In this document: in pieces, positions 1 through 64,000 of the stretch
Numbering within the stretch: position 1 is the first letter of the stretch
Layout of the letters: each line of letters begins with the position of its first letter
NCBI GenBank assembly: GCA_948466335.1
Contig: CAOKAE010000002.1
Span: forward strand, 28,029-92,028
Reading direction: 5' to 3'
DNA length: 64,000 bases
Origin: an uncultured Coriobacteriia bacterium
GTDB taxonomy: Bacteria; Actinomycetota; Coriobacteriia; Coriobacteriales; QAMH01
Notes under the pieces: generated by a model
What the model was told of the DNA's origin: nothing
Database searches by the model: none
The model's input: the letters and a program-made list of their open reading frames with translations, nothing else
Position numbers and translations under genes: made by a program

Positions 1-557
1 GCCGAGAGGTTGGTGATGTCCTGGTTGCCCCTGATGTTGTTCGCGATGTTGTTGTACCAGAGCCCGGCGGCGACGCCGACGCATGCGAGCACGACCACGA
101 GCGCGACGATGATGCCAATCGCGACCTTCTTGCCCCGTGACATGCCACGCTTGCGGCCAACGTAGTTGGTCGGGGCGTACTCGGCGGTGGCTCCCATCGC
201 CTGCGCACGGGAACGCTGCTGGGAAGCCGCGTGGCCCTGCGCGCCCATGCGGCCGTTCGCGCCGGAACGCGCCGCGTAGCCCTGGCGATCGTGATGGGCT
301 CCCGTCTGCGGAACGCGGCGGACGTCGGAGCGCATGTTGGAATGATGCGCCCTGGCACGGGAGTTGTCCCTCGCGTGCGTATGGGCCGGTTCTTGCGATT
401 TATGGCGGCCATCGCCCACCTGGGCGTTGTAGCGGGTGCTTCGCTGAGAGGCGGATTGGGGCCTCCTGCTTGCACCGGAACGACGATTGTCGCGTGCGCC
501 GTGTCTGTTCCTGTTGCCGTTGGCGCGGTTGCGGTTGGATCGGCGATCTTCTCCCAT
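1..557 (-). CDS. membrane protein, 5' part only (gene continues past window start); Arg/His-rich cytoplasmic tail plus one TM helix, LytR-CpsA-Psr-like layout
   Basis: Hand translation of the minus strand from ATG 557-555 stays open to position 1 (MGEDRRSNRNRANG...RGKKVAIGIIVALVVVLACVGVAAGLWYNNIANNIRGNQ). GAGGGG sits 2 nt upstream. It is absent from the ORF track because no stop lies inside the window. The family call is weak. Confidence 0.45.
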   Translation of the reverse strand, partial: MGEDRRSNRNRANGNRNRHGARDNRRSGASRRPQSASQRSTRYNAQVGDGRHKSQEPAHTHARDNSRARAHHSNMRSDVRRVPQTGAHHDRQGYAARSGANGRMGAQGHAASQQRSRAQAMGATAEYAPTNYVGRKRGMSRGKKVAIGIIVALVVVLACVGVAAGLWYNNIANNIRGNQDITNLS

Positions 558-699
558 AACCCCTCGTTTGATCGGGAACACGTTCGAGCCTGGCACGCAG
601 ATGTCCATGCCGGACGTATACGGCTTCGTATCCTATCACTTATTCCAAACGGAGCCTATCGAAGACAGGAAATGTTCAGAAGCGCATCGGGTGACGTGC

Positions 700-2493
700 C
701 TATTCGCCCAACTGTTCGGAATAATCGAGCCATGCGTCCTCGAGCGTCGAAAGCTCGCCTTCGAGTTGCGAGATCTTGGCCTGCTGCTCGCCGAGGGCCA
801 CGAAGTCGGTTCCGTCTATCTCGAGCAGCTCGGCACGGGCCCGCTCGAGCTTGCTGCGAAGCGTCCCCATCTTGCGCTCGACCGACGTGCGCTTCTTCTT
901 GAGTTCGCGCAGCTCGCGCTGCAACGGCACCGCGGTATCAGCGTGCGATGACGACGGCGATGAGCTGGCCTGCTGACCCATCTGCTTTCTGCGCTCGAGC
1001 TCTTCGAGATAGCCGTCCACGCCCCGGGGCATGTGGATGAGCTCGCCATCGATGAGGGCATATTGGTCGTCGGTGACACGCTCGACCAAGTAGCGATCGT
1101 GGCTCACGATGAGCAGCGTGCCCGGCCATGAGTCGAGCAGGGTCTCGAGCTGGGCGAGCATGTCGGTGTCAAGATCGTTTCCCGGCTCGTCGAGGATGAG
1201 CACGTTGGGGCGATCGAGCAAGATGAGCATGAGCTGCAGGCGTCGCTTCTGCCCACCGGAGAGGTCGCGCACTGGGCAGTTGATGTGATCGGACTCGAAA
1301 CCAAGCTCCTCGAGCAACTGTAGCGGCGACATCGTCTTGCCATCGGCCATCTCGACGTAAATCTTGTGGCGGTTGCAGACCTCGCGCACACGATCATCGC
1401 CAAGCCCCTCGAGCTCATCGAGCTGCTGCGTGAGCACGGCAAACTTCACCGTCTGGCCGATTTCGACGCGCCCGTGGTTGGGCCGTAGCTTGCCCTCTAT
1501 GAGCTTGAGCAGCGTCGTCTTTCCCGCACCGTTGGCGCCGAGAATCGCGATGCGCTCCCCTGCCCCGATGTTCCATTCGAGCGGCTTGATGACTTCCCTG
1601 CCACCGAGCTCGACGCTCGCATCACGTATGTGGATGACCTTCTTGCCCAGGCGCGACATGGCCGTGCGACGCAGCTCCACCTTCTTGCGCAACGGCGGCT
1701 CGTCGGCGATGAGCGCCTCGGCGGCCTCGACGCGAAAGCGCGGCTTGGTCGAGCGTGCCGGGGCTCCGCGCGCGAGCCAGGCAAGCTCGCGACGCAGGAT
1801 GTTCTTGCGCTTGGCCTCGGCGACGCGCGCCTGACGCTGCCGCTCCACGCGCTGCATGATGTAGGCGGAATAGCCGCCCTCGAAGGGCGTGACGATGCGG
1901 TCGTGGACCTCCCACATGTCGAGGCACACTTCGTCGAGAAACCAACGGTCGTGCGTGACGAGCAGCAACGCGCCCTCGTTCTCGCGCCACCGGGTCTTGA
2001 GATGCTCCGCCAGCCAGTGAATGCCCTCGATATCCAGATGGTTGGTGGGCTCGTCCATCATGAGGACGTCGTAATCGCCGATGAGCACGCGGGTCAAGTC
2101 GACGCGTCTGCGCTGCCCACCCGACAAGGTGCCGATCTTCGCGTCCCAGTCCAGGTCGCTCACGAGCTCACCGATAATCGCACGTACGCGCGCGTCGCCC
2201 GCCCATTCGTACTCGGGACGGTCGCCGACAATCGCGTGCCCCACCGTGTCCCCGTCATCCAGGGCGTCCTTCTGGGCGAGCATGCCGACCGTAACGTTGC
2301 CCGTGCGAACGACGCGCCCCTTGTCCGGCTCCTCGACACCTGCAAGCAGCTTAAGCAACGTCGATTTGCCGTCCCCGTTGCGCCCGACGATGCCGATGCG
2401 ATCGCCCGAGTTGACGCCCAACGTGAGGGAGTCGAAAAGCCGCGCCGTGGGATATTCGAGCTGGATGTTCTCGCAACCGAGCAGGTATGCCAT
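700..2493 (-). CDS. ABC-F family ATPase (tandem ABC ATPase domains, no TM segments)
   Basis: 597 aa. Two Walker A sites (GRNGDGKST, GANGAGKTT), two signature motifs (LSGGQRRR, LSGGQKRR) and a C-terminal coiled coil. Confidence 0.9.
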   Translation of the reverse strand: MAYLLGCENIQLEYPTARLFDSLTLGVNSGDRIGIVGRNGDGKSTLLKLLAGVEEPDKGRVVRTGNVTVGMLAQKDALDDGDTVGHAIVGDRPEYEWAGDARVRAIIGELVSDLDWDAKIGTLSGGQRRRVDLTRVLIGDYDVLMMDEPTNHLDIEGIHWLAEHLKTRWRENEGALLLVTHDRWFLDEVCLDMWEVHDRIVTPFEGGYSAYIMQRVERQRQARVAEAKRKNILRRELAWLARGAPARSTKPRFRVEAAEALIADEPPLRKKVELRRTAMSRLGKKVIHIRDASVELGGREVIKPLEWNIGAGERIAILGANGAGKTTLLKLIEGKLRPNHGRVEIGQTVKFAVLTQQLDELEGLGDDRVREVCNRHKIYVEMADGKTMSPLQLLEELGFESDHINCPVRDLSGGQKRRLQLMLILLDRPNVLILDEPGNDLDTDMLAQLETLLDSWPGTLLIVSHDRYLVERVTDDQYALIDGELIHMPRGVDGYLEELERRKQMGQQASSSPSSSHADTAVPLQRELRELKKKRTSVERKMGTLRSKLERARAELLEIDGTDFVALGEQQAKISQLEGELSTLEDAWLDYSEQLGE

Positions 2494-2496
2494 GGG

Positions 2497-3384
2497 CTAC
2501 AGGCCTCGCTCGGCGCCCCAGAAAAAGAGGGCGACGGTACCGGGACCCGTATGGCTGCCAATGGTCGTTCCGATGCTATAGATCTCGACCTTGCCGCGCA
2601 TCTTGGGGAAGCGCTCCTCGACCAGGTCTGCCACCGCGCGCGCGTCATCCATGCAATCGCTTTCGCTGATGAAGACCGGGCCATCGTAATCGAGGCCCTT
2701 GTGGGCCGTCTGCTCCATCTTGTCGACGATGCGCTTGACGACCTTCTTCTTCGAGCGAATCTTCTCGCGCGGAATGAGCCTGCCGAGCGAATCCATGTTG
2801 AGCAGGGGGCAGATGCCGAGCATCGTGCCCACAAAACCGCTGAGCGGCTTCACGCGACCGCCCTTGATGTAGAAGGTGAGGTCGGTGGAGAAGAACCAAT
2901 GCCAGTCGTTGAGCTTGTGGGCCTCGGCCCAGTCGTGCACTTCGTCAATGGTCATGCCGTCGGCACGCAGCTCGGAAAGCGCCTGCATGAGCAGGCCGAA
3001 GCCACTGGAGGCGGCCAGGGAATCCACGACGTGGATCGTGCGGTCGGGAAACTCGGCCGAAAGCGTCTGGGCAGCCAGACGCGCGGATTCGACCGTGCCC
3101 GAAATGCCCGAGGAGAGCGAAACATGCAGCACGTCCTTGCCCTGCTCGAGAAAGCCGCGGAAGAACGCCTCGTACTCGCCCGTGCCAATGGCGGCCGTCT
3201 TGGTCTCGGCTCCGTCCTTCATGGCCTGGTAGAACTTGTCGAAGGGGACGGTCTGGCCCAGATCGTCTGCGTATTCGGTACCGTCGATGTAGAAATGAAA
3301 GTAGATGCACTCGAGGTCGAGCTCCTTGACCTTCTCTGGCGTCAGATCAACGGTCGACTCGCAGCTCAGGACATACTCAGACAC
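2497..3384 (-). CDS. DegV family fatty-acid-binding protein
   Basis: DegV-like sequence (SCESTVDLTPE..., GISGT, IGSHTGPG). The preferred start is GTG at 3384, preceded by AAAGGGGG. The ORF-track ATG at 3423 is the alternative. The stop lies 3 nt from the ABC-F start. Confidence 0.8.
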   Translation of the reverse strand: MSEYVLSCESTVDLTPEKVKELDLECIYFHFYIDGTEYADDLGQTVPFDKFYQAMKDGAETKTAAIGTGEYEAFFRGFLEQGKDVLHVSLSSGISGTVESARLAAQTLSAEFPDRTIHVVDSLAASSGFGLLMQALSELRADGMTIDEVHDWAEAHKLNDWHWFFSTDLTFYIKGGRVKPLSGFVGTMLGICPLLNMDSLGRLIPREKIRSKKKVVKRIVDKMEQTAHKGLDYDGPVFISESDCMDDARAVADLVEERFPKMRGKVEIYSIGTTIGSHTGPGTVALFFWGAERGL

Positions 3385-3656
3385 GGAAGCCCCCTTTACC
3401 ATTCGCGACATGGGCGATGCCATGCCTTACGCGTTACATGCGCTTTTGCACGCGTCCTTATATTCTCGCGCATCAACGGGGCCATTTCCAGACTGAAAAC
3501 CCGGGCAATGGGATACGCACATCAGAAGGACAGCGAAAGCACGGCCCCAAAACGCGCAACGCCCGACTATGTCGGGCGTGCACAAAGGAGGGAGTAACGT
3601 GCATAACCTGGAATCCGCCCGCCTCACTGGGGGGAGAGGATTACGAGACCGGCGAA

Positions 3657-3944
3657 TCAGACCAGGTAGATGCTGATGGAATGCGTCGGGCAGGAGTTAA
3701 CGCAACGGCCGCACCCGGCGCAGTTTTCGGGAGACGGCGCCCAGACCTTGAACGCGTCGCCCACCTTTCTCGCACGCAGGACGTCGTTTCGCGGACACCG
3801 GGAGATGCAGTTCATGCATCCCGTGCAGTATTCCTCGGTAATCCTGACGTGCGGGTTGTTCTTGTAGAAGCCCGGAGGCGGTCCGTATGCTCCCACTCCG
3901 GGCTCCCTTCGACGGTGGCGGATGGCGCGGGGGAGGTGCGTCAT
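3657..3944 (-). CDS. small 2x[4Fe-4S] ferredoxin-type protein
   Basis: 95 aa with two CxxCxxCxxxCP motifs (CTGCMNCISRCP, CAGCGRCVNSCP). It lies 24 nt downstream of the Mo subunit. Confidence 0.8.
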   Translation of the reverse strand: MTHLPRAIRHRRREPGVGAYGPPPGFYKNNPHVRITEEYCTGCMNCISRCPRNDVLRARKVGDAFKVWAPSPENCAGCGRCVNSCPTHSISIYLV

Positions 3945-3968
3945 CCGCCATGGACGATAATCGGCTGG

Positions 3969-6644
3969 TTACTTGGTGAGTTCCCAGTTGGACAGGTTCG
4001 CGTAGGCCTGATCCCACACGGTGTCGTGCTTGCCATCGTACTGGTCGACGGGAATCGCGTCATCGGTGCCGTCGGACGGATCGATGCAGGGGTACACCTT
4101 GCAGAGCAGACCGCGCGTGCACCAGGTAGCCGTCATCTGGTCGGCCTTGTCCGGGTCGTCGTCGACAAGCACGTTGCCGGCCGCGTCGAAGACGCCCTGG
4201 CTCCACGGCTCCTCGGCGGGAAGCTCGGGATACCACCAGCTGGGCGGAACCTGGACGACGCCCTCGGGGATGTCCCAGCCCACGTGGGCCTTCTGGCGGA
4301 TGCGGCCCATCGGGGTCTCGATCCAGATCCAGTCACCTTCCTTGATGTGCAGCTTGCGCGCATCGTTGAGGTGCATCCAGGTGTAGGGATAGGGCTCGAC
4401 CGTGCGCGTACCATGACCCGGCGTGCGGAACTCCGAATGGTACAGGGGGCTCACGCGGCCCGAGATTGTGAGACGCAGCGGATACTTCTTGGCCATCTCG
4501 GGGTCACCGAGCGGGGATTCCGGCTCGCGATAGACGGGAATCGGGTCGTAGTCGAGGTCCTCGAGCACCGAGGCGTAGATCTCGGCCTTGCGCGAATTGG
4601 TCGCGAATCCCATGATCTGCCCGTTGTCGAGGCGCTTGGCGTACTTGTAGTACTCGGTGGGATAGGGGAAGTACGTGCCCATGTTGACGGCCTTCTCGTA
4701 GTCCAGGTCGGGAACGCGCTCGACCGTGTACTCGATGGCCTGCTCGTAGGTCTCCCAGGGCCAGTCTTTCTCCTGGCCCATGGCGCAGCCCAGGGCGCGG
4801 AAGAAGTCGTAGTCGACGCGGCGCTCCTCGTAGGGCTCGACGCCACGATCGCCCACGGTGATGAAGTCCATGGAGTCCTCGGACGTGGTGCACAGCGGGC
4901 GCTCCATCCAGTCGCAGGCGGGCATGATGTAGTCGGCCAGCGCCGCCGTCGGCGTCTTCCAGTACTCGACCGAGACGAGCAGCTTGAGGTTCTTGAGGGC
5001 CTTGTACATCTTCTTGGTGTTGGGCGCCCAGGCAAGCGGATTGGATTCCCAGCAGATCATGGCCGTGATGGGATAGGGATCGCCATCGATCATGGCGTCC
5101 ATGACCAGCGAGGGCGAGCAGAGCATCTGATGCAGCATGGGACGGGGGACGCCGAACATCTTGCGATAGTTCTTGTCAATCATCTTGAAGCCCTTCCACG
5201 ACATGACGCGGAAGCGGTCGTTACCGATGAACTTGTCCTGGTTGGCCGGGTCCTGGAGCTCGGACAGCTCGAACTCGGCGTTGCGCACGGGATAGGTCTT
5301 CTCCTTGCCCACGGCGTTGGGGTCGCAGGGCATGCCGACGAACTCGCCGCCGGGATTATCGATGTTGCCGCACATGATGCGCAGGATGGTCTTGGCGATG
5401 CCGAAGCTCGAGGCGTTGGTGCCGTGCTGGTCACCACCGCCCAGACCCCAGATGATGCAGGCCGGGCCATTGGTGGCGTAGAGGTGCGCGGCGGCCTCGA
5501 TCTTGCGAACGGGCACGCCGGAAACCTTGGAGGCACGCTCGGGCGTGTACTCCTCCATGCGCTCGGCGATGGCGTCGAACACGGTCTTGCACTCGACCGT
5601 GGAGCCATCCTTGAGCGTGACGGTGTACGTGCCGTAGAGCTGGGCGTCGACGACGGTATCCTCGGAGGGCGTGTAGTAGCGGTTCTCGTCAGAGCACCAG
5701 CACAGCGGTGCACCCGTCTCGCCGTCCCACACCACGAAGTCCTCGTGCTTGCCGTCGGCCTCGACGTCGCTCGCACGCAGCAGCTTGCCCGTGTCGGCAC
5801 GAACCAGGAACACGGCGTTGGACCAGTACTTCAGGAAGTCCTCGTTGTAGAGCTTCTCGCGGATGACGTAGTGAATCCAGGAGAGGCAGATGATGCAGTC
5901 CGTGTTGGGATAGGGCTGCAGCCACTCGTCTGCCTGACCGGACTCGGTGATGCAGACGGGATCGACGACGATGAGCTGCGCGGGATCGGGCTCGTTGACG
6001 GTCGTGCGGCCGGAGATAACGCGCCAGAGCGGCGCCTCGGGCGCATAGGACTCCTGGCAGCGCTTGCCCCAGTTGACGATCGTGTGGGACTGCTGCGGGG
6101 AGGCCGGCATCATGGACTCGACGGGCCAACCGACCATGGCCATGTTGAGCGTGTAGTTCCAGCACCAGCAGATGGTGCCCGGGTCGATGACGTTGCCGGG
6201 ATTGCCCAGGAGGTTGGTGAAGCGGCTACGCGCCCACAGATGATCGGAGCGATACGTGCCCTCGGAGGCAACCAGCGTCTCGGGGCCGTATTCGTCGATG
6301 AGGGCCTGGAGCTTCTCGGCGATCTCCTTGATGGCCTGGTCGTAGGAAATCTGCTCCCACTTGTCCTCGCCACGCTCGCCCACGCGCTTGAGCGGATGGT
6401 TGATGCGCTTGGGATGGTAATGGAACTTGATCGCACGCTCGCCCTTCTTGCCCAGGCGGTTGCAGAGCACGGACCCTTCCGCGTCGTCGCCCCTGAGCTC
6501 GACGAGCCTGCCGGTCTTCGTGTCGACACCTGCGTAGATGCTGCAGTTCATGTGGCAGAAATGGCAGCGGGTGCGCCGCCAACGAACGCCGTTCTCATCG
6601 ACTGTGTTATTGGGCACGCCGGCCATAGATGGTGTATCTGACAT
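3969..6644 (-). CDS. molybdopterin (bis-MGD, DMSO-reductase-superfamily) oxidoreductase catalytic subunit, no twin-arginine signal
   Basis: About 891 aa. The start is set at MSDTPSMAG (ATG 6644) with GGGAGAG upstream. N-terminal FS0-type motif CHFCHMNC...C. No RR leader is seen by eye. The ORF-track start at 6740 adds a Cys-rich non-homologous extension. Confidence 0.85.
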   Translation of the reverse strand: MSDTPSMAGVPNNTVDENGVRWRRTRCHFCHMNCSIYAGVDTKTGRLVELRGDDAEGSVLCNRLGKKGERAIKFHYHPKRINHPLKRVGERGEDKWEQISYDQAIKEIAEKLQALIDEYGPETLVASEGTYRSDHLWARSRFTNLLGNPGNVIDPGTICWCWNYTLNMAMVGWPVESMMPASPQQSHTIVNWGKRCQESYAPEAPLWRVISGRTTVNEPDPAQLIVVDPVCITESGQADEWLQPYPNTDCIICLSWIHYVIREKLYNEDFLKYWSNAVFLVRADTGKLLRASDVEADGKHEDFVVWDGETGAPLCWCSDENRYYTPSEDTVVDAQLYGTYTVTLKDGSTVECKTVFDAIAERMEEYTPERASKVSGVPVRKIEAAAHLYATNGPACIIWGLGGGDQHGTNASSFGIAKTILRIMCGNIDNPGGEFVGMPCDPNAVGKEKTYPVRNAEFELSELQDPANQDKFIGNDRFRVMSWKGFKMIDKNYRKMFGVPRPMLHQMLCSPSLVMDAMIDGDPYPITAMICWESNPLAWAPNTKKMYKALKNLKLLVSVEYWKTPTAALADYIMPACDWMERPLCTTSEDSMDFITVGDRGVEPYEERRVDYDFFRALGCAMGQEKDWPWETYEQAIEYTVERVPDLDYEKAVNMGTYFPYPTEYYKYAKRLDNGQIMGFATNSRKAEIYASVLEDLDYDPIPVYREPESPLGDPEMAKKYPLRLTISGRVSPLYHSEFRTPGHGTRTVEPYPYTWMHLNDARKLHIKEGDWIWIETPMGRIRQKAHVGWDIPEGVVQVPPSWWYPELPAEEPWSQGVFDAAGNVLVDDDPDKADQMTATWCTRGLLCKVYPCIDPSDGTDDAIPVDQYDGKHDTVWDQAYANLSNWELTK

Positions 6645-6782
6645 GGCATGCTCTCCCTTCTCTTCTACTCTCCAGCCATTGACCTTGATGCGATGTCCTC
6701 GGCAGCACAAACTTTGGCAAGGTTGAACGCAGGCCCCCACATCACACCTGTTGAAAGCAGCATAAGAAGCATTCGTCCCGAG

Positions 6783-6842
6783 AAAAACGCCTTATCAATA
6801 CCAAATCATTGGGTAATGAACGGGGTACCGAAAGGGGTACCG
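6783..6842 (-). promoter_or_regulatory. conserved 60-nt upstream element with three GGGTA boxes at 12-bp spacing (candidate LAL-regulator operator/promoter)
   Basis: Colinear, gap-free match (42/60 by hand count) to 19676-19735. GGGTA occurs at 6811, 6823 and 6835. The element lies about 140-200 nt upstream of the Mo subunit start. Confidence 0.5.
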
Positions 6843-7134
6843 TTCCCAGTACGGGAATAGCTCTCTTTTGCACAAGACCGTGCCTTATCGAGAAATAACC
6901 CATCCCATTACCCTTTTTTTGGGACCGAAACAGACCTAACGCACAAAACGCCCGTCAACTAGCCTGATGTTGCCCTCGGAAATTCCGTGGGTTTGGCAAG
7001 GTGGGCTGCCCTTCATCGGCAGAAAGGCAACAACCGATCATCGTCGCGACAGTGTGCCGCGCGGCGGAATGCAGAAGGATGTTTCTCCCCAAGAAGCGAG
7101 AAGCCTTCTTTGCATTCTCGAGAGAGGGGATTAC

Positions 7135-8448
7135 ATGAGTGTAAATACGACGAGCATAAAGAACTATGGCATCATGGACCGCCAGCTAAATAACAAAGAA
7201 CGCTGGATTTGCTTCTGGGCCTTGTTCTTCTTCGGATTCATGTGCTCATTCAGCTTGTTCAAAGCTTCATCGGTCCTGCCGCAGATTGCGCAGGAACTCA
7301 GCATCGCTCCTGGCGACATCGGCATGGTCATGACGTGCTTCTCCATTGCCGGCCTCATCCTGGCGTATCCGGCCGCATGGATCATGCACACCATCGGCCT
7401 GAAGTCATCCGTCATGATTGCCGCCGTCATCTCCATTATCGGCACCGTGATGGGCTGCTTCGCACCCACTGCCGAGATATTCCTCGTTTCCCGTGCCGTC
7501 GAGGGCGTTGCCTACGGCCTCTTCTCGGTACAAGGCCCCAACCTGCTACCGCGCCTGTTCCCCCAGAAGAAGCTGGGTCTGGTCATGGGCGTCTGGTCGC
7601 TGTGGATGCCCGTCGGAAGCGTCTGCTCCTTCGTCATCACGCCGCTCATGTACGACGCCTTTGGTTGGCGTTCGGCCTGGTACGTGTGCGCCGCTGCCGA
7701 AATTCTGGCGACCATCGGCCTGTTCGTCTTCATGAAGCTGTCCGCCGTGCACGAGAACGAGATTGTCGACGGAGATGTCACGAAGAAGCGCAAGCCGACC
7801 AAGAACTTCTTCTTTGCCGCCATCATGATGCAGGTAGCATTCACCGGTTGGTGCTTCGTGTACCTGTCCAACATCAACGGCCTGTATCCCACCTTCCTTC
7901 AGGAGGTGAAGGGACTGTCCGTCTTCGACGCCTCGATGCTGCCGACCGTTCTGGCGCTTGTGACCATCGCCTTTGGCACGTTTGCCGGCATTCTTTCCGA
8001 CAAGCTCCAATCGCGCAAGACCTTCGCGGTCATCACATACGTCGTCGTCGCCATTGTCATGTTCACGATCGCCTACACCGATGACCCGAGCGACATGGTG
8101 AGCCCATGGGTGACGATGCTCATCATCGGCCTGTGCGGCAGCGTCCTGCCCATGGCAACCCGATCCATCGTGCCTGTCCTATGCCCCGACCCAAAGAAGA
8201 CTGACTATGCACTGGCCACTATGGCTTTCACCACCTGCGTCGCCCAGGTCTTCGGTGTCGTCGCAAGCCAATCGGTCGCGGCCCTGGGCTGGCACGGCAA
8301 CTCCGTGTTCGTGCTCGGCCCGGTTGCCCTCATAGCTGCGGCAATCGTGTTCTTCTGCGTCACGTCCGACAAGAAGGCCATAGCCGAGCTCAAGCATGCA
8401 GCCGACGCAGACGATGCGAATGTTCAGCCCGTCGAGGAGGCCAAGTAA
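7135..8448 (+). CDS. MFS transporter
   Basis: About 437 aa and multi-TM throughout. The start is set at MSVNTTSIK (ATG 7135) after AGAGAGGGGA. It is divergent from the Mo subunit. Confidence 0.8.
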   Translation: MSVNTTSIKNYGIMDRQLNNKERWICFWALFFFGFMCSFSLFKASSVLPQIAQELSIAPGDIGMVMTCFSIAGLILAYPAAWIMHTIGLKSSVMIAAVISIIGTVMGCFAPTAEIFLVSRAVEGVAYGLFSVQGPNLLPRLFPQKKLGLVMGVWSLWMPVGSVCSFVITPLMYDAFGWRSAWYVCAAAEILATIGLFVFMKLSAVHENEIVDGDVTKKRKPTKNFFFAAIMMQVAFTGWCFVYLSNINGLYPTFLQEVKGLSVFDASMLPTVLALVTIAFGTFAGILSDKLQSRKTFAVITYVVVAIVMFTIAYTDDPSDMVSPWVTMLIIGLCGSVLPMATRSIVPVLCPDPKKTDYALATMAFTTCVAQVFGVVASQSVAALGWHGNSVFVLGPVALIAAAIVFFCVTSDKKAIAELKHAADADDANVQPVEEAK

Positions 8449-8491
8449 GATCCAAAAGCTATGTGACGCATAGCCAAGCGAGTTTGACTAC

Positions 8492-8525
8492 GCGGGGCAC
8501 TCGGCTGCACAGCTGGGTGCCCCGC
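8492..8525. terminator. hairpin between convergent MFS and LuxR genes
   Basis: Arms GCGGGGCAC (8492-8500) and GTGCCCCGC (8517-8525). There is no strong U-tract. Confidence 0.4.
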
Positions 8526-8537
8526 ATCTTTGAGCCC

Positions 8538-11199
8538 CTACTTCATATCCTGCCTCAAGCTCCCAAGCGCCTCTGCCTTGTTGCGCACGCCCATCTTCAT
8601 ATACACGCTCGAAAGGTACTTCTTGGCGGTATTGATGCTGATGGAAAGCGTGTCGGCTATCTCGTTGCGCGAGAATCCCATATTGAGCAAACGCAAAACC
8701 TCGGCCTCGCGCTCCGTCAACATGTATTCATCCTGCAGGAAGGCCACGTCTTCACTGGCCGACTTATGCCTGCCGGAAGCCTCGGCGTCGAAGAACTGCA
8801 GTATTTCCTTGACATAGCCTCTCAGAAAGCCACCCAGCTTGCGCGTAGCCGCATACTCCCGCACGAGTTTGCTCATGGGCCGACCGCCGTTCAATATGGA
8901 GCGCATATAGCCTTGCTGGCGGGCAATGAAGATAAGGTCGTTGAAGGAGATGATGGACTTCGTCTCCTCGCCGGCATCGTGAAGGGCCAGGGTTTTCTCA
9001 ACGAGTGAGATGACAACGATGCGATTGAAATCGTGTTCCTTGGCACGCACGATTACCTCATCGAGCAAGAGGACCGCTTTGACATTGTCACCTTGCAACT
9101 TGGGGGCAAAAGCGTGAATGGTATCCAGCAGCAGCGTGCCAAGAATATCTCGCTCTTTCAGACGAGGGGCGAATTTCCTCTCGATACGTTGCACTTCTCT
9201 CACGTCTTCTCGATAGAGGGCAATCTGCGCCTGAAGAAAGTAAGCCGAAAGAAGCGCCTCGCGGGGAACGTCGCGATATTTTTCGCCTTGCAGTATTGCT
9301 TCGGTAATCACCTCGAACGCCTTGGACGATTCTCCCGATGACAGATACCAGAGGGCGTGTGCCGCCATTATGTCGAGATACAAATCGATATGCCGATAAT
9401 AGAAGAGGTCTTGCTTGGAAATGCGCAGCAGTTCGGAAACGTGTTCCGTCTCCGCCCGTTCCATCAAGATGCGCGCCAGCAAAGCGCAAGTCGCCCCGTA
9501 GATGGAAAAATCGGGAGGGCATTTCCTGATGAGCAGTTCGCATCTCTGCTCCGCTTTATCGTGTTCGCCGTAATAGTAGAGATTGACGGCATAGGAGTAT
9601 TCGTTATAGACGAGCTGGTGTATCGTCTGACTCACGCTCGCGCTCGCCTGCGCCTTGAGGTAGTACTCCATCGCCTGGTCATAATCACCGATACTGGAGT
9701 AAGCCTCGCCTTCCGATTGATTGATCATGCTCAACAGCGAAGGGCTTATGGGCCACTCTCCGCTCTGCAGCTCCTCGCAAAGACGAAGCGCCTCCTCTCC
9801 TTCACCGCGCATTGCCAAGTACTTCATTTCAAGGCACTTCATGGAAAAGACGAGCGCATCGGGACCGGCGTCGCCAAGTGCCTTCTCGTCTTTGGCGAGT
9901 TTCTTGAAAACATCCATGTAGATGTCGGCGTCTTCCAAACGGGCAAAGGTCACGCACGACCACGTTGCCATAAGGCACAGGAAAGGATTTCCCGGAATCG
10001 ACGCGGCGGGCACTCGACACATCCACATAAGCGAGTCATCCGATTTGTCGGGCCGGGAAAGGCCGCTTGTGATTTCCACAAGTCCTTCGATGTAATCCAA
10101 GTCTCCCGACATCATGAGATACTTCACGGCGTCATCGGAACGTCTGTTCTCGTGAAACCACTCGCTGGCCTTGAGGCAGATTCCGCGCAGCTCGCTCATG
10201 TCGACCTGGGCCAGGCCGCAGCGCAGCACATCGAGAAACATGGGGTGCAGCCTATACCACTCGTTCTCATAGTCGCAATTCAAGATAAACGCATTGGAAT
10301 CAAGCAGGCCATTGAAGAGCTCGACCACGTCGTCTGACTCGAATGCGAATGCGAGGAGCGAACGATTGAAGCTCTCGAACAGGGAGGCGCGCGTGAGAAA
10401 GGCGACGTCTTCCTGGGACAATCCCGAGAGGACGTTGCAGGAGAAGAAGTCGCGAATGAGATTGCTCTTCCCATTCACGAGTGGCTCTACGCCGAGCTTC
10501 CTGTTGAGCATGGCGGCCTGGCTGCGCAACTTGATGCCCTGGATCCATCCTTCAGTCCCGTCGTATATCGCATCGACGAGCTCGGCGGAAACGCCCTCGC
10601 CACAGATGCCCCGAACGATGCCTTCGCTCTCTGCACGACTGAACGCGAGATCGCTTAATTCAAACCCGATGTCACCATATTTGAAGGAGGCAAGCTTGAG
10701 TCCACCCGACAGCTTTCTCGTGCTTGCCACAAAATGATACTCGGGGGGAAGCAGAGAGCAGAGGCGAAGGAAGTCTTCTATGAGCGAAGACGACGTTATG
10801 CACTCCAGGTCGTCGATGCACACGAAACGCTTGCGGCCCGTCTCATCTCGAAGAGAGAACGCGAGGTCGGCTAGTTTCGCAACATCGCCTGCCACGGGTT
10901 CGGAGGCGGCGTTGAAGCCCCCCCCCGTCGACGAGGGCACATATCAGATGGCTCCAAAACCATTCGCCTTCGGAAAGGGCCGAATCGGCGGTGAGCCAGC
11001 TTACCGCATGTCCCTCTTGTCTGAGCCTATCGGCGAGCTCCCGCATCGCCGTCGTCTTTCCGTAGCCATTTGGAGCGTGCAGGAACGTGATGCGCTGTGA
11101 GACAGCCGCATGATGCAGATTGTCCATGAGGGGACGACTGGCAACGAGATTCTGTGGCAAGTCTGGTTCGATGAGCCGCGCTCGAACGAATTGATCCAT
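8538..11199 (-). pseudogene. LAL/MalT-like LuxR-family regulator interrupted by a +1 frameshift in a G9 run
   Basis: The N-terminal P-loop part (MDQFVRARL...HAPNGYGKTTAM..., frame of ORF 10843-11454, ATG 11199) and the TPR-like plus C-terminal LuxR HTH part (ORF 8538-10940) align end to end with the intact paralog 19739-22423. The frames meet at 10918-10926. Confidence 0.8.
10918..10926. repeat. C9/G9 homopolymer at the frameshift point
   Basis: Read directly: gaag-ccccccccc-gtcg. G8 would fuse ...ICALVDGGG with FNAASEPVAG.... Confidence 0.95.
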
Positions 11200-11344
11200 T
11201 GGTTGCCCCCAGTCTCCGCCATGGATGCCCTCTGCAATGCGCATGGAACAATGGGGCAAGCTTTGCCAGCAGCGATGCCCGCGCAGCACATTATACGCGC
11301 AAAGGGGAAGGCGAGAAGCCGTTCGCCTCCCCTCTCTCGCGATG

Positions 11345-12841
11345 CTAAAACGCCGGCACTTCCAAATTTCGCCTGGCGGTGACCTTGTACATCTCCCTCC
11401 ACGGGTTGACGCGCTCGTAGGCGGCGCTTGCCGCAAGCAGGTCGAGCTCGCCATAACGTCTCGAGATCAGCTGCAAGCCGACGGGGAATCCGTCCTTTGA
11501 CAATCCCGCTGGAATGGACGCCGCCGGATTACCGGCGAAGTTGCAGAAGAAGGTGAGGCCGAAACCGCAAAGCGGATCGCTCTTCACCCCGCAGATCTGG
11601 GAGGGCCCGAGCGTGTTGCGATTGGGGTCGTTCTTGGGCGGATGACATGCGCTCGTGGGCGACAGAATGAGGTCGTAGGTCTGCAACGCTCCCTGGAGCT
11701 GGTCGAACACCTCGGTGCGAAGCATCTCGTCGTTATGGAAGTCGACGTAGCCGCGCTTGTACGAATCCTCGACCCACCAGATGAACTCGTCGGGCAGGTC
11801 ATCTGCATGGTCGCGCAGCAGGTCGATGCCCATCGCCTTGATCTCCTCGATCGAGCCGAGGCCACCGGAGATGGTGATCATGCGGCACCACGATTCGGCG
11901 AGTTCGAAGGCCGAGTGCTTGAAGTCGAAGGTTACGGGCTCCACGATGGCCCCGGCCTCCTCGAAGTGCTTGGCCGCCGCCTCGGTGATCTGGGCGATTT
12001 CGGGCTCGACGGGAAAGATGCCGAAGTCCGGCGTGAAGCCGATGCGCATCCCCGCAATGGGCCTGTCGAGGGCCGCGATGTAGTCGCGGTCTCCGAAGTC
12101 GATGCTGTTGGGGTCGAAGGGATCGTAGCCCGCCATCGCCTGCAGGGCGTAGGCGGCATCCTTCACGCCACGCGAGATGCTGCCGGCGAAGCAGTACGGA
12201 TGGCAGGTACCGTAGGCGTTGGGACGCGGAGCGCCGCCCACGGTGCCGTTTCCGGGCTTGAAGCCGTAGCAGCCGCACCAACCCGCGGGAATGCGGATGG
12301 ACCCGCCGCCATCGGAGCCTTCGGCGATGAGCAGCATGCCGTCACCGACGGCGGCTGCCGATCCTCCCGACGAGCCACCCGAGTTGTAGCCGGGCTTGAA
12401 CGGCGTGCTCGTGGGGCCGTACATCTTGTTGTCGGTCGTGCCCCGGAATGCGAACGACGGGGCGTTCGTCTTGCCGATCATGATCGCGCCCTCGTCGTTC
12501 ATGGCACCCGTGTAGCTGCCCCAGTGTTCGTCAACGAGATGCGCAAGGGCCTTGACGCCGCCGGTCGTCCCCGGCCAGCCGGGCACGCCGGGAATGAAGT
12601 CCTTGGCGGCGGTGGGGATGCCGAAGAACGTGCCGTGCGCCTCGCCGCGCGTGAGTTTGTCGTCTTCCTCGCGGGCCTTCGCGCGTGCCTCGTCGTAGTT
12701 GGTGTAGACGAAGGCGTTGATGGACGGATTGCGCTCGTCGATGGCCTTGATGGTCTCCTCCATCACCTCCGATGGCGAGACCTTCATGGCCTTGATGTCA
12801 TGGGCAAGGTCAACCGCACTCGTGTATTCGTCGCTAATCAT
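11345..12841 (-). CDS. amidase-signature (AS) family amidase, copy 1
   Basis: Contains [11 protein letters not shown] and the catalytic Lys context IPTAAKD. The start is set at MISDEYTS (ATG 12841) after AGGAGG, matching the paralog's start. Confidence 0.9.
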   Translation of the reverse strand: MISDEYTSAVDLAHDIKAMKVSPSEVMEETIKAIDERNPSINAFVYTNYDEARAKAREEDDKLTRGEAHGTFFGIPTAAKDFIPGVPGWPGTTGGVKALAHLVDEHWGSYTGAMNDEGAIMIGKTNAPSFAFRGTTDNKMYGPTSTPFKPGYNSGGSSGGSAAAVGDGMLLIAEGSDGGGSIRIPAGWCGCYGFKPGNGTVGGAPRPNAYGTCHPYCFAGSISRGVKDAAYALQAMAGYDPFDPNSIDFGDRDYIAALDRPIAGMRIGFTPDFGIFPVEPEIAQITEAAAKHFEEAGAIVEPVTFDFKHSAFELAESWCRMITISGGLGSIEEIKAMGIDLLRDHADDLPDEFIWWVEDSYKRGYVDFHNDEMLRTEVFDQLQGALQTYDLILSPTSACHPPKNDPNRNTLGPSQICGVKSDPLCGFGLTFFCNFAGNPAASIPAGLSKDGFPVGLQLISRRYGELDLLAASAAYERVNPWREMYKVTARRNLEVPAF

Positions 12842-12915
12842 CGAACCCTCCTTTGCGGAAATGGGGAACATCCCTCGTGACGAGTGACGCTACGATGCCT
12901 CGCTCGCCTCCTTGC

Positions 12916-12954
12916 AAAAAGAAGGGGCGCCCGACATCGTGTCTTGCGCCCCTT
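12916..12954 (-). terminator. intrinsic terminator between the Fe-S subunit gene and amidase copy 1
   Basis: Minus strand reads AAGGGGCGC-loop-GCGCCCCTT followed by CTTTTTG. Confidence 0.6.
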
Positions 12955-12972
12955 TCAAACACCGTGCCTTCG

Positions 12973-13746
12973 CTAGGCCGCCGGCACGTCGCCGATGTTC
13001 ACGTCGACTTGCGTCGCATCGGCATCGTAGGTCCTGGCATCCTTGCCGGACACCTGGTAGATGACCTGGTAAACAGCAGGCTCGACCTGGTCGAACATGA
13101 AGTCGCCGAACTCGTCGGTCTTTTGCTCGGCCACCGTGTTGCCGCTTGCGCTCACGAGCTTCACGTCGGCACCGATGACGACCTCGCGCTCGTCGAAGTC
13201 GACGACGCAGCCCGTGACGAACCTTTTGGGAAGGTTGCGGTACCAGATACGCGAGCCCGCGACAAGCTGCTCGGCGCCCTCGAGGTCAAGCTCGGCCACA
13301 TCGCCAAAGCGCAGCGCCTTGGTGGGGCAGGAGTCCACGCAGCGCGGAACTTCCCAGCCATCGTCGAGCAGGTGCGCGCAGCCCGTGCAGGTCTGCGGAA
13401 TCTGGAGCTCCTCGTTCCAGTAGACGCCCTCGAACTCGCAGAGGTCCTTGCGGCCCTTCGCCTTCTCGGGGTCGAGGTACATGAGACCGTCATCGCGCTG
13501 CACGGCGGCGTCGCCAGCAGCGGCGGCCAACGCGTCGCTCTGTCCGCCAATCTGCGGGACGTAGGTGATGCGCGTCTTGGGGACGGTTCCGCGGACCCTT
13601 TCCTCGACCTTGCACCAGAACTGGCCCGTCAGCGGCTGCTCGGCGGCGTAGGGTAGCCAATCCGTGCCGCAATGCTCGTCCTTGCAGGCAATCTGACAGT
13701 TCATGCAACCGTTGCACCTGGCAACGTCAATGAGAAATGCTTTCAT
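12973..13746 (-). CDS. [4Fe-4S] cluster subunit (BthL/DmsB-like) with C-terminal carboxypeptidase-regulatory-like beta-sandwich
   Basis: 257 aa. Cys clusters CNGCMNCQIACKDEHC and CTGCAH...CVDSCP. The C-terminal 80 aa (GCVVDFDEREVVIGADVKLVSASGNTVAEQKTDEFGDFMFDQVEPAVYQV) fits the CarboxypepD_reg pattern. The start is 3 nt after the alpha stop. Confidence 0.8.
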   Translation of the reverse strand: MKAFLIDVARCNGCMNCQIACKDEHCGTDWLPYAAEQPLTGQFWCKVEERVRGTVPKTRITYVPQIGGQSDALAAAAGDAAVQRDDGLMYLDPEKAKGRKDLCEFEGVYWNEELQIPQTCTGCAHLLDDGWEVPRCVDSCPTKALRFGDVAELDLEGAEQLVAGSRIWYRNLPKRFVTGCVVDFDEREVVIGADVKLVSASGNTVAEQKTDEFGDFMFDQVEPAVYQVIYQVSGKDARTYDADATQVDVNIGDVPAA

Positions 13747-13748
13747 CT

Positions 13749-16361
13749 CTACGCCTCCACAATCCAGCTATCGGGAATCTGGCCGAACTCGGGGTCGTAC
13801 GCACGTCCCCATTCCTCCGGACGTTCCTTCGCCATCTCGAGGACGTCGACCTTCTTCACGCCGACGAGGTAGCTGTTGGTCACCTCGCCCGCGCAGTTCT
13901 TCGACGTCGTGGCCGACGGGCAGATCAGGTTGTTGGCACCGCCACGATCCAGGCCGCCCACGCCGGTCTCTATCTCGTCCTCGCGGGCACCATGGTCCTG
14001 CGAGACGCAACCGGGCATGATACGCTCGGAGACGACGACGCCACCGAGGACGGCGCCACGCTCGTTGTAGAGCGCCGCGATGTCGCCATCGACCAGGCCG
14101 AGCTTCTTCGCATCTATCGGATTCACGTACAGCGGCTCGTACAGATAGCCATCGGGACCCGTGACCTTGCCCGTGCCAAACTCGTGGAACCAGGGGATGT
14201 CGTCATGGTTGGCATGCACGCGCCAACGCGGATGGTTGGTGACGAGCAGGAACGGATAGTCCTTGGCTCGTGGACTCGAGAGACGGTCGTCATGACCGTC
14301 AAGCGGCTCCTCGATCCAGCGCGCAACCGGGCCGCGGGCCGTGTCGTCGGGGAAGACCTGCGCAAGGGACTCGGAGTAGTACTCGATCAGGCCAGAGGGC
14401 GTGGAAAGCGGGTTGGCCACGGGATCCTCGTAGAAACCGATGAGGCCATGGGGCATGTCCTCCCAGTCCTCGCGCGTCGGGAACAGCTTGAAGCGGTCGG
14501 CCTTGAACTGCTCGAAATCGGCGGTTTCGCCATCCTCGATGCCGGACTCGCGGAAGCCCTTCTCGATCCAGCCCATGACGTCGCGTCCCTGGGTGTAGCG
14601 CTCGTACAGGTTCTCGTAGTTACCACCGAACTTCTCGAGCGCCTTGGCGACCGCGCACACGGCCTCGTAGTCGCTTCGGGTCTCGCCAATGGGATCGATG
14701 GCGCGACCCTCGTAGGCGATGGCGTTCCATTGGCCGCTTCTCACGTCGACGTTGAAGTCCTCGGTCTCGAACAGCGTGTTCGTGGGCAAGATGATATCGG
14801 CGAACTTGGTGTCGTTCTCGAACCAGGGATGCTGCACCAGGATGAAGTCGAGCTCGGGGTCGCGCATGGCCTCCTGGAAGACGTTACCGCCCTGCCAGCA
14901 ATTGGACCAGCAGGGGGCATCCGACCAGATCATGCGCACGCCCTTGCCCTCTTCCGGTTCCCACTCGAAGGGGATGAACTGGTCGACGGTCGCGATGCCG
15001 GCGATGACGTGGCCATGCCACTCGAGTTTCTTCTCGGTGATGGCCTTGGGGATGAGCGTCTTGGGAATGAACGGCTCGGAGAGGTCCATGGTCGCACCGC
15101 GATAGGCACCCTCGACGCTGGGAAGCACCGAACAGGAGGGAAGCGGGTTCCAGGTGGGCATGTCCATGAGCTGCCACTCGATCATCTGGAACTGGTTGAC
15201 ACCGGGCTGGCCCACGCCGCGCATGCCCAGCAGGTAGATCTCCATGCGCGCCGGCTCGTGCGAGAACGCCGCGCGGATGTAGCCGCCGCCGTTGCAATGG
15301 GCGACCGAGACCTTCCTGCTCGCCCAGTAACGTGCCAGGGCCTTGATGCGATAGTCGGGCACGCCGCACTTCTCGGCCGCCCATGCCGGCGTCTTCTCGA
15401 CGCCGTCATCGTCACGACCCATGACGTAGTCCTCGAACTTGTCGAAGCCCACGGAATGCGTGGCGACATAGTCCTTCTCGTAGGTACCCTCGGTAAGCCA
15501 CACGTGGGCGATGGCGAGCTGCAGGGCGACGTCGGTGTTGGGCAGGACGGGAATCCACTTGTCCGCGTGGATTGCCGCGCCGTAGTTGAGGTCGGGGCAC
15601 ACGTAGACCTGCTTGACGCCGATATCGGTGAACCAATACGAGATGAGGCTCGACATCTGGCCGCCCCAGCCCCATGGCGTGGTCTCGGGGTCGGCGCCCC
15701 ACATGAAGACGGCGTCCGTATGCTCGGCAATGTCCTTGATGACGTTGTTGGTGATGGTCTGCATACCGACGGGATCCATGCCCCAGACGTGCTTGGCTCC
15801 CCAGTACCAGCCCTCCCAGGAGTCCGGTTGGCGAGCCTGCTTGAGAAAGCCGCCCGTGAGCGCGAGGAGGTTGGTCTGGCAGCCGTGGGCCGCATGGACG
15901 GTCTTGGTCTCGCCGTGGCCGTCCGATTGCGCATAGATGGAGAACGGGCCGCACTCGTCCTGGATCCTCTTGATCTCGGCCGCGATGATGTCGCAGGCCT
16001 CGTCCCACGAGATGCGCTCGTACTTGGAGATGCCACGGTTCTGCGGATTGCGCTCGCCGTTGGGATCCCAGTCGACGCGCTTGAGGGGATACGGGATGCG
16101 GTTCTTCGAATAGGCGCGCATCTTGTACGCGGTGGCCAGCGGCGGCGGGCAGCTTGCCATGCCCGGCTCGAGGACGTGACCGTCCTTCTCGATCTTCCAG
16201 TAGTTCAGGTCCTCGGGCTTGTAGAGCTGGTCGTAGTGCAGCGGACGGATGCGCGCGACGCGCCCGTCCTTGACATCGACCTCGGTGATGTTGGCACCCA
16301 TGCCGAAGCCGCAAAAGCCGATGCACTTGATCACTGATTTGTCAGAGGTCTTTCTAGACAT
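13749..16361 (-). CDS. molybdopterin oxidoreductase large subunit, pyrogallol hydroxytransferase (AthL)-like; no FS0 cysteine motif, no Tat signal
   Basis: 870 aa. The N-terminus MSRKTSDKSVIKCIGFCGFG lacks Cx2Cx3C and RR. The block RIPYPLKRVDWDPNGERNPQNRG..YERISWDEACDIIAAEIKRI resembles AthL from memory. RBS is GAAGGAAAGGA. Confidence 0.8.
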   Translation of the reverse strand: MSRKTSDKSVIKCIGFCGFGMGANITEVDVKDGRVARIRPLHYDQLYKPEDLNYWKIEKDGHVLEPGMASCPPPLATAYKMRAYSKNRIPYPLKRVDWDPNGERNPQNRGISKYERISWDEACDIIAAEIKRIQDECGPFSIYAQSDGHGETKTVHAAHGCQTNLLALTGGFLKQARQPDSWEGWYWGAKHVWGMDPVGMQTITNNVIKDIAEHTDAVFMWGADPETTPWGWGGQMSSLISYWFTDIGVKQVYVCPDLNYGAAIHADKWIPVLPNTDVALQLAIAHVWLTEGTYEKDYVATHSVGFDKFEDYVMGRDDDGVEKTPAWAAEKCGVPDYRIKALARYWASRKVSVAHCNGGGYIRAAFSHEPARMEIYLLGMRGVGQPGVNQFQMIEWQLMDMPTWNPLPSCSVLPSVEGAYRGATMDLSEPFIPKTLIPKAITEKKLEWHGHVIAGIATVDQFIPFEWEPEEGKGVRMIWSDAPCWSNCWQGGNVFQEAMRDPELDFILVQHPWFENDTKFADIILPTNTLFETEDFNVDVRSGQWNAIAYEGRAIDPIGETRSDYEAVCAVAKALEKFGGNYENLYERYTQGRDVMGWIEKGFRESGIEDGETADFEQFKADRFKLFPTREDWEDMPHGLIGFYEDPVANPLSTPSGLIEYYSESLAQVFPDDTARGPVARWIEEPLDGHDDRLSSPRAKDYPFLLVTNHPRWRVHANHDDIPWFHEFGTGKVTGPDGYLYEPLYVNPIDAKKLGLVDGDIAALYNERGAVLGGVVVSERIMPGCVSQDHGAREDEIETGVGGLDRGGANNLICPSATTSKNCAGEVTNSYLVGVKKVDVLEMAKERPEEWGRAYDPEFGQIPDSWIVEA

Positions 16362-16426
16362 CGTGTGTCCTTTCCTTCAAACGCCGAGCGCGCCCATCCG
16401 CCGGGAACAGGCACGCTCGATTACCT

Positions 16427-17908
16427 TTAGAGCATGCGGTTCTTCGTGACTTCGTACGTAGACGCCCACGGATTGACGCGCTCGTACGCGGCACTCGCCG
16501 CCAGAAGGTCGAGCTCGCCATAGCGGTTGCCGATGAGCTGGAGTCCGACCGGGAAGCCTTCCTCGGAAAGCCCCGCCGGAATGGACGCCGCCGGATTGCC
16601 CGTGAAGTTGCAGAAGAACGTGAGGCAAAAGCCGATGAGCTGTTCGGCCTTCACGCCGTTTATCTCCTTGGGGCCGACGGTGTTCCAACCCGGATCGTTC
16701 TTGACGGGATGGCAGGCACAGGTGGGTGACAGAATGAGGTCGTAGTTCTGGAACGCACCCTGTATCTGGTCGAACACCTCGGTGCGAATCACCTCGTCAT
16801 CGTGGAAGTCCACGTAGCCATGCTTGTATGCATCCTCGACCCAATAGATGAGCTCGGGAGGCAGGTCATCCGCATGGTCGCGCAGCAAGTCGATGCCGCC
16901 GGCCTTGAACTCCTCGATGGTGCCCAGGCCACCCGAAATCGTGATCATGCGATCCCAGGCCTCGGCGAGCTCGAAGGCCGAGCGCTTGAAGTCGAAGGTC
17001 ACGGGCTCCACGATGGCACCAGCGTCCTCGAACTTGGCCGCGGCCGCCTCGCACATGGCCGCAACCTCGGGGTCGACGGGGAAGATGCCGAAGTCCGGCG
17101 TGAAGCCGATGCGCATGCCCTTGACGGGCTTGTCGAGGGCCGCGACATAATCGCGGTCTCCGAAGTCGATGCTGTTGGGATCGAAAGGGTCGTATCCCGC
17201 CATCGCCTGCAGGGCGTAGGCGGCGTCCTTCACGGTGCGCGAAATCGTGCCATCCCAGCAATAGGGATGGCAGGTGCCGTAGGCGTTGGGACGCGGAGCG
17301 CCGCCGATGACGCCGTTGCCCGCCTTGAAGCCGTAGCAGCCACACCACGCGGCGGGAATGCGAATGGACCCGCCTCCGTCCGTTCCTTCGGCGATGAGCA
17401 GGATGCCGTCACCGACGGCGGCTGCCGACCCTCCCGACGAGCCGCCCGAGTTGTAGCCGGGCTTGAACGGCGTGCTCGTGGGACCGAACATCTTGTTGTC
17501 GCAGGTACCGCGAAACGCGAGCGCCGGCGAATTGGTCTTGCCGATCATGATCGCGCCCTCGTCGTTCATGGCACCCGTGTAGCTGCCCCAATGGTCGTCG
17601 ACCATATGCGAAAGCGCCTTGATGCCTCCAAATGTTCCGGGCCAACCGGGCACGCCGGGGATGAAGTCCTTGGCGGCGGTGGGGATGCCGAAGAACGCTC
17701 CCTTCGCCTCGCCGCGGACGAGCTTGTCATCCTCGCCCTTGGCCTTTGCGCGGGCCTCGTCGTAGTTGGTGTAGACGAAGGCGTTTATGGACGGATTGCG
17801 CTCGTCGATGGCCTTGATGGTCTCCTCGACGACCTCGGACGGGGCAATCTTCTTTTTCTTGATATCTGACGCCAGGTCTACGGCGCTCGAGTACTCGTCA
17901 GTAATCAT
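16427..17908 (-). CDS. amidase-signature (AS) family amidase, copy 2
   Basis: 493 aa with [11 protein letters not shown]. Roughly four fifths of positions match copy 1 in an alignment by eye. Confidence 0.9.
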
Positions 17909-18030
17909 GGTTTCGCTCTTTTCTAAACGAATCCGACCCCTAGCATGGTCACTAGGAACACGTCAGGGGTCGGAACTTTCGAACTATTCGCGAGCTGTCA
18001 CCCGACAGCTTCGTCCGTACGGGCCTCTTG

Positions 18031-19440
18031 CTATGCCAGACCCATGGCGGTGCAGACGAGGGGCAGGACGATGGAGACCATCAGGATGGCCGCGATGCTG
18101 GGAATCCAGCCCACCTTGAGCTCGTCAAAGGGCGAGAAGTACTTGCGTTCGCTTGCGTAGGCAACGTACACGCAGAGATCCAACGGCAGCAGGAACGCCG
18201 CGGAGGAGAACACCGCGCACATGAAGATGGCGGCGGTGACGTTGCCACCCAGGCTGATGACCAGGCCGCAGACGGGAATCGTGATCAGACCGGCAACGGC
18301 CGCACCGGCGGGAAGGATGTTGTGGATGACGCAGGCAAAGGCGGCGACGAGAATCATCACGACAACCACGGGCAGGCCCAGGAGAGGAGCAAAGGCCGTG
18401 TTGACCAGCCAGACCATGGCACCCGTCGCGATGAAGCCCGCGACGAAGCAGCCGACGGCCCAGTTGAGCATGACGACCGACCAGGGGCTTTCGTCACACC
18501 ACTTCTTGAAGGAAACGCACTTGAAGGGCGGAAGGAACATCAGGAACAGGGCGAAGAGACCGATGACCGTCATGTCGAGCTGCGGGACCCAGGAACCGGC
18601 AATCCACAGGCCCAGGGTCACGACGATGACGAGCATGCCCCAGATCTCGTCCTTGCCAAAGCCGGAGATCTCCGCGCGCTCCTTCTGGATGCGCTCGATG
18701 GCCTCGTCGCTGATGGGCTCGGGCTTGAAGATCTTGACGATGACGAACCAAGAAAGGGGCAGGAGGATGATGTTCATGATGATGCCCAGGACCATCCAGT
18801 TCGCGAACGTCACCGTGATGCCAAACGCCTGCTCGGCAAAGCCCATGGCAAGGATGTTCACGACGCTGCCGACGGGGGTGATCCAACCGCCGATGTAGGA
18901 CGCGAACGCGATGCCAAGCACGAGTGCCTTGGCCAAGTTGGACTTGTTGCCCCACGGGGTCTTGTTCTCGTCCAAAATCCTGTACGCGAACGGGAGCATG
19001 ACCAGAACGAGAACGAGGTCATCGATGATGAGCGAAAGGAGCGCCGTGGCGAGCATCAGGCCCGCGAGCACCTTCTTGGAATCGTTCTTGGCCCACTTCA
19101 GGATGAACGCGATGATGCGCAGCGAGATGCTGGAATACTGCACGAACAGGGCAAACGCGAAGCAGGGCAGGCAGACGATCATGGCCACGCTTACGCCGCT
19201 CATCCATGTCTCGTTCGAAGACAGGATTCCCATCAAGGGTACGGCGGCGGCAAAGGCCCACGCCGTCACCACGATGGGGATGGGCTCGCAGATCCACATG
19301 ACAACACAGGCGACCAGAATGCCCAGCAGCATCTTTCCCTCGAATGCAAGGCCTTCTGGAGTCGGAATCAGGAACGTGATGATGACGATGAGAATGGAAA
19401 TTGCGGTAATTCCCACTTTGAAAGGCAGTTTCTCCCTCAT
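18031..19440 (-). CDS. anion permease of the DASS/ArsB-NhaD (ion transporter) superfamily
   Basis: 469 aa and hydrophobic throughout with many TM helices. RBS is GAGGAGGG. The family call rests on overall pattern only. Confidence 0.6.
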   Translation of the reverse strand: MREKLPFKVGITAISILIVIITFLIPTPEGLAFEGKMLLGILVACVVMWICEPIPIVVTAWAFAAAVPLMGILSSNETWMSGVSVAMIVCLPCFAFALFVQYSSISLRIIAFILKWAKNDSKKVLAGLMLATALLSLIIDDLVLVLVMLPFAYRILDENKTPWGNKSNLAKALVLGIAFASYIGGWITPVGSVVNILAMGFAEQAFGITVTFANWMVLGIIMNIILLPLSWFVIVKIFKPEPISDEAIERIQKERAEISGFGKDEIWGMLVIVVTLGLWIAGSWVPQLDMTVIGLFALFLMFLPPFKCVSFKKWCDESPWSVVMLNWAVGCFVAGFIATGAMVWLVNTAFAPLLGLPVVVVMILVAAFACVIHNILPAGAAVAGLITIPVCGLVISLGGNVTAAIFMCAVFSSAAFLLPLDLCVYVAYASERKYFSPFDELKVGWIPSIAAILMVSIVLPLVCTAMGLA

Positions 19441-19675
19441 CTTTTCCCTCCTCTATAACCGAATTCAACAGATTCTTGGTGAGCACCCATAGCCAAGATC
19501 CTTCCTCACCAAACGCCTCTTACGGCACAAGCGACAGGTGATGCGGCGAAACCTGGCCGATGATCTCTCCCCTCCCCTCGGGGTGTCTCAGGCTTTCCGA
19601 AAGACGCATGGAGCACGTCCGGCAACCCGCTCCGATGCACGTCCACGGACGAGCATATAGAGCGGGCAGAGGAGC

Positions 19676-19735
19676 AAAAACGCCTTATCCGTACCAAAAG
19701 ACGGGATAAGCGCACGGGTAGTGTGCGGGGTACCG
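19676..19735 (-). promoter_or_regulatory. second copy of the 60-nt element with three phased GGG(A)TA boxes
   Basis: Contains AAAAACGCCTTATC..TACCAAA. Boxes end at TA 19707-08, 19719-20 and 19731-32. It lies between the LuxR stop (19739) and the permease start (19440). Confidence 0.5.
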
Positions 19736-19738
19736 CCA

Positions 19739-22423
19739 CTACCCACACCAGACATCCGCATCCTGGTTCGCGCCCCGCATCAATCCCTCGAGCGCTTCGG
19801 CCTTGTTGCGGGCGCCCATCTTGGCGTAGATGTTGGAGAGGTGCTTCTTTGCCGTGTTGATGCTGATGGAGAGCGTCTCGGCAATCTCGTTGCGCGAGAG
19901 GCCCATGTTGAGCAAGCGCAGCACCTCCACCTCGCGAGTGGTGAGCATGTATTCGCTTTCCAGGAAAGCGGCGTTCTCGTCGGCGGCCTCGCGTTTGCCA
20001 AGGCCCTCCGCCTCGAAGCGCAGCAGGATGTCCTTCACGTACGTTCGCAAGGTGCCGCCCAGCCTTCTCGTCGTCGAGTACTCGCGCAACAGTTGCCTCA
20101 TGGGTGCCCCCGCATTGAGGATCGTGCGCATGAACCCACGCAGGCGGGCGATGCGGATGAGCTCGTTGAGGGAGGTGATGGCCTGGACCTTCTCGCCCAT
20201 GCCGTCGAGGATGAGGGTCTTCTCCACCAGCGCGATCACGACCATGCGATTGAAGTCGCGTTCGAGCGCGCGCTCGATCATGTCATCGAGCAGCTTCACG
20301 GCCTCGCGCTGGCAGCCCTGCAGACGTAGGGCGAAGGCGTGGATGGCATCCAGCAGCAATGCGCTGAAGGCGTCCTGCTCCTTCAGGTGCAGGGCGAACT
20401 TGTTTTCCACGAGCTGCATTTCGTTGAGGTCCCCGCGATGCAGGGCGATCTGCGCCTGGAGGAAATAGGCGGAAAGCAGCGCCGCACGGGGGATGTCGCG
20501 ATACTTCTCCCCCTGCAAGACGGCTTCGGTGACCACCTCGAAGGCCCTGGAGGAGTCTCCCGAGGCAAGGTGCCAGACGGCGTGGGCCGTCATTATGTCC
20601 AGATACAGGTCTATGTGCCGATAATAGGAGAGCTCCCTCTCGGAGAGCCTGAGCAGGTTTGGCACACGCTCCACGTCGGCGCGCTCTATCAGGATGCGCG
20701 CGAGAAGTGCGCAGGTCGCCCCGTAGATGGCAAAGTCGGGAGGGCATTTCTTGAGAAGGCTCTCGCAGCTGCGTTCGGCCTTGTCGTGTTCGCCGCAATA
20801 GTAGAGGTTCACCGCATAGGTGTACTCGTTGAAGACGAGCTGGTGAACCGTCTGGTCAACGGTCGCGCTTGCCTGCCCCTTCAGGTAGTAATCCCTCGCC
20901 TGCGTGTAATCACCGATATACGAGCATGCCTCGCCCTGCGATTGGTTGATCATACTGAGCAGCGATGAGGTGATGGGCCAGCTTCCGTCCTGCAGCTCCT
21001 CACATAGGGCCAGTGCCTGCTCGCCCTCGCCCTGCATGGCAAGGTACTTCATGGAAAGGCACTTCATGGAAAACGAGGCGACTTCGGAAGAGATCGCACC
21101 TGCCGCGATCTCCCTCTCCATGAGCGTCTCGAGAATGCCTATCCACAGGTCGGCGTCCTCGAGACGGGCAAAGGTCACGCACGACCAGACCGCTATGAGG
21201 CACAGGAGAGGAGAATCGGGAATCGACGCGGCGGGGACCCTGCACAACCAGGCAAAGGAATCCATGGACTTGTCACGACGCGTGAGCCCGCTCGTGGCCT
21301 CCACGAGCCCCTCGACGTAGTCAAGGTCCCCCGACATGCTCAGGTACTTGACGGCCTCGTTGGGGTATCCGTTGTCGTGAAACCACTCCCCCGCGCTCAG
21401 GCAGAGGCTGCGAAGCTCGCTCGTGTCGATGCGCTTCAACTCGTAGCGCAACATGTCCTGGAACATGGGATGCAGCCTATACCACTCGTCCTCGTAATCG
21501 CAGTTCAGGATGAACGCGTTGGAAACCAGCAACCGATCGAACCTTTCCACGGCGCCGTTCGAGCCGAGTATGAAGGAGAGGAGCGGCCGGTTGACCTTCT
21601 CGAACAACGAGACGCGAATGAGAAAATCGACGTCCTCCTGGGAAAGCCCGGAGAGGATGTTGCAGGTGAAGTAGTCGCGTATCAGGCTGTTCTTCCCGTT
21701 GATGGGACTTTCGACGATGCCCAGTCTCTCGTTGCGCGCCATGGCCTGGGCCCTCAGCTTCACACCCTGAATCCATCCCTCGGTGTCACGGTATACCTCG
21801 TCGGCAGACCCATCGTCGAGGTCCGCGCCGCAGACATCCCGAATGACCTCCTCGGCCTGGTCGCGCGTGAATATGAAGTCCCGTAGCTCGAACACGCGCT
21901 CACCGTATCTGAAAGCCGCTGTCTTCAGGCTGTCCAGAAACTCTCGCGTGCTCACCACGAAATGGTATTCGGGGGGAACCTCGAAGCAGAAACGGAGAAA
22001 GTCATCGATAAGGGAGAGGGACGTTATCCGGTCAATACCATCGAGAAAGACGAAATGCTCGGTGTCGGCCCGATGCCGAAACAGGATGTCCGCGAGCTGC
22101 GCTCCATCATGCGCGACTTCTTCCGTCCCCGAATCCAGGCAGGGCACGCTCTCGCTCAGCGAGACATGGAGGTGTCCCCAAAACTGCTCCGGTTCGGACA
22201 ATGGCGTGTCGAGGGCAAGCCAGCTCGTGCCCTGGCCATCCTGTCTCAACGCCCGGGCGAGTTCGTCCATGGCTATGGTCTTGCCATAACCGCTCGGCGC
22301 GTAGAGAAAGGTCACGCGCTGGACATGGGCCACACGCCTCATGTCATCAATCATGGGACGGCCTGCCACGAGATTGGGCGGCAGCGCTGGCTCGATGAGC
22401 CTTGCTCGAACGATCTGATCCAC
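19739..22423 (-). CDS. LAL/MalT-like LuxR-family transcriptional regulator (intact)
   Basis: 894 aa. N-terminal P-loop (YAPSGYGKTIAM), long helical/TPR-like middle and C-terminal LuxR HTH (LTTREVEVLRLLNMGLSRNEIAETLSISINTAKKHLSNIYAKMG). Confidence 0.9.
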   Translation of the reverse strand: MDQIVRARLIEPALPPNLVAGRPMIDDMRRVAHVQRVTFLYAPSGYGKTIAMDELARALRQDGQGTSWLALDTPLSEPEQFWGHLHVSLSESVPCLDSGTEEVAHDGAQLADILFRHRADTEHFVFLDGIDRITSLSLIDDFLRFCFEVPPEYHFVVSTREFLDSLKTAAFRYGERVFELRDFIFTRDQAEEVIRDVCGADLDDGSADEVYRDTEGWIQGVKLRAQAMARNERLGIVESPINGKNSLIRDYFTCNILSGLSQEDVDFLIRVSLFEKVNRPLLSFILGSNGAVERFDRLLVSNAFILNCDYEDEWYRLHPMFQDMLRYELKRIDTSELRSLCLSAGEWFHDNGYPNEAVKYLSMSGDLDYVEGLVEATSGLTRRDKSMDSFAWLCRVPAASIPDSPLLCLIAVWSCVTFARLEDADLWIGILETLMEREIAAGAISSEVASFSMKCLSMKYLAMQGEGEQALALCEELQDGSWPITSSLLSMINQSQGEACSYIGDYTQARDYYLKGQASATVDQTVHQLVFNEYTYAVNLYYCGEHDKAERSCESLLKKCPPDFAIYGATCALLARILIERADVERVPNLLRLSERELSYYRHIDLYLDIMTAHAVWHLASGDSSRAFEVVTEAVLQGEKYRDIPRAALLSAYFLQAQIALHRGDLNEMQLVENKFALHLKEQDAFSALLLDAIHAFALRLQGCQREAVKLLDDMIERALERDFNRMVVIALVEKTLILDGMGEKVQAITSLNELIRIARLRGFMRTILNAGAPMRQLLREYSTTRRLGGTLRTYVKDILLRFEAEGLGKREAADENAAFLESEYMLTTREVEVLRLLNMGLSRNEIAETLSISINTAKKHLSNIYAKMGARNKAEALEGLMRGANQDADVWCG

Positions 22424-22514
22424 CAGTTACCCCTTCCCCCAGGGTTTTGGGTGAACGCGCACGATAACCTCATTAAAACTATCAGGCTATGCGATGATAA
22501 AAAGCATCCGTAAC

Positions 22515-22545
22515 GGATTATTTTCGAGGGTAATGCAAAGGGTAA
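22515..22545 (-). promoter_or_regulatory. phased GGATTA/GGGTAA/GGGTAA boxes upstream of the intact LAL regulator
   Basis: TA dinucleotides at 22519-20, 22531-32 and 22543-44, giving 12-bp spacing. The site is about 90-120 nt upstream of ATG 22423. Confidence 0.35.
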
Positions 22546-22727
22546 GGCGAAACGAAAACCTTATACCTTCTTAAGATAATATCCATGCAAATCGCGCAAT
22601 TATTCACTGGGCCCGAGCCGCAAATGCACGTGGCATTTTCTGCCGAAGCCAACTCCCGTGCCCCGAATCTACGATAGAATGCTCTGGGCATATTCTCAGT
22701 GTCGGCCCAGACGGAATGGATGAGTAG

Positions 22728-23774
22728 ATGGACCTCACGCTCTCGGTGTTTATCGCGCAGGCAGGTGCACACCCCGCGCTCATCGTGATTCTCATCCTCG
22801 TCATTGGCGTTACCGTCATCTCGGGCGCAACCGACGCCCCCAACGCCATTGCCTCGGCCGTCTCCACCCGCTGCCTCAAACCCGGAACGGCATTGATCCT
22901 GGCGGCCATCTTCAACTTCATCGGCCTCGTGGGCATGACTTACATCTCGACCGCCGTCGCCCACACCATGTTCAACATGGTCAACTTCTCGGGGAACACG
23001 CACCAGGCCCTCATGGCGCTCATAGCCGCGATGATAGGCTCCATCGGATGGGGCTTCTTCTGCTGGTATCGGGGCATTCCCGCATCCAAGTCCCATTCGC
23101 TCATCGCCGGCGTCACCGGTGGTGCCATAGCCATGAACGGCCTTGCCGGCGTCGTCATCAGCGAGTGGATGCTCGTCATCTACGGCATGGTCTTCTCGCT
23201 CGTCGCCGGATTTGCCCTGGGCTGGTTCAACACCCGCCTGGTCGAGTTTCTCTTCGCGCGGGCAAACCGCTTCAAGGCGAACAACGCCTGCATCATCCTG
23301 CAGGATATCTGTGCTTGCGCCCTTTCGTTTCTCCACGGCGCGCAAGACGGGCAGAAGTTCATGTCAATCGGACTGCTGGGCATCGCGCTTGCGTTCGACA
23401 TGCAGACGAGTGGTGCGACCGAGTTTCCGCTCTGGCTCATGATCCTCTGCTCACTCGCCATCTCGCTCGGCACGCTCGTCGGCGGCAAGCGCATCATCAA
23501 ATCCGTCGCCATGGACATGGTCAAGCTCGAGAAGTACCAGGGCGTGGCCGCCTCGGCAACGACGGTCATCACGCTCTTCATCGCCTCCATCACCGGCATG
23601 CCGGTCTCGACCTCGCATTGCAGCACGGCGGCCATCATGGGCGTGGGAGCCTCGAAAAATCCCAAGCGCGTCAAATGGGACGTCGCCAAGAGCATGGTCG
23701 CGGCGTGGCTTCTAACCTTCCCCTGCTGCGGGTTCATCGGCTGGGCGCTCGCCCAGATTTTCATGCTCTTCTAG
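22728..23774 (+). CDS. inorganic phosphate transporter, PiT family
   Basis: 348 aa. GATDAPNAIA near the N-terminus and a second PiT-type repeat near the C-terminus. Confidence 0.8.
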   Translation: MDLTLSVFIAQAGAHPALIVILILVIGVTVISGATDAPNAIASAVSTRCLKPGTALILAAIFNFIGLVGMTYISTAVAHTMFNMVNFSGNTHQALMALIAAMIGSIGWGFFCWYRGIPASKSHSLIAGVTGGAIAMNGLAGVVISEWMLVIYGMVFSLVAGFALGWFNTRLVEFLFARANRFKANNACIILQDICACALSFLHGAQDGQKFMSIGLLGIALAFDMQTSGATEFPLWLMILCSLAISLGTLVGGKRIIKSVAMDMVKLEKYQGVAASATTVITLFIASITGMPVSTSHCSTAAIMGVGASKNPKRVKWDVAKSMVAAWLLTFPCCGFIGWALAQIFMLF

Positions 23775-23811
23775 AAATGAGACAAATACACAGGGTGCTT
23801 GTGTCTCATTT
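23775..23811. terminator. hairpin between convergent PiT and EamA genes
   Basis: Arms AAATGAGACA (23775-23784) and TGTCTCATTT (23802-23811). Confidence 0.5.
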
Positions 23812-24645
23812 ACGCGCCGCGTAGACGTTGTACGCGGTGGCCGCGCCAATCACCAGCACCGCACCGATGATGGAAATCGGCCCGATGGTCTCGCCGACCA
23901 CGATCGCCACCAAGATGGGATTGAGCAACGGCTCGATGGTCGAGGTGAGTGACGCCGTCACGGGAGACACCACGTCCAGTCCCTTGGAGAGAAAGAAATA
24001 GGCCAGCCCCAGCTGGGCGACGCCGAGCGCGACGATCGCGGCCGCTATGTCGAGCGAGAAGACCGTCTCCTGCACGTAAAAGGGGATGCCGACGACGAAG
24101 CACGCCGCAAAACCCAGGATGGCCGCGCACTCGAAGTCGCACTTGGGGGACTCCTTGAGAAGGAACACGCCCGCATAGGCAAGTCCCGAAACGATCGCGA
24201 GCACGTTTCCCAGCATGCCGCCGGCGCTCAAGCTGTCGAAGAAGAAGCAGGCGATGCCGGCGATAACGACGAAGCTCGCGACGATGGCGCTACCCCGCGG
24301 GCGCGAGCGAAAGACGATCCAGCCCAGCAAGATGACCCATACGGGTTCGGTGAACTGAAGCACGATGGCGTTGGCCGCCGTCGTGAGCTTATTGGCGATG
24401 ACGAAGGTCTCGAGCATGGCAAAGGACAGGACGGCACCGCCGATGATCTGCCTGTTGACGTGGAAGCGCCTTCCCGTCATGCGCAGGTAGAGGTACATCG
24501 GGACAATGGCGAAGAGGCAGCGTGCCCCGTTGATGCTCACCGGGTTCCACGGTATGACCTTGATGAGCACGCCGGCAAGCGAAAAGCAGACGGCGGATAT
24601 CAGGACGTAGGCAAGTCCCCTTCTATGGCTGATGGTTGCCGGCAT
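23806..24645 (-). CDS. EamA/DMT family transporter
   Basis: 279 aa with about 10 TM helices and a two-fold EamA-like repeat pattern. Confidence 0.75.
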   Translation of the reverse strand: MPATISHRRGLAYVLISAVCFSLAGVLIKVIPWNPVSINGARCLFAIVPMYLYLRMTGRRFHVNRQIIGGAVLSFAMLETFVIANKLTTAANAIVLQFTEPVWVILLGWIVFRSRPRGSAIVASFVVIAGIACFFFDSLSAGGMLGNVLAIVSGLAYAGVFLLKESPKCDFECAAILGFAACFVVGIPFYVQETVFSLDIAAAIVALGVAQLGLAYFFLSKGLDVVSPVTASLTSTIEPLLNPILVAIVVGETIGPISIIGAVLVIGAATAYNVYAARK

Positions 24646-24716
24646 ATCCCACGCGCCTCATCCCAAGCGTAGCTCGCATGCACGGACCCGCCCTCAACGG
24701 GACGGACCCGCGGATG

Positions 24717-27700
24717 CTATTCGCTACGCAGCGCCTCGACAGGATCGCGGCGGGCGGCGTTCATGGCGGGCATGAGACCCGCGATGAAGGTCAAGAACAC
24801 GCTGATGAGCACGAGGATGATGGCGGCCCCGATGGGCAGCGCCAGAATGCCCGAGATGTTCATCATCGCCAACACGATGGCGTTCACGGGTATGGACACG
24901 AGCGCCACGAGAAGGACGGCGAAGATGCCCGACATGAGGCCCTCGATGACCGTCTCGGCGTTGAAGATGTTGGCGATGTTGCCCTTGCTCGCACCCATGG
25001 CACGCAAGATGCCGATTTCCTTCTTGCGCTCGAGCACGCTGATGTAGGTGATGATGCCGATCATGATGGAACTGACGACGAGCGAGATGGAGACGAACGC
25101 GATGAGGACCATGGAGATCATGTCAATGATGTTGGTGACCGAGCTCATGAGCACGCCCATGATGTCCGAGTAGGAGATGGTCTTGTCCTCCTCGCCGGAC
25201 GCCTCCATGTCGACGTTGTACTGGTCGATGATGTCCTCGACCACCTGCTTGTCATCGAAGCTCTTGGCATAGATGCTGATGGTCACCGGATCGGCGATGT
25301 CGGCATAGCCAAGCGTCTGCAGATTGCTCTCGTAGCTCAGGTCGTTGCTGCGCGCGAGGTTCATGAACATCGACGTCAGCTCGTCTTGGTCCATGTTGAC
25401 GGTGATGGAACGCGCGAACATGGCCGGATCGACCGAAACCGCCGTGCCCATGGCGGTCGAGAGCGCCGAGGCCATGGAGCTTGCCAGGCTTGTGGTATAG
25501 CTCTCAAGCATGCCGCCCATCTTGGTCTGCAGGTACGGGACGAGCTGCGTGGTCATGTACTCGTTCATCTTCTTCTGGATGGCATCGGTGAAGGCCTTCT
25601 GAAGTTGCTCGCCGGAGCCTGACATGCCCGCGGCGATGCCGTTGGCAGCCTGGCTGATGATGCCCTTGTAGATGTCCGATTGCTGATAGGCCGCCCAGGC
25701 GCCCGGCAAATCGGCCATGCTGCCGGGATTGCCGCTCACGTACTGCATGAAGCCCATGACGACCCCGCTGCTCATCTGCCCCAGGCTCTGCTCGAGGGCG
25801 GCGACCTGTCCCGCCGAGGGAACGCCGGCCGACAGGTCGATGTCAAGGTCGCTAAAGTCGGGCGCGGGAATGTCGGCGAACATGGAGCCCGTGTCGATGT
25901 TGGCTCCCGCTCCGCTCATGGCGCTGACCATGGCCGCCTCGATGGCGGCGTTATCGACGTTGAAGGCGCGGGCCATCATGGACTGGTCGATGCTGAATAG
26001 CGAGCTCATGTCAAAGGACGACGCGGCGTCGTCCTTGAGCGATTCGAAGGACTTGCCCGTGAAGATGTCGACATCGGGCTGCGCCTGTTGGGCCTCGACG
26101 ACGGGAGACGTCGCCGCTTGGTCAATGAGGTGCAGAATGAGGTCGTGGCGATAGCCGATGCCCTCGTCCATGGACGTCGACGATGCCGTGGGGCTGGGCT
26201 TGATGATGCCCACGACCTTGAGGTCGAGACCATCGGCGATTTGCGCCTTCATGTAGCCCTCGTCATCGCTGCGGTCGACCCATGTCGACCCGGAAGAGGC
26301 CTTGGTATACATGTTGCACTCGTTCACGACCTTGAACGTGAGCGACAGCGCCTCCTCCTGCGTGAACTCGACACTGGTGTCGGGAACGTCGAGCTCCTCT
26401 GACGCGAGGGCGTCCATGAGAAGGTCGCTGAGCTCGTCGGGGTCGAGGATGCCGAGGGCGTAGAGGGTATAGTCGCTGATGCCGCCGTTCTTGTTGAGCA
26501 CGAGCACGCACTCGTCGTAAGAGCTGGGCCATGCACCGGCGACGATGTCGTACTGTTCCTCGAGAAGCTTCTGGTCATCGAGCATCTCCTGGAACGAGCT
26601 GGCCGACGACATCATGGAGAACATGCCCGAGGAGCTGATGTCGTTTGACATGATTCCCGATAACGCGCCGGGATTGAGCTGCTTGATGCCATCTGCGGTG
26701 TCGGACTTGTAGATCTGCGGGGTGATGCCGTAGCCATACACGATGGCGTTGACGTAGGCGTTGACGTTGCCGCCGTTGTCCTCGAAGAAGGCGCGCAGGG
26801 ACTTGAGGTCGTTGGTCTTCACGTCCGTCAGGACATCAGCCATGATGGTGGATTCCGGGATGACGCCCTCGGGCAGGGACTCCTGGGCATCCCCGTGCAC
26901 GTAGTCTCCCGCCTGCATCATGATCGAGGTCACGTCGAAGCTCGATTGCGTGATGGTGAGCGGCGTGGAGGACAGCGTGTCTTCCTCGACCTTGGCGATG
27001 TAGTTGTTGACGCCATTGGAAAGCGCGAGGATGGCGGCGATGCCGATAATGCCGATGGACCCCGCGAAGGCCGTGAGGAAGGTCCTGCCCTTCTTGGTCA
27101 TCAGGTTGTTGAAGGACAGCGCGAGCGCCGTGAGAAACGACATGGACGCGTGCTTCTTGTGCCCCGACGTCGCCCTGTTGCGCTCGCTTGCCGCGAGCTT
27201 GGCCGTCTGTTCGTCGGCCTTGGTGGGGTCGAAGGGATTGCTGTCGTCGGCAATGCGGCCGTCATGGAGCTTGACGATGCGGTTGGCGTAATCGTAGGCA
27301 AGCTCCGGGTTATGCGTGACCATGATGACGAGGCGATCGCTCGCGATCTCGGACAGCAGGTCCATGACCTGGATGCCCGTCTCGGTGTCCAGGGCGCCCG
27401 TGGGCTCGTCGGCCAGCACGATATCTGGATCGTTGACCAGGGCGCGGGCAATGGCCACGCGCTGCATCTGTCCGCCGGAAAGCTGGCTGGGCTTCTTGTT
27501 GGCGTGTTCGCCCAGGCCCACGCGTTCGAGCTCGGCCATGGCCCGCGCACGACGTTCCTCGCGGGACACGCCGGAGAGCGTGAGCGCAAGCTCGACGTTG
27601 GAGAGCACCGTCTGGTGCGGAATGAGGTTATAGCTCTGGAAGACGAAGCCGATGTGGTGATTGCGATAGGTATCCCAATCGGCGCTCGTGTAATCCTTGG

Positions 27701-27905
27701 TGGACGTTCCGTTGATGACGAGCTCACCCGTGTCGGCATGGTCAAGGCCGCCCAACACGTTGAGCAAGGTGGTCTTGCCGGAACCCGACGGCCCCAGGAC
27801 GGCGACGAATTCGTTGTCCCGGAATGATATCGAGACGTCGTCGAGCGCCTTCTGCTCGAAATCGCCGACCTTGTAGGACTTGCGCAGGTGCTTGAGCTCG
27901 ATCAT
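24717..27905 (-). CDS. fused ABC ATPase / FtsX-type permease (MacB-like) with very large extracytoplasmic domain
   Basis: 1062 aa. N-terminal ATPase ([26 protein letters not shown]), one TM, about 600 aa of non-hydrophobic sequence, then three C-terminal TM helices of FtsX type. Confidence 0.85.
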
Positions 27906-28065
27906 GAAATTGCTTTCTTCTCGCCTTCCTTCACCCTAATGGTGCCATGGAAGGTACGGTGCACGACGGCATGAATAGGTTTTTTCATCTTACTCCCATA
28001 AGTGTTTGTAGGTGCTGGGAAAATCCGCTATACTCTCGCCTTGCGCATCAGCGCAGGAAGCACAC

Positions 28066-28143
28066 GGTGGGTATAGCGCAGTTGGTTAGCGCGCCAGATT
28101 GTGGCTCTGGAGGTCGAGGGTTCGAATCCCTTTACCCACCCCA
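28066..28143 (+). tRNA. tRNA-His (GTG)
   Basis: Hand-folded cloverleaf. Encoded G-1, acceptor GTGGGTA/TACCCAC, anticodon loop TTGTGGC, T-loop GGTTCGAATCC and encoded CCA. Confidence 0.9.
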
Positions 28144-28195
28144 TTTTCCTGCTGGAGCGCACGGCGATTTCGTGTATAATCCTTTTTCGCTGTTT

Positions 28196-28271
<76 letters not shown>

Positions 28272-28283
28272 TCAAAACGCAAA

Positions 28284-28311
28284 GGCCGGGGCATATGCCC
28301 CGGCCTTTTTT
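28284..28311 (+). terminator. intrinsic terminator after the tRNA pair
   Basis: GGCCGGGGC-ATAT-GCCCCGGCC followed by TTTTTT. Confidence 0.85.
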
Positions 28312-28375
28312 GATGCCGATGATTAATCTGCAAGTTTCGCGAGAGCGGCGGGCAGGTCGCCTCGCTCCGACGGAG

Positions 28376-28478
28376 GCGTCGGGCAGGCCGTCTCGCCTCG
28401 ATGGTCGCTCCCCGACGGCCCACTTCGTGGTCCTTTCGGCTCGCTCCCTTAACCTCGGCTCGACGGCCTGCCCGACGC
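28376..28478. repeat. perfect 17-bp inverted repeat with 69-nt spacer in a GC-rich non-coding stretch
   Basis: GCGTCGGGCAGGCCGTC (28376-28392) and its exact reverse complement (28462-28478). A related direct copy GGGCAGGTCGCC lies at about 28350. Confidence 0.7.
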
Positions 28479-28491
28479 TAGGTTACTTGAT

Positions 28492-28523
28492 AATGTGTCA
28501 TGGGGTCAGACCCCTTGGCACAT
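28492..28523 (-). repeat. palindromic REP-like element, copy a
   Basis: Plus strand AATGTGTCATGGGGTCAGACCCCTTGGCACAT. It ends 4 nt from the stop of the Ldh_2 gene. Confidence 0.7.
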
Positions 28524-28527
28524 GCCG

Positions 28528-29649
28528 CTAGTCCTCGAAGGGGAACTTGTAATCCAGCCCGAGCTCGTCGCGAATCTGCGTCATCTCGGCTTCCACCGCT
28601 GCGTTGACGGGGATGCCTTTGTCCTTGCGATCAAGCCAGGCCAGGTGCTCCTTCTCGCCTGCCGTATAAATGCGCTCCTCGCCCGGGGCCTTCTCGGATG
28701 CGCGCAGCTCGCGGGAAATGTCGCCCGCGATCTTCCTGAAGGTGTCCTGGCCCATGAATGCATCCGGATCGACCACGAAGAAGAAGTGGCCGAGGCCATA
28801 CATCTGCGGCTTGCTCTCGGGGGAAACGCCCGTGAGCGCCTTCATGAACTCGCCACCGGCAAGGGCCGCCGAAAGAATCTCGACCACCGTGGCATAGCCG
28901 TAGCCCTTGTAGCCTGCAAGCTCCTCGCCGATGCCGCCGAGCGGAGCGAGCGCGGCTTCGCCGGCCACCAGCGCCTTGAGAATCTCGTCGCTATCCGTCA
29001 TGGCGCTGCCATCGCGACCGATGACCATTCCGGCCGGTGTGTCACTTCCCTCACGCGCATAACGCTCGATCTTGCCGCGCTGCGAGATGGACGTTGCGCA
29101 GTCGAGGCAGAAGGGGAAGTCCTCGTCAGTGGGAAGCGCGAAGGTGAGCGGGTTGGTGCCGAGCATGTTCTCGACGCCGAAGGTCGGCGCAATGGAGGGA
29201 CGGGCGTTGGTGCCCGTGATACCGATGAGCCCTTCGTCGCTTGCCATCGTCACCCAATAGCCGGCGATGCCATAGTGCGTGGAGTTGCGAATGGCGCCGC
29301 CAGCCATGCCAAGCGCCTTGGCCTTCTCGATAAGACGCGTCATCATCTCGTAGCTCGCCACCATGCCCATGCCGTCATGGGCATCCATGACGAGCGTGGT
29401 GGGGGTTTCCTTCAGAATCTCGATGTTCGTCTCCGGCAGCAGCGTGCCGTTCTTGATGCGGTCGAGGTAGATGGGCTTGAAGCGGTTGATACCGTGACTT
29501 GCGATACCGCGGCGGTCGGACTCGATGAGAACGTCGGTGCAAATCTCGGCATCTTTGCGGGGAACGCCGTACGCTTCGAAGACATCGACCATGAAGTCGT
29601 GCATGAGGTCCCAGGGGACGTAGCTCTGCGTGTTCTCTTCTGTGCTCAT
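28528..29649 (-). CDS. Ldh_2 family (malate/L-lactate/ureidoglycolate-type) dehydrogenase
   Basis: 373 aa. N-terminal ESDRRGIASHGINRF motif typical of the family. Confidence 0.8.
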   Translation of the reverse strand: MSTEENTQSYVPWDLMHDFMVDVFEAYGVPRKDAEICTDVLIESDRRGIASHGINRFKPIYLDRIKNGTLLPETNIEILKETPTTLVMDAHDGMGMVASYEMMTRLIEKAKALGMAGGAIRNSTHYGIAGYWVTMASDEGLIGITGTNARPSIAPTFGVENMLGTNPLTFALPTDEDFPFCLDCATSISQRGKIERYAREGSDTPAGMVIGRDGSAMTDSDEILKALVAGEAALAPLGGIGEELAGYKGYGYATVVEILSAALAGGEFMKALTGVSPESKPQMYGLGHFFFVVDPDAFMGQDTFRKIAGDISRELRASEKAPGEERIYTAGEKEHLAWLDRKDKGIPVNAAVEAEMTQIRDELGLDYKFPFED

Positions 29650-29804
29650 GGATTGCTCCTTGTTGTTGTCGTGAGATGGCTTTGTTCTTTGCGGCGTATT
29701 ATCGCATGAGCATGTGAAGGACGCGTGATGAGCATTGCTCTCATCATTTCACCCGCAAGTGAGAAGATCGAGATTTCTCGACTCCGGCGCTTCGCGCTTC
29801 CGCT

Positions 29805-29839
29805 AATGAGACAAATGTGTCTGACCAATTTGTCTCATT
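29805..29839 (-). terminator. 12-bp perfect hairpin downstream of hypE
   Basis: Arms AATGAGACAAAT (29805-29816) and ATTTGTCTCATT (29828-29839). Confidence 0.45.
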
Positions 29840-29857
29840 CCGCAGGTCACGATGTTA

Positions 29858-30874
29858 TTAGCAAATGCGGGGAAGCTGTTCGCCGACGAGCATGTCGAGG
29901 ATGCGCTCGCTGCCGAAGGCCGTGCGCAGGTACACACGTCCCTCGCCCGGTAGCACCTCGCCGATGATCGCCGCCTCGACGCCGTACTTGTCGCCGCGCA
30001 TCGCCTCGAGCGCCGCATCGGCAGCCTCGGGCGCGCACACGCAGACCACCTTGCCCTCGTTGGCGACCTGGAAGACGTCGTAGCCAAGCATCTCGCAGGC
30101 GCCGCGTACCTGGTCGTGCACGGGAACCTCGTCCTCGTCGACGCGGATGTCGACATGGGCCGTAGCTGCGAACTCGTTGAGCGTGGAGGCAAGGCCACCG
30201 CGCGTCGGGTCGCGGAAGGCCCGCACGCTGCCAGCGGGGCAGGCATCGAGCACCGCGGCGATCAGATGATTGAGCGGGGCGGCGTCCGATTCGATTTGCG
30301 TCGAGAAGCTCAACTCCTCGCGCGTCGAGATAATCGCGATGCCATGGTCGCCGATGCTACCGCTGATGAGGATCTTGTCGCCGGGCCTGATGTGCGATGC
30401 GGAAAGATCGATGCCTTCGCGCAGCTCGCCGATGCCGGCCGTGTTGATGTAGATGCCATCGCCATGGCCGCGGTTCACGACCTTGGTGTCGCCCGTCACG
30501 ATCTCGACGCCGGCCTCCTTGGCCGTGGCCGCCATGGACGCGCAGACGCGACGCAGGTCATCGAGGGGATAGCCCTCCTCGAGCACGAAACCGCAGGAGA
30601 GGTAGCGCGGCGTGGCACCGCTCGTCGCGACGTCGTTGACCGTGCCGCACACGGCCAGGTGCCCAATGTCGCCACCGGGAAAGAAGTGCGGCGTCACCAC
30701 GAAGGTGTCGGTGGAAAACGCGACGCGCCCGCCCGCGATGGGCAGCGTCGCCGCGTCATCACCACGCCGCAGCGTGTCGCCCGCGTACGCCTCAAAGAAC
30801 AGCGACTCGATGATGTCGCGCATCATCGTTCCGCCGCTGCCGTGTGCCATCAGGACCGTATCGGTTTTCTGCAT
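29858..30874 (-). CDS. hypE: [NiFe]-hydrogenase maturation protein HypE
   Basis: 338 aa. N-terminal AHGSGG, PurM-like fold pattern and the diagnostic C-terminal PRIC. Confidence 0.85.
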   Translation of the reverse strand: MQKTDTVLMAHGSGGTMMRDIIESLFFEAYAGDTLRRGDDAATLPIAGGRVAFSTDTFVVTPHFFPGGDIGHLAVCGTVNDVATSGATPRYLSCGFVLEEGYPLDDLRRVCASMAATAKEAGVEIVTGDTKVVNRGHGDGIYINTAGIGELREGIDLSASHIRPGDKILISGSIGDHGIAIISTREELSFSTQIESDAAPLNHLIAAVLDACPAGSVRAFRDPTRGGLASTLNEFAATAHVDIRVDEDEVPVHDQVRGACEMLGYDVFQVANEGKVVCVCAPEAADAALEAMRGDKYGVEAAIIGEVLPGEGRVYLRTAFGSERILDMLVGEQLPRIC

Positions 30875-30887
30875 TGCCTAGCCGTTC

Positions 30888-31391
30888 CTACTCGAAAATG
30901 GAGCTGATGCTGTCGTAGTGGAGGAAGATGCCCTCGTCTGCCAGGGACTTGATTTCGGCCACGTCGGCAAACTTGAAATCCTCGACTTCCTCTTCCTGGA
31001 TTGCGACCATGGACTCGTCGGCGTCGAGCTCGAACCTGTAGACGACCATGATGTAGTTGTTGTCCTCGTTCGGGTCCTCACGCCTGTAGGTAAGCGCCTC
31101 GTGGGGCGTGGCCTCCGTCACGTCCAGGCCCGTCTCCTCGGCGAGCTCGCGCTTGGCGGCCATCTGCGGCTCCTCGCCCGCGCGCACGGCGCCACCGGGG
31201 AACTCCCACCAACCGGCACCCCAGGCCTTGTCCATCTTGCGTTGCGTGATGAGGTACTTCCCGTCAGGCCTCTGGACGACCGCGAGCACGGACACGTGGT
31301 ATTCGCCTGGCTGCATGTTCCAGTTATCACGTTCCATGGTCTTGCCCGTCTTGTTCATGTCCTTGTCGTAGATATCCCAGATTTCCATCAT
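30888..31391 (-). CDS. NUDIX hydrolase
   Basis: Nudix box GGAVRAGEEPQMAAKRELAEETGL. Confidence 0.85.
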   Translation of the reverse strand: MMEIWDIYDKDMNKTGKTMERDNWNMQPGEYHVSVLAVVQRPDGKYLITQRKMDKAWGAGWWEFPGGAVRAGEEPQMAAKRELAEETGLDVTEATPHEALTYRREDPNEDNNYIMVVYRFELDADESMVAIQEEEVEDFKFADVAEIKSLADEGIFLHYDSISSIFE

Positions 31392-31421
31392 CGGTCGCTT
31401 TCCGCGGAGAGTCAGTCTTGC

Positions 31422-32807
31422 TTACATCATGTTCTTGAGCTGGCTCAGGTCGATATCGCCCAAACCGGGAATGCCCATGCGCCTGCGGCGCTTGCCCTTC
31501 TTGCCGCTTTGCTGGTTCATCGCGCCCATCATCTTCTTGACCTGCTTGCGGGTCTCGTTGTAGCGCTTGATGAGCTGGTTGACCTGCTGAATCGACATGC
31601 CGCAGCCATCGGCGATGCGCTTGCGACGCGAACCGTTGAGCAGCGTGGGCTTGGCGCGTTCGGCCGGCGTCATCGAGTTGATGATTGCCTCGGTGCGGTC
31701 GAGCTCGTGCTCGTCGATCTGGCCCGCGTTGAGCGCCTTGTCGCCGCCGGGCAACGCGCTCACGAGCTTGCCGAGGCCACCCATCTTGCGGGTCTGGCCG
31801 ATGACCTGGAGGAAGTCGTTGAAGTCGAAGTCGGCGCGCGCAAGGCGCTCGGCCTCGGCCTCCTCCATCTCGCGGTCCTGAATCTCGATGGCGCGCTCGA
31901 TGACCGAGACGACGTCGCCCATGCCGAGGATGCGCTTGGCCATGCGGTCGGGATGGAATATCTCGAGGGAGTCGGGGCGTTCGCCCGCCGAGATGAACTC
32001 GATGGGCTTGCCCGTGACCTCGAGAATGGAGAGCGCGCCGCCACCGCGGGCATCGCCGTCCATCTTCGACATGATGACGCCGTCGAAGTCGACCTTCTCG
32101 GCAAACGCCGCGGCAACGTTGACGACATCCTGGCCGGTCATGGCATCGACGACCATGAGGATCTGGTCGGGTTCGACAGCGTCGCGAATCGCGACGGCCT
32201 CGTCCATCATCTCGTCATCGACATGCAGGCGGCCCGCCGTGTCGACGATGACAACGTCACGCAGGTTGTCGATGGCGTCGCGCACGCCCTCGGTGGCGAT
32301 CTTGACGGGGTCCTTGCCGTCGCCGCGATAGACGCGCACGTCCATCTCGTCGCCGAGCGTCTGCAGCTGGTCGGCCGCGGCGGGACGATACACGTCGCAG
32401 GCCACGAGCAGGGGGTTGTGGCCCTGCTTCTTCAGGCGGTAGGCGAGCTTGGCCGCAGCCGTCGTCTTACCGGAGCCCTGTAGGCCCACGAGCATGACGA
32501 CGCCGGGAATCCTGCTGCCGAAGGTGAGCTCGGCGGTCTTGCCGCCCAGGAGCTCGGTGAGCTCGTCGAGCACAATCTTGATGACGTTTTGGCCCGGCGT
32601 GAGCGAATCCATGACCTCGGCGGTCAGGCAACGCTCCTTGACGCGGCGCGTGAAGTTCTTGACGACCTTGTAGTTGACGTCTGCCTCGAGCAGCGCCATG
32701 CGAATCTCGCGAATGCCGTCGTTGATGTCGTCTTCGGTCAAGTGACCCTTGGACTTGAATCCGGAAAACGCCTTTTGCAGCTTGTCGGAAAGACTCTCGA
32801 ACATCAT
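31422..32807 (-). CDS. ffh: signal recognition particle protein Ffh
   Basis: NG domain (GLQGSGKTT, DTAGR, SKMDGDARGG) plus a Met-rich M domain. Confidence 0.95.
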   Translation of the reverse strand: MMFESLSDKLQKAFSGFKSKGHLTEDDINDGIREIRMALLEADVNYKVVKNFTRRVKERCLTAEVMDSLTPGQNVIKIVLDELTELLGGKTAELTFGSRIPGVVMLVGLQGSGKTTAAAKLAYRLKKQGHNPLLVACDVYRPAAADQLQTLGDEMDVRVYRGDGKDPVKIATEGVRDAIDNLRDVVIVDTAGRLHVDDEMMDEAVAIRDAVEPDQILMVVDAMTGQDVVNVAAAFAEKVDFDGVIMSKMDGDARGGGALSILEVTGKPIEFISAGERPDSLEIFHPDRMAKRILGMGDVVSVIERAIEIQDREMEEAEAERLARADFDFNDFLQVIGQTRKMGGLGKLVSALPGGDKALNAGQIDEHELDRTEAIINSMTPAERAKPTLLNGSRRKRIADGCGMSIQQVNQLIKRYNETRKQVKKMMGAMNQQSGKKGKRRRRMGIPGLGDIDLSQLKNMM

Positions 32808-32838
32808 TGCTCCTTATGAAAACCAGCGGCGCATCTTG
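32804..32838. repeat. 35-bp direct repeat, copy 1 (at the ffh start)
   Basis: TCATTGCTCCTTATGAAAACCAGCGGCGCATCTTG, identical to 35606-35640. Confidence 0.95.
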
Positions 32839-33007
32839 AATTCGCCAAAATCTCTGCAGCGAGATACTTGTCGCTGCGACAGTGGAGGTCAGCCACACCC
32901 TCGTCGATAAGAGGAAACAGCTCAGAATCGTAGAACACCTTCATGGCATCCTCGCTGCTCATGTCACCTATCTGGGCGATGAGCGAGATGATCCTCGCGT
33001 ACTTCAT
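32804..33007 (-). CDS. DUF3791-like small protein, copy b (C-terminus runs into repeat copy 1; stop overlaps ffh ATG)
   Basis: The start is set at MKYARIISLIAQIGDMSSEDAMKVFYDSELF (ATG 33007). It resembles copy a in size and pattern. Confidence 0.55.
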   Translation of the reverse strand: MKYARIISLIAQIGDMSSEDAMKVFYDSELFPLIDEGVADLHCRSDKYLAAEILANSRCAAGFHKEQ

Positions 33008-33036
33008 CTGCAAGACAGCTTGCTTGCCAGCATCGC

Positions 33037-33513
33037 TCACGAGGCCTCCCTTCCCTCGACAAAGGTCAGCAACATATCGAGTGCGCGTTGCGTCCGCATG
33101 CATATCTGGTCGTTGGGCTTAATGTAGATAAGACGTCCCAACGCCTCCTCCTCGGTTATCTCGCCCACAAAGAAAAGGTCGAGGGTGGTGAAAACCCTGT
33201 CGTCGGCAACGCCGCCGATGACCACGTCCCATTGGGTGTTGTCGTTTTCGTTGCGGCAGTCGAGGACAAACCGTATCCACTCGCTGTCGTAGGAATCGAA
33301 CTTCAGAACGTCGAGTTCGAGCAGGGCATCCTCGTCGAGCTCGTACTCGTTCACATAGGCTCTCGCGCCACGCCGCGTGAAGCGATTGGCGTAGTTCAGG
33401 GCCTGCTCCTCAAGCGTCGTTACGTAAAACCCGCGCCCAAAGTCGAGGGCGTCCCTAGAGTGTTCCACGTCTGGATGATCGACTATGCACTTGGAGGCAT
33501 GGAAGACCCTCAC
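33037..33513 (-). CDS. DUF3990-like protein
   Basis: 158 aa starting MRVFHAS...GRGFYVT.... The GTG start overlaps the upstream stop (GTGA). Confidence 0.65.
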   Translation of the reverse strand: MRVFHASKCIVDHPDVEHSRDALDFGRGFYVTTLEEQALNYANRFTRRGARAYVNEYELDEDALLELDVLKFDSYDSEWIRFVLDCRNENDNTQWDVVIGGVADDRVFTTLDLFFVGEITEEEALGRLIYIKPNDQICMRTQRALDMLLTFVEGREAS

Positions 33514-33725
33514 GCAACCAGCTCCTTCTCGCGCATGTAAGAGATGAGGTCATCCATCAGATAGTCCTTGCCGAAGGTGTGGAGGACATCATAGGAGGGA
33601 ACGATGTACTCGTAGAGAATCCCGCTCTCCTCGAGAAGATGGTAGACCGCGCGCTGCGACAAACCGAGGCGCTCGGAGAGGTTCCCTATGCAATACGTAA
33701 CGAACTCAATCTCTGCAGCACCCAT
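33510..33725 (-). CDS. DUF3791-like small protein, copy a
   Basis: 71 aa, MGAAEIEFVTYCIGNLSERLGLSQRAVYHLLEESGIL (HTH-like). Confidence 0.6.
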   Translation of the reverse strand: MGAAEIEFVTYCIGNLSERLGLSQRAVYHLLEESGILYEYIVPSYDVLHTFGKDYLMDDLISYMREKELVA

Positions 33726-33928
33726 GGGCTGCTCCGTTCTTTTCGACTTATACTGCCACTGCCAGCGAGGTCACTACCCCTCACCAACAGGCTCGCAGCG
33801 ATGAACCAGCTCAATTCTAGCAAGTTTCCTCATGCGGCAAAGCGTCATGTTTGCAACGAAAAGGTCAGGAAGCGCCTCCACATGGGCTTCTCTGTCTTTG
33901 CCGATTAAACCAACGGATACATAATCCG

Positions 33929-33937
33929 TGTTATAAT
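33929..33937 (+). promoter_or_regulatory. extended -10 (TGtTATAAT) followed by a TTAGCT..AGCTAA palindrome, upstream of the TA pair
   Basis: Read directly, 28 nt upstream of ATG 33965. Confidence 0.45.
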
Positions 33938-33964
33938 TAGCTTACCTTAGCTAAGGAGGTCGCC

Positions 33965-34210
33965 ATGTCACCGGTAACCATGCATGATGCCAAGACGAAT
34001 CTTTCCCGCTATGTCGCCCTTGTCGAGAGCGGAGCAGAAGAGCGCGTGGTGATCGCGCGTGGCGATACGCCTGCTGCCATGCTTGTTCCTTTTGTCCCGT
34101 TAGACACATCCAAGCGCTTGGATGTGGCCAAGGGGAAGTTCGTGGTGCCAGCAGACATCGACAAGCATAACGACGAGATTGCCGAGATCTTCGGCGAGGC
34201 TACCCTATGA
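33965..34210 (+). CDS. Phd/YefM-type antitoxin
   Basis: 81 aa starting MSPVTMHDAKTNLSRYVALVESG... The stop overlaps the toxin start (ATGA). Confidence 0.8.
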   Translation: MSPVTMHDAKTNLSRYVALVESGAEERVVIARGDTPAAMLVPFVPLDTSKRLDVAKGKFVVPADIDKHNDEIAEIFGEATL

Positions 34211-34617
34211 CGCGCTTGCTACTCGACACGCATGTCCTGCTGTTTTCGCTCGCCGAGTCGAGTCGCCTCGGACAGGACGCGCGTCTTCTCATAGCAAGTC
34301 CCGAAAACAGCGTCTTCTATAGCCCAGTCTCCCTTTGGGAAGTCGCAATAAAGCATGCGAAGCATCCCGAGGACATGCCGGTCTCACCGGATGAGCTTCT
34401 GCGATATTGCATCGAAGCGGGATATCGTGAAGCGCCCTTGACATCGGAACAGGTCTGCAAGCTATCGTCAATCGATGCCGATCCAGATAGCCCCATACAT
34501 TCCGACCCCTTCGATCGCATGCTCATCTGTCAGGCCATCGCTGAGAGCATGATATTGCTCACCTGCGACACAAAGATGCTCGCCTACGAAAACGAGCTCA
34601 TCTTGGATGCTAGGTAA
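34207..34617 (+). CDS. PIN-domain (VapC-like) toxin
   Basis: 136 aa with N-terminal LLLDTHVLL and downstream conserved acidic residues (SLWEVAIK, DPFDRMLI, LLTCD). Confidence 0.8.
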   Translation: MTRLLLDTHVLLFSLAESSRLGQDARLLIASPENSVFYSPVSLWEVAIKHAKHPEDMPVSPDELLRYCIEAGYREAPLTSEQVCKLSSIDADPDSPIHSDPFDRMLICQAIAESMILLTCDTKMLAYENELILDAR

Positions 34618-34653
34618 AAGCCAAGCTTTCTATTAAACAGCACAGAAAGCGTG

Positions 34654-35157
34654 TCATCGTCGCGGGGGCTTTCGCGAAACATAGCTTTGGCTTGCGTTAT
34701 ACACATTCGCCGTTTCGTTGAGTTGCTTGCACTCCTCGGCAGGTGACTCAGCGACATGGTGCGCACGTTCTCCCTCACGTTCATCATCCCATGCGCATTC
34801 GTTGATATTCCCGCTTGAATGCGAACGCCCGTACGATGGTTGATAGACTTGGTGTAAAGCTGGCATAGAAGGATTTGAGGCTGCGTCCTCATCCTTTCGC
34901 ATCTCCTCGTCATCTCTATGCTTCTTAGCACGAACATCCTCGTTCTCACCAGACGAACTTAGCAAGTGGCGCACTCCCATACGAATACAACGCGAAATCT
35001 TCAATACTAAGCACAAAAATCCCCCGCTAGATGAAGAGCTGTCATTATCCTCAACCAGAGCTTCATGCTGCGCTCTGCACGTGTTGATATCATCTGCAAC
35101 AGGTTCTTCTTCCAGTTTACATTCTCCCGCAGACCCTTTTTCATATCTGGCGCTCAT
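34654..35157 (-). CDS. hypothetical acidic/Ser-rich protein
   Basis: 167 aa from ATG 35157, preceded by AAAGGAG. No recognisable motif, AT-richer DNA and possibly non-coding. Confidence 0.35.
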   Translation of the reverse strand: MSARYEKGSAGECKLEEEPVADDINTCRAQHEALVEDNDSSSSSGGFLCLVLKISRCIRMGVRHLLSSSGENEDVRAKKHRDDEEMRKDEDAASNPSMPALHQVYQPSYGRSHSSGNINECAWDDEREGERAHHVAESPAEECKQLNETANVYNASQSYVSRKPPRR

Positions 35158-35404
35158 TCGAACTCCTTTGTCCGTTGAACACATCTGACAAAGCAATAAT
35201 ATAGGTCGCACTTGCATTGCTGGCGCAGAGCAAGCAGTGTCAACCCATGTATTACAAAGCACGAGTTCTTTACAGTGTGGAAATCAAAAAAGTGAGAGTG
35301 TTTCGACAATCAGTTTTTTCATAAAACGATAAAGGCATATCTACTTGTAGCTCTCCACCTTTGCCAAAACGGGCTTAGAGCAATCGCCAGGCAGCAAAGC
35401 GCAG

Positions 35405-35440
35405 CCATAAACAAGGAAGCCGCTTGGCAGAGCGGCTTCC
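35405..35440 (-). terminator. intrinsic terminator (serves ftsY and the orphan ftsY 3' end)
   Basis: Perfect 10-bp stem GGAAGCCGCT/AGCGGCTTCC followed by TTGTTTAT on the minus strand. Confidence 0.65.
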
Positions 35441-35464
35441 TCAAAGCAATCTGTGGCGTTCTGT

Positions 35465-35605
35465 TTACTTCACGCCGTACCAGCCGAAGTTTGTCAAACC
35501 GAGAGTGAGGTAGATATAGGTGAGCGGCGCCAAGATCTTTGGTTTAGGGGGAGATTTCTCGACTGCGCTCACTTCGTTCGCTTCGCTCGAAATGACAGAA
35601 GGCAG
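35465..35605 (-). pseudogene. orphan ftsY 3'-end-like fragment (repeat unit plus hydrophobic tail)
   Basis: Hand translation: LPSVISSEANEVSAVEKSPPKPKILAPLTYIYLTLGLTNFGWYGVK*. The first about 55 nt match ftsY 35789-35843 with about 6 differences. The frame is closed upstream by TGA. Confidence 0.55.
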
Positions 35606-35640
35606 TCATTGCTCCTTATGAAAACCAGCGGCGCATCTTG
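35606..35640. repeat. 35-bp direct repeat, copy 2 (true ftsY 3' end)
   Basis: Identical to 32804-32838. It encodes ...KMRRWFS* followed by GGAGCA ATGA. Confidence 0.95.
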
Positions 35641-36971
35641 TCGCGGAACGACTCTTGCTCTTCGGGCTCGGCGGCGGGCTCGGTCTCGGCGAACCACTCG
35701 TCTGCCGTCATGGAGGTCACTTCTGTTTCCTCGTCCTCGGGGGCCTCGGGCTCGTCTTCGGAATCATCAGCGAGCTCAGCCTCGTCGAGAGATTTCTCGA
35801 CTTCACTCACTTCGTTCGCTTCGCTCGAAATGGCAGAAGCGGACGTTACTTCATCCACGTTGCTCGAAATGACAGAGGGAGGCTCTTCGTCCACGTTGCT
35901 CGAAATGACAGAGGGCGCCACTTCGTTCGTCTCGCCCGAAATGACAGTGGGCGCAGCCTCGTTCGCTTCCTCCTGAACGACAGAAGCGGGCTCTTCACTT
36001 TCCTGTATGTCATCTCGACCGGAGGTGCCGTCAGGCACCGGAGTGGAGAGATCTCCGCCCTCCTCGACCTCGTCACGCATCTCGCCGAAGAGCGCCTCGG
36101 CGTACTCGCGCGGCTCGAAGGGTTGCAGGTCCTCGATGCCCTCGCCCACGCCCACGCGCAGGATGGGCAGCCCGAGCTCGTGGCTCACCGCCACGGCGAT
36201 GCCGCCCTTGGCCGTGCCATCGAGCTTGGTCATGATGACGCCGTCCAAATCGAGTGCCTTGTCGAACTCGCGCGCCTGCTGCAGGCCGTTCTGGCCCGTC
36301 GTCGCATCGATGACGAGCACGGTCTTCACGTCGACGTCCGCACGCTTGCGGGTGACGTTCACGACCTTCTGCAGCTCGCGCATGAGCTCGTCGGAGGTAT
36401 GCAGGCGGCCCGAGGTGTCGATGAGCACGAGGTCGCTACCCAGCTGCTCGGCGCGCTCGACGACGTCGTAGCACACGCTGGCCGGGTCGCTTCCGCGTTC
36501 GCGCTTCACGACTTCCACGCCGCTGCGCTCGCCCCAGATGTCCAACTGCTCGATGGCAGCCGCGCGGAAGGTATCGGCCGAGCCGATGAGCACCTTGCGG
36601 CCGCCGGCGTGGGCCTGGTTGGCGAGCTTGCCCACCGTCGTCGTCTTACCCGCGCCGTTGATGCCCACAAAAAGCACGCAGACGGGGTTCATGCGGAAGG
36701 GGTCGGGATCGGGCTCGGCAAAGAGACCGCTTATCTCGTCGGCGAGCATGTCGAGCACGGCGTAGGCATCGGGCAGTGCCTTGCGCGTCGCCTGGTCACG
36801 CAGGCGGTCGATGACCTCCATGGTCGCCTGGGCGCCCAGATCGCTCAGGATGAGCGTTTCCTCCAGGTCATCCCAGAAATCCTCGTCGAGCTTGGGACCA
36901 CGACGGAAGAGCACGTTCATTCGCTCGTTGAACTTCGCCCTGCTTCGATTGATCTTGTCTTTGAACGCCAT
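35616..36971 (-). CDS. ftsY: signal recognition particle receptor FtsY with acidic repeat-containing C-terminal extension
   Basis: NG domain at the N-terminus (GINGAGKTTT, DTSGR, TKLDGTAKGG), followed by about 150 acidic residues. Confidence 0.95.
   Translation of the reverse strand: MAFKDKINRSRAKFNERMNVLFRRGPKLDEDFWDDLEETLILSDLGAQATMEVIDRLRDQATRKALPDAYAVLDMLADEISGLFAEPDPDPFRMNPVCVLFVGINGAGKTTTVGKLANQAHAGGRKVLIGSADTFRAAAIEQLDIWGERSGVEVVKRERGSDPASVCYDVVERAEQLGSDLVLIDTSGRLHTSDELMRELQKVVNVTRKRADVDVKTVLVIDATTGQNGLQQAREFDKALDLDGVIMTKLDGTAKGGIAVAVSHELGLPILRVGVGEGIEDLQPFEPREYAEALFGEMRDEVEEGGDLSTPVPDGTSGRDDIQESEEPASVVQEEANEAAPTVISGETNEVAPSVISSNVDEEPPSVISSNVDEVTSASAISSEANEVSEVEKSLDEAELADDSEDEPEAPEDEETEVTSMTADEWFAETEPAAEPEEQESFRDKMRRWFS
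35805..35984 (-). repeat. five in-frame tandem 36-nt units inside ftsY
   Basis: The units translate to ASAISSEANEVS, SVISSNVDEVTS, SVISSNVDEEPP, TVISGETNEVAP and SVVQEEANEAAP. Confidence 0.9.
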
Positions 36972-36995
36972 GGAAATCTCCCTTGCAAGCAGGCG

Positions 36996-39900
36996 TTATT
37001 GCGCGCCGCTAAACTCCTCGACGTCGCGCGGCTGACCCGAATCCTCGGATGAGAGGCGAATCTGCTGGTCGAGCTTTTGCGACACGAGCTTGGACACGCC
37101 ATCGCTGCGCATGGAGACGCCGTAGAGCAAATCGGCCATCTCCATCGTACGCCTTTGATGGCTGATGATGATGAACTGCGTGGAGGAACGGATGCTGTCG
37201 AGATACGAGAGCAGGCGGCGTAGGTTGGTGTCGTCGAGGGCGGCCTCGACCTCGTCGAGGATGTAGAACGGCGTCTTACGCACGCGATACACCGCGAACA
37301 GCAGCGTCAAGGCGACCAACGACTGCTCGCCGCCGGATAGCAGCGTCTGCTTGCGCACCTTTTTGCCGCGGGGCTGGGCGTAGACCTCCACGCCCGTTTC
37401 CTCGGGATTATCAGGGTCGGTCAGCTCGAGGTGACCGTTGCCACCGGGAAAGAGCTGGGCGAAGACCTCCTCGAAGTTCGCGTTGACCTGCTTGAAGGTG
37501 TCGAGGAAGCGATTGCGCATCTTGCGGTCGATGGCCGCGACGATGCGTTGCAGCGCCTTGGCGGCGGCCTCCAGATCCTCGAGCTGCACGGCGATGAAAT
37601 CGCGTCGTTCTCGCAGCTTGAGGTATTCCTCGACGGCGACGGGATTGACCGAGCCGAGGTTGCCGAGCTTGCGGCGCAGGCTCTCGGCGCGCTTCTCCTC
37701 CTCCTCGCGATTCTCGGGCGCGTCGAGCGTGAGGGCGACCTCGAGCAGCACGCCGTGCGTCTCGGTGATGACCCCGATGGCCGCCTCGACCTTGACCTCG
37801 AGCTTGCTCTTCTCGATACGCACCTGCGTGAGCTTCTCGTTTGCCTCGTCGAGCTTGACCTGCTCGGCGGCGACGGCCTCGCGGGCCCCGTCGATGGTGG
37901 CGCGCAGGTCACCCTGGCCGGCCTGCTCGATCTTTGCGCGGTCACTCAGAACCTCGGCCTTCTCCTGCACGCCCTCGCGCAGGCTCGTGAAGACGTCGTA
38001 GAGGGGCTCGACGCGCAGGCGCAGAATCTCGAGGTTGCCCTCGGTCTCGCGCGAGACCTGAAGGGTCTCCTCGAGCTGCGCAATCTCCTTCTTGAGAGAC
38101 TCGATCTGCTTGCCAAGGTGGCGTTCGCGCTCGCGCACCGTGGCAAGATCGACCTGTATGGTCGAGATCTCGCGCGTGAAGCTGTCTTCGCGGCTCGCCA
38201 GGGCGGCGCTCTTGTCGCGTGCGGCGGCGGCCTTCTCGTCCAGTTCGTCCTTGCGCGCGGCCAGCTCGTTCTTGCGGTCGGTGAGCTCCTTGACCTTCGC
38301 GCGGCTCGCGGCGGTGTCTTCGGCGATGCGAGCACGACGCTGCTCGATCTGATTCTTCTCCTGCAGCTGGTCGGTAATCGCCTGCTCGAGACGACCCACC
38401 TCCTCGCGCAGGCTATCGGCCTCTCCGGAGACCTGGGCGATGGACTGCGAGAGCTCGAAGTCGTCTGCCTGCGCGATGTGCAGGTTGTTGAGCGCCTTGT
38501 CGACGTCGCGTTCGCTCTCCACGACGGCCTGGGCCATCACGGGTTCCTCGGCCTGCAGTTCGCGCAGGCGACGCTTGCGGCTCAGCACGCCCTCGGTATC
38601 GGTGACCTGCGTGCCGATGGTGACCTTGCCGTTGGGCCAGGCGACCACGCCGTCACGCGTGACGAAGCGCGATCCGGTCGCGTCTGCCGCGGCGGCCTCG
38701 ATGGCATCGATGGCCGAATCGAGCACGTACACGTCGCCGAGCAGCAGCTCCGCCACGCGCGCGTGTTCGGGAGCGTAGCTGACCTCGTCGAGCAGGCGCG
38801 TGCCCGTCTTGGCGCGTGCGCGCTCGATGGGCGCGCCGCCGATGTTGACGAGAGAGAGCTCGCCGCCGGAAAGCTCCGCCTTCAGGAGCCGGTCGACGAG
38901 CCCGGCCGAGGCAGAGGAGTCCTTCGTCATGAGACCGAACATGTCCGACCCGAGCAGATGCTCGACAAGGCTCTCGAGTGCGGGCGGGGCCGAGAAGAGC
39001 TCGCTCACGGGCGAGACGACGTCATCATCTCGGTGATCCAGCGCCCAGGCAAGCAGGGGGCGCGAACCGTCGACGGCCTTGTCGACGTGCTCGAGACCCT
39101 TGATCTCAGCGCGTAGCGAACTAAGCTGTTCGCGCTTCTCCTCGAGCCGTGCGCGGCAGTCATCGTGGATGCGCACGCGGCTGTCGATATCCGATTTCGC
39201 GGCCAGGGAGTCTGCCTGCAGCTGCGTGAGCTGCACCTCGAGGTCTTCCAGATGGCTCCGTCGCGTCGCGAGGGTCGTTTGCGTCGAGACGTGCGCGTCC
39301 TCTATCTGCGAGATGCGGTTGACGAGGAGGCCATCCTCGACATCGGCGGTCGAAAGGCTCTCGGTTGCCCTGAGCTCCGCGAGCGTGCACTCGTCGAACT
39401 CCTTCTCGCAGGCGCGAACCTGGGCGTTTGCCTCGGTGAGCTCGCGCTCTGCCTGCTCGTGCAGCTCATGGACCTCGTTTGCCCCCGCCTGCTGACGTTC
39501 GAGCTGCGACGTGAGCTCGTCGAGCTGCGCGACCGTGTCGCGATGGTCGGACTCGTAGGTCTCGAGACGGGCGATGACGTCGACGCGGTTCGCCTCGGAG
39601 CGATGGACCGCCTGACGCAGCTCGGAAAGCCGCGTCACCATGTTGCGACCCTTCTCCTCGAGCAGGAGCATGCCCGAGTCAAGGCGGTCCAGGGCGGTCT
39701 GGCAGCGACGACGCTGCTCGGCTATGTCACCGGCGAACAGCCCCTTCTCCTCGAGCAGGTGCTGGTACTTCTCGAGTTCGCGGTTCTTCTCGTCCACGCG
39801 GAAGCGCGCGAGCTCGACGAGCGAGTCGGCCTCCTTCTCGAGCCGTTCCGTCTCGCGCCAGGTGTCCTGGAGCCTACGCAGGTCATCGACGGCCAGCGAG

Positions 39901-40580
39901 AGCTCGACGGCCTTGAGTTCTTCGGAAAGCTGCTCATGCTGACGGGCGCGGCTCGCCTGGCGCTCGAGGGGCTTGAGCTGGCGATCGATCTCGCCCGCGA
40001 TGTCGTGCACGCGCTGGAGCTCGGCATCCATGTTCTTGAGCTTGCGCGCGGAGCGCTCCTTGCGTTTCTTGTGCTTGAGGATGCCCGCGGCCTCCTCGAT
40101 GAGCAGACGACGGTCCTCGGGACGGGCGCGCAGGACGTTTTGCAACGACCCCTGGGAGATGATCGAGTGCGTGTCACGACCGAGGCCGGAATCGTTGAGG
40201 ATGTCGAGGACGTCCATGAGACGCGACGGCGAGCCGTTGATGAGGTACTCGCTCTCGCCGCTACGGTACATGCGACGCGTGACGACGACCTCGTTGAAAT
40301 CGAGGGGAAGCGTGCCGTCGGAATTGTCGAGCACGAGGTCGACTTCGGCCAGACCCACCGCCTGACGTGCCGACGAACCGGCGAAGATGACGTCCTCCAT
40401 GGCCTGGCCGCGCAGTTGCTTGGCGCTCTGCTCGCCCAGGACCCACAAAACGGCATCCGAGATGTTCGATTTACCCGATCCATTTGGGCCGACGACAACC
40501 GTCATCCCCGGCTCGAGCGAGAGAACGGCTCGGTCAGCAAACGACTTGAAACCCTTGAGAACGAGTGACTTGAGGTACAC
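36996..40580 (-). CDS. smc: chromosome segregation protein SMC
   Basis: 1194 aa. Walker A GPNGSGKSN, long coiled coils and hinge, LSGGEQSL, Walker B FYILDEVEAALD. Confidence 0.95.
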   Translation of the reverse strand: MYLKSLVLKGFKSFADRAVLSLEPGMTVVVGPNGSGKSNISDAVLWVLGEQSAKQLRGQAMEDVIFAGSSARQAVGLAEVDLVLDNSDGTLPLDFNEVVVTRRMYRSGESEYLINGSPSRLMDVLDILNDSGLGRDTHSIISQGSLQNVLRARPEDRRLLIEEAAGILKHKKRKERSARKLKNMDAELQRVHDIAGEIDRQLKPLERQASRARQHEQLSEELKAVELSLAVDDLRRLQDTWRETERLEKEADSLVELARFRVDEKNRELEKYQHLLEEKGLFAGDIAEQRRRCQTALDRLDSGMLLLEEKGRNMVTRLSELRQAVHRSEANRVDVIARLETYESDHRDTVAQLDELTSQLERQQAGANEVHELHEQAERELTEANAQVRACEKEFDECTLAELRATESLSTADVEDGLLVNRISQIEDAHVSTQTTLATRRSHLEDLEVQLTQLQADSLAAKSDIDSRVRIHDDCRARLEEKREQLSSLRAEIKGLEHVDKAVDGSRPLLAWALDHRDDDVVSPVSELFSAPPALESLVEHLLGSDMFGLMTKDSSASAGLVDRLLKAELSGGELSLVNIGGAPIERARAKTGTRLLDEVSYAPEHARVAELLLGDVYVLDSAIDAIEAAAADATGSRFVTRDGVVAWPNGKVTIGTQVTDTEGVLSRKRRLRELQAEEPVMAQAVVESERDVDKALNNLHIAQADDFELSQSIAQVSGEADSLREEVGRLEQAITDQLQEKNQIEQRRARIAEDTAASRAKVKELTDRKNELAARKDELDEKAAAARDKSAALASREDSFTREISTIQVDLATVRERERHLGKQIESLKKEIAQLEETLQVSRETEGNLEILRLRVEPLYDVFTSLREGVQEKAEVLSDRAKIEQAGQGDLRATIDGAREAVAAEQVKLDEANEKLTQVRIEKSKLEVKVEAAIGVITETHGVLLEVALTLDAPENREEEEKRAESLRRKLGNLGSVNPVAVEEYLKLRERRDFIAVQLEDLEAAAKALQRIVAAIDRKMRNRFLDTFKQVNANFEEVFAQLFPGGNGHLELTDPDNPEETGVEVYAQPRGKKVRKQTLLSGGEQSLVALTLLFAVYRVRKTPFYILDEVEAALDDTNLRRLLSYLDSIRSSTQFIIISHQRRTMEMADLLYGVSMRSDGVSKLVSQKLDQQIRLSSEDSGQPRDVEEFSGAQ

Positions 40581-40684
40581 GATTTCCCTTGTACGTGCGG
40601 CAAACGGATAAACCTGTAGAGTTTACCACAGGGCCGCGAAAAAGCTCTTCCGGAAGAGGACAAACGCCCCGCGTACGGAGCGAT

Positions 40685-41401
40685 TTAGGCCTTCTTGTCC
40701 GCCAGCGTCTCGAGCGCCGCCTGGGCTGCCGCCGCCTCGGCCTGCTTCTTGGATTTGCCGCTTCCCTCGCCGATCATATCGTCATCGACAAACACCTGCG
40801 CGAAGAAGGTGCGGTCGTGAGGCGGGCCATCGAAGCTGACGATCTCGTAGTGCGGCTGCTTGCCATCGTTCTGGAGCAGTTCCTGCAGCGACGACTTGGG
40901 GCTTTCCGGAACGGAGGCAAGCTTGCGGTCGGCGTGGGTGAGCAGCGAACGGGACACCCATGCATAGGCGGCATCCATGCCGCCGTCCAGGTAGAGTGCG
41001 GCCACGAGCGATTCGTAGACGTTTTCGAGCGCCGATGACAAGCCGCGCTTGTCGGTGCCCGTCTCGCTCTCGCCGAAAATGATGCAATCGGCGATTCCCT
41101 CGTCTTGGGCGACGCGCGAAAGGCTCTTGCCCGAAACGAGCGAGACCTTGATGCGCGTGAGGCCACCTTCGTCGAGATCCCGGTACTGTTTGAAGAGAAA
41201 CATCGCAGTGATGGCACCCAAGATGGAGTCGCCCAGGAATTCGAGGCGCTCGTAGTCGTAGAGCGTCTTCTCCTTGTCGAGCGCGGAGGGATGCGTGATG
41301 GCGGCACCAAGCAGGGGCTTGTCCTCGAACTCATAGCCGAGAATTTCCTCGGCCTTGGCTATCTTGTCGGGATGGGATGCGAGCACTTCCTCGTTGGCCA
41401 T
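40685..41401 (-). CDS. rnc: ribonuclease III
   Basis: The start is set at MANEEVL (ATG 41401), 1 nt after the plsX stop. Signature ERLEFLGDSIL and a C-terminal dsRBD. Confidence 0.9.
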   Translation of the reverse strand: MANEEVLASHPDKIAKAEEILGYEFEDKPLLGAAITHPSALDKEKTLYDYERLEFLGDSILGAITAMFLFKQYRDLDEGGLTRIKVSLVSGKSLSRVAQDEGIADCIIFGESETGTDKRGLSSALENVYESLVAALYLDGGMDAAYAWVSRSLLTHADRKLASVPESPKSSLQELLQNDGKQPHYEIVSFDGPPHDRTFFAQVFVDDDMIGEGSGKSKKQAEAAAAQAALETLADKKA

Positions 41402-41402
41402 T

Positions 41403-42419
41403 TCAGAGCACTTCCCCCGTCGAGCCGTCGCCGGCGAGCGCACGGGCGAGCTTGCCCGGCATGTCCTGGCGAACCGCGTCTGCCGTCGCGAGCACGCCAT
41501 TGCAAATTGCCCGCGCGTTGCTCGAGCCGTGGCCGATGAGGCACACGCCCTTGCAGCCGAGCAACTGCGCACCGCCGTACTTGTCTGCCGAAAGGTTTTC
41601 CTTGAACGTGGAGAGGGCGTCCTTGATAAGCAGGCCGCCGATCTTGCTCTTGGTGGTCGAGTAGATCGTCTCCTTGAGACCGAGAAGCAGGGCCTTGCCA
41701 ACGCCCTCGTAGACCTTGAGCGCGACATTGCCGGTGAAGCCATCGGTCACGATAACGTCGAATCCACCCAAGGCGAGATTGCGGCCCTCGGCGTTGCCCT
41801 GGAAGTTGGGCACGTGCTCCCTCATGAGCTTGTGACATTGCTGCGCGAACTCGGAGCCCTTCGTCTCCTCCTCGCCGATATTGAGCAGCCCGACGCTGGG
41901 ATCCTCGATGCCCAGGGTCACCTGCGCGTACACGCGAGCCATGCGGGCGAACTGAACGAGGTATTCGGGCTTGCAGTCGGCATTGGCGCCCATATCGGTG
42001 AAGACGACGTTTGCCACGGGCGAGGGAAGCACTGTCGCGATGGCGGGGCGCTTGACGCCCTTTATCCGGCCGATGACCAGCGTTGCGGCGGCCATGCACG
42101 CGCCGGTGGAACCTGCGGAGAAGAAACCGCCCGCCTCGCCTTCCTTGACCAAGCGACAGCCCACGACGATCGAGGAATCCTTCTTGAGACGCACGGCTTC
42201 GGCGGGATGCTCGCCCATCTCGATGACCTCGGTGGTGGGATGTGCGACGACGTTGGCGTACCCGGCCGCAAAGGGAACGATGACGTCCTCGGGACCGGTG
42301 AGGATGACGGTGATCGAGGGGTCTTGCGTCACAGCCTGCGCGACGCCTTCGAGAACGACTCCGGGGGCATCGTCACCACCGAGCGCGTCTACGACGACCT
42401 TGACCTCATCCATGCTCAT
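41403..42419 (-). CDS. plsX: phosphate acyltransferase PlsX
   Basis: 338 aa with VVVDALGGDDAP and a PlsX pattern throughout. Confidence 0.9.
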   Translation of the reverse strand: MSMDEVKVVVDALGGDDAPGVVLEGVAQAVTQDPSITVILTGPEDVIVPFAAGYANVVAHPTTEVIEMGEHPAEAVRLKKDSSIVVGCRLVKEGEAGGFFSAGSTGACMAAATLVIGRIKGVKRPAIATVLPSPVANVVFTDMGANADCKPEYLVQFARMARVYAQVTLGIEDPSVGLLNIGEEETKGSEFAQQCHKLMREHVPNFQGNAEGRNLALGGFDVIVTDGFTGNVALKVYEGVGKALLLGLKETIYSTTKSKIGGLLIKDALSTFKENLSADKYGGAQLLGCKGVCLIGHGSSNARAICNGVLATADAVRQDMPGKLARALAGDGSTGEVL

Positions 42420-42514
42420 TCACCCGCCTCACGAGAAGTTTCTTCCCAGAATAAAGAAATAATCCTGCAAGCGGGTGACCGTCTGCAGGATTACATGCAA
42501 TGTGTAGATTGCCG

Positions 42515-42697
42515 TTAGTCCTCGACGGCGAGAACCTCACGACCCTTGTAGTAGCCACAGCTCGGGCAAACGGTATGCGGAAGCTTGACCTCGCCGCACT
42601 GCGGGCAGACGGAACGGGGTGCCGTCCTGCACACGTCGTTGGAAGAACGACGGGAATGGGTCCTCATCCTGCCAGTTTTACGCTTGGGTACTGCCAT
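42515..42697 (-). CDS. rpmF: 50S ribosomal protein L32
   Basis: 60 aa, MAVPKRKTGR..., with a CxxC...CxxC zinc ribbon. Confidence 0.95.
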   Translation of the reverse strand: MAVPKRKTGRMRTHSRRSSNDVCRTAPRSVCPQCGEVKLPHTVCPSCGYYKGREVLAVED

Positions 42698-42816
42698 CGT
42701 CTATAACCTTTCTAGCAAGCGCGCCGCCATGACGCGCAGAATCTCTTAGAACACGCGAAAAAGAAATATACCACGCATCGCCGCAAGAGTGAAGAGAAAC
42801 TTGCCGGACGGAACAA

Positions 42817-42848
42817 AATGTGTCAGGGGGTCAGGCACGGTGGCACAT
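42817..42848 (-). repeat. palindromic REP-like element, copy b
   Basis: Plus strand AATGTGTCAGGGGGTCAGGCACGGTGGCACAT, 27/32 identical to copy a by hand count. It abuts the methyltransferase stop codon. Confidence 0.7.
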
Positions 42849-43994
42849 TCAAACCCGCACCAGCAGCGCCACGCTTTCGAGGTGCTTGGTATGGGGAAAC
42901 ATGTCGACGCCCACGAGGCGCTTCACCTGATAGGCGGGCGCAAGCCGCTCGATGTCGCGCACCTGCGTTGCCGGGTTGCAGCTAATGTAAACGATGCGGC
43001 GGGGCGCTGCGGAAAGCACGCTTGCCAGGAACTCCTCGGATGCCCCGGCACGGGGTGGGTCGAGGATGACGACATCGAACTTGCCCTCGGACTTCGCCAG
43101 ATACTCCCCCGCGTCGGCGCAGACGAAGCTCGCGTTCTTCACGCGGTTGATGCGCGCGTTCTCGGCCGCGATCTGGACGGCGGACTCGACGCTTTCCACG
43201 CCAACGAGCTCGATGCGAGTCTGCTTGGCCGCGATGATGCCGATGGTGCCGATGCCGCAATACGCGTCGAGCACGCGGTCTTCTTCGCGCAGCCGGGTCA
43301 TACGCACGGCCGTCTGGTAGAGCAGTTCGGTCTGTGTGGGATTGGTCTGGTAGAACGCGTCGGCCGGAATGCGGAACGTGCAACCGCATAGCTCGTCTTC
43401 GATCCAACCCTGGCCGTAGGCAGTCATCGACAGCGGTCCGAGCACGGCATTGGTGCGCCGGGTGTTCACGTTGAAGCTCACGCTCGCGATGGAGGGGTGC
43501 CGCTTGCGTAACGCCGTGACGAACGCCTTTTTGCGCGGGAATTCCTTGCGATTGACGACGAGCGTCACCATGACCTGTCCGGTGCTTCTGGCCACGCGCA
43601 CGATGGCATGACGCAGCAGGCCCTTGCCCGTGTTCTCGTCGTAGGCGGGAATGTGAAAGCCCTGGGCAAGCTCCGCGATGCTGTTGAGGATGGGGCGGCC
43701 GGCCTTGTGCTCAACGAGGCAGTCGCGCGCCTCGACCAGCTCGTGCATCCCCCGTTCGTACATGCCGAACCGGGGCTTGCCCTCCTTGCTCGGAGCAAAT
43801 GGCGTCATGATCTTGTGCCGGTAGGCCACGGGGTCGTCCATGCCGACCACGGCATCGACGCCATGCCCCAGCGGCTCGAAAAGCTCCTCGAGCATCGCGC
43901 GCTTACGCGAGAGCTGGATGGGATAGGGAACGGAAAGCCATTCGCAGCCACCGCAGCGGGCGGCGTGGGGACAGGTGTATGTCTTGTAACCCAC
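42849..43994 (-). CDS. RNA (uracil-5)-methyltransferase, RumA/TrmA class
   Basis: 381 aa with an N-terminal Cys cluster (CPHAARCGGCEW), the SAM-binding VLDAYCGIGTIG and C-terminal ISCNPAT/DMFP motifs. Confidence 0.85.
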   Translation of the reverse strand: MGYKTYTCPHAARCGGCEWLSVPYPIQLSRKRAMLEELFEPLGHGVDAVVGMDDPVAYRHKIMTPFAPSKEGKPRFGMYERGMHELVEARDCLVEHKAGRPILNSIAELAQGFHIPAYDENTGKGLLRHAIVRVARSTGQVMVTLVVNRKEFPRKKAFVTALRKRHPSIASVSFNVNTRRTNAVLGPLSMTAYGQGWIEDELCGCTFRIPADAFYQTNPTQTELLYQTAVRMTRLREEDRVLDAYCGIGTIGIIAAKQTRIELVGVESVESAVQIAAENARINRVKNASFVCADAGEYLAKSEGKFDVVILDPPRAGASEEFLASVLSAAPRRIVYISCNPATQVRDIERLAPAYQVKRLVGVDMFPHTKHLESVALLVRV

Positions 43995-44003
43995 GGAGGC
44001 GGG

Positions 44004-44543
44004 TCACTCGTCCTCGAGCTTGAGGTCCTTGAGGACCGCGAAGGGATTGAGCGGATCGACCTCGTCCTCTTGATCGCAGGAACACGGCCCCTCGTTAAGA
44101 TCGGCCCCACATCGGGGACAGAGGCCGGCGCAATCCTCCTTGCAGAGCACGACGTAGGGCGTCGCGTAGACGAGCGCGGCGACGATGGCCGGGGCGATGT
44201 CGAAGCTGCCCTCCGCATCGATGACCTCGAACTCGTCATCCTCGTAGCCATCGATGTCCTCGGCGGGCTGGAGCAGGTAATAGCCCTCGACCGCACCCGT
44301 GACCTCGACGTTCGCCGGCGCAAGGCAGCGCGCGCACGACGTGATGGCATCGCAGCTCGCCTCGCCGGAAAGGACGATGCCCTCTCCGGTATTCGTCAGT
44401 TGAAGTTGATAGTGAATGCCATCCGGCGTCTGCATGTCCATGCCGCCAACGTGGTATGACGTGATGTCGAGCGTACCTTCGATGAAGCGCGTCGACGCCG
44501 GCTCGACCAAATCCGGATGAATGGAAACAATGAGCTGTTGCAT
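44004..44543 (-). CDS. YceD/DUF177 family protein
   Basis: 179 aa with CxRC...CxxxCxGLCPxCGxxLN motifs. Confidence 0.8.
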   Translation of the reverse strand: MQQLIVSIHPDLVEPASTRFIEGTLDITSYHVGGMDMQTPDGIHYQLQLTNTGEGIVLSGEASCDAITSCARCLAPANVEVTGAVEGYYLLQPAEDIDGYEDDEFEVIDAEGSFDIAPAIVAALVYATPYVVLCKEDCAGLCPRCGADLNEGPCSCDQEDEVDPLNPFAVLKDLKLEDE

Positions 44544-44587
44544 TGCTCGACCTCCCAGCTATCGAGCCGCCGAGCAATGAACACGTA

Positions 44588-45052
44588 TTAGTCGGTCATA
44601 CCGCTGTTCAGGCGCTGGCGGCAACGCGTGACGTTCTTGAGAAGGTTGTCGAGATTCGTCTCGAGGTTGGCGAAGATCTGGTCGGCGTAATCCTCCGCGC
44701 CGACGCGCATCTCGCGCTCGCGTGCCATGGCGTCGTCGATGACCTCCTGGGCACGCTGCTCGGCCAGACGCACGACCTCCTGCTCGCCGGCAAGGTGCTC
44801 GGCCTGACGCTCCGCGTCCTCAAGGATGCGGTTGGCGTCGATCTCTGCCGCCTCGATCATGCCCTGGCGATCCCGGACGATGATGCGAGCCTGGCGCAGC
44901 TCTTCCGGGAAGATGTCGCGAATCTCATCAAGAATCTCAAAAATGGGGCCAATTTCGACCTGGCGCTTCTGGCTATTGCCCAAGACAGGCTTGGACTGCT
45001 CGATGCGCTCGGCAAGCTCGTCGAGAAGCTCCTCGATACCTGCGTCGTCCAT
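44588..45052 (-). CDS. hypothetical acidic coiled-coil protein
   Basis: 154 aa with a strong heptad-like charged pattern. No family is recognised by eye. Confidence 0.6.
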   Translation of the reverse strand: MDDAGIEELLDELAERIEQSKPVLGNSQKRQVEIGPIFEILDEIRDIFPEELRQARIIVRDRQGMIEAAEIDANRILEDAERQAEHLAGEQEVVRLAEQRAQEVIDDAMAREREMRVGAEDYADQIFANLETNLDNLLKNVTRCRQRLNSGMTD

Positions 45053-45192
45053 GTTGGGACTCCTTTACCTATCAGTTACTACATTTAAGCTGCACTTCTG
45101 ATTGTGGCACCAGATATGCTAATTGCACATGGTAACACATAATGCAAGCGATTGTCCCGATTGGCGTTTCCCCGTCACTTCGACCGGAAGCG

Positions 45193-46500
45193 CTAGGCCA
45201 GCACCTCGCGGGCGGGACCGGTGACCTTGCCGACACGCACGTGGTCGCGCGTGACCGCCGTGCCGTTGGCGAGTTCGTAGCCCGGCATGATGTCGAGCAG
45301 GGGCGTCACGACAAAGTCACGCTCGAGCGCAAGCGGGTGCGGCAGGTCAAGTTTCTCGTCGGCACAGACGACACCTGCATAGTCGATGATGTCCAGGTCG
45401 AGGGGCCGCGGTCCGTTTTCGACGCCGCGCACGCGGCCGTGCTCGTCTTCCAGGTCATGTAGGGTACGCAAAAGGTCGCGAGGCGAGAGCGTGGTCTGTA
45501 TTGCCGCGACAGCATTGACGAAGGAAGCCTGCTCCTCGAGGTAGGCGGGCTCGCTCATCACGTATTCGGAGACGGCGCCGATCCATATGTCGGGATTGAG
45601 GCGCAGGCTCGTGAGCGCGTCATCGATGTGTTCGCAGCTGTTGCCCATGTTGGAACCGAGCCCGATGATCGCCCGGTGCGAGTCACGGAGCATCTCGCGT
45701 GTGGCGGCCACGTTGTGCGCGCGTATGACATGCGCCCCCTGGTCGGCCATGAACGCTGCGCAGAGGGCCGACGCGCGATCGCGCATGGACGGCGTGCTCT
45801 CGGCGACGATGGCACCGATGAACGACTTGCGGCTCACGGCGGCCATGAGCGGATAGCCGAGATCGGCAAACCGTGCCGTGGCCTGTATGAGCCTCAGGTT
45901 GTGCACAACGTTCTTGCCAAAGCCGATGCCAAAGTCCAGGCAGATGCGTTGCGGGGCGACGCCCTCGGCATCGAGGCGCGCGACCATGCGCATGAGCTCC
46001 TGCTCGACGTCGAGAACGACGTCATCATAGGAGGGAGCCTCCTGCATGGTTTTGGGCGTGCCACGCATGTGCATGACCACTAGGCCCACGTCGCTATGGG
46101 TCGCCACCTCGCGCATCTCGGGGCTTCTGAAGCCGGAGACGTCGTTGATGATGCAGGCACCGGCATCGATGCACGCTGCGGCGACGGATGCGTGACGCGT
46201 GTCGATGCTCACCGCGACACCCTGCGAGGCAAGTTCGCGCACGACGGGCAGCACGCGGGAAAGCTCGAGTTCGGGCGAGACCTCTTCGGCACCGGGCCTG
46301 GTCGACTCGCCGCCCACGTCTATGATGTCCGCACCGGTGGCAAGCAGCTTGCGGGCATGCTCGATTGCCTCGGGAGCGGTGGCATGCATGCCACCGTCGC
46401 TGAACGAATCGGGCGTGACGTTGCAAATGCCCATGACCACGGGGGACGCAAGGTCAAAGTCAAAGGGGCCACAGTGCCATTCACGTGCCCACATGCGCAT
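45193..46500 (-). CDS. folP: fused dihydropteroate synthase (N-terminal) and HPPK (C-terminal)
   Basis: DHPS motifs (GICNVTPDSFSDGG, DVGGESTRPG, INDVSG) are followed directly by the HPPK region (IGLGSNMG..., GPRPLDLDII). Confidence 0.9.
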   Translation of the reverse strand: MRMWAREWHCGPFDFDLASPVVMGICNVTPDSFSDGGMHATAPEAIEHARKLLATGADIIDVGGESTRPGAEEVSPELELSRVLPVVRELASQGVAVSIDTRHASVAAACIDAGACIINDVSGFRSPEMREVATHSDVGLVVMHMRGTPKTMQEAPSYDDVVLDVEQELMRMVARLDAEGVAPQRICLDFGIGFGKNVVHNLRLIQATARFADLGYPLMAAVSRKSFIGAIVAESTPSMRDRASALCAAFMADQGAHVIRAHNVAATREMLRDSHRAIIGLGSNMGNSCEHIDDALTSLRLNPDIWIGAVSEYVMSEPAYLEEQASFVNAVAAIQTTLSPRDLLRTLHDLEDEHGRVRGVENGPRPLDLDIIDYAGVVCADEKLDLPHPLALERDFVVTPLLDIMPGYELANGTAVTRDHVRVGKVTGPAREVLA

Positions 46501-47097
46501 CTACCTTCCCTGTCGGATGAGGCTCAGGGCCTCGGCACGGGTCTCCGGTGACGAGCGGAGCGATCCGCGCACGGCCGACGTCGTCGTCTTCGACCCGGGT
46601 TTCTTGATACCGCGCATGGACATGCACAGGTGCTCGCACTCGAGCACGACGAGCACGCCCTGGGGGTCGAGCTCTTCGACGAGCGTGTCCGCGACCTGCG
46701 AGGTCAGGCGCTCCTGCACCTGCGGACGACGTGCAAAGAGGTCGACCAGGCGTGCGAGTTTGGAGATGCCGCAAATCTGACCGGACGGATTGGGGACGTA
46801 GGCCACGTGGGCCACCCCGTAGAACGGCACGAGATGATGCTCGCAGATGGAATAGACGGGGATGTCGTGGACGAGCACCATCTCCTGGTGCCCCTCGTTG
46901 AACTTCTTGACGAAGAGATCGGCGGGGTCCTCGTTCAGACCGGCGAGGATTTCCTCGTACATGCGCGCCACGCGCGCAGGCGTCTCGCGCAGGCCCTCGC
47001 GGTCCGGGTCCTCGCCCACACCCTCGAGAATGAGCCTGACGCCTTCCTCTATTTTGGCGGTATCCACGCTAGCGCTCCCGTTCCTTGGACTCGTCAT
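46501..47097 (-). CDS. folE: GTP cyclohydrolase I
   Basis: Contains CEHHLVPF and ECEHLCM. The start is uncertain: ATG 47097 overlaps the ftsH end, and GTG 47067 is the alternative. Confidence 0.9.
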
Positions 47098-49108
47098 CGG
47101 GAAGCGGAGGCATGACGGGGGCCTCGTCAGAAGGCCCGAGAATGGACTTGCCGCCATCCAGGTCGCCGGTGATGATGGGCTCGGGACCTTCGCGCCTCTC
47201 CTCTTCCAGCTCCTTAGGATGATCCTTCTCCCAAGCCAGATACTCGTCCCACTTGTTGTCGAGCAGCGCGGTCACCGCCTTGCCCTCGACGGTCTCGCGC
47301 TCGAGCAGCACCTGAGCCATGAGTTCGAGCTGGGCGCGGTTCTCGGAGAGGATGCGGTAGGCCGTGTCGTGCGCCGTCGTCATAAGGCGCGCGACCTCCT
47401 CGTCGATGGTGTTGGCCGTCTCCTGGCTGTAGTCCGGCGTCGAACCGAAGTCGCGACCCAGGAAGACCTCCTGGTTGGGCTCGCCGTAGACCTGATGGCC
47501 CAGGATGTCGCTCATGCCGTAGCGCGTGACCATGGCCTTCGCCATCTTCGTCGCGCGCTCGAGATCGTTGGAGGCGCCCGTCGTGACGTCGCCGTCGTTC
47601 ATGATCTCCTCGGCAACGCGGCCACCCAGGAACATGGCGAGGTTATCGATCATCTCGCTCTTGGATTGCAGGAAGCGGTCCTCGTCGGGAATGGACAGCG
47701 TGTAGCCGAGGGCCTGGCCACGGGCGATGATCGAGATCTTGTGGATGGGGTCGGCGTGCTTGAGCAGGTGGCCCACCAGTGCATGACCCGATTCGTGGTA
47801 GGCGATGGTCGTCTTCTCGTGCTCGGTCATGATGCGGCCCTTGCGCTCGGGACCGGCCACGACGCGCTCCATGGACTCCATGACCTCTTCGTTGGTGATG
47901 ACGCTCTTGTTGCGGCGAGCGGCCAGCAGGGCCGACTCGTTGAGCAGGTTTGCCAGGTCGGCACCCGTGAAGCCGCTCGTGAGCGAGGCCAGCGCCGCCA
48001 AGTCGACGTCGCTTGCCATGGGCTTGCCCTCGCAGTGCACCTTGAGGATCTGCTCGCGCCCCTTGAGGTCGGGACGGTCCACGACAATCTGGCGATCGAA
48101 ACGGCCGGGCCTGAGCAGGGCGGGATCGAGAATGTCGACGCGGTTGGTCGCGGCGATCATGATGACGGAATCGTTGCTCTCGAAACCGTCCATCTCGACG
48201 AGGAGCTGGTTGAGCGTCTGCTCGCGCTCGTCATGGCCACCGCCAAGACCGGCACCGCGCTGACGACCGACGGCGTCGATCTCGTCGATGAAAATGATGG
48301 CGGGGGCGTTCTCCTTGGCCTGGGCGAAGAGGTCGCGCACGCGCGAGGCGCCCACGCCAACGAACATCTCGACGAAGTCGGAACCGGAAATGCTGAAGAA
48401 GGGAACGCCGGCCTCACCGGCAACGGCGCGCGCAAGCAGCGTCTTGCCCGTACCTGGAGGGCCCACGAGCAGCACGCCACGGGGAATCTTCGCGCCCATG
48501 GCCTGGTACTTGGCGGGATTGGACAGGAAGTCCTTGATCTCCTCGAGCTCCTCGACGGCCTCGTCGATGCCGGCGACGTCGGAGAAGCGGACCTTGGGCG
48601 TCTCTTCCGAGACCTTCTTGGCCTTGGTCTTGCCAAACTGCATCTGCTTGTTGTTCGCGCCGCTCACCTGCGACATGAAGAAGATCAGCACGCCGAAGAT
48701 GAGAAGCAGGGGCAGAAGCGTCGTGAGAAGGGTCGTGATCCAGCCCGAGGTGGTGACGTCCTCGTTGTACTTGGTCTCGGGGTGGGCCGCCATGAGCTCC
48801 TGCAGCATGTCATCGCCCGTGTAGGTCGACTTGAAGCTGGACAACTCGCCGGCTTCCTTGGCCGCCGCGTCCTTGTAGTACGTGCCGTCGAGCGTGGCGG
48901 ATGCGGCATGATAGGTGACCTCGGCCACGCGGTCCTCGTTGACCGCGGTGACGAAATCGCTCGTGATGAGCTCGTCGATCTCCTCCTTGGCGCCGAAGTT
49001 CACGAGCTGGCTTCCCACGAGGGCGACGAGCACGAGGCCCAGCAGCACGTACAGTACGACGCTACGTAGGTTCGGACCCTTCTTCTTGGTGGTGTTGGGC
49101 TCTTCCAC
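47069..49108 (-). CDS. ftsH: ATP-dependent zinc metalloprotease FtsH
   Basis: N-terminal TM helices, AAA module [11 protein letters not shown] and zinc site HESGHA. Confidence 0.95.
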
Positions 49109-49140
49109 TCAACTTCTCCTTATCTGGCAATCGTTCGGGT

Positions 49141-49680
49141 CTACTGGTAGACCTCTGGTTTAAGTGCGCCGATGCAGGGCAGGTTGCGGTATCGCTCGGC
49201 ATAATCGAGCCCGTATCCGACGATGAACTCGTCCGGACATTCGAACCCGACGTAGGCGCACGAAAGCTCGGCCTTCTGCGTGCCCCGCTTGCGCAGCAGG
49301 GCGGCGATCTCGAGCGTCGCGGGCTTGCGGCTGGAAAGCTCCCTGACGAGGAAGTCCAGCGTCAAACCCGAATCAAGGATATCCTCGGCGATGAGGACAT
49401 GCTTGCCCTCGATCGACATGCTCAAGTCCTTGACGATATCCACGGCCCCAGACGACGTGGCGCCCAGCCCGTAGGAGCTCACGGCCATGAAGTCCATCTC
49501 GACGGGCAGATCGATCGCACGAACGAGATCGGCCATGAAAACGGCGGCACCCTTGAGCACCGAAACGACGACAAGGGGTTGCCTGTCGGCATAATCGACG
49601 GCGATTTGCGCACCCATCTGCGCGACGCGGGCCCGGATCTGCTCCTGCGTGAAGAGCACTTCCTGTATGTCCTCGTACAC
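49141..49680 (-). CDS. hpt: hypoxanthine phosphoribosyltransferase
   Basis: 179 aa with the PRPP loop VLIAEDILDSGLTL. Confidence 0.9.
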   Translation of the reverse strand: MYEDIQEVLFTQEQIRARVAQMGAQIAVDYADRQPLVVVSVLKGAAVFMADLVRAIDLPVEMDFMAVSSYGLGATSSGAVDIVKDLSMSIEGKHVLIAEDILDSGLTLDFLVRELSSRKPATLEIAALLRKRGTQKAELSCAYVGFECPDEFIVGYGLDYAERYRNLPCIGALKPEVYQ

Positions 49681-49779
49681 AAAACGCCTTTCCGTCTCGA
49701 GACACTAGCTTGCACCATTATGTCATGTGCGAATAGAAAGTTAAGACTATATCGGCTTCGTCACGAAACCGCAAACAAA

Positions 49780-49803
49780 GAGACCCGCATGGACGCGGGT
49801 CTC
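49780..49803 (-). terminator. intrinsic terminator after the symporter gene
   Basis: Stem GAGACCCGC/GCGGGTCTC followed by TTTGTTTG on the minus strand. Confidence 0.7.
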
Positions 49804-49814
49804 TCGTCGTTTCC

Positions 49815-49840
49815 TGTGTCAGGGGGTCTGACCCCGTGTC
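49815..49840 (-). repeat. palindromic REP-like element, copy c
   Basis: Plus strand TGTGTCAGGGGGTCTGACCCCGTGTC, 7 nt from the symporter stop. Confidence 0.7.
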
Positions 49841-49847
49841 GCGTTTT

Positions 49848-51257
49848 CTATTTGTCGAGCTCGACCTCTTCGCCGTGATGATGGTTCTTCACGACCGCCG
49901 CGACCACACCGGACATGGCGAACAACGCGATGGCGTTGGGAATGACCATGAGCTGGTTGAACATGTCGGCCAGCTCCCATACCAGGTCATTGGACAAAAG
50001 CGAGCCCAGGAAGATGAAGACGAGCGCGATGACCGAGAAGATCCTGACCGGCATCTTGCCAAAGCGGGCAAAGAGATACTCGACGTTGAGCTTGGCGAAG
50101 AGATTCCAGCTCAGAATCGTCGAGAACGCGAACATGAGCAGGCATATGGCGACGAACGAGTTGCCGAAGGTCGTGCCGAAGAACGAGCCGAACGCGAGCT
50201 GCGCCATGTTGGTCTTGTCGATGCCCTCGGCAAGACCCGTCGCGTCGACGGAGAGCGGGCCGCCCACGTAGAGGACCGAGATGACGACGAGGGCAGTCAT
50301 GGTGACGACCACGAAGGTGTCGATGAAGACGCCGATCATGGCAACGGTACCCTGGTGATGCGGGTCCTTGACGTCGGCGAGCGCGTGGGCATGCGGCGTG
50401 GAGCCCATACCGGCCTCGTTGGAGAACAGGCCGCGTTTGGCACCCTGACTGATGGCCGCGATGATGCCGAACGTCACGCCGCCGACCTCAGCCTGCGGGT
50501 TGAACGCACATTGGAAGATGAGCGCGAAGGCGCCGGGCAGGTTCTGGATGTTGAGGATGAGGATGACGAGGCCGCCGATGAGGTAGATGATGGCCATGAT
50601 GGGCACGAGCTTTTCGGTGACAGATGCGAGGCGCTGCACGCCGCCGAGGAACACGAGGCCCGCGAAGAAGACGATGAGCAGGCCCATGACCCAGGTGGGG
50701 ATGCCAAAGGCGGTGTTGCAGGTGGCGGCAATGGAGTTGGACTGCACCATGCAACCCATGAAGCCGAGGGCCAGGATGATGGACACGGCGAAGAAGCCGG
50801 CGAGGAACTTACCGCCCGCACCCGTGAACGCCTTGGTGATGTAGTAGACCGGGCCGCCGTGGACGGTGCCGTCCTCATCGACCTCGCGCGTCTTCTGCGC
50901 GAGCACGGCCTCGGCGTAGTTGGTCGCCATACCGAGGAAGGCGATGAGCCACATCCAGAAGATGGCGCCCGGGCCACCGATGAGGATGGCGCCGCAGGCG
51001 CCGACGATGTTGCCCGTGCCGACCTGCGCGGCGACGGCCGTGGCAAGAGCCTGGAACGAGCTGATGCCGCTCTTCTTCTTGCCTCCGAAGAGGTTGAACT
51101 CGCCGAAGACGCGACGCATGCCCTCGCCGAAGAAGCGCACCTGCACGAACTTCGTGCGGATGGTGAACACGAGGCCCATGGCCACGAGCAGGATGATGAG
51201 CACGTAGTTAGACAGATAGGTGTTAATGGTTACGACGATGTCGTATAGGACGTCCAT
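49848..51257 (-). CDS. alanine/glycine:cation symporter (AGCS family)
   Basis: The start is set at MDVLYDIV (ATG 51257) after AGGGAGGG. Contains the FQALATAVAAQVGTGNIVG motif and is multi-TM. Confidence 0.9.
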   Translation of the reverse strand: MDVLYDIVVTINTYLSNYVLIILLVAMGLVFTIRTKFVQVRFFGEGMRRVFGEFNLFGGKKKSGISSFQALATAVAAQVGTGNIVGACGAILIGGPGAIFWMWLIAFLGMATNYAEAVLAQKTREVDEDGTVHGGPVYYITKAFTGAGGKFLAGFFAVSIILALGFMGCMVQSNSIAATCNTAFGIPTWVMGLLIVFFAGLVFLGGVQRLASVTEKLVPIMAIIYLIGGLVILILNIQNLPGAFALIFQCAFNPQAEVGGVTFGIIAAISQGAKRGLFSNEAGMGSTPHAHALADVKDPHHQGTVAMIGVFIDTFVVVTMTALVVISVLYVGGPLSVDATGLAEGIDKTNMAQLAFGSFFGTTFGNSFVAICLLMFAFSTILSWNLFAKLNVEYLFARFGKMPVRIFSVIALVFIFLGSLLSNDLVWELADMFNQLMVIPNAIALFAMSGVVAAVVKNHHHGEEVELDK

Positions 51258-51309
51258 AAGAAAAACCCTCCCTTGCAAAACAAAACAGCGCTGCCAGAGA
51301 AGGTCAAAA

Positions 51310-51395
51310 ATGTGCCTCTGTCCTTTTGCCTGAGAGTTTCGACCCGTGCGGGTCTTGCACCTTCGGCACTCATTTAAGAGATTCTCCAGAGTTTT
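51310..51395 (-). ncRNA. glycine riboswitch aptamer (single recognisable aptamer)
   Basis: Minus strand: CUCUGGAGA...GCCGAAGGUGCAA-GACCCGCACGGGUC-...CUCAGGCAAAAGGACAGAG. P1 strands are at 51387-51391 and 51316-51320. It lies in the 5' UTR of an AGCS gene, the classic context. Confidence 0.75.
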
Positions 51396-51549
51396 CTCCA
51401 CTCCCGGTCTCGCGCTCAAGCGGGATTCCGGAAGCTTCATCGAAAAACACAGCGGCGAGATTATCGTGCAACTCTTGCGTCCATGCAAGGAGTTTTTTCA
51501 TCTGGCTCGATTATCATGGGGGCATTATCCGGACGAACGATTGGCTGCC

Positions 51550-52245
51550 ATGAAGCTCCTGCTCGCAGAAGACGAACGACGCATGGCCGAGGCGCTTTTG
51601 GCGCTCCTGAAGCAGGAGGGCTATGACGTCGATTGGCATGCCGATGGCACCGAGGCACTGCTTGCCGCCCAAAGTGGCATCTACGACATCATCGTCCTCG
51701 ACGTCATGCTCCCCTCCCAAGACGGATTCTCGATTGCCCACGAGCTTCGCCGTGCGGGCACAGCCACGCCCATACTCATGCTCACGGCGCGCGGCGAGCT
51801 CGAGGACAAGGTGCGGGGGCTCGACAGTGGCGCCGACGACTACCTCGTGAAGCCCTTCCTCACGGCAGAGCTGCTCGCCCGCCTGCGTGCCCTCTCGCGG
51901 CGCGGCGGCACGGCAGGAAGCGGCGACGAGCTCTCGGTCGGAGACATCGCCCTCGACGAGCCGACGCTCACCCTGCGCAACACGCAGACGGGCGAGAGCG
52001 TGCGCCTGAGCGACAAGGAATTCCGCATACTCGAGTACTTCGCGCGCAATCGCAATCGCATCCTCACGCGCGAGCAACTGGCACAGCGCATCTGGGGAAA
52101 CAACTGCGACGCGGAATACAACAAGGTCGAGGTGTATTTGACGTTCACGAGGAAGAAACTCGCCTTCGTGGATTCACGCATCCAGATCAAGGCCGTGCGC
52201 GGCATCGGCTACGAGCTCCACATGCCCGACGAGGTGCTGTCATGA
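51550..52245 (+). CDS. OmpR-family response regulator
   Basis: The start is set at MKLLLAEDE. Receiver domain (IVLDVMLP, LTAR, KPF) plus a winged-helix output domain. Confidence 0.9.
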   Translation: MKLLLAEDERRMAEALLALLKQEGYDVDWHADGTEALLAAQSGIYDIIVLDVMLPSQDGFSIAHELRRAGTATPILMLTARGELEDKVRGLDSGADDYLVKPFLTAELLARLRALSRRGGTAGSGDELSVGDIALDEPTLTLRNTQTGESVRLSDKEFRILEYFARNRNRILTREQLAQRIWGNNCDAEYNKVEVYLTFTRKKLAFVDSRIQIKAVRGIGYELHMPDEVLS

Positions 52246-53507
52246 GAACGTCCGAGCTGTTCGAGCGTTCGCGCAAGCGCATCATTGCCGCCATCATGGC
52301 GGTGCTCGCGCTGCTCTTCATCGCCACGCTCGTCGCCATCTACGCCTTCAGCTACGCGGAGGTCTACGACCGCAACACGCGCATGCTCGAGGACTATGCC
52401 GCGGGTTACCAGACGGAACGGCTGCCCCTGGGTTTCACGCGGCCAAACGACGTGCCGCAGCGGCGCGATGACGGACGGCCGCAATCGGCCCCCTACTACG
52501 CCGTGCTCTTCGACATGCTCGGCAACGTCGTGGCCGTGGAGAACACCACGTCAAGCGGGTACACCAGCGGCGAGCTCGCCAGCCTCGCACGCGAGGCCGT
52601 CGGGAAGGGCGAGAAAAGCGGCTTGGAAGGCTCCCTCATGTTCGCCGTCGAACGTGCGGCGGGATACACGCTCGTCGCCTTCATGGACAACACGCTCGTC
52701 ACCGAGAGCATGGGAACGCTGTTTCGCTACACCCTCATCGTGGGCCTCATCGCACTCGTGGCGCTCTTCTTCGTCGCGCGTTGGCTTGCCGGTCGCATCG
52801 TGCGGCCCATGCAGCAAGCCTACGAGGCTCAGCGTCGCTTCATCTCGGATGCCGGCCACGAGCTCAAGACGCCCGTGGCGACCATGGAGGCAAATGCCGA
52901 GATGCTCCAGCGCGAGGTGGGCGATAACCGATGGCTCCATAACATGCGTCATGAAAACGAGCGCCTCGGTCTTCTCGTGGGCCAGCTTTTGGAACTCGCC
53001 CGCACCGAGGAACAGGCCGTGTCGCGCGACACGGTGGACTTGAGCCACGTCGTCGAGGCCGAAGCGCTCTCCAACGAGCCCCGGGCCTTCGAACGCGGCA
53101 TGCAGCTCATTGCCGACATTGAGGATGGCATCGAGGTCGAGGGAGACGAGGGCAAGCTCGCCCAGCTCGTGGCCATCCTGCTCGACAACGCCCTCAGCTA
53201 TGGCATGCCAAAATCGGACGTGGCCGTCACCCTTGACCGGTCAGGCCATGCAGCCCGGCTACGCGTGTCCAATGCCGTGGGTCCCGGCGATATCGAGCAT
53301 CTGGACACGACCGCGCTCTTCGATAGGTTCACGCGCGTGGACGAGGCGCGCACGGGCAGCGACGATGACAACGCGGAGACGCATTACGGCCTTGGCCTTG
53401 CCATCGCCCGCGCCATCACGGAAGCGCACGGCGGTAACATAGCCAGCACGCTCGACAAGCAGGCAGCTCGCATCACGTTCACGGCGGAGATTCCGCTCAA
53501 ACATTAG
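52242..53507 (+). CDS. sensor histidine kinase
   Basis: ATGA overlap with the regulator gene. Two TM helices, H-box SDAGHELKTP and an ATPase domain (GLGLAIAR). Confidence 0.9.
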   Translation: MRTSELFERSRKRIIAAIMAVLALLFIATLVAIYAFSYAEVYDRNTRMLEDYAAGYQTERLPLGFTRPNDVPQRRDDGRPQSAPYYAVLFDMLGNVVAVENTTSSGYTSGELASLAREAVGKGEKSGLEGSLMFAVERAAGYTLVAFMDNTLVTESMGTLFRYTLIVGLIALVALFFVARWLAGRIVRPMQQAYEAQRRFISDAGHELKTPVATMEANAEMLQREVGDNRWLHNMRHENERLGLLVGQLLELARTEEQAVSRDTVDLSHVVEAEALSNEPRAFERGMQLIADIEDGIEVEGDEGKLAQLVAILLDNALSYGMPKSDVAVTLDRSGHAARLRVSNAVGPGDIEHLDTTALFDRFTRVDEARTGSDDDNAETHYGLGLAIARAITEAHGGNIASTLDKQAARITFTAEIPLKH

Positions 53508-53581
53508 GGCGATTCAATCTTTGTTCAAGTTTTGTCTCCTATCATGCTTCGCATGGAACATGAAAGGGGCGTGATAACGCC

Positions 53582-55060
53582 ATGAGAAAAATCATCACCG
53601 CAATATTGGGAGCGGCGCTTGTTGCCGGACTTGCCGGTTGCTCTGCGCAAAGCACCCAGCAGGCAGACTCGAAGTACGCCAACATCGAATCCGAGCTCAA
53701 CTTCACCGAACGCGACATGGACGCGAGTTATGACGAGTCGACGGCCACGGTCATCGACCTTTCCGGCAATACGGCGCAAGTTCGGGGCGAGGGTGCCCGA
53801 GCAAACGGCAGCAAGGTCAGCATCACCGCAGAGGGAACCTACATCGTCCGCGGCACGCTTGGCAACGGCACCATCGACGTGAACCTGCCGAGCGACGATT
53901 CGAGCGCGCAAATCGTGCTCGACGGGACGAACATCCACAACGATGCCGGCCCTGCCCTGCAGGTGAGTAAGGGCGATGCGGTCTACCTCACGCTAGCCGA
54001 CGGCTCGGAAAACACCCTGAGTGATGGCAACGGCTATGCGCTCGAAGCCGGCGAGGACGAAGCCCAGGCCGCGCTTTGCACGGCATCTGACCTGACCATC
54101 AACGGCTCGGGCTCCCTCAACGTAAACGGAGCCTACTACCATGCGATCAGCTCGCAAGGGGCAGTCATCATCGCTGGCGGCAACATCGATATCGAATCTG
54201 CCGAAGATGGCGCGTTCGCCAACGGAGCCATCAAGATTGGCGGCGGCGATATCACCATCAACGCCGGTGATGACGGCCTGCATTCGGAGTACCTGCTCTA
54301 TGTTGCCGACGGCACCGTTGACGTGCAGCAAAGCGAGGAGGGCTTCGAAGCCGAACGCATCTACATCTATGGAGGCGATAGCTCCATCGTCTCCAAGGAC
54401 GACGGCGTGAACGCATCGCAGGCCGAGGCTGAGAAGGAGGCGAGCGAATCGGACGCGGCAAACGAAGCTCCGGCCGTGCCCGAGGGCAACATGGGCGAAC
54501 CGGCTGCTCGCTCCGACGGCAAAATGAGCGAGCCGCCCGCGGATGCACCGCAGATGTCGGACAGGCAAAAGCCGGAGCGTCCCGAAGGAGACGGGGGCAA
54601 ATCGCCCGCCGAAGGACAGGGTATGCAGCAGCCTGGCGGGCCAGACAACAAGCAGGAAAACGCGCCCGACATCGACGACGCCTACCTCATCCGAATCAAC
54701 GGCGGCGCCCTCACCGTGAATGCCGGCGGCGACGGCCTCGACTCCAGCGGCTACATCGAGATCAACGGCGGCACCGTGCTCGTGAGCGGAGCATCGAGCG
54801 CCGATGACAGCGGCCTGGACTACGAATATGGCGCCACGGTCAACGGCGGTGATGTCATCCTCGTAGGAGCAGCTGGCATGGCCGAGGACTTCACCGGCGG
54901 CACCCAAGCGCACCTGATGGAACGCCTGAACGGCAACGTCGGAAGCACCGTCGAGGTAAAGGATGCAAGCGGAAACGTGCTCGTCTCCTACGTCGTGCCC
55001 AAGGCATTTGAGGCAGTGACCGCATCGGCTCCTGGCGCTGCGAGCATCAGCGTGAAATAG
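53582..55060 (+). CDS. secreted lipoprotein with beta-helix-like repeats (Cthe_2159/DUF4353-like)
   Basis: Lipobox LAGC at residues 17-20. Repeated xIxIxGGxIxIxAxDDG-type units and an acidic/Pro linker. The family call is from memory. Confidence 0.6.
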   Translation: MRKIITAILGAALVAGLAGCSAQSTQQADSKYANIESELNFTERDMDASYDESTATVIDLSGNTAQVRGEGARANGSKVSITAEGTYIVRGTLGNGTIDVNLPSDDSSAQIVLDGTNIHNDAGPALQVSKGDAVYLTLADGSENTLSDGNGYALEAGEDEAQAALCTASDLTINGSGSLNVNGAYYHAISSQGAVIIAGGNIDIESAEDGAFANGAIKIGGGDITINAGDDGLHSEYLLYVADGTVDVQQSEEGFEAERIYIYGGDSSIVSKDDGVNASQAEAEKEASESDAANEAPAVPEGNMGEPAARSDGKMSEPPADAPQMSDRQKPERPEGDGGKSPAEGQGMQQPGGPDNKQENAPDIDDAYLIRINGGALTVNAGGDGLDSSGYIEINGGTVLVSGASSADDSGLDYEYGATVNGGDVILVGAAGMAEDFTGGTQAHLMERLNGNVGSTVEVKDASGNVLVSYVVPKAFEAVTASAPGAASISVK

Positions 55061-55100
55061 AGCAGACCATGAGGGGAACGTCGTTTGCGGGCATCTCCCC

Positions 55101-56123
55101 TCATTGCGCCTTGCGGATAACGAGCACGTCATCTTGCACGGTCACGCGCAGGCCACCCGATACCTCCGTCGTGAACCCCGTCTCATCGAGGCTATCCAGA
55201 ACGCGATCGATCTGGGTGGCCTCGAGGCGTGCGTCGGGGTTGACCACGAGCAGGCAACTGCGCAGGATGCGTCGCGCGAGGGGGCGGCCTGTGCCCTCGA
55301 GCGTGCTGCGCGGGATGCGAGCTTCGCGACCGTCCCAGGCAAGCGTGCGGTAGACGAGCGATTCGACCTGCTGGCGGCGCTCCTCGTCCTCGTCGGCGAT
55401 GAGGTCCATGGTCTGCGCAAGCGAGCGCTCGAAGCCCGGTCGCAACTGCCGCAGGACCGGCATGAGCTCGCGGCGCACCTGGCTGCGGAAGTTCGAACCC
55501 GTGAGATTCGTCTCGTCCTCGCGCCATAACTCGCCATCGGGCACGCCGGGATGGCGCCGGCGCAGCCAGTCACGTAACTGCCTGCGCGTCACATCGAGCA
55601 GGGGGCGGCGCAGGTTGCCTCGTTCGCGCGGGATGGATGCCAGGCCGCCGGGCCCCGTTCCCACGAGTGCGCGCATGAAGAAGGTCTCGACGCGATCGTC
55701 AATCGTGTGCGCCGTGCAGATGAGGCCACCTTCGGCGTGCGTTTGGGCACACGCACGCTCAAGCGCGGCATTTGCAAGACGATAGCGCTCCTCGCGGGCG
55801 ATCGCCTCCATGCCGCCCTTGCGCGTGCGCGCCAGCGCGTCGATGTCGACACGCTGCACCTCGCATGGCACGTCGAGCCGGTTGCAGAGCTCGCGCACGA
55901 AACGCTCGTCACCATCGGAATCCTCGCCACGCAGCAGGTGATTCACATGCAGCACGTAAGGAACGATGTGGTCAGGTGCGGGGAGTTGGCGTGCCAGCAT
56001 CACGAGAAGATCATCGTCGACTTCGCCCGCCCTATAGGCGCAGACGAGCTCGAGCAGGGCCGTGGAGTCCGATCCGCCCGACACCATGAGCAAGACGGGG
56101 GTCTTCGCCTGCGCGCTCGCCAT
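55101..56123 (-). CDS. tilS: tRNA(Ile)-lysidine synthase
   Basis: PP-loop SGGSDS near the N-terminus, 340 aa. Confidence 0.85.
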   Translation of the reverse strand: MASAQAKTPVLLMVSGGSDSTALLELVCAYRAGEVDDDLLVMLARQLPAPDHIVPYVLHVNHLLRGEDSDGDERFVRELCNRLDVPCEVQRVDIDALARTRKGGMEAIAREERYRLANAALERACAQTHAEGGLICTAHTIDDRVETFFMRALVGTGPGGLASIPRERGNLRRPLLDVTRRQLRDWLRRRHPGVPDGELWREDETNLTGSNFRSQVRRELMPVLRQLRPGFERSLAQTMDLIADEDEERRQQVESLVYRTLAWDGREARIPRSTLEGTGRPLARRILRSCLLVVNPDARLEATQIDRVLDSLDETGFTTEVSGGLRVTVQDDVLVIRKAQ

Positions 56124-56126
56124 GCC

Positions 56127-57542
56127 CTACCCCCAGAACCGGCTTGACGGACCCTCGAGCCTCTTCGTCGAGCGTCTACGTGTGTGCACGCTGATGTTCG
56201 CGAACTGCAACACGATGAGGACGAGCAACAGGCACATCTCGGCCAGGTAGGTAATGACCGCGCCCATGAGGCCGATGGAGTTGATGAGCGCGAAAGAGAC
56301 GATGAGCGAGAAGGCGAAGGTAATGAGATAGAGCTTCACCACGCTGTTCTGACGCCGCTGCACGGTGATGAGCTGGTAGATGAAGTCGATGGCCGCCGTG
56401 ACGCCGCCCGCGATGATCATGAGGTACATGAGCATGCGGAACTGCTCGAAATCGGTGCTGTACAGCCAGCTCATGATGGGAATGCCGATCCAACCCATGA
56501 TGATGAGGTTGGCGACGGTGATCACGATGATGGCGCCGAAGACGGCGGCCATGATGATGTTGAAGGTGCGATGGTCGTCCGGGTTGTCCCAGGCCGCCGC
56601 CAGGCGCAGCAGGAGCGGCTTGTAGAGCAGGCTTGCCGTGAGCAGGATGCCCTGGGCGGGGAAGTAGAGCACGTTGAAGTAGAGCTGGTTGTCGTAGGAC
56701 AGCGGCCCTTCCATCATGAACTTGGGCATGTTGTCGATGAGGCAGTAGAGAAAGAGCGCCACGAAGACCGGGAAGCATCGCTTGAACAGGTTGACGATGC
56801 TCTTGGTCTCCCAGCGGCGCGACTTGGGCGTTTCCATGTAGGCAAGCGGAATCGTGAGCACGATGAGGCTCGCGGCCGCGACGATGGCCATGACGATGCA
56901 CGAAAAGCCCAGGTTACGCGTGATGAAGAGCACGATGCTGAACACGATGAGCACGATGGCGCTTCGGAACGCCTGAGAAATGCCCGCGAGGTACATCTTG
57001 TCGACCTGCTGCAGACGGCCCTCGTACACATCGGCGAGGGCGTCGACCATGCGGTACAGGTACACGCCCATGGAGATGACGAACATGTCGGATTCGTAGC
57101 CGCGGATGCAGCAGTAGACGTAGCCAGCCACGACCATGAGGATGCAGGTGAGGATACGGTTGATCTGGTAATCGGCAAAGGAGTGGTCCTCGTCGATGTC
57201 GGAGACCTGGTAGGTGCGCACGCCATAGTTGCCGATGATCATGAGCAGGGTGCCGGTCACGAAGGCAAGGGAGAAGATGCCCGCCTGGTCGACGCCCACG
57301 CATTGCGTGACGACGATGGTGAGCAGTGGAAACACGACGCCCCAGACGCCAATGCCGACGCTATTGAAGATGAAGTCGCGCGTGGTCTGGTGGGAGGAGT
57401 ACTGTTCCTCCTGATCGGTGAGGGAGCGCCGTGACACGGCACCGATGAGGCGGTCGATCCAGTGATTCACCAGTCGTGCGATTGCGCCTTGTCTGCGCGC
57501 TTTGTGAGGTCTTCGGTCCATAGCGCGATTATAATATTGCAC
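56127..57542 (-). CDS. polytopic membrane protein, MOP/Wzx-type polysaccharide flippase-like
   Basis: 471 aa with about 12-14 TM helices and a pattern typical of polysaccharide biosynthesis flippases. Met-8 (57521) is an alternative start. Confidence 0.5.
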   Translation of the reverse strand: MQYYNRAMDRRPHKARRQGAIARLVNHWIDRLIGAVSRRSLTDQEEQYSSHQTTRDFIFNSVGIGVWGVVFPLLTIVVTQCVGVDQAGIFSLAFVTGTLLMIIGNYGVRTYQVSDIDEDHSFADYQINRILTCILMVVAGYVYCCIRGYESDMFVISMGVYLYRMVDALADVYEGRLQQVDKMYLAGISQAFRSAIVLIVFSIVLFITRNLGFSCIVMAIVAAASLIVLTIPLAYMETPKSRRWETKSIVNLFKRCFPVFVALFLYCLIDNMPKFMMEGPLSYDNQLYFNVLYFPAQGILLTASLLYKPLLLRLAAAWDNPDDHRTFNIIMAAVFGAIIVITVANLIIMGWIGIPIMSWLYSTDFEQFRMLMYLMIIAGGVTAAIDFIYQLITVQRRQNSVVKLYLITFAFSLIVSFALINSIGLMGAVITYLAEMCLLLVLIVLQFANISVHTRRRSTKRLEGPSSRFWG

Positions 57543-57568
57543 ACGTCGAACGTCATCTGGGAGGCATC

Positions 57569-58528
57569 ATGGCCCATACCATCACGCAGGAACCCATCTC
57601 GTTTCCGAGTACCGACGCCGCGACGACCATACGCGGCTACATCTGGCGCGATCGTGAGTGCACCGCTCCGCGCGGTGTCGTGCAAATCGCACACGGCATG
57701 GCCGAGCACATCGAGCGCTACGACGACTTCGCGCGCTTCTTGGCCGGCGAGGGCTTCATCGTCGGAGGCTACGACCATCTCGCCCATGGTGACAGCGTCT
57801 CCGAGAACGTGCTCTGGGGAGGCCTCGACCCCCATGAGGGCGCAAACCACCTCATCGAGGACGTGCACCGCATGCGCTCGCTCATGCTCGCCCGTACCCC
57901 AGCGGGCCTTCCCTACTTCGTCTTTGGCCATTCCATGGGCAGCTACATCATGCGCGACTACATCGCGCGCCACGGAGAGGGCCTTGCAGGTGCCATACTG
58001 TGCGGCACGGGCTATATCCCGCCCATCGCCTCGAAGGCAGGCGGCATGCTCGCTCGCACCATCGCGGCACTCCGCGGCAAGGATTACAAGAGCAAGCTCC
58101 TGGACTACCTGGTCGTGGACAGCTTCAACAAGGCCGTCAAGGACGCGGGGACGAAGGCGGACTGGATTTCCACGAACAAGGACAACGTCGCTGCCTACCT
58201 TGCCGACGAGAAGTCCGGATTCTCGTTCGGCGCCGGCGGCTACGCGACGCTCACGGCGCTCACCAAGGAGGCATGCGCCCCTGCGACCTTCCGGGCCATT
58301 CCGCACGGCCTGCCGCTCCTCTTCATCGCCGGTGCCGAAGATCCCGTGGGGTCCATGGGCGAAGGCGTCAGGAAAGTTGCCAGCATGGCACGTGAAGCTG
58401 GCGTGAAAGATGTCGAGGTAAAGATTTACGACGGCATGCGCCACGAAATCCTGAACGAGGTCGATCACATGCGCGTCTACGATGACGTCATGGCATGGCT
58501 CGACCAGCATCTGGATGGAGGTGCCTGA
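57569..58528 (+). CDS. alpha/beta hydrolase (lysophospholipase/monoglyceride lipase-like)
   Basis: HG oxyanion motif (AHGMAEH) and nucleophile elbow GHSMGS. RBS is GGGAGG. Confidence 0.8.
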   Translation: MAHTITQEPISFPSTDAATTIRGYIWRDRECTAPRGVVQIAHGMAEHIERYDDFARFLAGEGFIVGGYDHLAHGDSVSENVLWGGLDPHEGANHLIEDVHRMRSLMLARTPAGLPYFVFGHSMGSYIMRDYIARHGEGLAGAILCGTGYIPPIASKAGGMLARTIAALRGKDYKSKLLDYLVVDSFNKAVKDAGTKADWISTNKDNVAAYLADEKSGFSFGAGGYATLTALTKEACAPATFRAIPHGLPLLFIAGAEDPVGSMGEGVRKVASMAREAGVKDVEVKIYDGMRHEILNEVDHMRVYDDVMAWLDQHLDGGA

Positions 58529-60018
58529 TGACCGGCAAATACGTCATAGCGCTCGACCAGGGCACGACCTCGTCGCGTTCGGTCCTCATCGACCACGAGG
58601 GCCGCTCGGTAGACTCCGTCCAGCGCAGCTTCGAGCAGATATACCCCCAGCCCGGCTGGGTCGAGCACAACCCCCAGGAAATCATCTTCTCGCAGCTCGG
58701 GTCCTTGACGGACCTGCTCACCTCCCATGCCCTGGACGCTCACTCCATCGACAGCATCGGCATCACCAACCAGCGCGAGACGACCATCGTGTGGGACCGC
58801 GAGACGGGCCGCCCCATCGCAAACGCCATCGTGTGGCAATGCAGGCGCACGGCCCCCATCATCACGGAACTCTGCTCGGACTTTGCCGTATGCGACAGGA
58901 TCGAGCTCACCACCGGCCTGCATCCGGACGCGTACTTCTCGGCGAGCAAGATCAAGTGGCTCCTCGACAACGTGGATGGCGCGCGCGAGCTAGCCGAAGA
59001 GGGACGCCTGCTCTTCGGCACCGTCGATTGCTGGCTCATCTGGAACCTCACGGGCCGCAAGGCGCACGCGACCGATGTCACCAACGCGAGCCGCACCATG
59101 CTCTACGACATACGTAAGGGCTGCTGGGATGCCGAACTTCTCGAGCTCTTCGACATTCCCGCGCAGATGATGCCCGAGGTGCGCCCGAGCGCGAGCTGCT
59201 TCGGCGTGACCGACTATCCCAACATCCCCGCCGGCATCCCCATCTGCGGTGTGGCAGGCGACCAGCAGTCGGCCCTCTTCGGCCAATGCTGCTTCGAGGC
59301 CGGGCAGGCAAAGAACACCTACGGCACGGGCTGCTTCTTGCTACTTCATACGGGAGACACGCCGGTCACGTCGAGAAACGGACTCGTCACGACCATTGCG
59401 GCATCGGCACCGGGCACGACCCATACCGAATACGCCCTCGAGGGCAGCGTCTTCATGGCAGGCGCGCTCATCCAGTGGCTCGTCGACGAGCTCGGCATCG
59501 CGCAGACCGCCGCCGAAACCCAGCAACTCGCCGAAAGCATCCCGGACACGAGCGGCGTCTACATCGTACCCGCGTTCACCGGATTGGGCGCCCCGCACTG
59601 GGAGCCCGACGCTCGCGGCGCCATCTACGGGCTCACCCGCGGAGCCGGCCGTGCGCACATCGCCCGCGCAGCGCTCGAGGCGCTTGCATACCAGGTGTAC
59701 GACCTGGCGGTGGCCATGCAGGCAGATGCCGGCCTCAAGATTCGGCAGCTTAACGTGGACGGCGGCGCCTCGGCAAACGATTTTCTCATGCAGTTCCAAA
59801 GCGATATCCTGCAGACGCAGATTCACCGGCCGGTCAACATCGAGTCGACCGCGATGGGCGCGGCCTACCTGGCAGGGCTTACCAACGGATTCTGGAGCGG
59901 CACCGAGGAGCTGCGCGCCATGCGCACGACGGATAGCGTCTTCGACCCGCAAATGCGCCCGGCCTACGCCAACGAGCTGCTGCGCGGCTGGCGCGAGGCG
60001 GTACGCAGAACGTGCTAG
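58528..60018 (+). CDS. glpK: glycerol kinase
   Basis: The start is set at MTGKYVIALDQGTTSSR (TGATG overlap with the hydrolase stop). FGGY family pattern throughout. Confidence 0.95.
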   Translation: MTGKYVIALDQGTTSSRSVLIDHEGRSVDSVQRSFEQIYPQPGWVEHNPQEIIFSQLGSLTDLLTSHALDAHSIDSIGITNQRETTIVWDRETGRPIANAIVWQCRRTAPIITELCSDFAVCDRIELTTGLHPDAYFSASKIKWLLDNVDGARELAEEGRLLFGTVDCWLIWNLTGRKAHATDVTNASRTMLYDIRKGCWDAELLELFDIPAQMMPEVRPSASCFGVTDYPNIPAGIPICGVAGDQQSALFGQCCFEAGQAKNTYGTGCFLLLHTGDTPVTSRNGLVTTIAASAPGTTHTEYALEGSVFMAGALIQWLVDELGIAQTAAETQQLAESIPDTSGVYIVPAFTGLGAPHWEPDARGAIYGLTRGAGRAHIARAALEALAYQVYDLAVAMQADAGLKIRQLNVDGGASANDFLMQFQSDILQTQIHRPVNIESTAMGAAYLAGLTNGFWSGTEELRAMRTTDSVFDPQMRPAYANELLRGWREAVRRTC

Positions 60019-60022
60019 GGGG

Positions 60023-60412
60023 CTAGGCTTTGCGGGCGTGATAGTCGCAGGTCTTGCAGTGCGTCGGGGCCACATCGGTGACCTCGCGCGTGAACAGGCC
60101 CGCCCACTGGCATATGTTCTGCAAGATGGGAACGACGGAGATGCCCTTCTCCGTCAGCGAGTACTCCACGCGTGGCGGAATCTCGTCATAGCTCTTGCGC
60201 GACACCATGCCCGACGCGATAAGCTCCTTCACCTCGTTCGAGAGCACCGCATCCGAAATGTTCGAGAGCTCGTTTCTGAGCTCGCTATAACGCAGCGTTC
60301 CCTTTGCGGCGAGCACGCAGATGATGCGCGACTTCCACCGGCCGCCAAATACGTCTAGGCCGTATTCGAGCGGGCAGCGTATGTCCTTCTCGAGCTTGCG
60401 CTTATGTGCCAT
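60023..60412 (-). CDS. HxlR-family transcriptional regulator
   Basis: CPLEYGLDVFGGRWK...LSNEVKELIASGMVSRKSYDEIPPRVEYSLTEKG. Confidence 0.85.
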   Translation of the reverse strand: MAHKRKLEKDIRCPLEYGLDVFGGRWKSRIICVLAAKGTLRYSELRNELSNISDAVLSNEVKELIASGMVSRKSYDEIPPRVEYSLTEKGISVVPILQNICQWAGLFTREVTDVAPTHCKTCDYHARKA

Positions 60413-60624
60413 CGTCGCTCCTCGCATCAATATCGCTTCGCAGTCTCATCATTCATAACGAAGCCTAAATCGCATTCAGTAGTGTGCCGCGCTACCCGCG
60501 AAATTGCCAGTCACTAAGAAAAAGATAAGTGACTCATTATTTGCCCCATATCTCGAATTCCATAAGCGACCTTTCTAAAGTGTGCGGTACCGGAAAAGGC
60601 CGCGTAGACTGAAGGGAAGCAATC

Positions 60625-61068
60625 ATGAAGACAACGGCAATGGCGAGCACCGTCAAGGATGCGACGGGACTCAAGACCACCACGAGCGTGCGCCAGTTCA
60701 GGGTCGTGTGCGACGAGCCCGTCGAGTCGGGTGGCACCGACGAGGGCATGAATCCCGTCGAGCTCTTGCTCGCGAGCCTCGGCAGCTGCATGACGATTGC
60801 GGCATTTTACCTGGCTCCGTCCCAGGGCATCGAGGTTCAGGAGTTTGGTGTCGAGCTCGAGGGAGATGTTGACCCCGACGGCTTCATGGGCATGAATCCC
60901 GACGTGCGCAACGGCTTCAGCGAGATTCGCATCACGCCGCATATCAAGTGCTCCGGCACGCCCGAACAGGCGCGCGAGTTCGTCAAGCTCGTCGAGAGCC
61001 GCTGCCCGGTGCATGACACGATCGAGCGTGGAACGTCCATCGTCTGCACGGATATCATCGTCGACTAG
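60625..61068 (+). CDS. OsmC/Ohr family peroxiredoxin-like protein
   Basis: 147 aa with NPVELLLASLGSCM and a second Cys motif (RCPVH). Confidence 0.8.
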   Translation: MKTTAMASTVKDATGLKTTTSVRQFRVVCDEPVESGGTDEGMNPVELLLASLGSCMTIAAFYLAPSQGIEVQEFGVELEGDVDPDGFMGMNPDVRNGFSEIRITPHIKCSGTPEQAREFVKLVESRCPVHDTIERGTSIVCTDIIVD

Positions 61069-61169
61069 CCCTCGTCACTTCGAGGGCTGGCAAACACGTC
61101 CGGGTGTGCATCAACCCCCTTTTAGCGCGCACCCGGACGCACTTGTCACGCAAGCAAAGGAGAATCGTC

Positions 61170-61580
61170 ATGACAAAGATGCCCCGTGATTGCATGGATA
61201 TGATCAACAACGTCTACGCCGCCGCCGTCGCCACGTGCACACCCGATGGAGAGCCAAACGTCTCGTGCTCGTCCATGAAACAGGCCTACGACGAGGAAAC
61301 GGTCATGATTTCCGACCAGTACATGCTCAAGACCCTCGCGAACCTTCAGGCCAATCCCCGCATGGCCGTATCCGTCTGGGATGAGACGCACGGCTACCAG
61401 GTGAAGGGCACCGTGACTTACGAGAACGAAGGCGAGCGTTACGAAGCCATCGCCGCGCAGGTGCACGAGATCCTGAGCTCGATGGGCTACGACTTCTACT
61501 CCAAAGGCGTGTGCTGGCTGCACGTCGAGGAGGTCTACTCGCTCACGCCGGGCGACGAAGCCGGCAAGAGGATTGCGTAG
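61170..61580 (+). CDS. pyridoxamine 5'-phosphate oxidase-like (split-barrel flavin-binding) family protein
   Basis: The start is set at MTKMPRD after AAAGGAGA. Size and pattern fit PNPOx-like proteins, but the motif support is weak. Confidence 0.55.
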   Translation: MTKMPRDCMDMINNVYAAAVATCTPDGEPNVSCSSMKQAYDEETVMISDQYMLKTLANLQANPRMAVSVWDETHGYQVKGTVTYENEGERYEAIAAQVHEILSSMGYDFYSKGVCWLHVEEVYSLTPGDEAGKRIA

Positions 61581-61583
61581 GGG

Positions 61584-62462
61584 TTAGCGCTTACGAAGCG
61601 CCTCGGTTGAATCGACGTTACGCAGCAATGACGGGTCATCGAAAAGCGGCGTGCAGATGAGCGCCTCACGATTGAGAACGTTATCCGCGAAGCCCAGTAC
61701 GTTCTCGTAGAAGGCGATGAGATACGCATCGTCTGGCATGATGCTGGCAGTCGCGTTGCGATACATCGCCCTGACGAGCGCATCACGATAGAAGCGCGCA
61801 TGCTTCTCGAAGGGCTCGTTCGTGACATCGAAACCTAGATGGTTCAAATAGAGCTCAGAGAACACGGCGATCGTGCGCGTGTTTCCCTCGTAGAAAGGAT
61901 GGACTTGCCAGAGAAACGCAATAGTTTGGCAGAAGTCCTTGAGCTCATCGCCAGTAAACGTCGTGTATGCCCTCCCCTGCTCTCGCTCGATGGCGCTGCG
62001 CAGGGACATCGCATAGGTCATCGGATCTGCGTAGAGAACGCTATCGCCGTTCAGTATCTCTTCTTGCTTGACCATGCGCTCGGTCTTGAATTCGCCCGGA
62101 TGGTAGATTTCCTCGTCCAAATCCTGGAAGAGGTGACGATGGATTTGCGGAAGGAAGTCCGACGAGAGCGCGAACGGCGAGCTTGCCAGCAACTCCGCTA
62201 TACGCTGGCTGACTAGGTCTGCCTCTCGATGGGCATCATCGTTGCCGTCATGGTGATAGGAACGGATAAGCTCGCCGGTCTTCGCCATACCATACTCGCC
62301 TGCGATATACCCACGAGCCGTCTCCTCGAGATAGGGCGAGACCTCGAGACCATCGACTTCCTGCAAGCCAATGGCCACGGCCCAGTAGTGCCTGCGGGCA
62401 GCCTCGGAGGTATGCTCGCGTGCTGGCTCGTAATCATGGGTGTCGGGGCAATCCGCCGTCAT
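61584..62462 (-). CDS. Fic/DOC family protein with degenerate active-site motif
   Basis: HPFYEGNTRTIA compared with the canonical HxFx(D/E)GNGRxxR. Confidence 0.8.
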   Translation of the reverse strand: MTADCPDTHDYEPAREHTSEAARRHYWAVAIGLQEVDGLEVSPYLEETARGYIAGEYGMAKTGELIRSYHHDGNDDAHREADLVSQRIAELLASSPFALSSDFLPQIHRHLFQDLDEEIYHPGEFKTERMVKQEEILNGDSVLYADPMTYAMSLRSAIEREQGRAYTTFTGDELKDFCQTIAFLWQVHPFYEGNTRTIAVFSELYLNHLGFDVTNEPFEKHARFYRDALVRAMYRNATASIMPDDAYLIAFYENVLGFADNVLNREALICTPLFDDPSLLRNVDSTEALRKR

Positions 62463-62573
62463 ACTTGGGCACGCTCTCCTTTGGCTTCGCGATCGGATGA
62501 CAGGGTTTATTCTAGCAGGGATTACCGGTCACTTTGACGTTCTCAGACGGTCCACGAAAAGAACGCCGGGAGG

Positions 62574-63209
62574 TCAGAACAAGCTCCCCTGCTCCGGCGC
62601 AAGCGCGTCTGGCTGTTCGGGCTGCGCGGTGAGCGCGATTGCGCTCCTGTCGGCAAGCATGGCGTAATCCGGCCCGAACCACAGGGGCAGCTCGCGCTGC
62701 GTGAGCACGAACGGCATGCGGTCGTGAATGGGCGCAACTGATGCGTTGGGCGTGGTCGTCACGATGGAGAAGCAGCCGTCGGCCTCGACAGCCGCAAGAA
62801 GCAGCGGCGTGACATCCGGATTCTCGAAGAGGTACTGCGCCTTGACCTGACGGCCCGACTGCCCGCGCTGTGTCTTCTCGCGATGCGGCTCGAAGAAGGC
62901 GGGCGTCGCGATGATGCAGCGCCCCTGCGCCATGGGCCGCTCCCACATGCCGGGATTGGAGCCGAGCGCCGTCTCGATGCGCGTGTTGAAGACGCGGCCC
63001 TTGCGCCAGTCCGTCTCGAAGCCCCATCTCAGATCTTGCAGGCCCAAGTGGCCGCCCTGCGGCGTGATGACAGGCACGACGGAGCCCGGATACGCCATGG
63101 GCATATCCTCGAGCTGGTCGAGGTCACGTGCGAGCGGCAGATCCTGCTCGAGGCATTCGATCACGAGCTGCAACTGGTCGCGATCCAGCATCTTGAATCT
63201 TCCGCACAT
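62574..63209 (-). CDS. SOS response-associated peptidase (SRAP/YedK)
   Basis: N-terminal MCGRF (Cys2 nucleophile) and the IHDRMP motif. Confidence 0.85.
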   Translation of the reverse strand: MCGRFKMLDRDQLQLVIECLEQDLPLARDLDQLEDMPMAYPGSVVPVITPQGGHLGLQDLRWGFETDWRKGRVFNTRIETALGSNPGMWERPMAQGRCIIATPAFFEPHREKTQRGQSGRQVKAQYLFENPDVTPLLLAAVEADGCFSIVTTTPNASVAPIHDRMPFVLTQRELPLWFGPDYAMLADRSAIALTAQPEQPDALAPEQGSLF

Positions 63210-63226
63210 GTCGCACCTCCTTCCAG

Positions 63227-64000
63227 CTACTTCATATCTGCTGTGATGCAGAATGCGGCATACAGCGGGAAACTTCGGAGCACTGCCTTAGTTCCCGCGA
63301 TGGGCTCAATGCCAAAGTTCAGCTCTGAAAGCCGTATCGCGAAAGGCGAGCGGCCCTCGACCATGAAGCGATGGAGGCTCTTCGCCCTCACATTGCGCGA
63401 AGACTTCACCTCGACCGGCACCACTTCAGCGAATCTGTTCTGAAACACGAAGTCGACTTCTCCATTGCCGACCTTCTCGTTTGGCATCCAATAAAACGTC
63501 TGAACATCATTGGCCGTCAGTGCTTGCATGACGTAATTCTCCGCAAGGGCACCACGAAAATCCGAAGCGAGACTGGTACGCATTCCTTCGTCGAGGAACA
63601 GCTCCGGTGCGATTCCGAACTTGAAGAACATAAGACCGGTATCGGCCACGTATACCTTGAAGAAGCTGCCCTCCTCGTCGTTGAATGGTGCAAGCGGCGC
63701 GGTATTATCGCAAGTCAAATCGTTTATCGTAACAATGCCGGCAGCAGCAAGCCAGTCCAAGGGTTCCAGGAGGCGCTCACGACGGCCACCACGCACCACC
63801 TCCGAGTACTTGAACTTCTTGGTGGAGGCGCGAAGCAACTGCTTGGGCAGGCTGTCCCATATGCGTTTGGCTGCTATGCCACTAATTCCATTTTCGGGAT
63901 CGGTCATGTCGGCAGTGTAGGTTGCGTTGATTTCGCCTTGAACCTCCAGGGCACCTTGGAAAGTGCCAGTAGCTCGATACGTATCAAGTACGCGGGGCAT
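63227..64000 (-). CDS. C-terminal part of a DUF4143-type AAA ATPase (truncated by window end)
   Basis: The frame is open to the window edge. Only the non-ATPase C-terminal half is visible. The family call is from overall pattern. Confidence 0.5.
   Translation of the reverse strand: MPRVLDTYRATGTFQGALEVQGEINATYTADMTDPENGISGIAAKRIWDSLPKQLLRASTKKFKYSEVVRGGRRERLLEPLDWLAAAGIVTINDLTCDNTAPLAPFNDEEGSFFKVYVADTGLMFFKFGIAPELFLDEGMRTSLASDFRGALAENYVMQALTANDVQTFYWMPNEKVGNGEVDFVFQNRFAEVVPVEVKSSRNVRAKSLHRFMVEGRSPFAIRLSELNFGIEPIAGTKAVLRSFPLYAAFCITADMK

Follow-up and report, generated by a model that had tools for sequence, protein, structure and literature searches.

Members of the Eggerthellaceae encode dozens of orphan molybdenum enzymes, which act on dietary polyphenols, drugs, and neurotransmitters, and most of these enzymes, to our knowledge, have no known substrate. 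In a gut Eggerthellaceae bacterium, a single conserved gene cluster encodes two cytoplasmic molybdenum enzymes, and we analyzed the 64,000-nucleotide stretch of DNA that contains it (hereafter, the window). Each enzyme lies among a regulator, a transporter, an amidase, and an Fe-S protein, which raises the question of whether the cluster consists of two copies of one blueprint or is a single locus. We favor, as the probable answer, one LAL-controlled biotransformation locus with a two-molybdenum-enzyme core, exchangeable accessories, and an ancient regulator and amidase duplication, rather than two blueprint copies.

Gene Content of the Locus

Genes were called from ORFs, Pfam/NCBIfam profiles, and PDB matches, and all ten genes of a preliminary description were confirmed at, or within a few codons of, their original boundaries. 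Coordinates below are on the minus strand unless noted. The locus is flanked by DegV/ABC-F on the left and PHO4/EamA on the right. One half ("module A") comprises RegA (19739–22423), an intact LAL/MalT-type activator of 894 aa with a P-loop (GYGKT), TPR_MalT, and a LuxR/GerE HTH; a putative DASS-family anion permease (18031–19440); amidase 2 (16427–17908); an AthL-like bis-MGD large subunit (13749–16361); and a BthL-like Fe-S subunit (12973–13746). The other ("module B") comprises amidase 1 (11345–12841); RegB (8538–11199), an LAL paralogue that would be 887 aa long if in frame and is out of frame in the window; an MFS permease (6967–8448, plus strand), convergent with RegB and divergent from MoB; MoB (3969–6644), a cytoplasmic FS0-containing bis-MGD enzyme of the acetylene-hydratase/catechol-dehydroxylase branch; and a 95-aa 2x[4Fe-4S] ferredoxin with two CxxCxxCxxxC motifs (3657–3944).

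The Two Molybdenum Enzymes

The best PDB match for both AthL-like and BthL-like subunits was the Pelobacter acidigallici pyrogallol-phloroglucinol transhydroxylase (PDB 4V4C), with E = 4.9e-111 for chain 4v4c_A and E = 2.1e-40 for 4v4c_B, respectively. The large subunit has no Tat leader and, like P. acidigallici AthL, no FS0; its residues H149, D180, and S181 align with H144, D174, and S175 (Mo ligand). The small subunit, like BthL, retains an extra C-terminal beta domain, here of CarboxypepD_reg type (beta-sandwich). At the positions of Arg153, Tyr404, and Tyr560, which we take to be substrate/cosubstrate pocket residues of the P. acidigallici enzyme, the two proteins diverge: Arg153 is replaced by Ala158, the Tyr560 loop is deleted, and Tyr404 falls in an unaligned stretch. 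Because the pocket residues differ, we do not regard the AthL-like protein as a true pyrogallol transhydroxylase. Its context also differs from that of the P. acidigallici enzyme, being that of gut Actinobacteria with amidases and a second molybdenum enzyme. This genome encodes three AthL/BthL-type paralogous pairs.

MoB is a distant relative of the AthL-like subunit (26% identity over 223 aa), which bears out the earlier assignment of the two molybdenum subunits to different subfamilies. Its FS0 cysteines are C27, C30, C34, and C61, and it has no twin-arginine leader. The Cys141 metal ligand of acetylene hydratase is conserved in MoB; the catalytic Asp13, beside FS0 Cys12, aligns with His31, and on account of this replacement we rejected MoB as an acetylene hydratase.

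Soluble Gordonibacter dehydroxylases have no Tat signals, a small 4Fe-4S partner, and MFS neighbors, and acetylene hydratase is the enzyme nearest to them (PMC7028382); such enzymes usually adjoin genes for LuxR-type regulators and MFS transporters (PMC12771579), as in the catechol dehydroxylase clusters Dodh, Cldh, and Eadh1-3 (PMC7028382, PMC12771579). MoB shares all of these features (no Tat leader, a small 2x[4Fe-4S] partner, an adjoining MFS permease and LuxR-HTH regulator, and acetylene hydratase as closest solved relative), the comparison being with the published description (PMC7028382). MFS adjacency to MoB was found only in genomes G000 and G005. In contrast to the Gordonibacter-type clusters, MoB is here always linked to the AthL/BthL-like enzyme, and usually to amidases. 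MoB and AthL are 96–97% identical in amino acid sequence across the genus, while RegA is only 74% identical.

Amidases and Transporters

Amidases 1 and 2 share 82% amino acid identity, and their proposed paralogy between the modules therefore holds. The real start of amidase 1 is the ATG at 12841, preceded by AGGAGG, and not 12871. Both enzymes carry the GGSS(S/G)GS signature (Pfam Amidase, about 1e-83), and Ami1, Ami2, and a 56% homologue all keep the Lys-cisSer-Ser triad (K80, S157, and S181) unchanged. Judged by sequence, the amidases resemble aryl acylamidase most (PDB 4YJ6/4YJI): amidase 2 matched 4YJ6 with E = 3.4e-134 and 44% identity over 482 aa, the alignment runs end to end, and the GGSSGGS motif and Lys-Ser-Ser triad are conserved. 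Unlike that enzyme, the amidase is here duplicated and coupled to an anion permease and molybdenum enzymes. We found no link between amidases and molybdenum enzymes in the Eggerthellaceae literature, and in the published RNA-seq supplements for Gordonibacter we saw no amidase or AthL homologue being induced.

The DASS permease scored above threshold with Pfam Na_sulph_symp (86.7 bits) and CitMHS (95.3 bits), and reached 144 bits with TIGR00785 against a cut-off of 198.6; its closest PDB match is VcINDY (1.5e-13). The MFS permease, identified by Pfam/NCBIfam profiles, has its only true orthologue in G005 (85%), where it likewise adjoins MoB-Fdx.

Regulators and Their Predicted Promoters

RegA and RegB share 64% identity across 788 aa (62% within the N-terminal fragment), so the two regulators, too, are paralogous as had been proposed; both carry the Walker A motif GYGKT, and their recognition helices are near-identical. 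The LAL/MalT assignment is based on TPR_MalT and GerE matches above or near threshold, the MalT profile NF003420 (1.2e-39), and an annotated WHD_MalT. The order of P-loop, winged helix, TPR_MalT, and LuxR HTH is that of Escherichia coli MalT and actinobacterial LAL regulators, from which the locus differs in having a paralogue with a poly-G run. In contrast to the 10–12-TM LuxR proteins of E. lenta (PMC9734109), these regulators are soluble MalT/LAL STAND proteins.

P_RegA (22510–22548) consists of TACCC-N7-TACCC-N7-TAATCC boxes about 90–120 nt 5' of the RegA start. P_DASS (19676–19735), immediately 3' of the RegA stop, has three TACCC-type boxes in 12-bp phase with TGGTACGGATAAGGCGTTTTT, and P_MoB (6783–6842) has three TACCC boxes, also in 12-bp phase, with TGGTATTGATAAGGCGTTTTT. 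These are the three triple-TACCC-box promoters of the genome, all within the locus and none 5' of amidase 1; in the 1.89-Mb genome, TAYCC-N7-TAYCC has just three sites in promoter context, at 22544, 19732, and 6839. The units made up of regulator and promoter are themselves paralogous between RegB and RegA. The P_RegA boxes are conserved in G001, G004, and G005, and sequence makes P_RegA a likely candidate for an autoregulation site. As in the E. coli MalT regulon, several direct-repeat boxes lie 5' of the -10 element; here, in contrast, the boxes are TACCC in 12-bp phase and the regulon is restricted to one locus. A sigma-70 promoter scan gave fewer matches than in shuffled sequence and was discarded.

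The terminator reported between BthL and amidase 1 (12916–12954) is real: an intrinsic-terminator-like hairpin 3' of BthL, with a GC-rich stem followed by the U tract UUCUUUUU, is supported by folding, and was missed by an automatic terminator scan because its loop exceeds 8 nt. A hairpin lies at the same place in five sister species (G001, G004, G005, G010, and G011) and in G007. Another hairpin, read from sequence, lies 3' of amidase 1 (11304–11332) and is followed, 5' of RegB, by a perfect TATAAT at 11290–11295.

The Molybdenum Enzymes Are Linked in Related Loci, and the Accessories Vary

Both molybdenum enzymes lie between PHO4 and DegV in G000, G001, G004, G005, G007, G010/G011, and G012, and in an outgroup Eggerthellaceae MAG (L058) they share a single array that has just one gene each for regulator, DASS permease, and amidase, the last sitting with DASS-AthL-BthL. 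We infer that the L058 layout is the ancestral-like form. The two halves are thus linked in 8/8 related loci that have both molybdenum enzymes, rather than assorting independently, and one blueprint built twice, as previously suggested, is not borne out.

Around the linked enzymes the accessories change. The closest relative lacks RegB and MFS between amidase 1 and MoB, G001 has neither gene, and G005 has the MFS permease plus a different LAL regulator downstream. G010/G011 have an additional molybdenum enzyme and a radical-SAM gene. In sister species a DASS-amidase pair adjoins a different molybdenum enzyme; in G023, of another genus, MoB-Fdx and an LAL regulator stand alone without an amidase; and Gordonibacter pamelaeae has an amidase-AthL-BthL cluster. 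G007 has both molybdenum enzymes and neither amidase nor DASS, so that "amide plus molybdenum enzyme" is not an obligatory pairing. Since the molybdenum enzymes are always linked and the accessories vary, we regard the former as the core and regulator, transporter, and amidase as exchangeable. Of the modular reuse proposed earlier, what stands is that the parts behave as shuffling evolutionary modules; the duplication of one five-part design does not. That the two modules draw on one parts list reflects ordinary evolution of modular operons, by duplication and differential loss.

Age of the Duplications and the Origin of the RegB-MFS Segment

Phylogenies of the regulators and amidases, which the preliminary description had put forward for dating the duplication, trace both duplications to the genus base. 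Ami1 and Ami2 form separate clades, each with members from across the genus; RegB branches as the sister of the whole set of RegA orthologues (74–98% identity in g1 species); and the path between paralogues is about 2.4 times as long as that between orthologues for the amidases, and about 2.0 times as long for the regulators. In these trees L058 is far more divergent in its regulator than in its amidase.

A 4.7-kb segment (6667–11355, no strand assigned; the "long allele") contains a terminator, RegB, MFS, promoter, and leader. Blastn breakpoints and layouts show it replaced by a short spacer of ~180–250 bp in G001, G004, G005, G007, and G012; the short-allele MoB promoters likewise bear three boxes. 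The MoB leader (6645–6782) is homologous to the regulator-to-MoB spacer of L058: 121/173 positions of the window's P_MoB and leader align with that spacer, against only 27 nt in common with the short allele. The homology and the regulator tree suggest that RegB and MFS are an old allele retained only in this species. An ancestral array resembling Reg-P-MoB-Fdx-DASS-amidase-AthL-BthL would have been duplicated at the genus base, after which each molybdenum enzyme would have been lost from one array copy, leaving RegA/RegB and Ami2/Ami1 as surviving duplicates; this species would retain the old RegB-(MFS)-P-leader-MoB order, and its relatives would carry the short, RegB-less spacer. A simple tandem duplication leaves unexplained the positions of amidase 1 between BthL and RegB and of MFS between RegB and its promoter.

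A Variable Poly-G Run in RegB

The frameshift previously noted in RegB is real. The gene is split within a run of nine G (10918–10926; C9 on the plus strand), and across ten near-identical assemblies of this strain the run is G9, G10, G11, or G12, in frame at G11 only; in-frame alleles include P0017 and P0019. Nine independent contigs have 0–1 mismatch to the window over 6.6–18 kb, yet carry G10, G11, or G12. The run thus lies within an ORF, varies in length among otherwise identical genomes, and shifts the reading frame, as in a contingency locus, and the frameshift is probably a slippage switch. Long G/C runs are in excess in this genome, with a bimodal distribution (length 6, n = 121; length 7, n = 12; length 8–18, n = 31). 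The G run with its flanks had no match in JGI metagenomes. A gut actinobacterial precedent exists in the pilus loci of Bifidobacterium breve UCC2003, which are switched by poly-G replication slippage (PMC9187656); there, as here, a G/C run of 9–12 within an ORF varies among otherwise identical strains. The present run differs in lying within a STAND-type activator of a metabolic operon and in being known from assemblies.

Alternative Explanations

The locus could instead consist of two self-contained amide-plus-molybdoenzyme modules of one reused design, with amidase 1 in module B. The ten genes and both paralogies are real, the terminator stands between BthL and amidase 1 in all amidase 1 species, and amidase 1, where present, is always the gene nearest to MoB; moreover, MoB-Fdx-LAL occurs alone in G023, and DASS-amidase pairs recur adjoining other molybdenum enzymes. 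A complete five-part module B is found only in this species, though, and membership of amidase 1 in it is not demonstrable: the gene has no TACCC promoter, and its own 3' hairpin and then the MoB promoter intervene before MoB. One amidase serves both molybdenum enzymes in L058, and neither G007 nor the MoB module of G023 has any, so we consider two such modules unlikely. A narrower alternative concerns the long allele, which may be a recent horizontal insertion of RegB and MFS into the amidase 1-MoB spacer from an unsampled donor. We have downgraded this foreign-insertion reading to a doubtful one because of the regulator tree and the leader homology to L058. RegB branches within the genus-level radiation, not outside it, its relative age matches that of the amidase duplication, the accompanying promoter and leader have homologues in the outgroup spacer, and neither a mobility gene nor a target duplication was found. 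Recent transfer would also fit the absence of the segment from G001, where flanks are 97% identical and breakpoints clean, its GC content (0.56 versus 0.63 in the flanks), and the low GC3 of RegB (0.63–0.69) and MFS (0.77) relative to their neighbors (0.81–0.89). No relative of RegB exceeds 66% identity among 5.8 billion proteins or 64% in 33 family genomes, and G001, G004, G005, G007, and G010 have homologous short alleles. Allelic replacement through homologous recombination inside the genus would accommodate both retention and insertion.

A poly-G switch also competes with the possibility that RegB is a decaying pseudogene whose run lengths are homopolymer assembly noise, RegA alone being functional. 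Contig coverage is low (4.5–9.7x), which makes homopolymer miscalls possible, and the split into 3/10 assemblies in frame and 7/10 out of frame, as in the window, equals random expectation; RegB also has reduced GC3 and is absent from all relatives. Noise and decay sit poorly, on the other hand, with a gene that, the G run aside, is free of stops and frameshifts over its 887 codons although it has diverged by 36% from RegA, and whose Walker A motif and HTH are intact. Across stretches of up to 18 kb that are otherwise identical, the run is the sole indel, four distinct lengths were recovered, runs of 8 or more form the bimodal genome excess, and the B. breve precedent comes from gut Actinobacteria; we judge the pseudogene reading improbable. 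Only tentatively do we propose the fuller scenario, in which RegB would be a true poly-G contingency gene that stochastically toggles the MoB/ferredoxin/MFS branch of a putative aryl-amide/polyphenol pathway, as one of about 30 long G/C runs, others of which touch a TM-LuxR regulator beside another molybdenum-enzyme cluster and a surface LRR protein.

Proposed Pathway and Implications

For the single locus that we favor, the core would be the transhydroxylase-like AthL/BthL pair and the catechol-dehydroxylase-like MoB with its small ferredoxin, driven by the LAL activator from triple-TACCC-box promoters, with DASS, MFS, and the amidases as exchangeable uptake and deconjugation front ends. An anionic aromatic amide may be imported via DASS and cleaved by the aryl-acylamidase-like amidases, and the phenolic product may be re-hydroxylated by AthL/BthL and/or dehydroxylated by MoB with electrons from the ferredoxin. 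RegA and RegB probably share the boxes at P_RegA, P_DASS, and P_MoB as binding sites, and slippage of the G run would toggle RegB, in frame at G11 and out of frame at G9, G10, and G12.

A conserved, always co-traveling pair of cytoplasmic molybdenum enzymes offers a testable handle, and its aryl-acylamidase-like front end suggests that the substrates belong to the N-aryl or phenolic amides. The three-promoter operator, unique to the locus, is usable as an inducer-screening reporter, and the homologous amidase-AthL-BthL cluster of the cultivable G. pamelaeae gives a further handle. Should the G run act as a genuine switch, gut populations identical at the strain level would differ in the metabolism of this locus, which bears on genotype-to-metabolite linking in microbiome studies; phase variation would then diversify how clonal gut populations metabolize xenobiotics and polyphenols, beyond surface structures.

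Organization of the locus

Housekeeping genes bound the locus at 3657–22423, with DegV and ABC-F to its left and PHO4 and EamA to its right, and all genes of the locus lie on the minus strand except that of an MFS permease. In transcription order it comprises RegA, an LAL/MalT-type regulator (19739–22423), a DASS permease (18031–19440), amidase 2 (Ami2, 16427–17908), an AthL-like Mo subunit (13749–16361), a BthL-like Fe-S subunit (12973–13746), a minus-strand hairpin with a U tract (12916–12954), amidase 1 (Ami1, 11345–12841), a second LAL regulator, RegB, split by a G9 run at 10918–10926 (8538–11199), the MFS permease on the opposite (plus) strand (6967–8448), a second Mo enzyme, MoB (3969–6644), and a 95-residue 2x[4Fe-4S] ferredoxin (Fdx, 3657–3944). 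Ami1 and Ami2 share 82% identity and RegA and RegB share 64%, while the AthL-like and MoB Mo subunits are only remotely related. The ten genes, the regulator and amidase paralogies, the frameshift, and the terminator all agree in every particular with the preliminary description.

The Mo enzymes form a conserved core

We compared the locus across sister species and outgroups (G001, G004, G005, G007, G010, G011, G012, the outgroup Eggerthellaceae MAG L058, the more distant relative Gordonibacter pamelaeae, and G023, from another genus). In G004 the order from PHO4 to DegV is RegA, DASS, Ami2, AthL, BthL, Ami1, MoB, and Fdx, with an Ami1-MoB gap of only ~180 bp and neither RegB nor MFS. G001, at 97% nucleotide identity to the window, has the same short junction. 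G012 has the G004 layout for the part assembled (Ami1 to DegV), as does G005, which carries an orthologous MFS gene (85%) and an unrelated LAL regulator (33%) downstream of Fdx. In G010 and G011, Ami1 and MoB are separated by a further Mo-enzyme gene and one for a radical-SAM protein. G007 has neither DASS nor amidase, and reads RegA, a different (possibly broken) MFS gene, AthL, BthL, terminator, promoter, MoB, and Fdx. In L058 a single array is found, consisting of a regulator, promoter, MoB, Fdx, DASS, one amidase, AthL, and BthL. An amidase (69%), AthL (79%), and BthL (60%) lie at a contig start in G. pamelaeae, and G023 has just MoB (68%), Fdx, and an LAL regulator.

The two halves of the locus, whose separation in relatives was predicted to count against a modular reading, are not unlinked within the genus: the two Mo enzymes lie together in every genome compared that has both. 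They are also the most conserved genes of the locus (96–97% amino acid identity, versus 74% for RegA), and around them the regulator, transporters, and amidases differ between genomes. The proposal of two modules reusing the same five-part list is partly supported; its five-part symmetry, however, is peculiar to this species.

Several related arrangements were observed. The MFS gene of G007 (34% to the window MFS; L096, contig C14, 7044–8333) fills the DASS-Ami2 position, and its match contains one TGA and one TAG, such that the gene may be broken. In G001 (L095, contig C37, 2711–8540), the genes after Fdx encode a MoB paralogue (47%) and a DASS-like permease (31%), whereas DegV occupies this place in the other species; the pair is a further lineage-specific addition here. 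A second conserved set, consisting of a LuxR regulator, an FS0-containing Mo enzyme (27% to MoB), a DASS permease (71%), an amidase (55–56%), and a 424-residue radical-SAM protein, occurs in G004 (L032, contig C10, 7207–16135), in G006 (L033/L061), and in G. pamelaeae (L060, 5226–8321), where its amidase and radical-SAM genes are convergent to the amidase-AthL-BthL cluster. The Mo enzyme and radical-SAM pair of G010 and G011 resembles this set.

A proposed old duplication and a probably old RegB-MFS allele

Window positions 6667–11355, which carry RegB and MFS, stand in place of the ~180-bp spacer of G001 and G004; one breakpoint lies in the last codons of Ami1, the other about 22 nt upstream of the start of MoB. 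This segment was first read as a foreign insertion, an explanation favored by its GC fraction (0.56 versus 0.63 in the flanks, with GC3 also lower), by the lack of any RegB relative above 66% identity among 5.8 billion proteins, and by the homology of the short spacer in G001, G004, G005, G007, and G010. However, the −10 region of the window promoter and the whole 165-nt MoB leader align to the regulator-to-MoB spacer of L058 at 121/173 positions, which points against an insertion; the short allele has only a 27-nt ribosome-binding region in common with the window. Judging from this alignment, the long allele appears to keep the ancestral order of regulator, promoter, leader, and MoB, with the MFS gene wedged in. 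The genus has two old alleles, and the discordance between the window's genome (G000) and G001 would take either a single exchange of alleles or a single additional loss to explain.

In the amidase tree, the Ami1 and Ami2 clades are each genus-wide, the single-copy L058 amidase forms a three-way polytomy with them, and Gordonibacter falls outside. In the regulator tree, all RegA orthologues are sister to RegB, with the L058 regulator outside. Once scaled by the G000–G004 orthologue distance in the same tree, the paralogue distance is about 2.4 in the amidases and about 2.0 in the regulators; from these ratios, the two duplications probably happened at about the same time, at the base of the genus. 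The data would fit one segmental duplication, after which each copy lost one Mo enzyme. The apparent two-fold symmetry is probably the outcome of old duplication and differential loss, and is itself ordinary; one regulator copy survives as a presence/absence allele with a hypervariable G run.

Shared promoter elements

Upstream of DASS (at 19676–19735) and of MoB (at 6783–6842) stand three TACCC-type boxes, in 12-bp phase and with (T)GGTAYNGATAAGGCGTTTTT after them; these promoter copies are 70% identical over 60 nt, ungapped. A third set upstream of RegA reads TACCC-N7-TACCC-N7-TAATCC. Across the whole genome, TAYCC-N7-TAYCC is found in promoter context at these three sites only. Three boxes also precede MoB in relatives that have RegA alone, where both Mo operons are most likely under a single regulator. 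Cross-talk between RegA and RegB is expected, since their HTH recognition helices are nearly identical. At 6860–6966, on the plus strand facing the MFS start, AACCC-N7-TACCC lies beside a second CTCGATAAGGCA motif on the opposite strand, and this may be a weaker LAL-type MFS promoter within a bidirectional control region.

Ami1, which had been tentatively assigned to the MoB module, has no TACCC boxes. It sits after the conserved post-BthL hairpin (12916–12954). Downstream come its own hairpin and then, in this species, the RegB TATAAT or, in relatives, the MoB promoter. Judging from this layout, Ami1 is probably not a member of the MoB operon: it either closes the DASS operon as an attenuated last gene or stands alone.

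A hypervariable G run in RegB

RegB's 90%-identity cluster comprises seven protein variants, which are 800–802 or 863 residues long. Nine contigs from independent metagenome assemblies share the window layout, with 0–1 substitution over 6.6–18 kb, and the G run is their only indel relative to the window. Its length is G9 in the window, G10 in two contigs, and G12 in four, all out of frame, and G11 in three, which encode full-length RegB in frame; contig coverage is low, and 3/10 in frame equals the chance expectation. RegB has no lesion besides the G run, and its Walker A motif and HTH are kept.

G/C run lengths across G000 follow a bimodal distribution, with 121 runs of 6 nt, 12 of 7 nt, and 31 of 8–18 nt; some of the long ones are located at the 5′ end of a gene. 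This pattern is a signature of slippage-prone contingency runs; poly-G slippage has been shown experimentally in Bifidobacterium breve pilus loci (PMC9187656). Long runs include C1:9204, C1:216327, C1:145847, C13:16889, and C18:17798, with 10918–10926 the only one in the window; among the contexts are a G9 close to the 5′ end of the gene for a TM-LuxR regulator that adjoins an MFS/Mo-enzyme cluster, and a C9 upstream of a large LRR surface protein. Two further G runs, of 52 nt (C2:231140–231191, stopping exactly at the end of the 231,191-nt contig) and 50 nt (C8:78805–78854), are probably artefacts of two-colour sequencing chemistry rather than biology, and were left out of these counts and of the ORF-context analysis.

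Enzymes and proposed pathway

Among solved structures, the nearest to the AthL/BthL-like pair is pyrogallol hydroxytransferase (4.9e-111 and 2.1e-40), the nearest to MoB is acetylene hydratase (about 6e-87), and the nearest to the amidases is aryl acylamidase 4YJ6 (3.4e-134; 44% identity in an end-to-end alignment). Ami1 and Ami2 are intact amidase-signature enzymes with the Lys-Ser-Ser triad, and both Mo enzymes lack a Tat leader. The cytoplasmic AthL/BthL-like enzyme keeps the Ser Mo ligand and neighboring Asp and His; Arg153 and the Tyr560 loop, pocket elements of the Pelobacter transhydroxylase, are not kept. MoB is Cys-ligated and FS0-containing, with the small ferredoxin as partner, and has His in place of the catalytic Asp of acetylene hydratase.

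In the pathway we propose, DASS would import an anionic aromatic amide, the amidases would hydrolyze it, and the phenolic product would undergo hydroxyl transfer and/or reductive dehydroxylation; the free aglycone or a product would be carried by MFS. G007 keeps both Mo enzymes without DASS or amidases, which suggests that these enzymes can also accept their substrate directly, the amide being a conjugated form of it. Published Gordonibacter induction data make no mention of these genes.

The 1.89-Mb host genome (61.7% GC) holds about 25 MoB-like bis-MGD genes, many adjoining MFS genes, and three AthL/BthL pairs; its LAL regulators number only three, including RegA and RegB. MoB-like or AthL/BthL sites lie at C1:58–61 kb, C1:214–250 kb, C3:84–92 kb, C4:70–114 kb, C8:36–43 kb, and C13:19–32 kb. 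The two further AthL/BthL pairs show 61% and 44% identity, and one has DASS-like and MFS genes alongside and no amidase. A transporter, a cytoplasmic Mo enzyme, and a LuxR-HTH regulator make up the standard design of the group, described for Gordonibacter (PMC7028382, PMC12771579). The locus is a variant of this known Coriobacteriia design. Its two most interesting aspects are an amidase-transhydroxylase-dehydroxylase set that is uncharacterised yet conserved out to cultivable Gordonibacter, and a regulator, RegB, that may be phase-variable.

Follow-up and report, generated by a model that had tools for sequence, protein, structure and literature searches.

Head-to-tail TACCC boxes upstream of a probable -10 hexamer: candidate docking sites for a MalT-like LAL regulator in a Coriobacteriia molybdoenzyme cluster

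The locus described here raises the question of why two molybdoenzyme operons of an uncultured Coriobacteriia bacterium should carry closely similar 60-nt elements upstream, and which protein would read them. The window (the whole 64,000-nt stretch of DNA that was analysed) belongs to a genome of 1.89 Mb in 35 contigs, with 61.7% G+C. A sequence-only reading of the window had matched positions 6783-6842 to positions 19676-19735 and had proposed three phased boxes in each as the signature of a MalT-type LAL activator regulon, comprising two operons and two paralogous regulators. On the minus strand, the gene for LAL-B (22423-19739) is followed by element B and then by genes for a DASS/CitMHS permease (19440-18031), an amidase (17908-16427), the molybdoenzyme Mo-B (16361-13749), an Fe-S protein (13746-12973), a second amidase (12871-11345) and LAL-A (11198-8538, split by a frameshift). 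An MFS permease gene (plus strand, starting at 7135) sits between LAL-A and element A, after which the next gene is that of a second molybdoenzyme, Mo-A (6644-3969, minus strand). The published urolithin cluster was considered as a match to this cluster and rejected (it differs, and is without an amidase). Elsewhere in the window, an Rfam scan marked a glycine riboswitch aptamer (51308-51399, minus strand, 61 bits) and two tRNA genes (28067-28140 and 28196-28268, plus strand).

Recomputing the alignment of the two elements gave the same gapless match, identical at 42 of 60 positions, and the shared opening AAAAACGCCTTATC-NN-TACCAAA is present in both. In gene sense (the minus strand in each case) copy A reads CGGTACCCCTTTCGGTACCCCGTTCATTACCCAATGATTTGGTATTGATAAGGCGTTTTT and copy B reads CGGTACCCCGCACACTACCCGTGCGCTTATCCCGTCTTTTGGTACGGATAAGGCGTTTTT; each holds three TA(C/T)CC boxes arranged head-to-tail as direct repeats, with a period of exactly 12 bp, as the earlier reading had described. 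In the promoter region of Mo-A (P_A), all three boxes are TACCC: distal at 6835-6839 (approximately -87 to -83), middle at 6823-6827 (approximately -75 to -71, an invariant column block in the alignment of promoter versions) and proximal at 6811-6815 (approximately -63 to -59, with a pairwise identity of 0.90 across versions). In the region upstream of the permease operon (P_B), TACCC boxes at 19728-19732 (distal) and 19716-19720 (middle) are followed by a proximal TATCC at 19704-19708, a variant also found in orthologues; all six boxes lie on the minus strand.

Orthologous promoters, which we return to below, trim this description in two respects. The spacing of exactly 12 bp holds in both elements of the window, whereas orthologues space their boxes at 12 or 13 bp, with a single instance of 11. 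The GGGGTACC flavour of the boxes, which creates a palindromic GGTACC, is confined to this genome; what the promoters compared have in common is only (T/C/A)A(C/T)CC. Since the GGTACC palindromes are not conserved, we describe the arrays as direct repeats of an asymmetric core. The opening block AAAAACGCCTTATC (ATAAGGCGTTTTT in gene sense) is best placed not as a further box but as a -35-proximal part of the promoter: relative to the -10 hexamer inferred below it spans approximately -43 to -31, overlapping the place of a -35 hexamer. The corresponding conserved blocks are GATAAGGCGTTTTT at P_A (6783-6796, minus strand, approximately -44 to -31, pairwise identity 0.88 within the genus) and GGATAAGGCGTTTTT at P_B (19676-19690, minus strand). 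The ATAAGGCGTTTTT block, which is absent from the two additional promoters P_MFS and P_LAL introduced below, may serve as a promoter-proximal contact for the activator or for RNA polymerase. A reading of GGATAAGG as a strictly conserved inverted box was dropped, two orthologous loci (L013 and L006) being without its GG.

The whole-genome motif search that had been suggested as a check on the elements shows that the motif does not occur at random frequency, and that non-coding three-box arrays are found only in this cluster. The block AAAAACGCCTTATC occurs twice in the 1.89-Mb genome, both times in the elements. Three TAYCC boxes separated by 7 nt occur at four loci, namely the two elements and two perfect 12-nt tandem repeats inside long ORFs (TACCCTGCTCGA in four copies at C8:47578-47618 and TACCCCGACATT in three copies at C29:1788-1816), which mimic a box array and look like coding repeats. 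The same triple array was found nowhere in the genome when its period was set to 10, 11, 13 or 14 bp (5, 6, 8 or 9 nt between boxes), and the spacings between TACCC pairs genome-wide peak at 12 bp (9 pairs) and 24 bp (7 pairs), with 0-3 pairs elsewhere. When the array was relaxed to three [TCA]A[CT]CC boxes at 11-13 bp the genome yielded 11 matches; outside long ORFs, those of TACCC type were the two elements plus one more, which lies upstream of LAL-B. On contig C12 the 10-mer TAAGGCGTTT (once as TAAGGTGTTT) occurs in four copies within 12 kb (18935, 21974, 22011 and 30566), with neither TACCC boxes nor a TAnnnT at the matching offset.

We sought relatives of the elements in other genomes. 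BLAST of a 111-nt region against 60 relatives reported only the window's own copy, missing even the paralogous one; as nucleotide BLAST was thus uninformative, the comparison was moved to protein-anchored loci, for which orthologues of Mo-A, the permease and LAL-B were located in approximately 300 genomes of the same order and their upstream regions read. Within the genus the gene order is EamA, a 275-aa ORF, LAL, P_B, permease, amidase, Mo-B, FeS, amidase, P_A, Mo-A, ferredoxin, DegV and ABC-F, with a single LAL gene and with the second amidase followed directly by P_A and Mo-A. Comparison of 6645-11344 with these loci (L062-L068) identifies LAL-A, the MFS gene and the window's own type of P_A as an inserted cassette, which separates the second amidase from Mo-A. 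In G001, the closest relative, whose Mo-A is 100% identical over the recovered parts (residues 1-650 and 652-891), P_A takes the amidase-adjacent form and no LAL-A/MFS cassette occupies this place; homology resumes only approximately 24 nt before the ATG. A search for relatives of the MFS gene in genome and metagenome contigs, made to find orthologues of element A in its own form, produced nothing useful.

Despite these rearrangements, every version of P_A and P_B keeps two to three (T/C)A(C/T)CC boxes at 12-13 bp, and the genes upstream of the promoters differ between species. Aligning the nine distinct promoter versions of the genus on the proximal box gives a mean pairwise identity of 0.87-0.90 in the box columns, compared with 0.33-0.35 in the spacers and 0.27 in the flanks. 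In another family (loci L009/L080 on contig C14 of G110, and L011/L081 of G175) a small, zinc-ribbon-like and proline-rich ORF lies between LAL and Mo-A, and has a TACCC array of its own with a -10 hexamer after 46 nt.

The same comparison points to where transcription would begin. In 19 of 19 distinct versions of the target promoters, drawn from two families, the proximal box is followed at exactly 46 nt by a TAnnnT hexamer; TAnnnT has a genome-wide frequency of 0.0031 per position. The hexamers found at this distance are TATGCT (in the window), TAGTCT, TAGGCT, TAACCT, TATCCT, TAGAGT, TAAAGT and TATTCT, and the 19 versions include two arrays per genome from the other family, in which LAL is 40% identical and the stretch between box and hexamer does not align. 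Within the window, TATGCT is the sole coding-strand TAnnnT in either intergenic region (322 nt for P_A, 298 nt for P_B). This fixed spacing, together with the lack of a competing hexamer, led us to take TATGCT as the probable -10 of both promoters: at P_A it occupies 6759-6764 (minus strand), with a predicted start near 6752 and the Mo-A start codon at 6644, and at P_B it occupies 19652-19657 (minus strand), with a predicted start near 19645 and the permease start codon at 19440. Counted from these assignments, the boxes would be centred near -61, -73 and -85. The earlier reading had placed the regulon signature inside the 60-nt element; the boxes do lie there, but the probable -10 lies outside it, 46 nt downstream of the proximal box.

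A consensus scan of three promoter regions found no complete sigma-70-type promoter, which fits activator dependence. Two other assignments were considered and rejected. Taking GATAAG as the -10, which would put a box inside the -35/-10 spacer, requires a poor hexamer (with G at -7) that is TTTAGG in orthologues, whereas the TAnnnT at 46 nt occurs in all versions compared; a sigma-54 reading of TTGGTA...GGC founders on the loss of the GG from P_A orthologues and on LAL not being an enhancer-binding protein. The predicted leader of the permease operon (19441-19651) would be approximately 205 nt long and includes GAGGGGAGGGGAGAG, which is rich in purines; orthologues of the same genus preserve the leader length, with 250 nt from ATAAGG to ATG in all.

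The boxes and their distance to the hexamer can be joined into one composite pattern (two boxes, 46 nt, TAnnnT), which has five matches in the genome, four of them in this cluster: at P_A (6759-6827, minus strand), at P_B (19652-19720, minus strand), upstream of LAL-B (P_LAL, 22476-22544, minus strand) and upstream of the MFS permease gene (P_MFS, 6897-6965, plus strand). The fifth lies outside it (C9:257-325). Control patterns with the other spacings that we tried gave 0-2 matches, with the exception of a spacing of 33 nt, which gave three, P_LAL included. The proposed regulon of two operons therefore retains P_A and P_B but has to be widened, as four promoters share the grammar.

At P_LAL, the array (22504-22544, minus strand) consists of TACCC at 22540-22544, TACCC at 22528-22532 and AATCC at 22515-22519. 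This proximal AATCC is followed, after 5 nt, by GGATGC at 22504-22509, which ends approximately 35 nt before the predicted start. The probable -10, TAGTTT (22476-22481, minus strand), is separated from the proximal box by 33 nt and from the middle box by 46 nt, giving a predicted start near 22469 for a gene whose start codon is at 22423. Five species keep three to four boxes, with a period of 12-13 bp, upstream of the LAL gene; the hexamer, seen at P_LAL only, is GGATGA in sister species and GGATGC in this genome and its closest relative. An alternative start for P_LAL is given by a TATCAT/TATTAT, 15 nt downstream of the proximal box. At P_MFS, AACCC (6897-6901) and TACCC (6909-6913) face the MFS permease gene on the plus strand and a degenerate TATCG occupies 6886-6890; the probable -10, TAGCCT (6960-6965, plus strand), follows TACCC after 46 nt, with a predicted start near 6972 and the gene starting at the ATG at 7135 and not at 6967. 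The orthologous MFS promoter of another genome (G005) reads CACCC-N8-AACCC-N46-TAAGTT, and the promoter divergent from that MFS gene reads CACCC-N15-ATAAGGTGTTTG, with TAATTT after 46 nt. An inverted repeat, GTTCCCAGTACGGGAAT, occupies 6842-6858 amid the divergent P_A/P_MFS region, just before the distal box of element A when read in gene sense; it may be a separate operator or have no function.

Which protein might occupy these boxes? LAL-B (minus strand, 19739-22423) is intact at 894 aa, and comprises a P-loop (APSGYGKT), a MalT-like TPR region and a LuxR-type HTH (Pfam TPR_MalT, 6.2e-16; GerE, 1.7e-14; AAA_22). It matches the NCBIfam MalT model NF003420 over residues 5-531 (E 1.5e-54), with a score of 185 bits against an equivalog cutoff of 537, and we accordingly describe it as a full-length MalT homologue and not as a MalT orthologue. 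Its C-terminal 83 aa match the structures of VpsT, VraR, GerE and NarL (E 7e-9 to 8.6e-5). LAL-A is 64% identical to LAL-B and has the recognition helix NTAKKYLSSVY, compared with NTAKKHLSNIY in LAL-B; a frameshift in a G9 run near 10918-10926 (coding strand) divides it into an N-terminus read from the ATG at 11198 and a remainder reaching 8538, a split that could be an assembly error, phase variation or a pseudogene. This comparison amends the idea of two paralogous regulators serving two molybdoenzyme promoters: sister species run both promoters with one LAL, and LAL-A is a frameshifted, lineage-specific insertion.

Across relatives, every one of the 12 loci with a LAL at least 40% identical to LAL-B (two families) has arrays, and none of the 18 loci with a LAL at most 35% identical does, a contrast drawn from related genomes and so confounded by phylogeny. 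The array-associated LALs share the helix NTAKKHL(S/A)NIY, whereas most other LALs have NTVK(T/S)H. In G005, the MFS protein (85% identical) is encoded next to a different LAL (35% identical) that has the same NTAKKHL helix. In another genome (G298), Mo-A is 81% identical and lies beside a different LAL (31% identity, helix NTAKHHV); there (L012/L082, intergenic region of C11 at approximately 33567-33817) two copies each of ATATAGCCCTTTT and ATGGCACC stand in place of the TACCC boxes, as though the operator had been exchanged along with the regulator.

In our assessment it is probable that the two elements are the upstream halves of LAL-B-activated promoters, built from the boxes, the conserved block and a TAnnnT at 46 bp, and the TACCC boxes are most likely docking sites for the adjoining, MalT-like LAL-B. 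On this model LAL-B would bind ATP and an inducer, probably an aromatic substrate imported by the permeases of the cluster, and would then multimerise, its C-terminal LuxR-type HTH domains filling successive boxes cooperatively; the bound oligomer would bring RNA polymerase to promoters in which no -35 hexamer is evident. Four units would be driven in this way: Mo-A with its ferredoxin, the permease-amidase-Mo-B-FeS-amidase operon, the MFS permease gene and the LAL-B gene itself, the last amounting to positive autoregulation. The MalT-type LAL activator regulon put forward by the sequence-only reading thus persists in outline, favoured by arrays confined to the cluster, boxes conserved amid drifting spacers, co-occurrence with a LAL clade, an array at the LAL gene and promoters without an evident -35, and is amended to one LAL in the relatives and four promoters.

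The boxes might instead be operators of a DNA-binding protein encoded elsewhere, such as a direct-repeat response regulator, or LAL might act on them as a repressor. OmpR/PhoB-type regulators also use direct repeats at about one helical turn, and an HTH alone does not reveal specificity; however, no regulator gene other than LAL was recognised in the syntenic cluster of the sister species, the arrays track its clade, and one of them lies upstream of the LAL gene itself. As for repression, boxes predicted to lie at -61 to -85, in promoters where no -35 is evident, would be placed for activation and not for occlusion of RNA polymerase. We judge either variant unlikely, and prefer activation by LAL-B.

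Less probable still are two readings that do without a site array. Were the elements transcribed cis-regulatory RNAs (a leader or riboswitch, for instance of Moco type) or intrinsic terminators of the upstream genes, one could point to a CUUAUCC...GGAUAAG hairpin that copy B can form directly after the LAL-B stop codon, followed by GCGUUUUU, and to the folding of the 111-nt contexts with z-scores of -2.2 to -2.4. Yet the two copies fold differently, copy B on its own has z = -0.17, and both intergenic regions are without an Rfam match at the gathering threshold (only noise appears at E up to 10). In B_G010, an orthologue, TTTAGGG stands in place of GGATAAGG and breaks the hairpin, and a terminator assignment was rejected, the hairpin not being conserved; conservation follows 5-nt boxes at a fixed period and not paired columns, and the sole TAnnnT lies downstream of the element. 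We put an equally small weight on the proposal that the similarity is a mere remnant of recent duplication or gene conversion between the promoters, devoid of site-array function. Element A carries the B-type spacer TTTGGTA, which P_A orthologues of other species lack, and belongs to the inserted LAL-A/MFS cassette, so that part of the 42/60 identity probably does reflect shared ancestry. Against this as the whole account, unrelated versions, including those of another family, keep the boxes and the 46-nt ruler while the rest diverges, and the same grammar recurs at P_LAL and P_MFS, which cannot be aligned with elements A and B.

Such an operator-promoter grammar, if correct, would limit the regulon in this genome to four promoters, would imply that the regulator gene is positively autoregulated and would offer compact promoter parts for reporter assays that could reveal the inducer, and hence the substrate of the amidase/molybdoenzyme pathway. 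It is possible, although we hold this only tentatively, that the arrangement represents a rigid promoter grammar of one Coriobacteriia LAL clade, with head-to-tail boxes at 12-13 bp locked 46 bp from the -10 across two families while the intervening sequence is free to change. If so, both the pitch and the docking geometry of a STAND/LAL oligomer on DNA could be read from the non-helical period of 12-13 bp and from the fixed ruler, and the four-promoter signature would provide an inducible reporter for finding the dietary or host aromatic substrate of this pathway; gut Coriobacteriia have many substrate-induced molybdoenzyme clusters.

Among the closest known systems are the catechol dehydroxylase operons of Eggerthella lenta, whose LuxR-type regulators have 10-12 TM segments (Dong et al, 2022, PMC9734109); no operator motif or transcription start is described for them in that paper. 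Both cases place LuxR-HTH regulators beside substrate-induced molybdoenzyme genes in gut Coriobacteriia, but theirs are membrane sensors and not LAL/STAND proteins. In operators of the NarL/GerE/DosR type, LuxR-family HTH dimers bind inverted repeats, the NarL heptamer being TACYYMT in a 7-2-7 arrangement. LAL-B shares this HTH fold and the copy A box TACCCCT fits the NarL heptamer, but the boxes here run head-to-tail and the regulator is a STAND ATPase, not a response regulator; inverted half-site pairs of the kind bound by a NarL/GerE dimer were not found in the promoters compared, GGTACC palindromes occurring only in the copies of this genome.

A further system is the MalT (LAL) of Actinoplanes sp. 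SE50/110, which binds TCATCC-N5-GGATGA with the 3' end of the motif 34.4 +/- 1.0 nt from the transcription start, overlapping the -35, and which activates a local, non-maltose gene region (PMC7567727). Both regulators are actinobacterial LALs with a half-site of xxA(T/C)CC type, and P_LAL offers a comparable (T/A)A(C/T)CC-N5-GGATG(A/C) ending approximately 35 nt before its predicted start; P_A, P_B and P_MFS differ in having direct-repeat rows further upstream, the palindrome-like pair being seen only at P_LAL.

The MalT-dependent promoters of the E. coli/Klebsiella maltose regulons bear on the mechanism. Once it has bound inducer and ATP, MalT multimerises; it then occupies arrays of three to four MalT boxes in a cooperative manner and brings in RNA polymerase. 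Four MalT binding sites are present in malPp800, as in pulAp, and DNA runs along the outside of open, ring-like MalT oligomers (PMC4381067; PMC10427625). The E. coli MalT box is GGGGA(T/G)GAGG, with the core GGA(T/G)GA (PMC7567727). As there, the regulator here belongs to the STAND/LAL proteins, combining a P-loop NOD with a MalT-type TPR sensor and a LuxR HTH, and the promoters have three to four asymmetric boxes, a subset of them direct repeats, and apparently no usable -35; in mechanism we would regard the cluster as one more case of MalT-type activation, introducing no new principle. The cores differ, (T/C/A)A(C/T)CC here against the reverse-complement TC(A/C)TCC, with only the A(T/C)CC part in common, as does the layout, with its 12-13-bp period, boxes all upstream of approximately -59 and a strict 46 bp to the probable -10, and the targets are molybdoenzymes, amidases and permeases in place of maltodextrin genes.

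Follow-up and report, generated by a model that had tools for sequence, protein, structure and literature searches.

In Pelobacter acidigallici, the pyrogallol-phloroglucinol transhydroxylase AthL/BthL (PDB 4v4c) is a cytoplasmic bis-MGD enzyme made up of two subunits, with neither a Tat leader nor an FS0 motif. Resorcinol hydroxylase RhLS (Azoarcus anaerobius) and 3,5-dihydroxybenzoate hydroxylase DbhLS (Thauera aromatica AR-1) represent the RhL/PgtL group, Ser-ligated cytoplasmic MopB enzymes acting on phenolic substrates. The Gordonibacter-type cytoplasmic catechol dehydroxylases (Dodh, Cldh, Gp Hcdh, Gs Vadh and Eadh1-3) are acetylene-hydratase-like, carry the FS0 motif and have AthL as an outgroup; the clusters described for them combine MFS transporters with LuxR or LysR regulators that span the membrane, and none is reported to contain an amidase, a DASS transporter or an AthL-like pair. 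Aryl acylamidases convert non-peptidic aryl amides to an aniline and a carboxylate; the reference enzyme (4yj6/4yji, crystallized with paracetamol) comes from a Bacillus-type aerobe and lies outside any molybdoenzyme cluster.

We analysed a 64,000-nucleotide stretch of DNA (the window) from an uncultured human-gut Coriobacteriia bacterium. It most likely holds an uncharacterized, conserved cluster for the import of an anionic aromatic amide, its cleavage by aryl-acylamidase-like enzymes and the reworking of ring hydroxyls by two cytoplasmic Mo enzymes. The six genes named in the first-pass annotation (LAL1, DASS, amidase 2, alpha, beta and amidase 1) all lie on the minus strand in the order and at the positions given there, and Pfam matches agree with the domains assigned to each (Table 1). 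The functional unit extends beyond these genes and includes Mo885, Fer95, an MFS transporter and LAL2 (3657-11199), which are syntenic partners of the alpha/beta cluster. A literature search found no described pathway that links an AthL-like enzyme to amidase-signature hydrolases, as the first-pass annotation had supposed, and no characterized pathway that matches the cluster.

Table 1. Features of the cluster (window positions).
Feature	Positions	Strand	Basis
Fer95, small 2x[4Fe-4S] ferredoxin, partner of Mo885	3657..3944	-	Pfam Fer4_7 and Fer4
Mo885, acetylene-hydratase-like bis-MGD enzyme	3969..6626	-	Pfam, homology
Second copy of intergenic element, upstream of Mo885	6750..6860	-	Repeat match; exact CGGTACCCC direct repeat
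MFS transporter, divergent from Mo885	6967..8448	+	Pfam MFS_1, 9.7e-46
LAL2, second MalT-type regulator, ~63% identical to paralogue LAL1	8538..11199	-	Sequence comparison
Amidase 1, paralogue of amidase 2	11345..12871	-	Pfam Amidase, 82% identity
GC-rich stem-loop, then CTTCTTTTT, between beta and amidase 1	12916..12955	-	9-bp stem; centroid hairpin, z = -2.28
Beta, BthL-like Fe-S subunit, 257 aa	12973..13746	-	Pfam Fer4_11 and CarboxypepD_reg, BthL match
Alpha, cytoplasmic bis-MGD Mo subunit, 870 aa	13749..16361	-	Pfam, solved-structure matches, clade analysis, AlphaFold2 model
Amidase 2, amidase-signature hydrolase, aryl-acylamidase-like, 493 aa	16427..17908	-	PF01425 full length, 4.6e-83
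DASS/CitMHS-type anion symporter, presumed importer, 469 aa	18031..19440	-	Pfam CitMHS and Na_sulph_symp
Conserved intergenic element, just past LAL1 stop, upstream of DASS operon	19640..19738	-	Repeat and alignment
LAL1, MalT-type regulator (STAND ATPase, TPR, LuxR-HTH), 894 aa, GTG start	19739..22423	-	Pfam TPR_MalT and GerE

Mo885 has an FS0 motif (CHFCHMNC), lacks a Tat leader and is 84% identical to the enzyme in the clusters of Gordonibacter sp. 28C and G. faecis; the best solved match of the Gordonibacter orthologue is acetylene hydratase (2e7z, 7.9e-96). Mo885 is thus predicted to be Gordonibacter-type catechol-dehydroxylase-like, and together with Fer95 it fits that class, with which the window cluster shares organisms, cluster logic (regulator, transporter, Mo subunit and small Fe-S protein) and, presumably, substrate induction. 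Alpha/beta, in contrast, falls outside the class. Homologues of Fer95 occur in loci L008, L009, L087 and L089, and in L087 a 70% identical orthologue of the MFS transporter adjoins Mo887-Fer.

Relatives of the alpha and beta subunits

Pfam identifies Molybdopterin and Molydop_binding domains in alpha, and the same search did not find Molybdop_Fe4S4. The best solved match of alpha is AthL (4.9e-111 alone, 1.9e-169 with a profile), which is also the top fold match (4v4c_A, TM 0.84) of its AlphaFold2 model (pLDDT 93). The best solved match of beta is BthL (2.1e-40), with which it shares the architecture already proposed for it, a ferredoxin-like Fe-S part followed by a C-terminal CarboxypepD_reg-like barrel. 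The resemblance to AthL/BthL proposed in the first-pass annotation therefore stands as regards the best solved matches of both subunits, but does not extend to orthology of alpha (see below). Beta starts 2 nt past the alpha stop (not 3 nt, as first counted), a spacing that suggests translational coupling of the two.

After AthL, the sequence and fold of alpha come closest to those of DMSO, TMAO and methionine-sulfoxide reductases (TM 0.77-0.79; bisC_fam 8.9e-101, far under the family cut-off), and Ser ligation is common to alpha and the DorA, TorA, BisC and MtsZ enzymes. Like these, alpha/beta could reduce an N-O or S-O group (N-oxide, hydroxamate or sulfoxide) of an imported compound and not act on ring hydroxyls at all. 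We consider this improbable, as AthL is clearly the top match for alpha and, among the solved structures matched, only the AthL group has a BthL-type beta with its C-terminal barrel. BisC-type cytoplasmic reductases are not known to have an Fe-S subunit.

Beta differs from BthL in one respect: BthL residues C68, C71 and C76 are replaced by G, S and A in the window and in L007, L010, L089 and L022, whereas they are retained in 61-68 of 73 aligned beta sequences. In this lineage beta has lost the cysteines of one of three Fe-S clusters, presumably the distal one. That the loss is common to several maintained lineages makes it less likely that electrons must pass through that cluster; RhLS and DbhLS, on the other hand, are oxidative enzymes of denitrifiers and pass electrons to an acceptor.

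Amidases, transporter and their conserved linkage

The best solved match of amidase 2 is the aryl acylamidase 4yj6/4yji, which cleaves paracetamol; the alignment is full length (3.4e-134), and both the Lys/cis-Ser/Ser triad and the signature motif (GGSSGGS) are kept. Residues Tyr136 and Thr330 of the reference enzyme, which reportedly contact the ligand (Lee et al. 2015), align with Leu or Phe and with Gly in the window amidases, so that a preference for anilides is a mere lead. Amidases 1 and 2 align without gaps at 82% identity, in line with the 'four fifths' first estimated by eye. The accompanying idea of a recent duplication does not hold, since dS is 0.61 and both copies are also present in a second species (UMGS650, L010); the duplication is older. 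Both amidases are under purifying selection (dN/dS 0.20). The start of amidase 1 is more likely at 12841 (MISDEY, 498 aa), because this agrees with amidase 2 and with gene calls on public contigs. The DASS protein matches TIGR00785 under the cut-off (4.4e-42), and its nearest solved relative is VcINDY (1.5e-13).

In all seven examined contexts where amidase identity is 64% or more (the window, L010, L009, L087, L089, L095 and L096), DASS, amidase and an AthL-like alpha occur together in shuffled orders, with the DASS orthologue in the amidase's cluster in every case and adjoining the amidase in six. The linkage is thus not peculiar to one strain. Orthologues of alpha (77-97%), beta, Mo885 (79-84%) and Fer95 co-localize, again in varying gene order, in at least five lineages (L008, L009, L087, L089 and the window). 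This synteny, together with an aryl acylamidase as the closest solved relative of the amidases, backs the logic of import, amide cleavage and hydroxyl chemistry first proposed.

It might still be argued that the genes for DASS and the amidases hitch-hike in the cluster, serving to scavenge nitrogen from some amide, for example, and are functionally unlinked to the Mo enzymes. Amidase-signature amidases are promiscuous and widespread, and homologues no more than 61% identical are found on mobile elements or together with ABC, SSF or TRAP transporters, a Mo enzyme being present in none of three such contexts. Moreover, in two loci with close alpha orthologues (L007, 96%; L008, 79%) an MFS transporter replaces DASS and amidase in otherwise similar positions; the amidase is therefore accessory. 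We nevertheless regard hitch-hiking as quite improbable, given that the orthologous amidase keeps company with DASS and alpha in seven of seven contexts despite rearrangement, and that in G. faecis and L095 DASS and amidase have Mo-enzyme or ferredoxin genes lying between them (in G. faecis, the Mo885 ferredoxin gene).

Active site and proposed pathway

Alpha residues H149, D180, S181 and W182 align with H144, D174, S175 and W176 of AthL, and this His/Asp/Ser/Trp molybdenum core, with its Ser ligand, is retained throughout alpha's clade. With AthL and BthL as top solved matches, the core would suit a true pyrogallol-phloroglucinol transhydroxylase serving gallate or tannin fermentation, next to which the amidases would be unrelated neighbours. 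The clade analysis makes this very improbable. Alpha and AthL share just 35% identity (29-40% across alpha's clade), and AthL belongs to a large separate clade (internal identity at least 59%), the two being reciprocally monophyletic. R153, W354, Y404 and Y560, (near-)invariant across the AthL clade, are replaced in alpha's clade, and a 10-residue deletion beside the Y560 position shortens that loop in alpha. Orthology of alpha to AthL is thus ruled out, and by sequence alpha belongs to a separate, uncharacterized sister clade; transhydroxylase activity is not to be assumed, and as far as the substrate pocket is concerned the analogy is weak. The setting also differs from that of AthL/BthL: genes for gallate decarboxylase or the phloroglucinol pathway are absent from the window and from the recurrent flanking families, and their place is taken by the conserved amidase linkage, DASS, a LAL regulator and a second Mo enzyme. 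That alpha is a Tat-exported respiratory reductase, a type common in Eggerthellaceae and of the same DMSO reductase family, is scarcely credible: its N-terminus (MSRKTSDKSVIKCIGFCGFG...) has neither a twin-arginine nor a Cx2Cx3C (FS0) motif, as first noted for this soluble, non-exported enzyme, it sits in the sister clade of AthL and not among such reductases, the cluster ORFs include no membrane-anchor gene, and the transporter partners indicate substrate import.

We favour, with moderate confidence, a cluster for the biotransformation, most likely, of an anionic aromatic amide, which in gut Coriobacteria of the Eggerthellaceae type would be induced by its substrate and operate entirely in the cytoplasm. 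With inducer and ATP bound, LAL1 would switch on a promoter within the conserved element that immediately follows the LAL1 gene. The DASS symporter would import a carboxylate-bearing amide, as its transporter family suggests, and one or both amidases, in which the triad is intact, would hydrolyse it; as in the anilide-cleaving enzyme that is their closest solved relative, hydrolysis would yield a carboxylate along with an aromatic amine or phenolic acid. Alpha/beta may then bind a ring hydroxyl at the Ser181-ligated Mo centre, with His149 and Asp180 as acid and base, and relocate or remove it, while Mo885 and Fer95, acting in series, could reductively remove a catechol hydroxyl. DASS and amidase would form an interchangeable feeding module, and close relatives that have an MFS transporter instead presumably import the phenolic compound in its free form.

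As to the chemistry of alpha/beta, hydroxyl transfer, redox-neutral or internally balanced, is a tentative first choice and reductive dehydroxylation a possible second; oxidative hydroxylation of the resorcinol hydroxylase type seems unlikely, and another reaction, such as N-O or S-O reduction, more unlikely still. By description, alpha/beta probably belongs with RhLS and DbhLS in the RhL/PgtL group; the DbhLS substrate, an anionic phenolic acid, fits the DASS partners of the window cluster. Across the loci of alpha's clade (n = 80) the flanks contain transporters (DASS, MFS), LuxR/LysR regulators and further Mo enzymes, the same layout as that of substrate-induced catechol dehydroxylase loci.

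Regulators and intergenic elements

LAL1 matches NCBIfam MalT (1.5e-54), with MalT 8bob as best solved match, and has a Walker A motif (SGYGKT) within its N-terminus. Its 23 N-terminal residues are conserved in LAL2, which supports the long LAL1 start. LAL2 is frameshifted in the window at a poly-G tract (10918-10926) and intact (863 aa) on further contigs of the same species.

The element downstream of LAL1 contains GGTACCCC / TACCC half-sites, a 9-bp hairpin with a T-run and a TATGCT box, and we read it as a putative LAL1 terminator combined with an operator/promoter. The 60-nt element of the first-pass annotation is real: positions 19676-19735 recur at 6783-6842 with 70% identity, so that both Mo operons are preceded by a common element. 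A three-way alignment of the element, the region upstream of Mo885 and the LAL-MFS spacer of L007 has a common core; an Rfam search with the element matched no family.

The stem between beta and amidase 1 was overlooked by a simple terminator scan. The intrinsic terminator claimed here is partly borne out, in that a hairpin followed by CTTCTTTTT is present; in UMGS650, however, the stem is kept with one compensatory pair and the T-run is not. The stem-loop may serve as an attenuator or intrinsic terminator, or as a hairpin that stabilizes the mRNA, and amidase 1, placed after it, may not be co-transcribed.

The transhydroxylase-like enzyme and the paired amidases

The six minus-strand reading frames that the first-pass annotation had assigned to this cluster (the LAL regulator LAL1, a DASS permease, amidase 2, the molybdenum subunit alpha, the Fe-S subunit beta and amidase 1) are found exactly where it placed them. 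Alpha (870 aa) matches the Pfam families Molybdopterin and Molydop_binding and has no Molybdop_Fe4S4 domain; inspection of its N-terminus reveals neither a twin-arginine motif nor a Cx2Cx3C Fe-S motif (FS0), and PF04879 gives no match. There is no membrane-anchor gene in the cluster. The closest solved structure is AthL, the large subunit of pyrogallol-phloroglucinol transhydroxylase (EC 1.97.1.2) from Pelobacter acidigallici (PDB: 4v4c_A; E = 4.9e-111 for the sequence alone, 1.9e-169 when a family profile is used). An AlphaFold2 model of alpha made with 126 input sequences (pLDDT 93; a model made with 11 sequences had a pLDDT of 49 and was unusable) has 4v4c_A as its best fold match (TM = 0.84, E = 1.5e-73), with MtsZ, DorA and TorA behind (TM = 0.77–0.79). 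Since 4v4c is the best sequence match of both alpha and beta and the best fold match of alpha, the proposed resemblance to AthL/BthL is correct at the level of the family.

The resemblance does not extend to orthology. Searching with AthL (residues 17–868, reconstructed from a printed alignment) retrieves a large separate clade with identities to AthL of 61% or more. A neighbour-joining tree was built from 30 proteins of this clade, 30 relatives of the window protein and an outgroup; in it both the AthL clade and the window clade come out as monophyletic groups. Identities are 59–96% within the AthL clade, 55–97% within the window clade and 29–40% between them; alpha itself is 35% identical to AthL. 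Both proteins belong to the DMSO reductase family, with a Ser-ligated bis-MGD cofactor, a predicted cytoplasmic location and a His/Asp/Ser/Trp core: H149, D180, S181 and W182 of alpha align with H144, D174, S175 (the molybdenum ligand) and W176 of AthL, positions that are invariant in both clades. Beyond their placement in the tree, the two differ at R153, W354, Y404 and Y560 of AthL, residues that reportedly line the substrate and cosubstrate sites. The AthL clade keeps these with few or no exceptions, whereas the window clade has A/P/S, Y/F, variable residues and W/F, respectively, and a 10-residue deletion adjoining position 560. Judged by sequence, alpha falls in the Ser-ligated RhL/PgtL group and forms a distinct subfamily, for which we found no functional assignment. 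The transhydroxylase label is to be taken as 'AthL-like sister clade', with its chemistry left unspecified. No decarboxylase or phloroglucinol-pathway genes occur in the window (ORFs of at least 250 aa across most of its length) or in the recurrent flanking families.

Beta (257 aa) starts 2 nt past the stop codon of alpha, not 3 nt as first reported, and consists of a Fer4_11 domain and a C-terminal CarboxypepD_reg domain (PF13620, 4.6e-08). Its best solved match is BthL, the small transhydroxylase subunit (2.1e-40; the alignment to 4v4c_B covers residues 4–243), with which it shares the C-terminal immunoglobulin-like or CarboxypepD_reg-like barrel. BthL has twelve cysteines for three [4Fe-4S] clusters; across an alignment of 73 sequences (71 relatives, BthL and beta) these cysteines are retained with few exceptions. 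Beta, unlike BthL, has only nine, C68, C71 and C76 being replaced by Gly, Ser and Ala within residues 67–72. The same three cysteines are lost in MGYG-HGUT-02686, in UMGS650 and in loci L022 and L089, the last of which lacks the fourth ligand too; all four ligands are kept in the orthologues of Gordonibacter sp. 28C and G. faecis, in L087 and in most other relatives. By analogy with DmsB/NarH-type ferredoxins, we take C68, C71 and C76 to hold the cluster farthest from the molybdenum, and the lost cysteines would thus be those of the distal cluster. Because several diverged lineages share the loss while their genes are intact, it argues that the alpha/beta enzyme can work without exchanging electrons through this cluster. 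The loss fits a redox-neutral or locally balanced reaction, without proving one.

The two amidases match PF01425 over positions 1–445 of 445 and carry the motifs AAKD, GGSSGGS and GGGSIRIPA with the Lys/cis-Ser/Ser triad intact. They are 82% identical without gaps, close to the four fifths first estimated for these paralogues. Contrary to the first supposition, the duplication is not recent, and both genes have been maintained, since dS is 0.61, dN/dS is 0.20 and both copies are present in UMGS650. The longest frame of amidase 1 (508 aa) begins 10 codons before the start that matches amidase 2; its true start is probably at 12841, in agreement with amidase 2 and with the 498-aa calls on public contigs.

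The nearest solved relative of both is a bacterial aryl acylamidase (EC 3.5.1.13; PDB: 4yj6/4yji; 3.4e-134, full length), which was crystallized with paracetamol. Enzymes of this class convert non-peptidic aryl amides to an aniline and a carboxylate. The window pair has in common with it the full-length amidase-signature domain, the GGSS(G/S)GS motif and the triad, but not Tyr136 and Thr330, which are said to contact the ligand in the reference enzyme: Tyr136 corresponds to Leu130 in amidase 2 and to Phe in amidase 1, and Thr330 to Gly. No NCBIfam model matches the amidases at its cut-off. Because the equivalents of Tyr136 and Thr330 differ, a preference for anilides is a lead from sequence comparison and not a result.

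The Mo885 block and gene order in related loci

The unit extends past the interval first described. The neighbouring block encodes a second molybdenum enzyme, Mo885 (885 aa), with CHFCHMNC as its FS0 motif and without a Tat leader. Next comes the ferredoxin Fer95 (95 aa, two [4Fe-4S] clusters). Every related cluster contains a homologue of Fer95, which in G. faecis lies between the DASS and amidase genes. An MFS gene and LAL2, a second MalT-type regulator, complete the block. Mo885 is 84% identical to an enzyme encoded in Gordonibacter clusters, whose best solved match is acetylene hydratase (PDB: 2e7z). Published Gordonibacter-type catechol dehydroxylases are cytoplasmic, acetylene-hydratase-like, two-subunit enzymes whose genes lie close to those of an MFS transporter and a regulator. 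It is Mo885 and Fer95, and not alpha, that share with this class description a cytoplasmic acetylene-hydratase-like bis-MGD enzyme, FS0, a small Fe-S partner, and an MFS transporter and a regulator encoded alongside, and the predicted pair matches it. Identifying Mo885 or its orthologue with Gs Vadh of Gordonibacter sp. 28C was rejected: that cluster comprises a LysR gene and two transporters and is probably a different locus. Also rejected was the idea that a separate ferredoxin beside Mo885 accompanies the cluster loss in beta, as Fer95 homologues are found in all lineages.

A genome scan identified 80 loci with relatives of alpha. Orthologues at 77–97% identity occur in several gene arrangements, listed below.

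Gene order around orthologues of alpha in the window and in related loci
Locus	Gene order	Remark
Window and UMGS650 (L010)	DASS-amidase-alpha-beta-amidase	Preceding LAL seen in the window; L010 contig begins within DASS
G. faecis (L009)	LAL-Mo-DASS-Fer-amidase-alpha-beta	
L089	LAL-Mo-Fer-DASS-amidase-alpha-beta	
L087	Mo-Fer-MFS-MFS-alpha-beta-DASS-amidase	
L095	LAL-Mo-DASS-Mo-Fer-amidase-alpha-beta	
L096	Mo-Fer-DASS-amidase-alpha	
Gordonibacter sp. 28C (L008)	LAL-Mo-Fer-MFS-alpha-beta	
MGYG-HGUT-02686 (L007)	LAL-MFS-alpha-beta	

DASS, amidase and an AthL-like alpha occur together in all seven contexts in which the amidase is at least 64% identical, and a molybdenum enzyme is absent from the three examined contexts in which it is at most 61% identical. 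MGYG-HGUT-02686 has the same flanking genes as the window, with an MFS gene at the place of DASS and amidase 2; the DASS-amidase pair thus acts like a feeding module that can be swapped while the alpha/beta enzyme stays the same. Some related clusters also encode a third molybdenum enzyme (about 747 aa, containing a Molybdop_Fe4S4 domain) and a ferredoxin of 110 aa, immediately beside the DASS or amidase genes.

Over the 80 loci, the commonest neighbours of window-clade alpha are beta (53) and further FS0-type molybdenum enzymes (26), DASS (19) and MFS (17 plus 8) transporters, and membrane-spanning LuxR-type (14) and LysR (11 plus 5) regulators; in several genomes the alpha gene is present three or four times. 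The layout is the same as that of substrate-induced catechol dehydroxylase loci, an analogy that suggests substrate-specific enzymes for phenolic acids in the window clade. The exact window proteins are encoded on contigs of uncultured Coriobacteriia or Coriobacteriales MAGs, and close variants on 100–200 contigs.

Scope of the cluster and candidate substrates

Because the synteny is conserved, the cluster finding is strengthened; it is real, and the locus is re-scoped as a cluster of two molybdoenzymes with a DASS-plus-amidase feeding module that can be exchanged. As many as three different molybdenum enzymes may act in a single pathway. The catechol dehydroxylase papers place their enzymes beside acetylene hydratase, with AthL apart from them or as an outgroup, and mention no amidase, DASS transporter or AthL-like partner. 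In the part of the literature covered, we found no report of a transhydroxylase-like enzyme linked to an amidase, or of AthL-like enzymes in Eggerthellaceae.

Molybdenum-dependent dehydroxylation of dietary polyphenols, neurotransmitters and drugs is known mainly from gut Eggerthellaceae. In the literature covered, only two enzyme types have been described for it, the Eggerthella and Gordonibacter types, both acetylene-hydratase-like. The locus points to a further clade, related to pyrogallol transhydroxylase, which is widespread, multi-copy per genome and without an assigned function in the literature found. Its conserved partners, an aryl-acylamidase-like hydrolase and an anion importer, narrow the search for substrates to anionic aromatic amides, and an anionic aryl amide is the best lead. 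Two cultured isolates offer a natural contrast: Gordonibacter faecis KGMB12511 has DASS and amidase, whereas Gordonibacter sp. 28C has MFS and no amidase. Should the substrates prove to be amides from drugs or cereals, the locus would bear directly on drug inactivation or reactivation and on diet metabolite profiles.

A more far-reaching reading, which we consider rather unlikely, is that the AthL-like sister clade constitutes a third, unrecognized class of polyphenol- or drug-transforming molybdenum enzymes of gut Coriobacteria. Here it would form a redox-coupled pair with the catechol-dehydroxylase-type enzyme, one shifting or adding a hydroxyl group and the other removing one. Dedicated aryl acylamidases would supply the substrates, aminophenolic or hydroxy-aromatic acids, by cleaving aryl amides, for which oat avenanthramides, benzoxazinoid-derived N-aryl malonamic acids, N-acetyl-5-aminosalicylate and paracetamol conjugates are candidates. 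If true, this would be a new gut route for the metabolism of dietary or drug amides.

Regulators, intergenic elements and the rest of the window

LAL1 has TPR_MalT and GerE domains and a Walker A motif, with MalT as its best solved match; its architecture (N-terminal P-loop NTPase, MalT-like TPR, C-terminal LuxR/GerE HTH) is that of the LAL (MalT-type) regulators. PADLOC matches to the LAL regulators cover the HTH domain only and were dismissed. LAL2 is about 63% identical to LAL1 and contains a poly-G tract (a C-run on the plus strand) whose length varies among public contigs of this one species: G9 in the window, G10 in L006, G11 in L001 and L002 and G13 in L005. Its 863-aa reading frame is intact only with G11, and in the window copy the P-loop part is frameshifted from the remainder. 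The variation reflects either phase variation of the regulator adjoining the Mo885 operon or assembly error in a long G-run. The permease, a putative DASS anion symporter, matches the Pfam families CitMHS and Na_sulph_symp above their cut-offs; it scores 144 bits against TIGR00785, below the cut-off of 198.6, and VcINDY is a distant relative (1.5e-13).

Positions of features (window coordinates unless a related locus is named)
Feature	Position	Remark
LAL1	19739-22423	Minus strand
DASS permease	18031-19440	Minus strand
Amidase 2	16427-17908	Minus strand
Alpha	13749-16361	Minus strand
Beta	12973-13746	Minus strand
Amidase 1, longest ORF	11345-12871	Minus strand
Mo885	3969-6626	
LAL2 poly-G tract	10918-10926	
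Hairpin between beta and amidase 1	12916-12955	
Region with operator-like core, DASS operon	19640-19738	Three-way alignment
Region with operator-like core, Mo885	6750-6860	Three-way alignment
Region with operator-like core, MFS-alpha-beta operon	L007 8290-8350	Three-way alignment
Third molybdenum enzyme and ferredoxin	L087 10530-13107	
Third molybdenum enzyme and ferredoxin	L095 6278-8862	
Third molybdenum enzyme and ferredoxin	L096 4558-7131	
51-nt unit, four copies	35551-35950	
ftsY-like gene	35616-36971	Minus strand
GC-rich palindromic element	28489-28524, 42819-42849, 49815-49848	Both orientations

Manual reading and folding shows a GC-rich hairpin between beta and amidase 1, with CTTCTTTTT after it; a terminator and promoter scan of the intergenic gaps gave nothing useful and missed it. 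An Rfam E-value scan of 3000-23000 found no riboswitch or leader. The 60-nt element next to the LAL1 stop codon is a genuine repeat, with a 70% match to a stretch upstream of a neighbouring operon. It is common to the regions upstream of the DASS operon, Mo885 and the MFS-alpha-beta operon of MGYG-HGUT-02686. Its operator-like core consists of GGTACCCC/TACCC direct-repeat half-sites about 12–13 nt apart, then GATAAGGCGTTTT and a TATGCT box; in the copy that precedes Mo885, CGGTACCCC occurs twice as an exact repeat. A blastn-short search did not find the element in the Gordonibacter loci and gave matches only in MGYG-HGUT-02686 and the same species. The shared element is compatible with binding of related putative operators by the paralogous LAL1 and LAL2.

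The remaining genes of the window are housekeeping genes (ffh, ftsY, smc, rnc and folate genes). Three copies of a 51-nt unit lie within the 3' part of the ftsY-like gene, beyond the SRP54 GTPase domain, where they would give the protein a repetitive C-terminal tail; a fourth, nearly identical copy (94%) follows closely after the stop codon. A palindromic, GC-rich element (TGTGTCAGGGGGTCAGACCCC...) occurs three times near the ends of long ORFs, and its copies may be REP-like elements or shared terminators.

What the first reader, a model, noticed from the sequence alone, without database searches (positions are those of the whole stretch)
32804..35640. Perfect 35-bp direct repeats bracket a 2.8-kb islet wedged exactly between ftsY and ffh
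TCATTGCTCCTTATGAAAACCAGCGGCGCATCTTG occurs at 32804-32838 and at 35606-35640. The repeat equals the last 25 nt of ftsY (KMRRWFS*), the GGAGCA spacer/RBS and ATGA of ffh. The ancestral state was therefore ftsY-stop-RBS-ffh, and the intervening 2767 bp is an insertion that duplicated its target. The islet carries a DUF3791/DUF3990/DUF3791 cassette, a Phd/VapC pair, an orphan ORF, a displaced ftsY 3' end and the terminator now used by ftsY, but no integrase or transposase. As a result the essential ffh gene is cut off from ftsY transcription and lies directly downstream of islet genes, with the stop of the last islet ORF overlapping the ffh ATG.
Basis: seen in the sequence. Interest (0 to 1): 0.65.

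Follow-up and report, generated by a model that had tools for sequence, protein, structure and literature searches.

The report
Defence islet wedged between ftsY and ffh
A 2.8-kb patch of accessory toxin and defence genes sits exactly between two essential protein-targeting genes of a gut Coriobacteriia bacterium, tolerated because the 35-bp gene junction was duplicated on both sides, and related strains show the empty site and other cassette mixes there.

Summary
The 35-bp repeat is exact at 32804-32838 and 35606-35640, and it consists of the last 25 nt of ftsY, the GGAGCA spacer and ATGA. The predicted empty site (ftsY-TAA-GGAGCA-ATGATG-ffh) occurs in 20 contigs from related species. Two sister species carry both empty and occupied forms.

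This is not one fresh mobile insertion. It is an integrase-free mosaic of modules: a REP-like element with a terminator, a conserved 167-aa orphan gene, a Phd/VapC pair, and a promoter followed by the three-gene candidate defence system PDC-M13 (DUF3791, ART-like DUF3990, DUF3791-like).

Five occupied haplotypes in three species share these modules in different orders. Their repeat boundaries differ, one has a decayed internal repeat copy, and their cassettes are far more diverged than the host backbone.

The "displaced ftsY 3' end" is really a dispersed REP-like element.

In every occupied haplotype a conserved extended -10 promoter lies upstream of ffh. A strong terminator now ends ftsY.

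Best reading: duplication of the junction made a permissive slot between two coupled essential genes, and cassettes then accreted there by illegitimate and homologous recombination. A recombinase acting in trans is not excluded.

Moderately interesting; a new variant of a known kind.

The parts
35616..36971 (-). ftsY (451 aa): NG domain plus a C-terminal acidic tail ending in FRDKMRRWFS*
   Evidence: Pfam SRP54_N and SRP54. The identical protein is on 23 contigs.
35606..35640 (-). Left repeat copy (DR_L). It supplies the last 7 codons and stop of ftsY. Its RBS and ATGA are now functionless duplicates.
35544..35609 (-). 21-codon by-product ORF (MTAFCHFERSERSERSREISP*) that starts at the duplicated ffh RBS and ATG and reads into the REP-like element
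   Evidence: read directly from the sequence.
35548..35602 (-). REP-like dispersed palindromic element (TGTCATTTCGAGC...GTCGAGAAATCTC).
   Evidence: 94% identical to the in-frame ftsY copy at 35789-35839. Other copies lie in intergenic sites of relatives and at window 29770-29784. It is homologous to the left end of the L120 islet, where the 'tail' frame is closed by a stop.
35405..35442 (-). Intrinsic terminator that now ends the smc-ftsY transcript: 12-bp GC-rich stem at 35413-35442 followed by a U-rich tail
   Evidence: RNA fold -27.7 kcal/mol, z = -3.4.
34654..35157 (-). Orphan gene, 167 aa, with an AAAGGAG RBS; function unknown
   Evidence: No family hit. It is kept as a gap-free 167-aa ORF at 70% identity in L133 of another species.
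33965..34617 (+). Type II toxin-antitoxin pair: Phd/YefM-like antitoxin (33965-34210) and PIN/VapC toxin (34207-34617), with a 4-nt overlap. It is transcribed towards ftsY. The operator and promoter with a TATAAT box lie at about 33898-33960.
   Evidence: Pfam PIN 1.6e-8; PhdYeFM 2e-6, which is below the gathering score. The module is shared with L023 (90%), L133 (89%) and L135 (82%).
33814..33828 (-). Promoter P: GAAACTTGCTAGAAT, an extended -10 (TGCTAGAAT). It lies about 89 nt upstream of PDC-M13A and is the only predicted promoter upstream of ffh.
   Evidence: Conserved in all five occupied haplotypes. It sits before M13A or directly against the repeat that leads into ffh. Its function is inferred, not measured.
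33510..33725 (-). PDC-M13A (DUF3791, 71 aa)
   Evidence: Pfam DUF3791 1.5e-22. PADLOC PDC-M13A 7e-27.
33037..33513 (-). PDC-M13B (DUF3990, 158 aa), an ADP-ribosyltransferase-clan putative toxin
   Evidence: Pfam DUF3990 8e-48. PADLOC PDC-M13B 1.7e-57. ART clan membership from PMC7955679. Rhs5-CT toxin domain from PMC4524185.
32804..33040 (-). PDC-M13C (78 aa, DUF3791-like). Its last 11 codons and stop are read from the right repeat in a +1 frame relative to ftsY. Its TGA overlaps the ffh ATG.
   Evidence: PADLOC PDC-M13C 3.5e-23. The native stop is seen in L132 (69 aa) and L127 (74 aa).
32804..32838 (-). Right repeat copy (DR_R). It supplies the ffh leader, RBS and start codon.
   Evidence: Its 3' part, CTGGTTTTCATAAGGAGCAATGATG, is invariant in all haplotypes.
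31422..32804 (-). ffh (460 aa counted from the second ATG)
   Evidence: Pfam SRP54_N, SRP54 and SRP_SPB. Gene calls.

Best explanation
SHOWN. The segment 32839-35605 is an accessory islet in a lineage-specific recombination hot spot at the 6-nt junction between the essential SRP genes ftsY and ffh. The unoccupied junction (ftsY-TAA-GGAGCA-ATGATG-ffh) is the ancestral and commonest state in the genus. The islet has no recombinase and is a mosaic of separately exchangeable modules. In order from ftsY they are: a REP-like element with an intrinsic terminator; a conserved orphan gene; an inverted Phd/VapC toxin-antitoxin pair; and promoter P followed by the three-gene candidate defence operon PDC-M13 (DUF3791, ART-like DUF3990, DUF3791-like). 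Four other occupied haplotypes in three species reuse these modules in other combinations.

INFERRED FUNCTION OF THE REPEAT. The 35-bp repeat is the duplicated gene junction. The left copy keeps the FtsY C-terminus and stop. The right copy keeps the ffh leader, RBS and start. This is what lets DNA sit between two essential genes whose signals are packed into those 35 bp.

INFERRED ORIGIN. A short duplication of the junction created a permissive slot. In L132 the duplicated segment is 35 nt but shifted, reaching 15 nt into ffh, and taken together the haplotypes span a 46-nt stretch of the junction. The duplication was either a tandem duplication (a 22-nt tandem copy of this very segment exists in L120) or an illegitimate insertion with staggered ends. 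Cassettes were then added, swapped and deleted inside the slot by illegitimate recombination, and by homologous recombination anchored on ffh, ftsY, the repeat and promoter P, in an HFIR-like accretion. The non-functional inner ends of the two copies erode. Whole haplotypes move within and between species through the conserved flanks, or are lost by repeat-by-repeat recombination.

INFERRED EXPRESSION. ftsY transcription now stops at the islet terminator. ffh is transcribed from islet promoter P as the fourth gene of the PDC-M13 operon. It is translationally coupled to M13C, whose frame runs through the right repeat to a TGA that overlaps the ffh ATG.
For: Empty site: L024-L027 and L103-L118, 20 contigs in all.

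Polymorphism: in one species L111 is empty, L119-L126 carry H3 and L132 carries H4, with ffh 98.2-100% identical. In another species L025 is empty and L133 carries H5, at 98.8%.

Variable junctions: the left copy ends at TAA|, TAAGGA|, TAAGGAG|...CAATGA| or +15 of ffh, and always keeps the ftsY stop. The right copy starts at CAAGATG or at GCTGG, and always keeps CTGGTTTTCATAAGGAGCAATGATG.

Other repeat copies: a 22-nt tandem copy of the ftsY end in L120 (D8). A decayed internal promoter-plus-repeat joint in L133 (score 25, P about 0.04).

Old alleles: PDC-M13 is 87.9% identical between H3 and H4 where ffh is 99.3%. The TA module is 90.1% identical between H1 and H2 where ffh is 97.2%.

No mobile-element signature: no recombinase in the islet or the window. 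No hit to phages, plasmids or viral contigs.

Expression features: promoter P is conserved in all occupied haplotypes. Terminator. Cargo identity.

Family context: other genera with filled ftsY-ffh gaps show no duplication.

Precedent: integrase-free, anchor-based accretion has been proposed for T6SS/Rhs arrays (PMC5361080).
Against: The two 35-bp copies in the window are identical although the cassettes look old, so recent gene conversion or re-creation of a copy has to be assumed. The 5' boundary of the right copy (|CAAGATG) is the same next to three different upstream sequences (H1; H2 and H5; the H5 internal copy), which could mean a preferred breakpoint. No step of the recombination history was observed directly. 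Only five occupied haplotypes are known, and the left end of H5 was not recovered. Promoter P and the terminator are predictions only. The consensus promoter scan did not list P because it has no -35 match. A recombinase encoded elsewhere in the genome cannot be excluded.
Confidence: 0.6

Rival explanations
1. The repeat is the core of an attachment site. A tyrosine or serine recombinase encoded elsewhere (in trans) integrates small cassettes at the ftsY|ffh junction and regenerates both gene ends, as prophages and islands do at tRNA genes or icd. Serial integration gives tandem accretion with internal att copies.
For: A repeat of 25-35 bp is typical of att identity blocks. The 5' edge of the right copy (|CAAGATG) is the same in H1, H2, H5 and the internal H5 copy. 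The internal copy in H5 looks like an attL/attR joint in a tandem array. Presence or absence varies in near-identical backgrounds without any imported flank.
Against: No recombinase was found in any of the five haplotypes or in the 64-kb window. The left junction differs in every haplotype. The right junction of the same PDC-M13 cassette differs between H1 and H3/H4. The repeat sequence was found only at ftsY-ffh sites: 16 of 16 metagenome hits, and none in viral contigs. The islet has no hit in phage or plasmid records.
Confidence: 0.15
2. The islet cycles by host homologous recombination alone. Recombination between the two repeat copies releases a circle carrying one copy. That circle re-enters an empty junction in another cell by a single (Campbell-type) crossover within the 25-46 bp of identity, recreating flanking repeats.
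For: Direct repeats flank every occupied haplotype whose two ends were recovered (H1-H4). Empty and occupied alleles coexist in the same species with identical flanks. The right copy carries the resident species' C/T variant in H5.
Against: It does not explain the first duplication. 35 bp is near the lower limit for RecA-dependent exchange (general knowledge, not tested here). The H3 repeats share only 9-11 nt of uninterrupted identity. No circle junction was seen, although the collections searched did not contain the window's clone.
Confidence: 0.15
3. One reading: one recent insertion of a 2.77-kb mobile DNA that duplicated 35 bp of target on entry.
For: The 35/35 identity. Lower GC. The empty site exists in relatives.
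Against: The interior is a mosaic whose parts occur separately in other haplotypes: TA only in L023, PDC-M13 only in L132. Cassette alleles are 10-20% diverged between strains of one species. There are no terminal inverted repeats and no transposase. 35 bp is far longer than the target duplications typically made by known transposases (general knowledge).
Confidence: 0.05
4. Assembly artefact: the repeat collapses or mis-joins contigs.
For: Logan unitigs (k=31) break inside the repeat.
Against: More than ten independent SPAdes or MEGAHIT contigs from different samples span both copies with 100% identity. Related haplotypes have the same architecture.
Confidence: 0.01

Closest known systems
Prophages and genomic islands that integrate into the 3' end of a conserved gene and carry a replacement gene end (tRNA/tmRNA-targeting islands; e14 and phage 21 in icd). 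From general knowledge.
   Same: Direct repeats made of the gene's 3' end flank the insert. The interrupted gene stays functional. Serial integration can give tandem arrays with internal repeat copies.
   Different: No integrase is present in the islet, the other haplotypes or the window. The junctions vary. The repeat must also preserve the RBS and start of a second essential gene. The islet is only 0.8-3 kb.
Effector/immunity and Rhs arrays built by 'C-terminal displacement', proposed to arise by homology-facilitated illegitimate recombination (Kirchberger et al. 2017, PMC5361080)
   Same: Accretion of toxin/immunity-type cassettes without an integrase, next to a conserved anchor gene. Orphaned fragments of the anchor are left behind. 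Finished arrays are exchanged between strains by homologous recombination.
   Different: Here the anchor is a housekeeping gene junction (ftsY|ffh), not a polymorphic toxin gene. What is duplicated is a stop-RBS-start junction rather than a toxin 3' end. The cargo is not functionally linked to the anchor genes.
Integron cassette arrays
   Same: One insertion point. Promoter-proximal cassettes. Small TA and defence-type cargo. Repeat-bounded modules.
   Different: No intI and no attC-type imperfect inverted repeats. The repeat is host coding and RBS sequence. The promoter is carried by a cassette and drives a host essential gene.
Defence islands and integration hot spots between core genes (general knowledge); PADLOC candidate system PDC-M13
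   Same: Low-GC accessory defence and TA genes flanked by conserved core genes. Presence or absence is polymorphic and the cargo varies. All three PDC-M13 components match in order.
   Different: Hot spots are not normally placed inside a 6-nt, translationally coupled junction of two essential genes. They also do not normally make the downstream essential gene depend on a cassette promoter.
An evolutionary unit made of a 3' ORF end, the intergenic region and the next 5' ORF end, in the S. aureus lpl cluster (Tsuru & Kobayashi 2008, PMC2568036)
   Same: A segment spanning the end of one ORF, the spacer and the start of the next behaves as the unit that is copied and recombined.
   Different: That case concerns tandem paralogues recombining at a conserved central region. 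This one concerns a duplicated junction between two different essential genes framing foreign DNA.

Membership tests
Site-specific integrative element (att-flanked island) | Integrase or recombinase gene in or next to the element | tested here: not met
   Pfam on all islet ORFs, on all window genes, and on gene calls in the other haplotypes shows none.
Site-specific integrative element (att-flanked island) | Direct repeats (att core) at both ends that regenerate the target gene | tested here: met
   35/35 bp in the window; 32 bp in L023; 34/35 in L132.
Site-specific integrative element (att-flanked island) | Identical crossover positions in independent insertions | tested here: not met
   The left junction differs in H1-H4. 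The PDC-M13 right junction differs between H1 and H3/H4.
Transposon / IS | Transposase, terminal inverted repeats and a short target duplication | tested here: not met
   No transposase. No inverted repeats at the islet ends. The duplication is 35 bp.
Integron | intI, attI and attC-bounded cassettes | tested here: not met
   No integrase. The module joints carry host junction sequence, not imperfect palindromes.
Type II TA, Phd/YefM-VapC | A small antitoxin gene overlapping a downstream PIN-domain toxin gene | tested here: met
   PIN 1.6e-8, above the cut-off. The genes overlap by 4 nt (33965-34210 and 34207-34617). The Phd hit (27.9 bits) is below the gathering score of 29.8.
Type II TA, Phd/YefM-VapC | Toxicity neutralised by the antitoxin; autoregulated promoter | not testable with these tools
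   Only a palindromic TTAGCT...AGCTAA operator-like sequence and a TATAAT box are visible.
PADLOC candidate defence system PDC-M13 | Three adjacent genes matching the A, B and C profiles | tested here: met
   A 7e-27, B 1.7e-57, C 3.5e-23, co-oriented and overlapping.
PADLOC candidate defence system PDC-M13 | Protection against phage | not testable with these tools
   The system is only a candidate. The one paper found that names it is a census (PMC13356809).
HFIR / displacement-type cassette array | Conserved anchor next to variable cassettes, with orphaned anchor fragments and no recombinase | tested here: met
   The first 15 nt of ffh are duplicated in L132. Repeat copies lie at the joints. 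There are five module orders.
HFIR / displacement-type cassette array | Demonstrated one-sided homologous and one-sided illegitimate joining | not testable with these tools
   This needs transformation or conjugation experiments.
REP/BIME-like or RPE-like dispersed palindromic element (for 35548-35602) | Multiple dispersed copies in intergenic regions, with a conserved arm-hairpin-arm architecture | tested here: met
   Copies at window 29770-29784, L111:2430 and 12587, L115:7706 and 9078, L119:5470, and L135.
REP/BIME-like or RPE-like dispersed palindromic element (for 35548-35602) | An associated RAYT-type transposase | not tested
   None in the window. The rest of the genome was not available.

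The most novel reading that the evidence does not exclude
Duplicating the stop-RBS-start junction of two essential, translationally coupled genes created a recombinase-free 'landing pad'. It has become a trans-species, modular defence and TA cassette array. Because ffh is now transcribed only from a cassette-borne promoter and is coupled to the last defence gene, the array is effectively addictive. Partial deletions would silence ffh, so only a precise repeat-to-repeat loss or a whole-haplotype replacement is tolerated. SRP levels would then become tied to the regulation of a toxin-based defence operon.
Probability: 0.3. Interest if true: 0.65.

Novelty: new variant of a known kind. Interest (0 to 1): 0.5.

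Why it matters
The locus shows how foreign DNA can colonise one of the least permissive places in a genome, a 6-nt junction between two essential, coupled genes, without any dedicated recombinase. Duplicating the junction is enough. The result is a long-lived, shuffling array of toxin-antitoxin and candidate defence cassettes shared across species.

It also gives a natural case in which an essential housekeeping gene (ffh, the SRP protein) has been handed over to the promoter of a putative ADP-ribosyltransferase-based defence operon. That is directly testable by RNA-seq or 5' RACE, and it could link SRP supply to defence regulation or stabilise the islet.

For annotation, it warns that REP-like elements translated in frame in the FtsY tail can mimic displaced gene fragments.

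Tried and rejected
(1) 'Displaced ftsY 3' end with a TM anchor'. The frame LPSVISSEANEVSAVEKSPPKPKILAPLTYIYLTLGLTNFGWYGVK* looked like an alternative tail. The homologous L120 sequence has a stop after EKSRS, and the conserved part is a dispersed REP-like element. Rejected.

(2) Internal decayed repeat copies in the window's islet. A local-alignment scan against a 67-nt junction probe gave nothing significant in H1 (best P = 0.13, inside vapC coding sequence). The MAFFT-suggested similarity at the orphan gene's 3' end was P = 0.78. Rejected. Only the L133 internal copy stands.

(3) 'GCTGGTTCAT' after promoter P as a repeat remnant. It aligns with unrelated 5'-UTR sequence in L120 and L132. Rejected.

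(4) Phage or plasmid origin. No hits in the phage and plasmid collections, viral contigs or PHROGs.

(5) Duplicated ftsY ends in other genera with filled ftsY-ffh gaps. None found; best ungapped score 10 or less.

(6) Known RNAs in 31000-37500. No Rfam hit at E <= 0.1.

(7) NCBIfam gave no names for the islet proteins.

(8) Population information from contigs carrying identical FtsY, Ffh or DUF3990. All belong to one clone (99.9-100% nt identity), so they say nothing about excision.

(9) Imported flanking tracts as a trace of transfer. ffh next to the islet in L122 is identical to the empty L111 over 458 nt, so no tract is visible.

Full report
OBSERVATION. The 35-mer TCATTGCTCCTTATGAAAACCAGCGGCGCATCTTG occurs exactly twice, at 32804-32838 and 35606-35640. 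No shuffle of the window gave a match (also family D7). All genes of interest lie on the minus strand: smc 36996-40580, ftsY 35616-36971 and ffh 31422-32807 (Pfam). Gene callers use the second ATG (MFESLS..., 460 aa), which also has the better spacing from GGAG. The 2767 bp between the copies has GC 44-58% against about 65% outside, and GC3 0.61-0.76 against 0.80-0.89. More than 20 independently assembled metagenome contigs carry the identical structure. This rules out an assembly artefact. It also shows that these contigs are one clone and say nothing about population variation.

ANATOMY. From ftsY towards ffh the islet contains the following parts.
- The left repeat copy.
- A 51-55-nt element (35548-35602) that is 94% identical to an internal ftsY segment.
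- A 12-bp-stem intrinsic terminator at 35413-35442 (-27.7 kcal/mol, z = -3.4).
- An orphan ORF of 167 aa (34654-35157) with a good RBS.
- A Phd-like/PIN pair on the opposite strand (33965-34617).
- A non-coding stretch containing GAAACTTGCTAGAAT (33828-33814), an extended -10 promoter.
- Three overlapping genes: DUF3791 (33510-33725), DUF3990 (33037-33513) and a 78-aa ORF (32804-33040).

These three genes match the A, B and C components of the PADLOC candidate defence system PDC-M13, with E-values of 7e-27, 1.7e-57 and 3.5e-23. DUF3990 belongs to the Pfam ADP-ribosyltransferase clan (PMC7955679). It is also the C-terminal toxin domain of a Serratia Rhs effector (PMC4524185). The cassette is therefore most likely a toxin-based module. 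The last 11 codons of the C gene are read from the right repeat copy in another frame, and its TGA overlaps the ffh ATG. No recombinase domain is present in the islet or in any gene of the 64-kb window. The duplicated RBS and ATG in the left copy open a 21-codon by-product ORF.

THE EMPTY SITE EXISTS. A scan of species-representative genomes with Ffh places the window in an uncultured gut Coriobacteriia/Eggerthellaceae genus. Four relatives (L024, L025, L026, L027; Ffh 97-87% identical) have ...TGGTTTTCATAAGGAGC(A/G)ATGATGTTCGAG... with nothing between ftsY and ffh. A metagenome scan for the repeat core found 16 contigs. Every one carries a single copy in the empty configuration. Across 80 Eggerthellaceae loci, tight ftsY-ffh coupling (gap -11 to about 50 nt) is the common state. 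About 14 lineages have 1-9 kb of other genes in the gap (MBL-fold hydrolases, GNAT, PIN/XRE modules), but none shows any duplication of the ftsY end.

OTHER OCCUPIED HAPLOTYPES. I call the window H1.
- H2 (L023): the closest relative, 97% ffh nt identity. It has only vapC-phd plus the promoter motif. These are flanked by a 32-bp repeat that starts 3 nt earlier and ends 6 nt earlier than the window's.
- H3 (L119-L126): the ftsY end, then a 22-nt tandem second copy of it, then REP-like elements, a DUF5648 gene, promoter P, PDC-M13 and a decayed right copy (GGAATGCACTGGTTTTCATAAGGAGCAATGATG).
- H4 (L132): only P and PDC-M13. Its left copy runs 15 nt into ffh (...ATGATGTTCGAGAGT|ACCC...). M13C keeps its own TAG stop and is 69 aa.
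- H5 (L133/L134): DUF5648, then P, M13A and a 22-codon stub of M13B. This stub is joined to a second P followed by a decayed repeat copy (CAGAACGCGCTGTTGGTTTTATAGGGAAC). Then come a terminator, the orphan gene, the inverted TA pair, a third P and an intact right copy in front of ffh. The internal copy is significant in an alignment scan (P about 0.04) and sits directly after a P motif.

The left ends of H1 and H3 are homologous over about 130 nt: REP element, spacer, then GGTTTGACAAA. The P and PDC-M13 blocks of H1, H3 and H4 align colinearly through the right copy into ffh.

POPULATION PATTERN. Clustering on the first 400 nt of ffh gives eight species-level groups. Three of them contain occupied sites.
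- Window (H1) and L023 (H2).
- L111 (empty) with L119, L121, L122 and L123 (H3) and L132 (H4). L111 and L122 are 100% identical over the first 400 nt.
- L025 (empty) with L133 (H5), at 98.8%.

In the second group the backbone is essentially identical right up to the junction. L122's ffh has no difference from L111 for 458 nt. Cassette alleles are much more diverged than their hosts. PDC-M13 is 87.9% identical between H3 and H4 where ffh is 99.3%. The TA module is 90.1% identical between H1 and H2 where ffh is 97.2%. PDC-M13 in H1 against H3/H4 is 82-83% where ffh is 88-89%. The islet alleles are therefore old and circulate among lineages. The window's islet is not a fresh insertion.

THE 'DISPLACED ftsY END' IS A REP-LIKE ELEMENT. 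The motif TGTCATTTCGAGC...GTCGAGAAATCTC also occurs outside ftsY. It is found in relatives at L111:2430 and 12587, L115:7706 and 9078, and L119:5470. It occurs in the window at 29770-29784, downstream of an AIRS-domain gene, with the same arm-hairpin-arm layout. It also lies next to the TA module in an unrelated genome, L135. The FtsY C-terminal tail in this genus is itself built from in-frame copies of this element and a partner unit (GDLSTPVPDGTSGRDD). Copy number varies between strains of one species. The putative TM-tail frame is closed by a stop in L120.

MECHANISM. What is shown is the following.
- The empty state is ancestral.
- The islet has no recombinase and is modular.
- The repeat boundaries differ among haplotypes. 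The left copy always keeps the ftsY stop. The right copy always keeps CTGGTTTTCATAAGGAGCAATGATG.
- A tandem duplication of this very segment exists (L120).
- A repeat copy lies at an internal joint (L133).
- Promoter P is present upstream of ffh in every occupied haplotype.

From this I infer three things. First, the duplication is what makes an insertion viable, because both essential genes have their signals packed into these 35 bp. Second, a short duplication of the junction produced a permissive slot. The haplotypes together span a 46-nt stretch of the junction, reaching +15 of ffh in L132. Third, cassettes then accreted and turned over in that slot by illegitimate recombination and by homologous recombination anchored on ffh, ftsY, the repeat and P. 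This resembles the HFIR model proposed for T6SS/Rhs arrays (PMC5361080). The useless inner ends of the copies erode. Whole haplotypes are gained or lost through the conserved flanks or by recombination between the copies.

For expression, I infer that ftsY now terminates at 35405-35442 and that ffh is transcribed from P as the fourth gene of the PDC-M13 operon, translationally coupled to M13C.

The main weaknesses are these. The perfect 35/35 identity in an apparently old array has to be explained by conversion or re-creation of a copy. The right copy shows the same |CAAGATG boundary next to three different upstream sequences. None of the steps has experimental support.

RIVALS. A recombinase acting in trans on an att-like junction would explain the repeat length and the constant right boundary. 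It is disfavoured by the variable junctions, by the absence of any recombinase, and by the fact that the sequence occurs nowhere else. A cycle of RecA-mediated circle excision and reintegration is compatible with the polymorphism, but it does not explain how the repeat first arose. A single recent insertion with a target-site duplication is contradicted by the mosaic structure and the allele divergence. An assembly artefact is excluded.

VERDICT. The locus is a new variant of known kinds of hot-spot or accretion islets. Three features are notable: its position inside an essential, coupled gene junction; the junction duplication that permits this; and the capture of ffh by a promoter carried on a defence cassette.

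Noticed in passing
window 35641-36070 (ftsY tail); also L111:9300-9640, L116, L120:2150-2400: FtsY in this genus has no N-terminal acidic domain. Instead it has a C-terminal acidic tail of about 150 aa, built largely from in-frame copies of the dispersed REP-like element and a partner unit (GAGATCTCTCC...CCGGTCGAGATGAC, translated as GDLSTPVPDGTSGRDD). Copy number differs by in-frame indels (54 nt and 18 nt) between strains of one species. This resembles Rickettsia palindromic elements inside genes.
   Followed up: partly
window 35616-35650; loci: FtsY tails across Eggerthellaceae end in a short basic/aromatic motif (KMRRWFS, FWKRLFE, KWWQKLF, HFWERWF). This may be a C-terminal membrane-targeting helix that replaces the usual N-terminal one.
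   Followed up: no
window 29700-29830 (-): A second copy of the REP-like element (…GGAGTCGAGAAATCTC GATCT…) lies just downstream of the AIRS-domain gene. The orthologous site in L111, L115 and L119 carries longer arrays of the element.
   Followed up: partly
window 35544-35609 (-): The duplicated ffh RBS and ATG in the left repeat open a 21-codon ORF (MTAFCHFERSERSERSREISP*). L132 has an analogous 22-codon ORF that starts with the first five Ffh residues.
   Followed up: partly
L120:2380-2423: A 22-nt tandem duplication of the ftsY end (AAGATGCGTCGCTGGTTTTCGT / AAAATGCGCCACTGGTTTTCGT, 86% identical). It shows that this junction segment duplicates on its own.
   Followed up: yes
L042, L049, L072, L078, L083, L086, L090, L093, L096, L100, L102: Other Eggerthellaceae genera (Gordonibacter, Rubneribacter, Adlercreutzia and others) have 1-4 kb between ftsY and ffh. 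The gaps encode MBL-fold hydrolase-like, GNAT-like, PIN and XRE/HTH ORFs. None has duplicated ftsY ends.
   Followed up: partly
L135:1-6500 and L136: An 82%-identical Phd/VapC module lies next to several DUF5648 genes at a locus unrelated to ftsY-ffh. A REP-like right arm abuts the vapC stop. TA and DUF5648 are also neighbours in L133.
   Followed up: partly
window 61584-62462 (-) and 63227-64000 (-): A low-GC3 (0.70) Fic/DOC-domain gene and a DUF4143 gene lie near the window end. They may be another accessory or TA-like patch.
   Followed up: no
L114:2605-2653: The contig ends with a Nextera adapter sequence (CTGTCTCTTATACACATCT) right after ffh codon 5, so it is a chimeric contig end and not a junction variant.
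   Followed up: yes
L120:2575-2590; L111 around 12690: Runs of 13-14 G follow REP-like elements. They could be real homopolymers or sequencing artefacts.
   Followed up: no
window 34654-35157 (-) and L133:5448-5951: The orphan gene is kept as a gap-free 167-aa ORF at 70% identity in two species. It has no hit in Pfam, NCBIfam, PADLOC or PHROGs. It always lies next to the vapC end of the TA module.
   Followed up: partly
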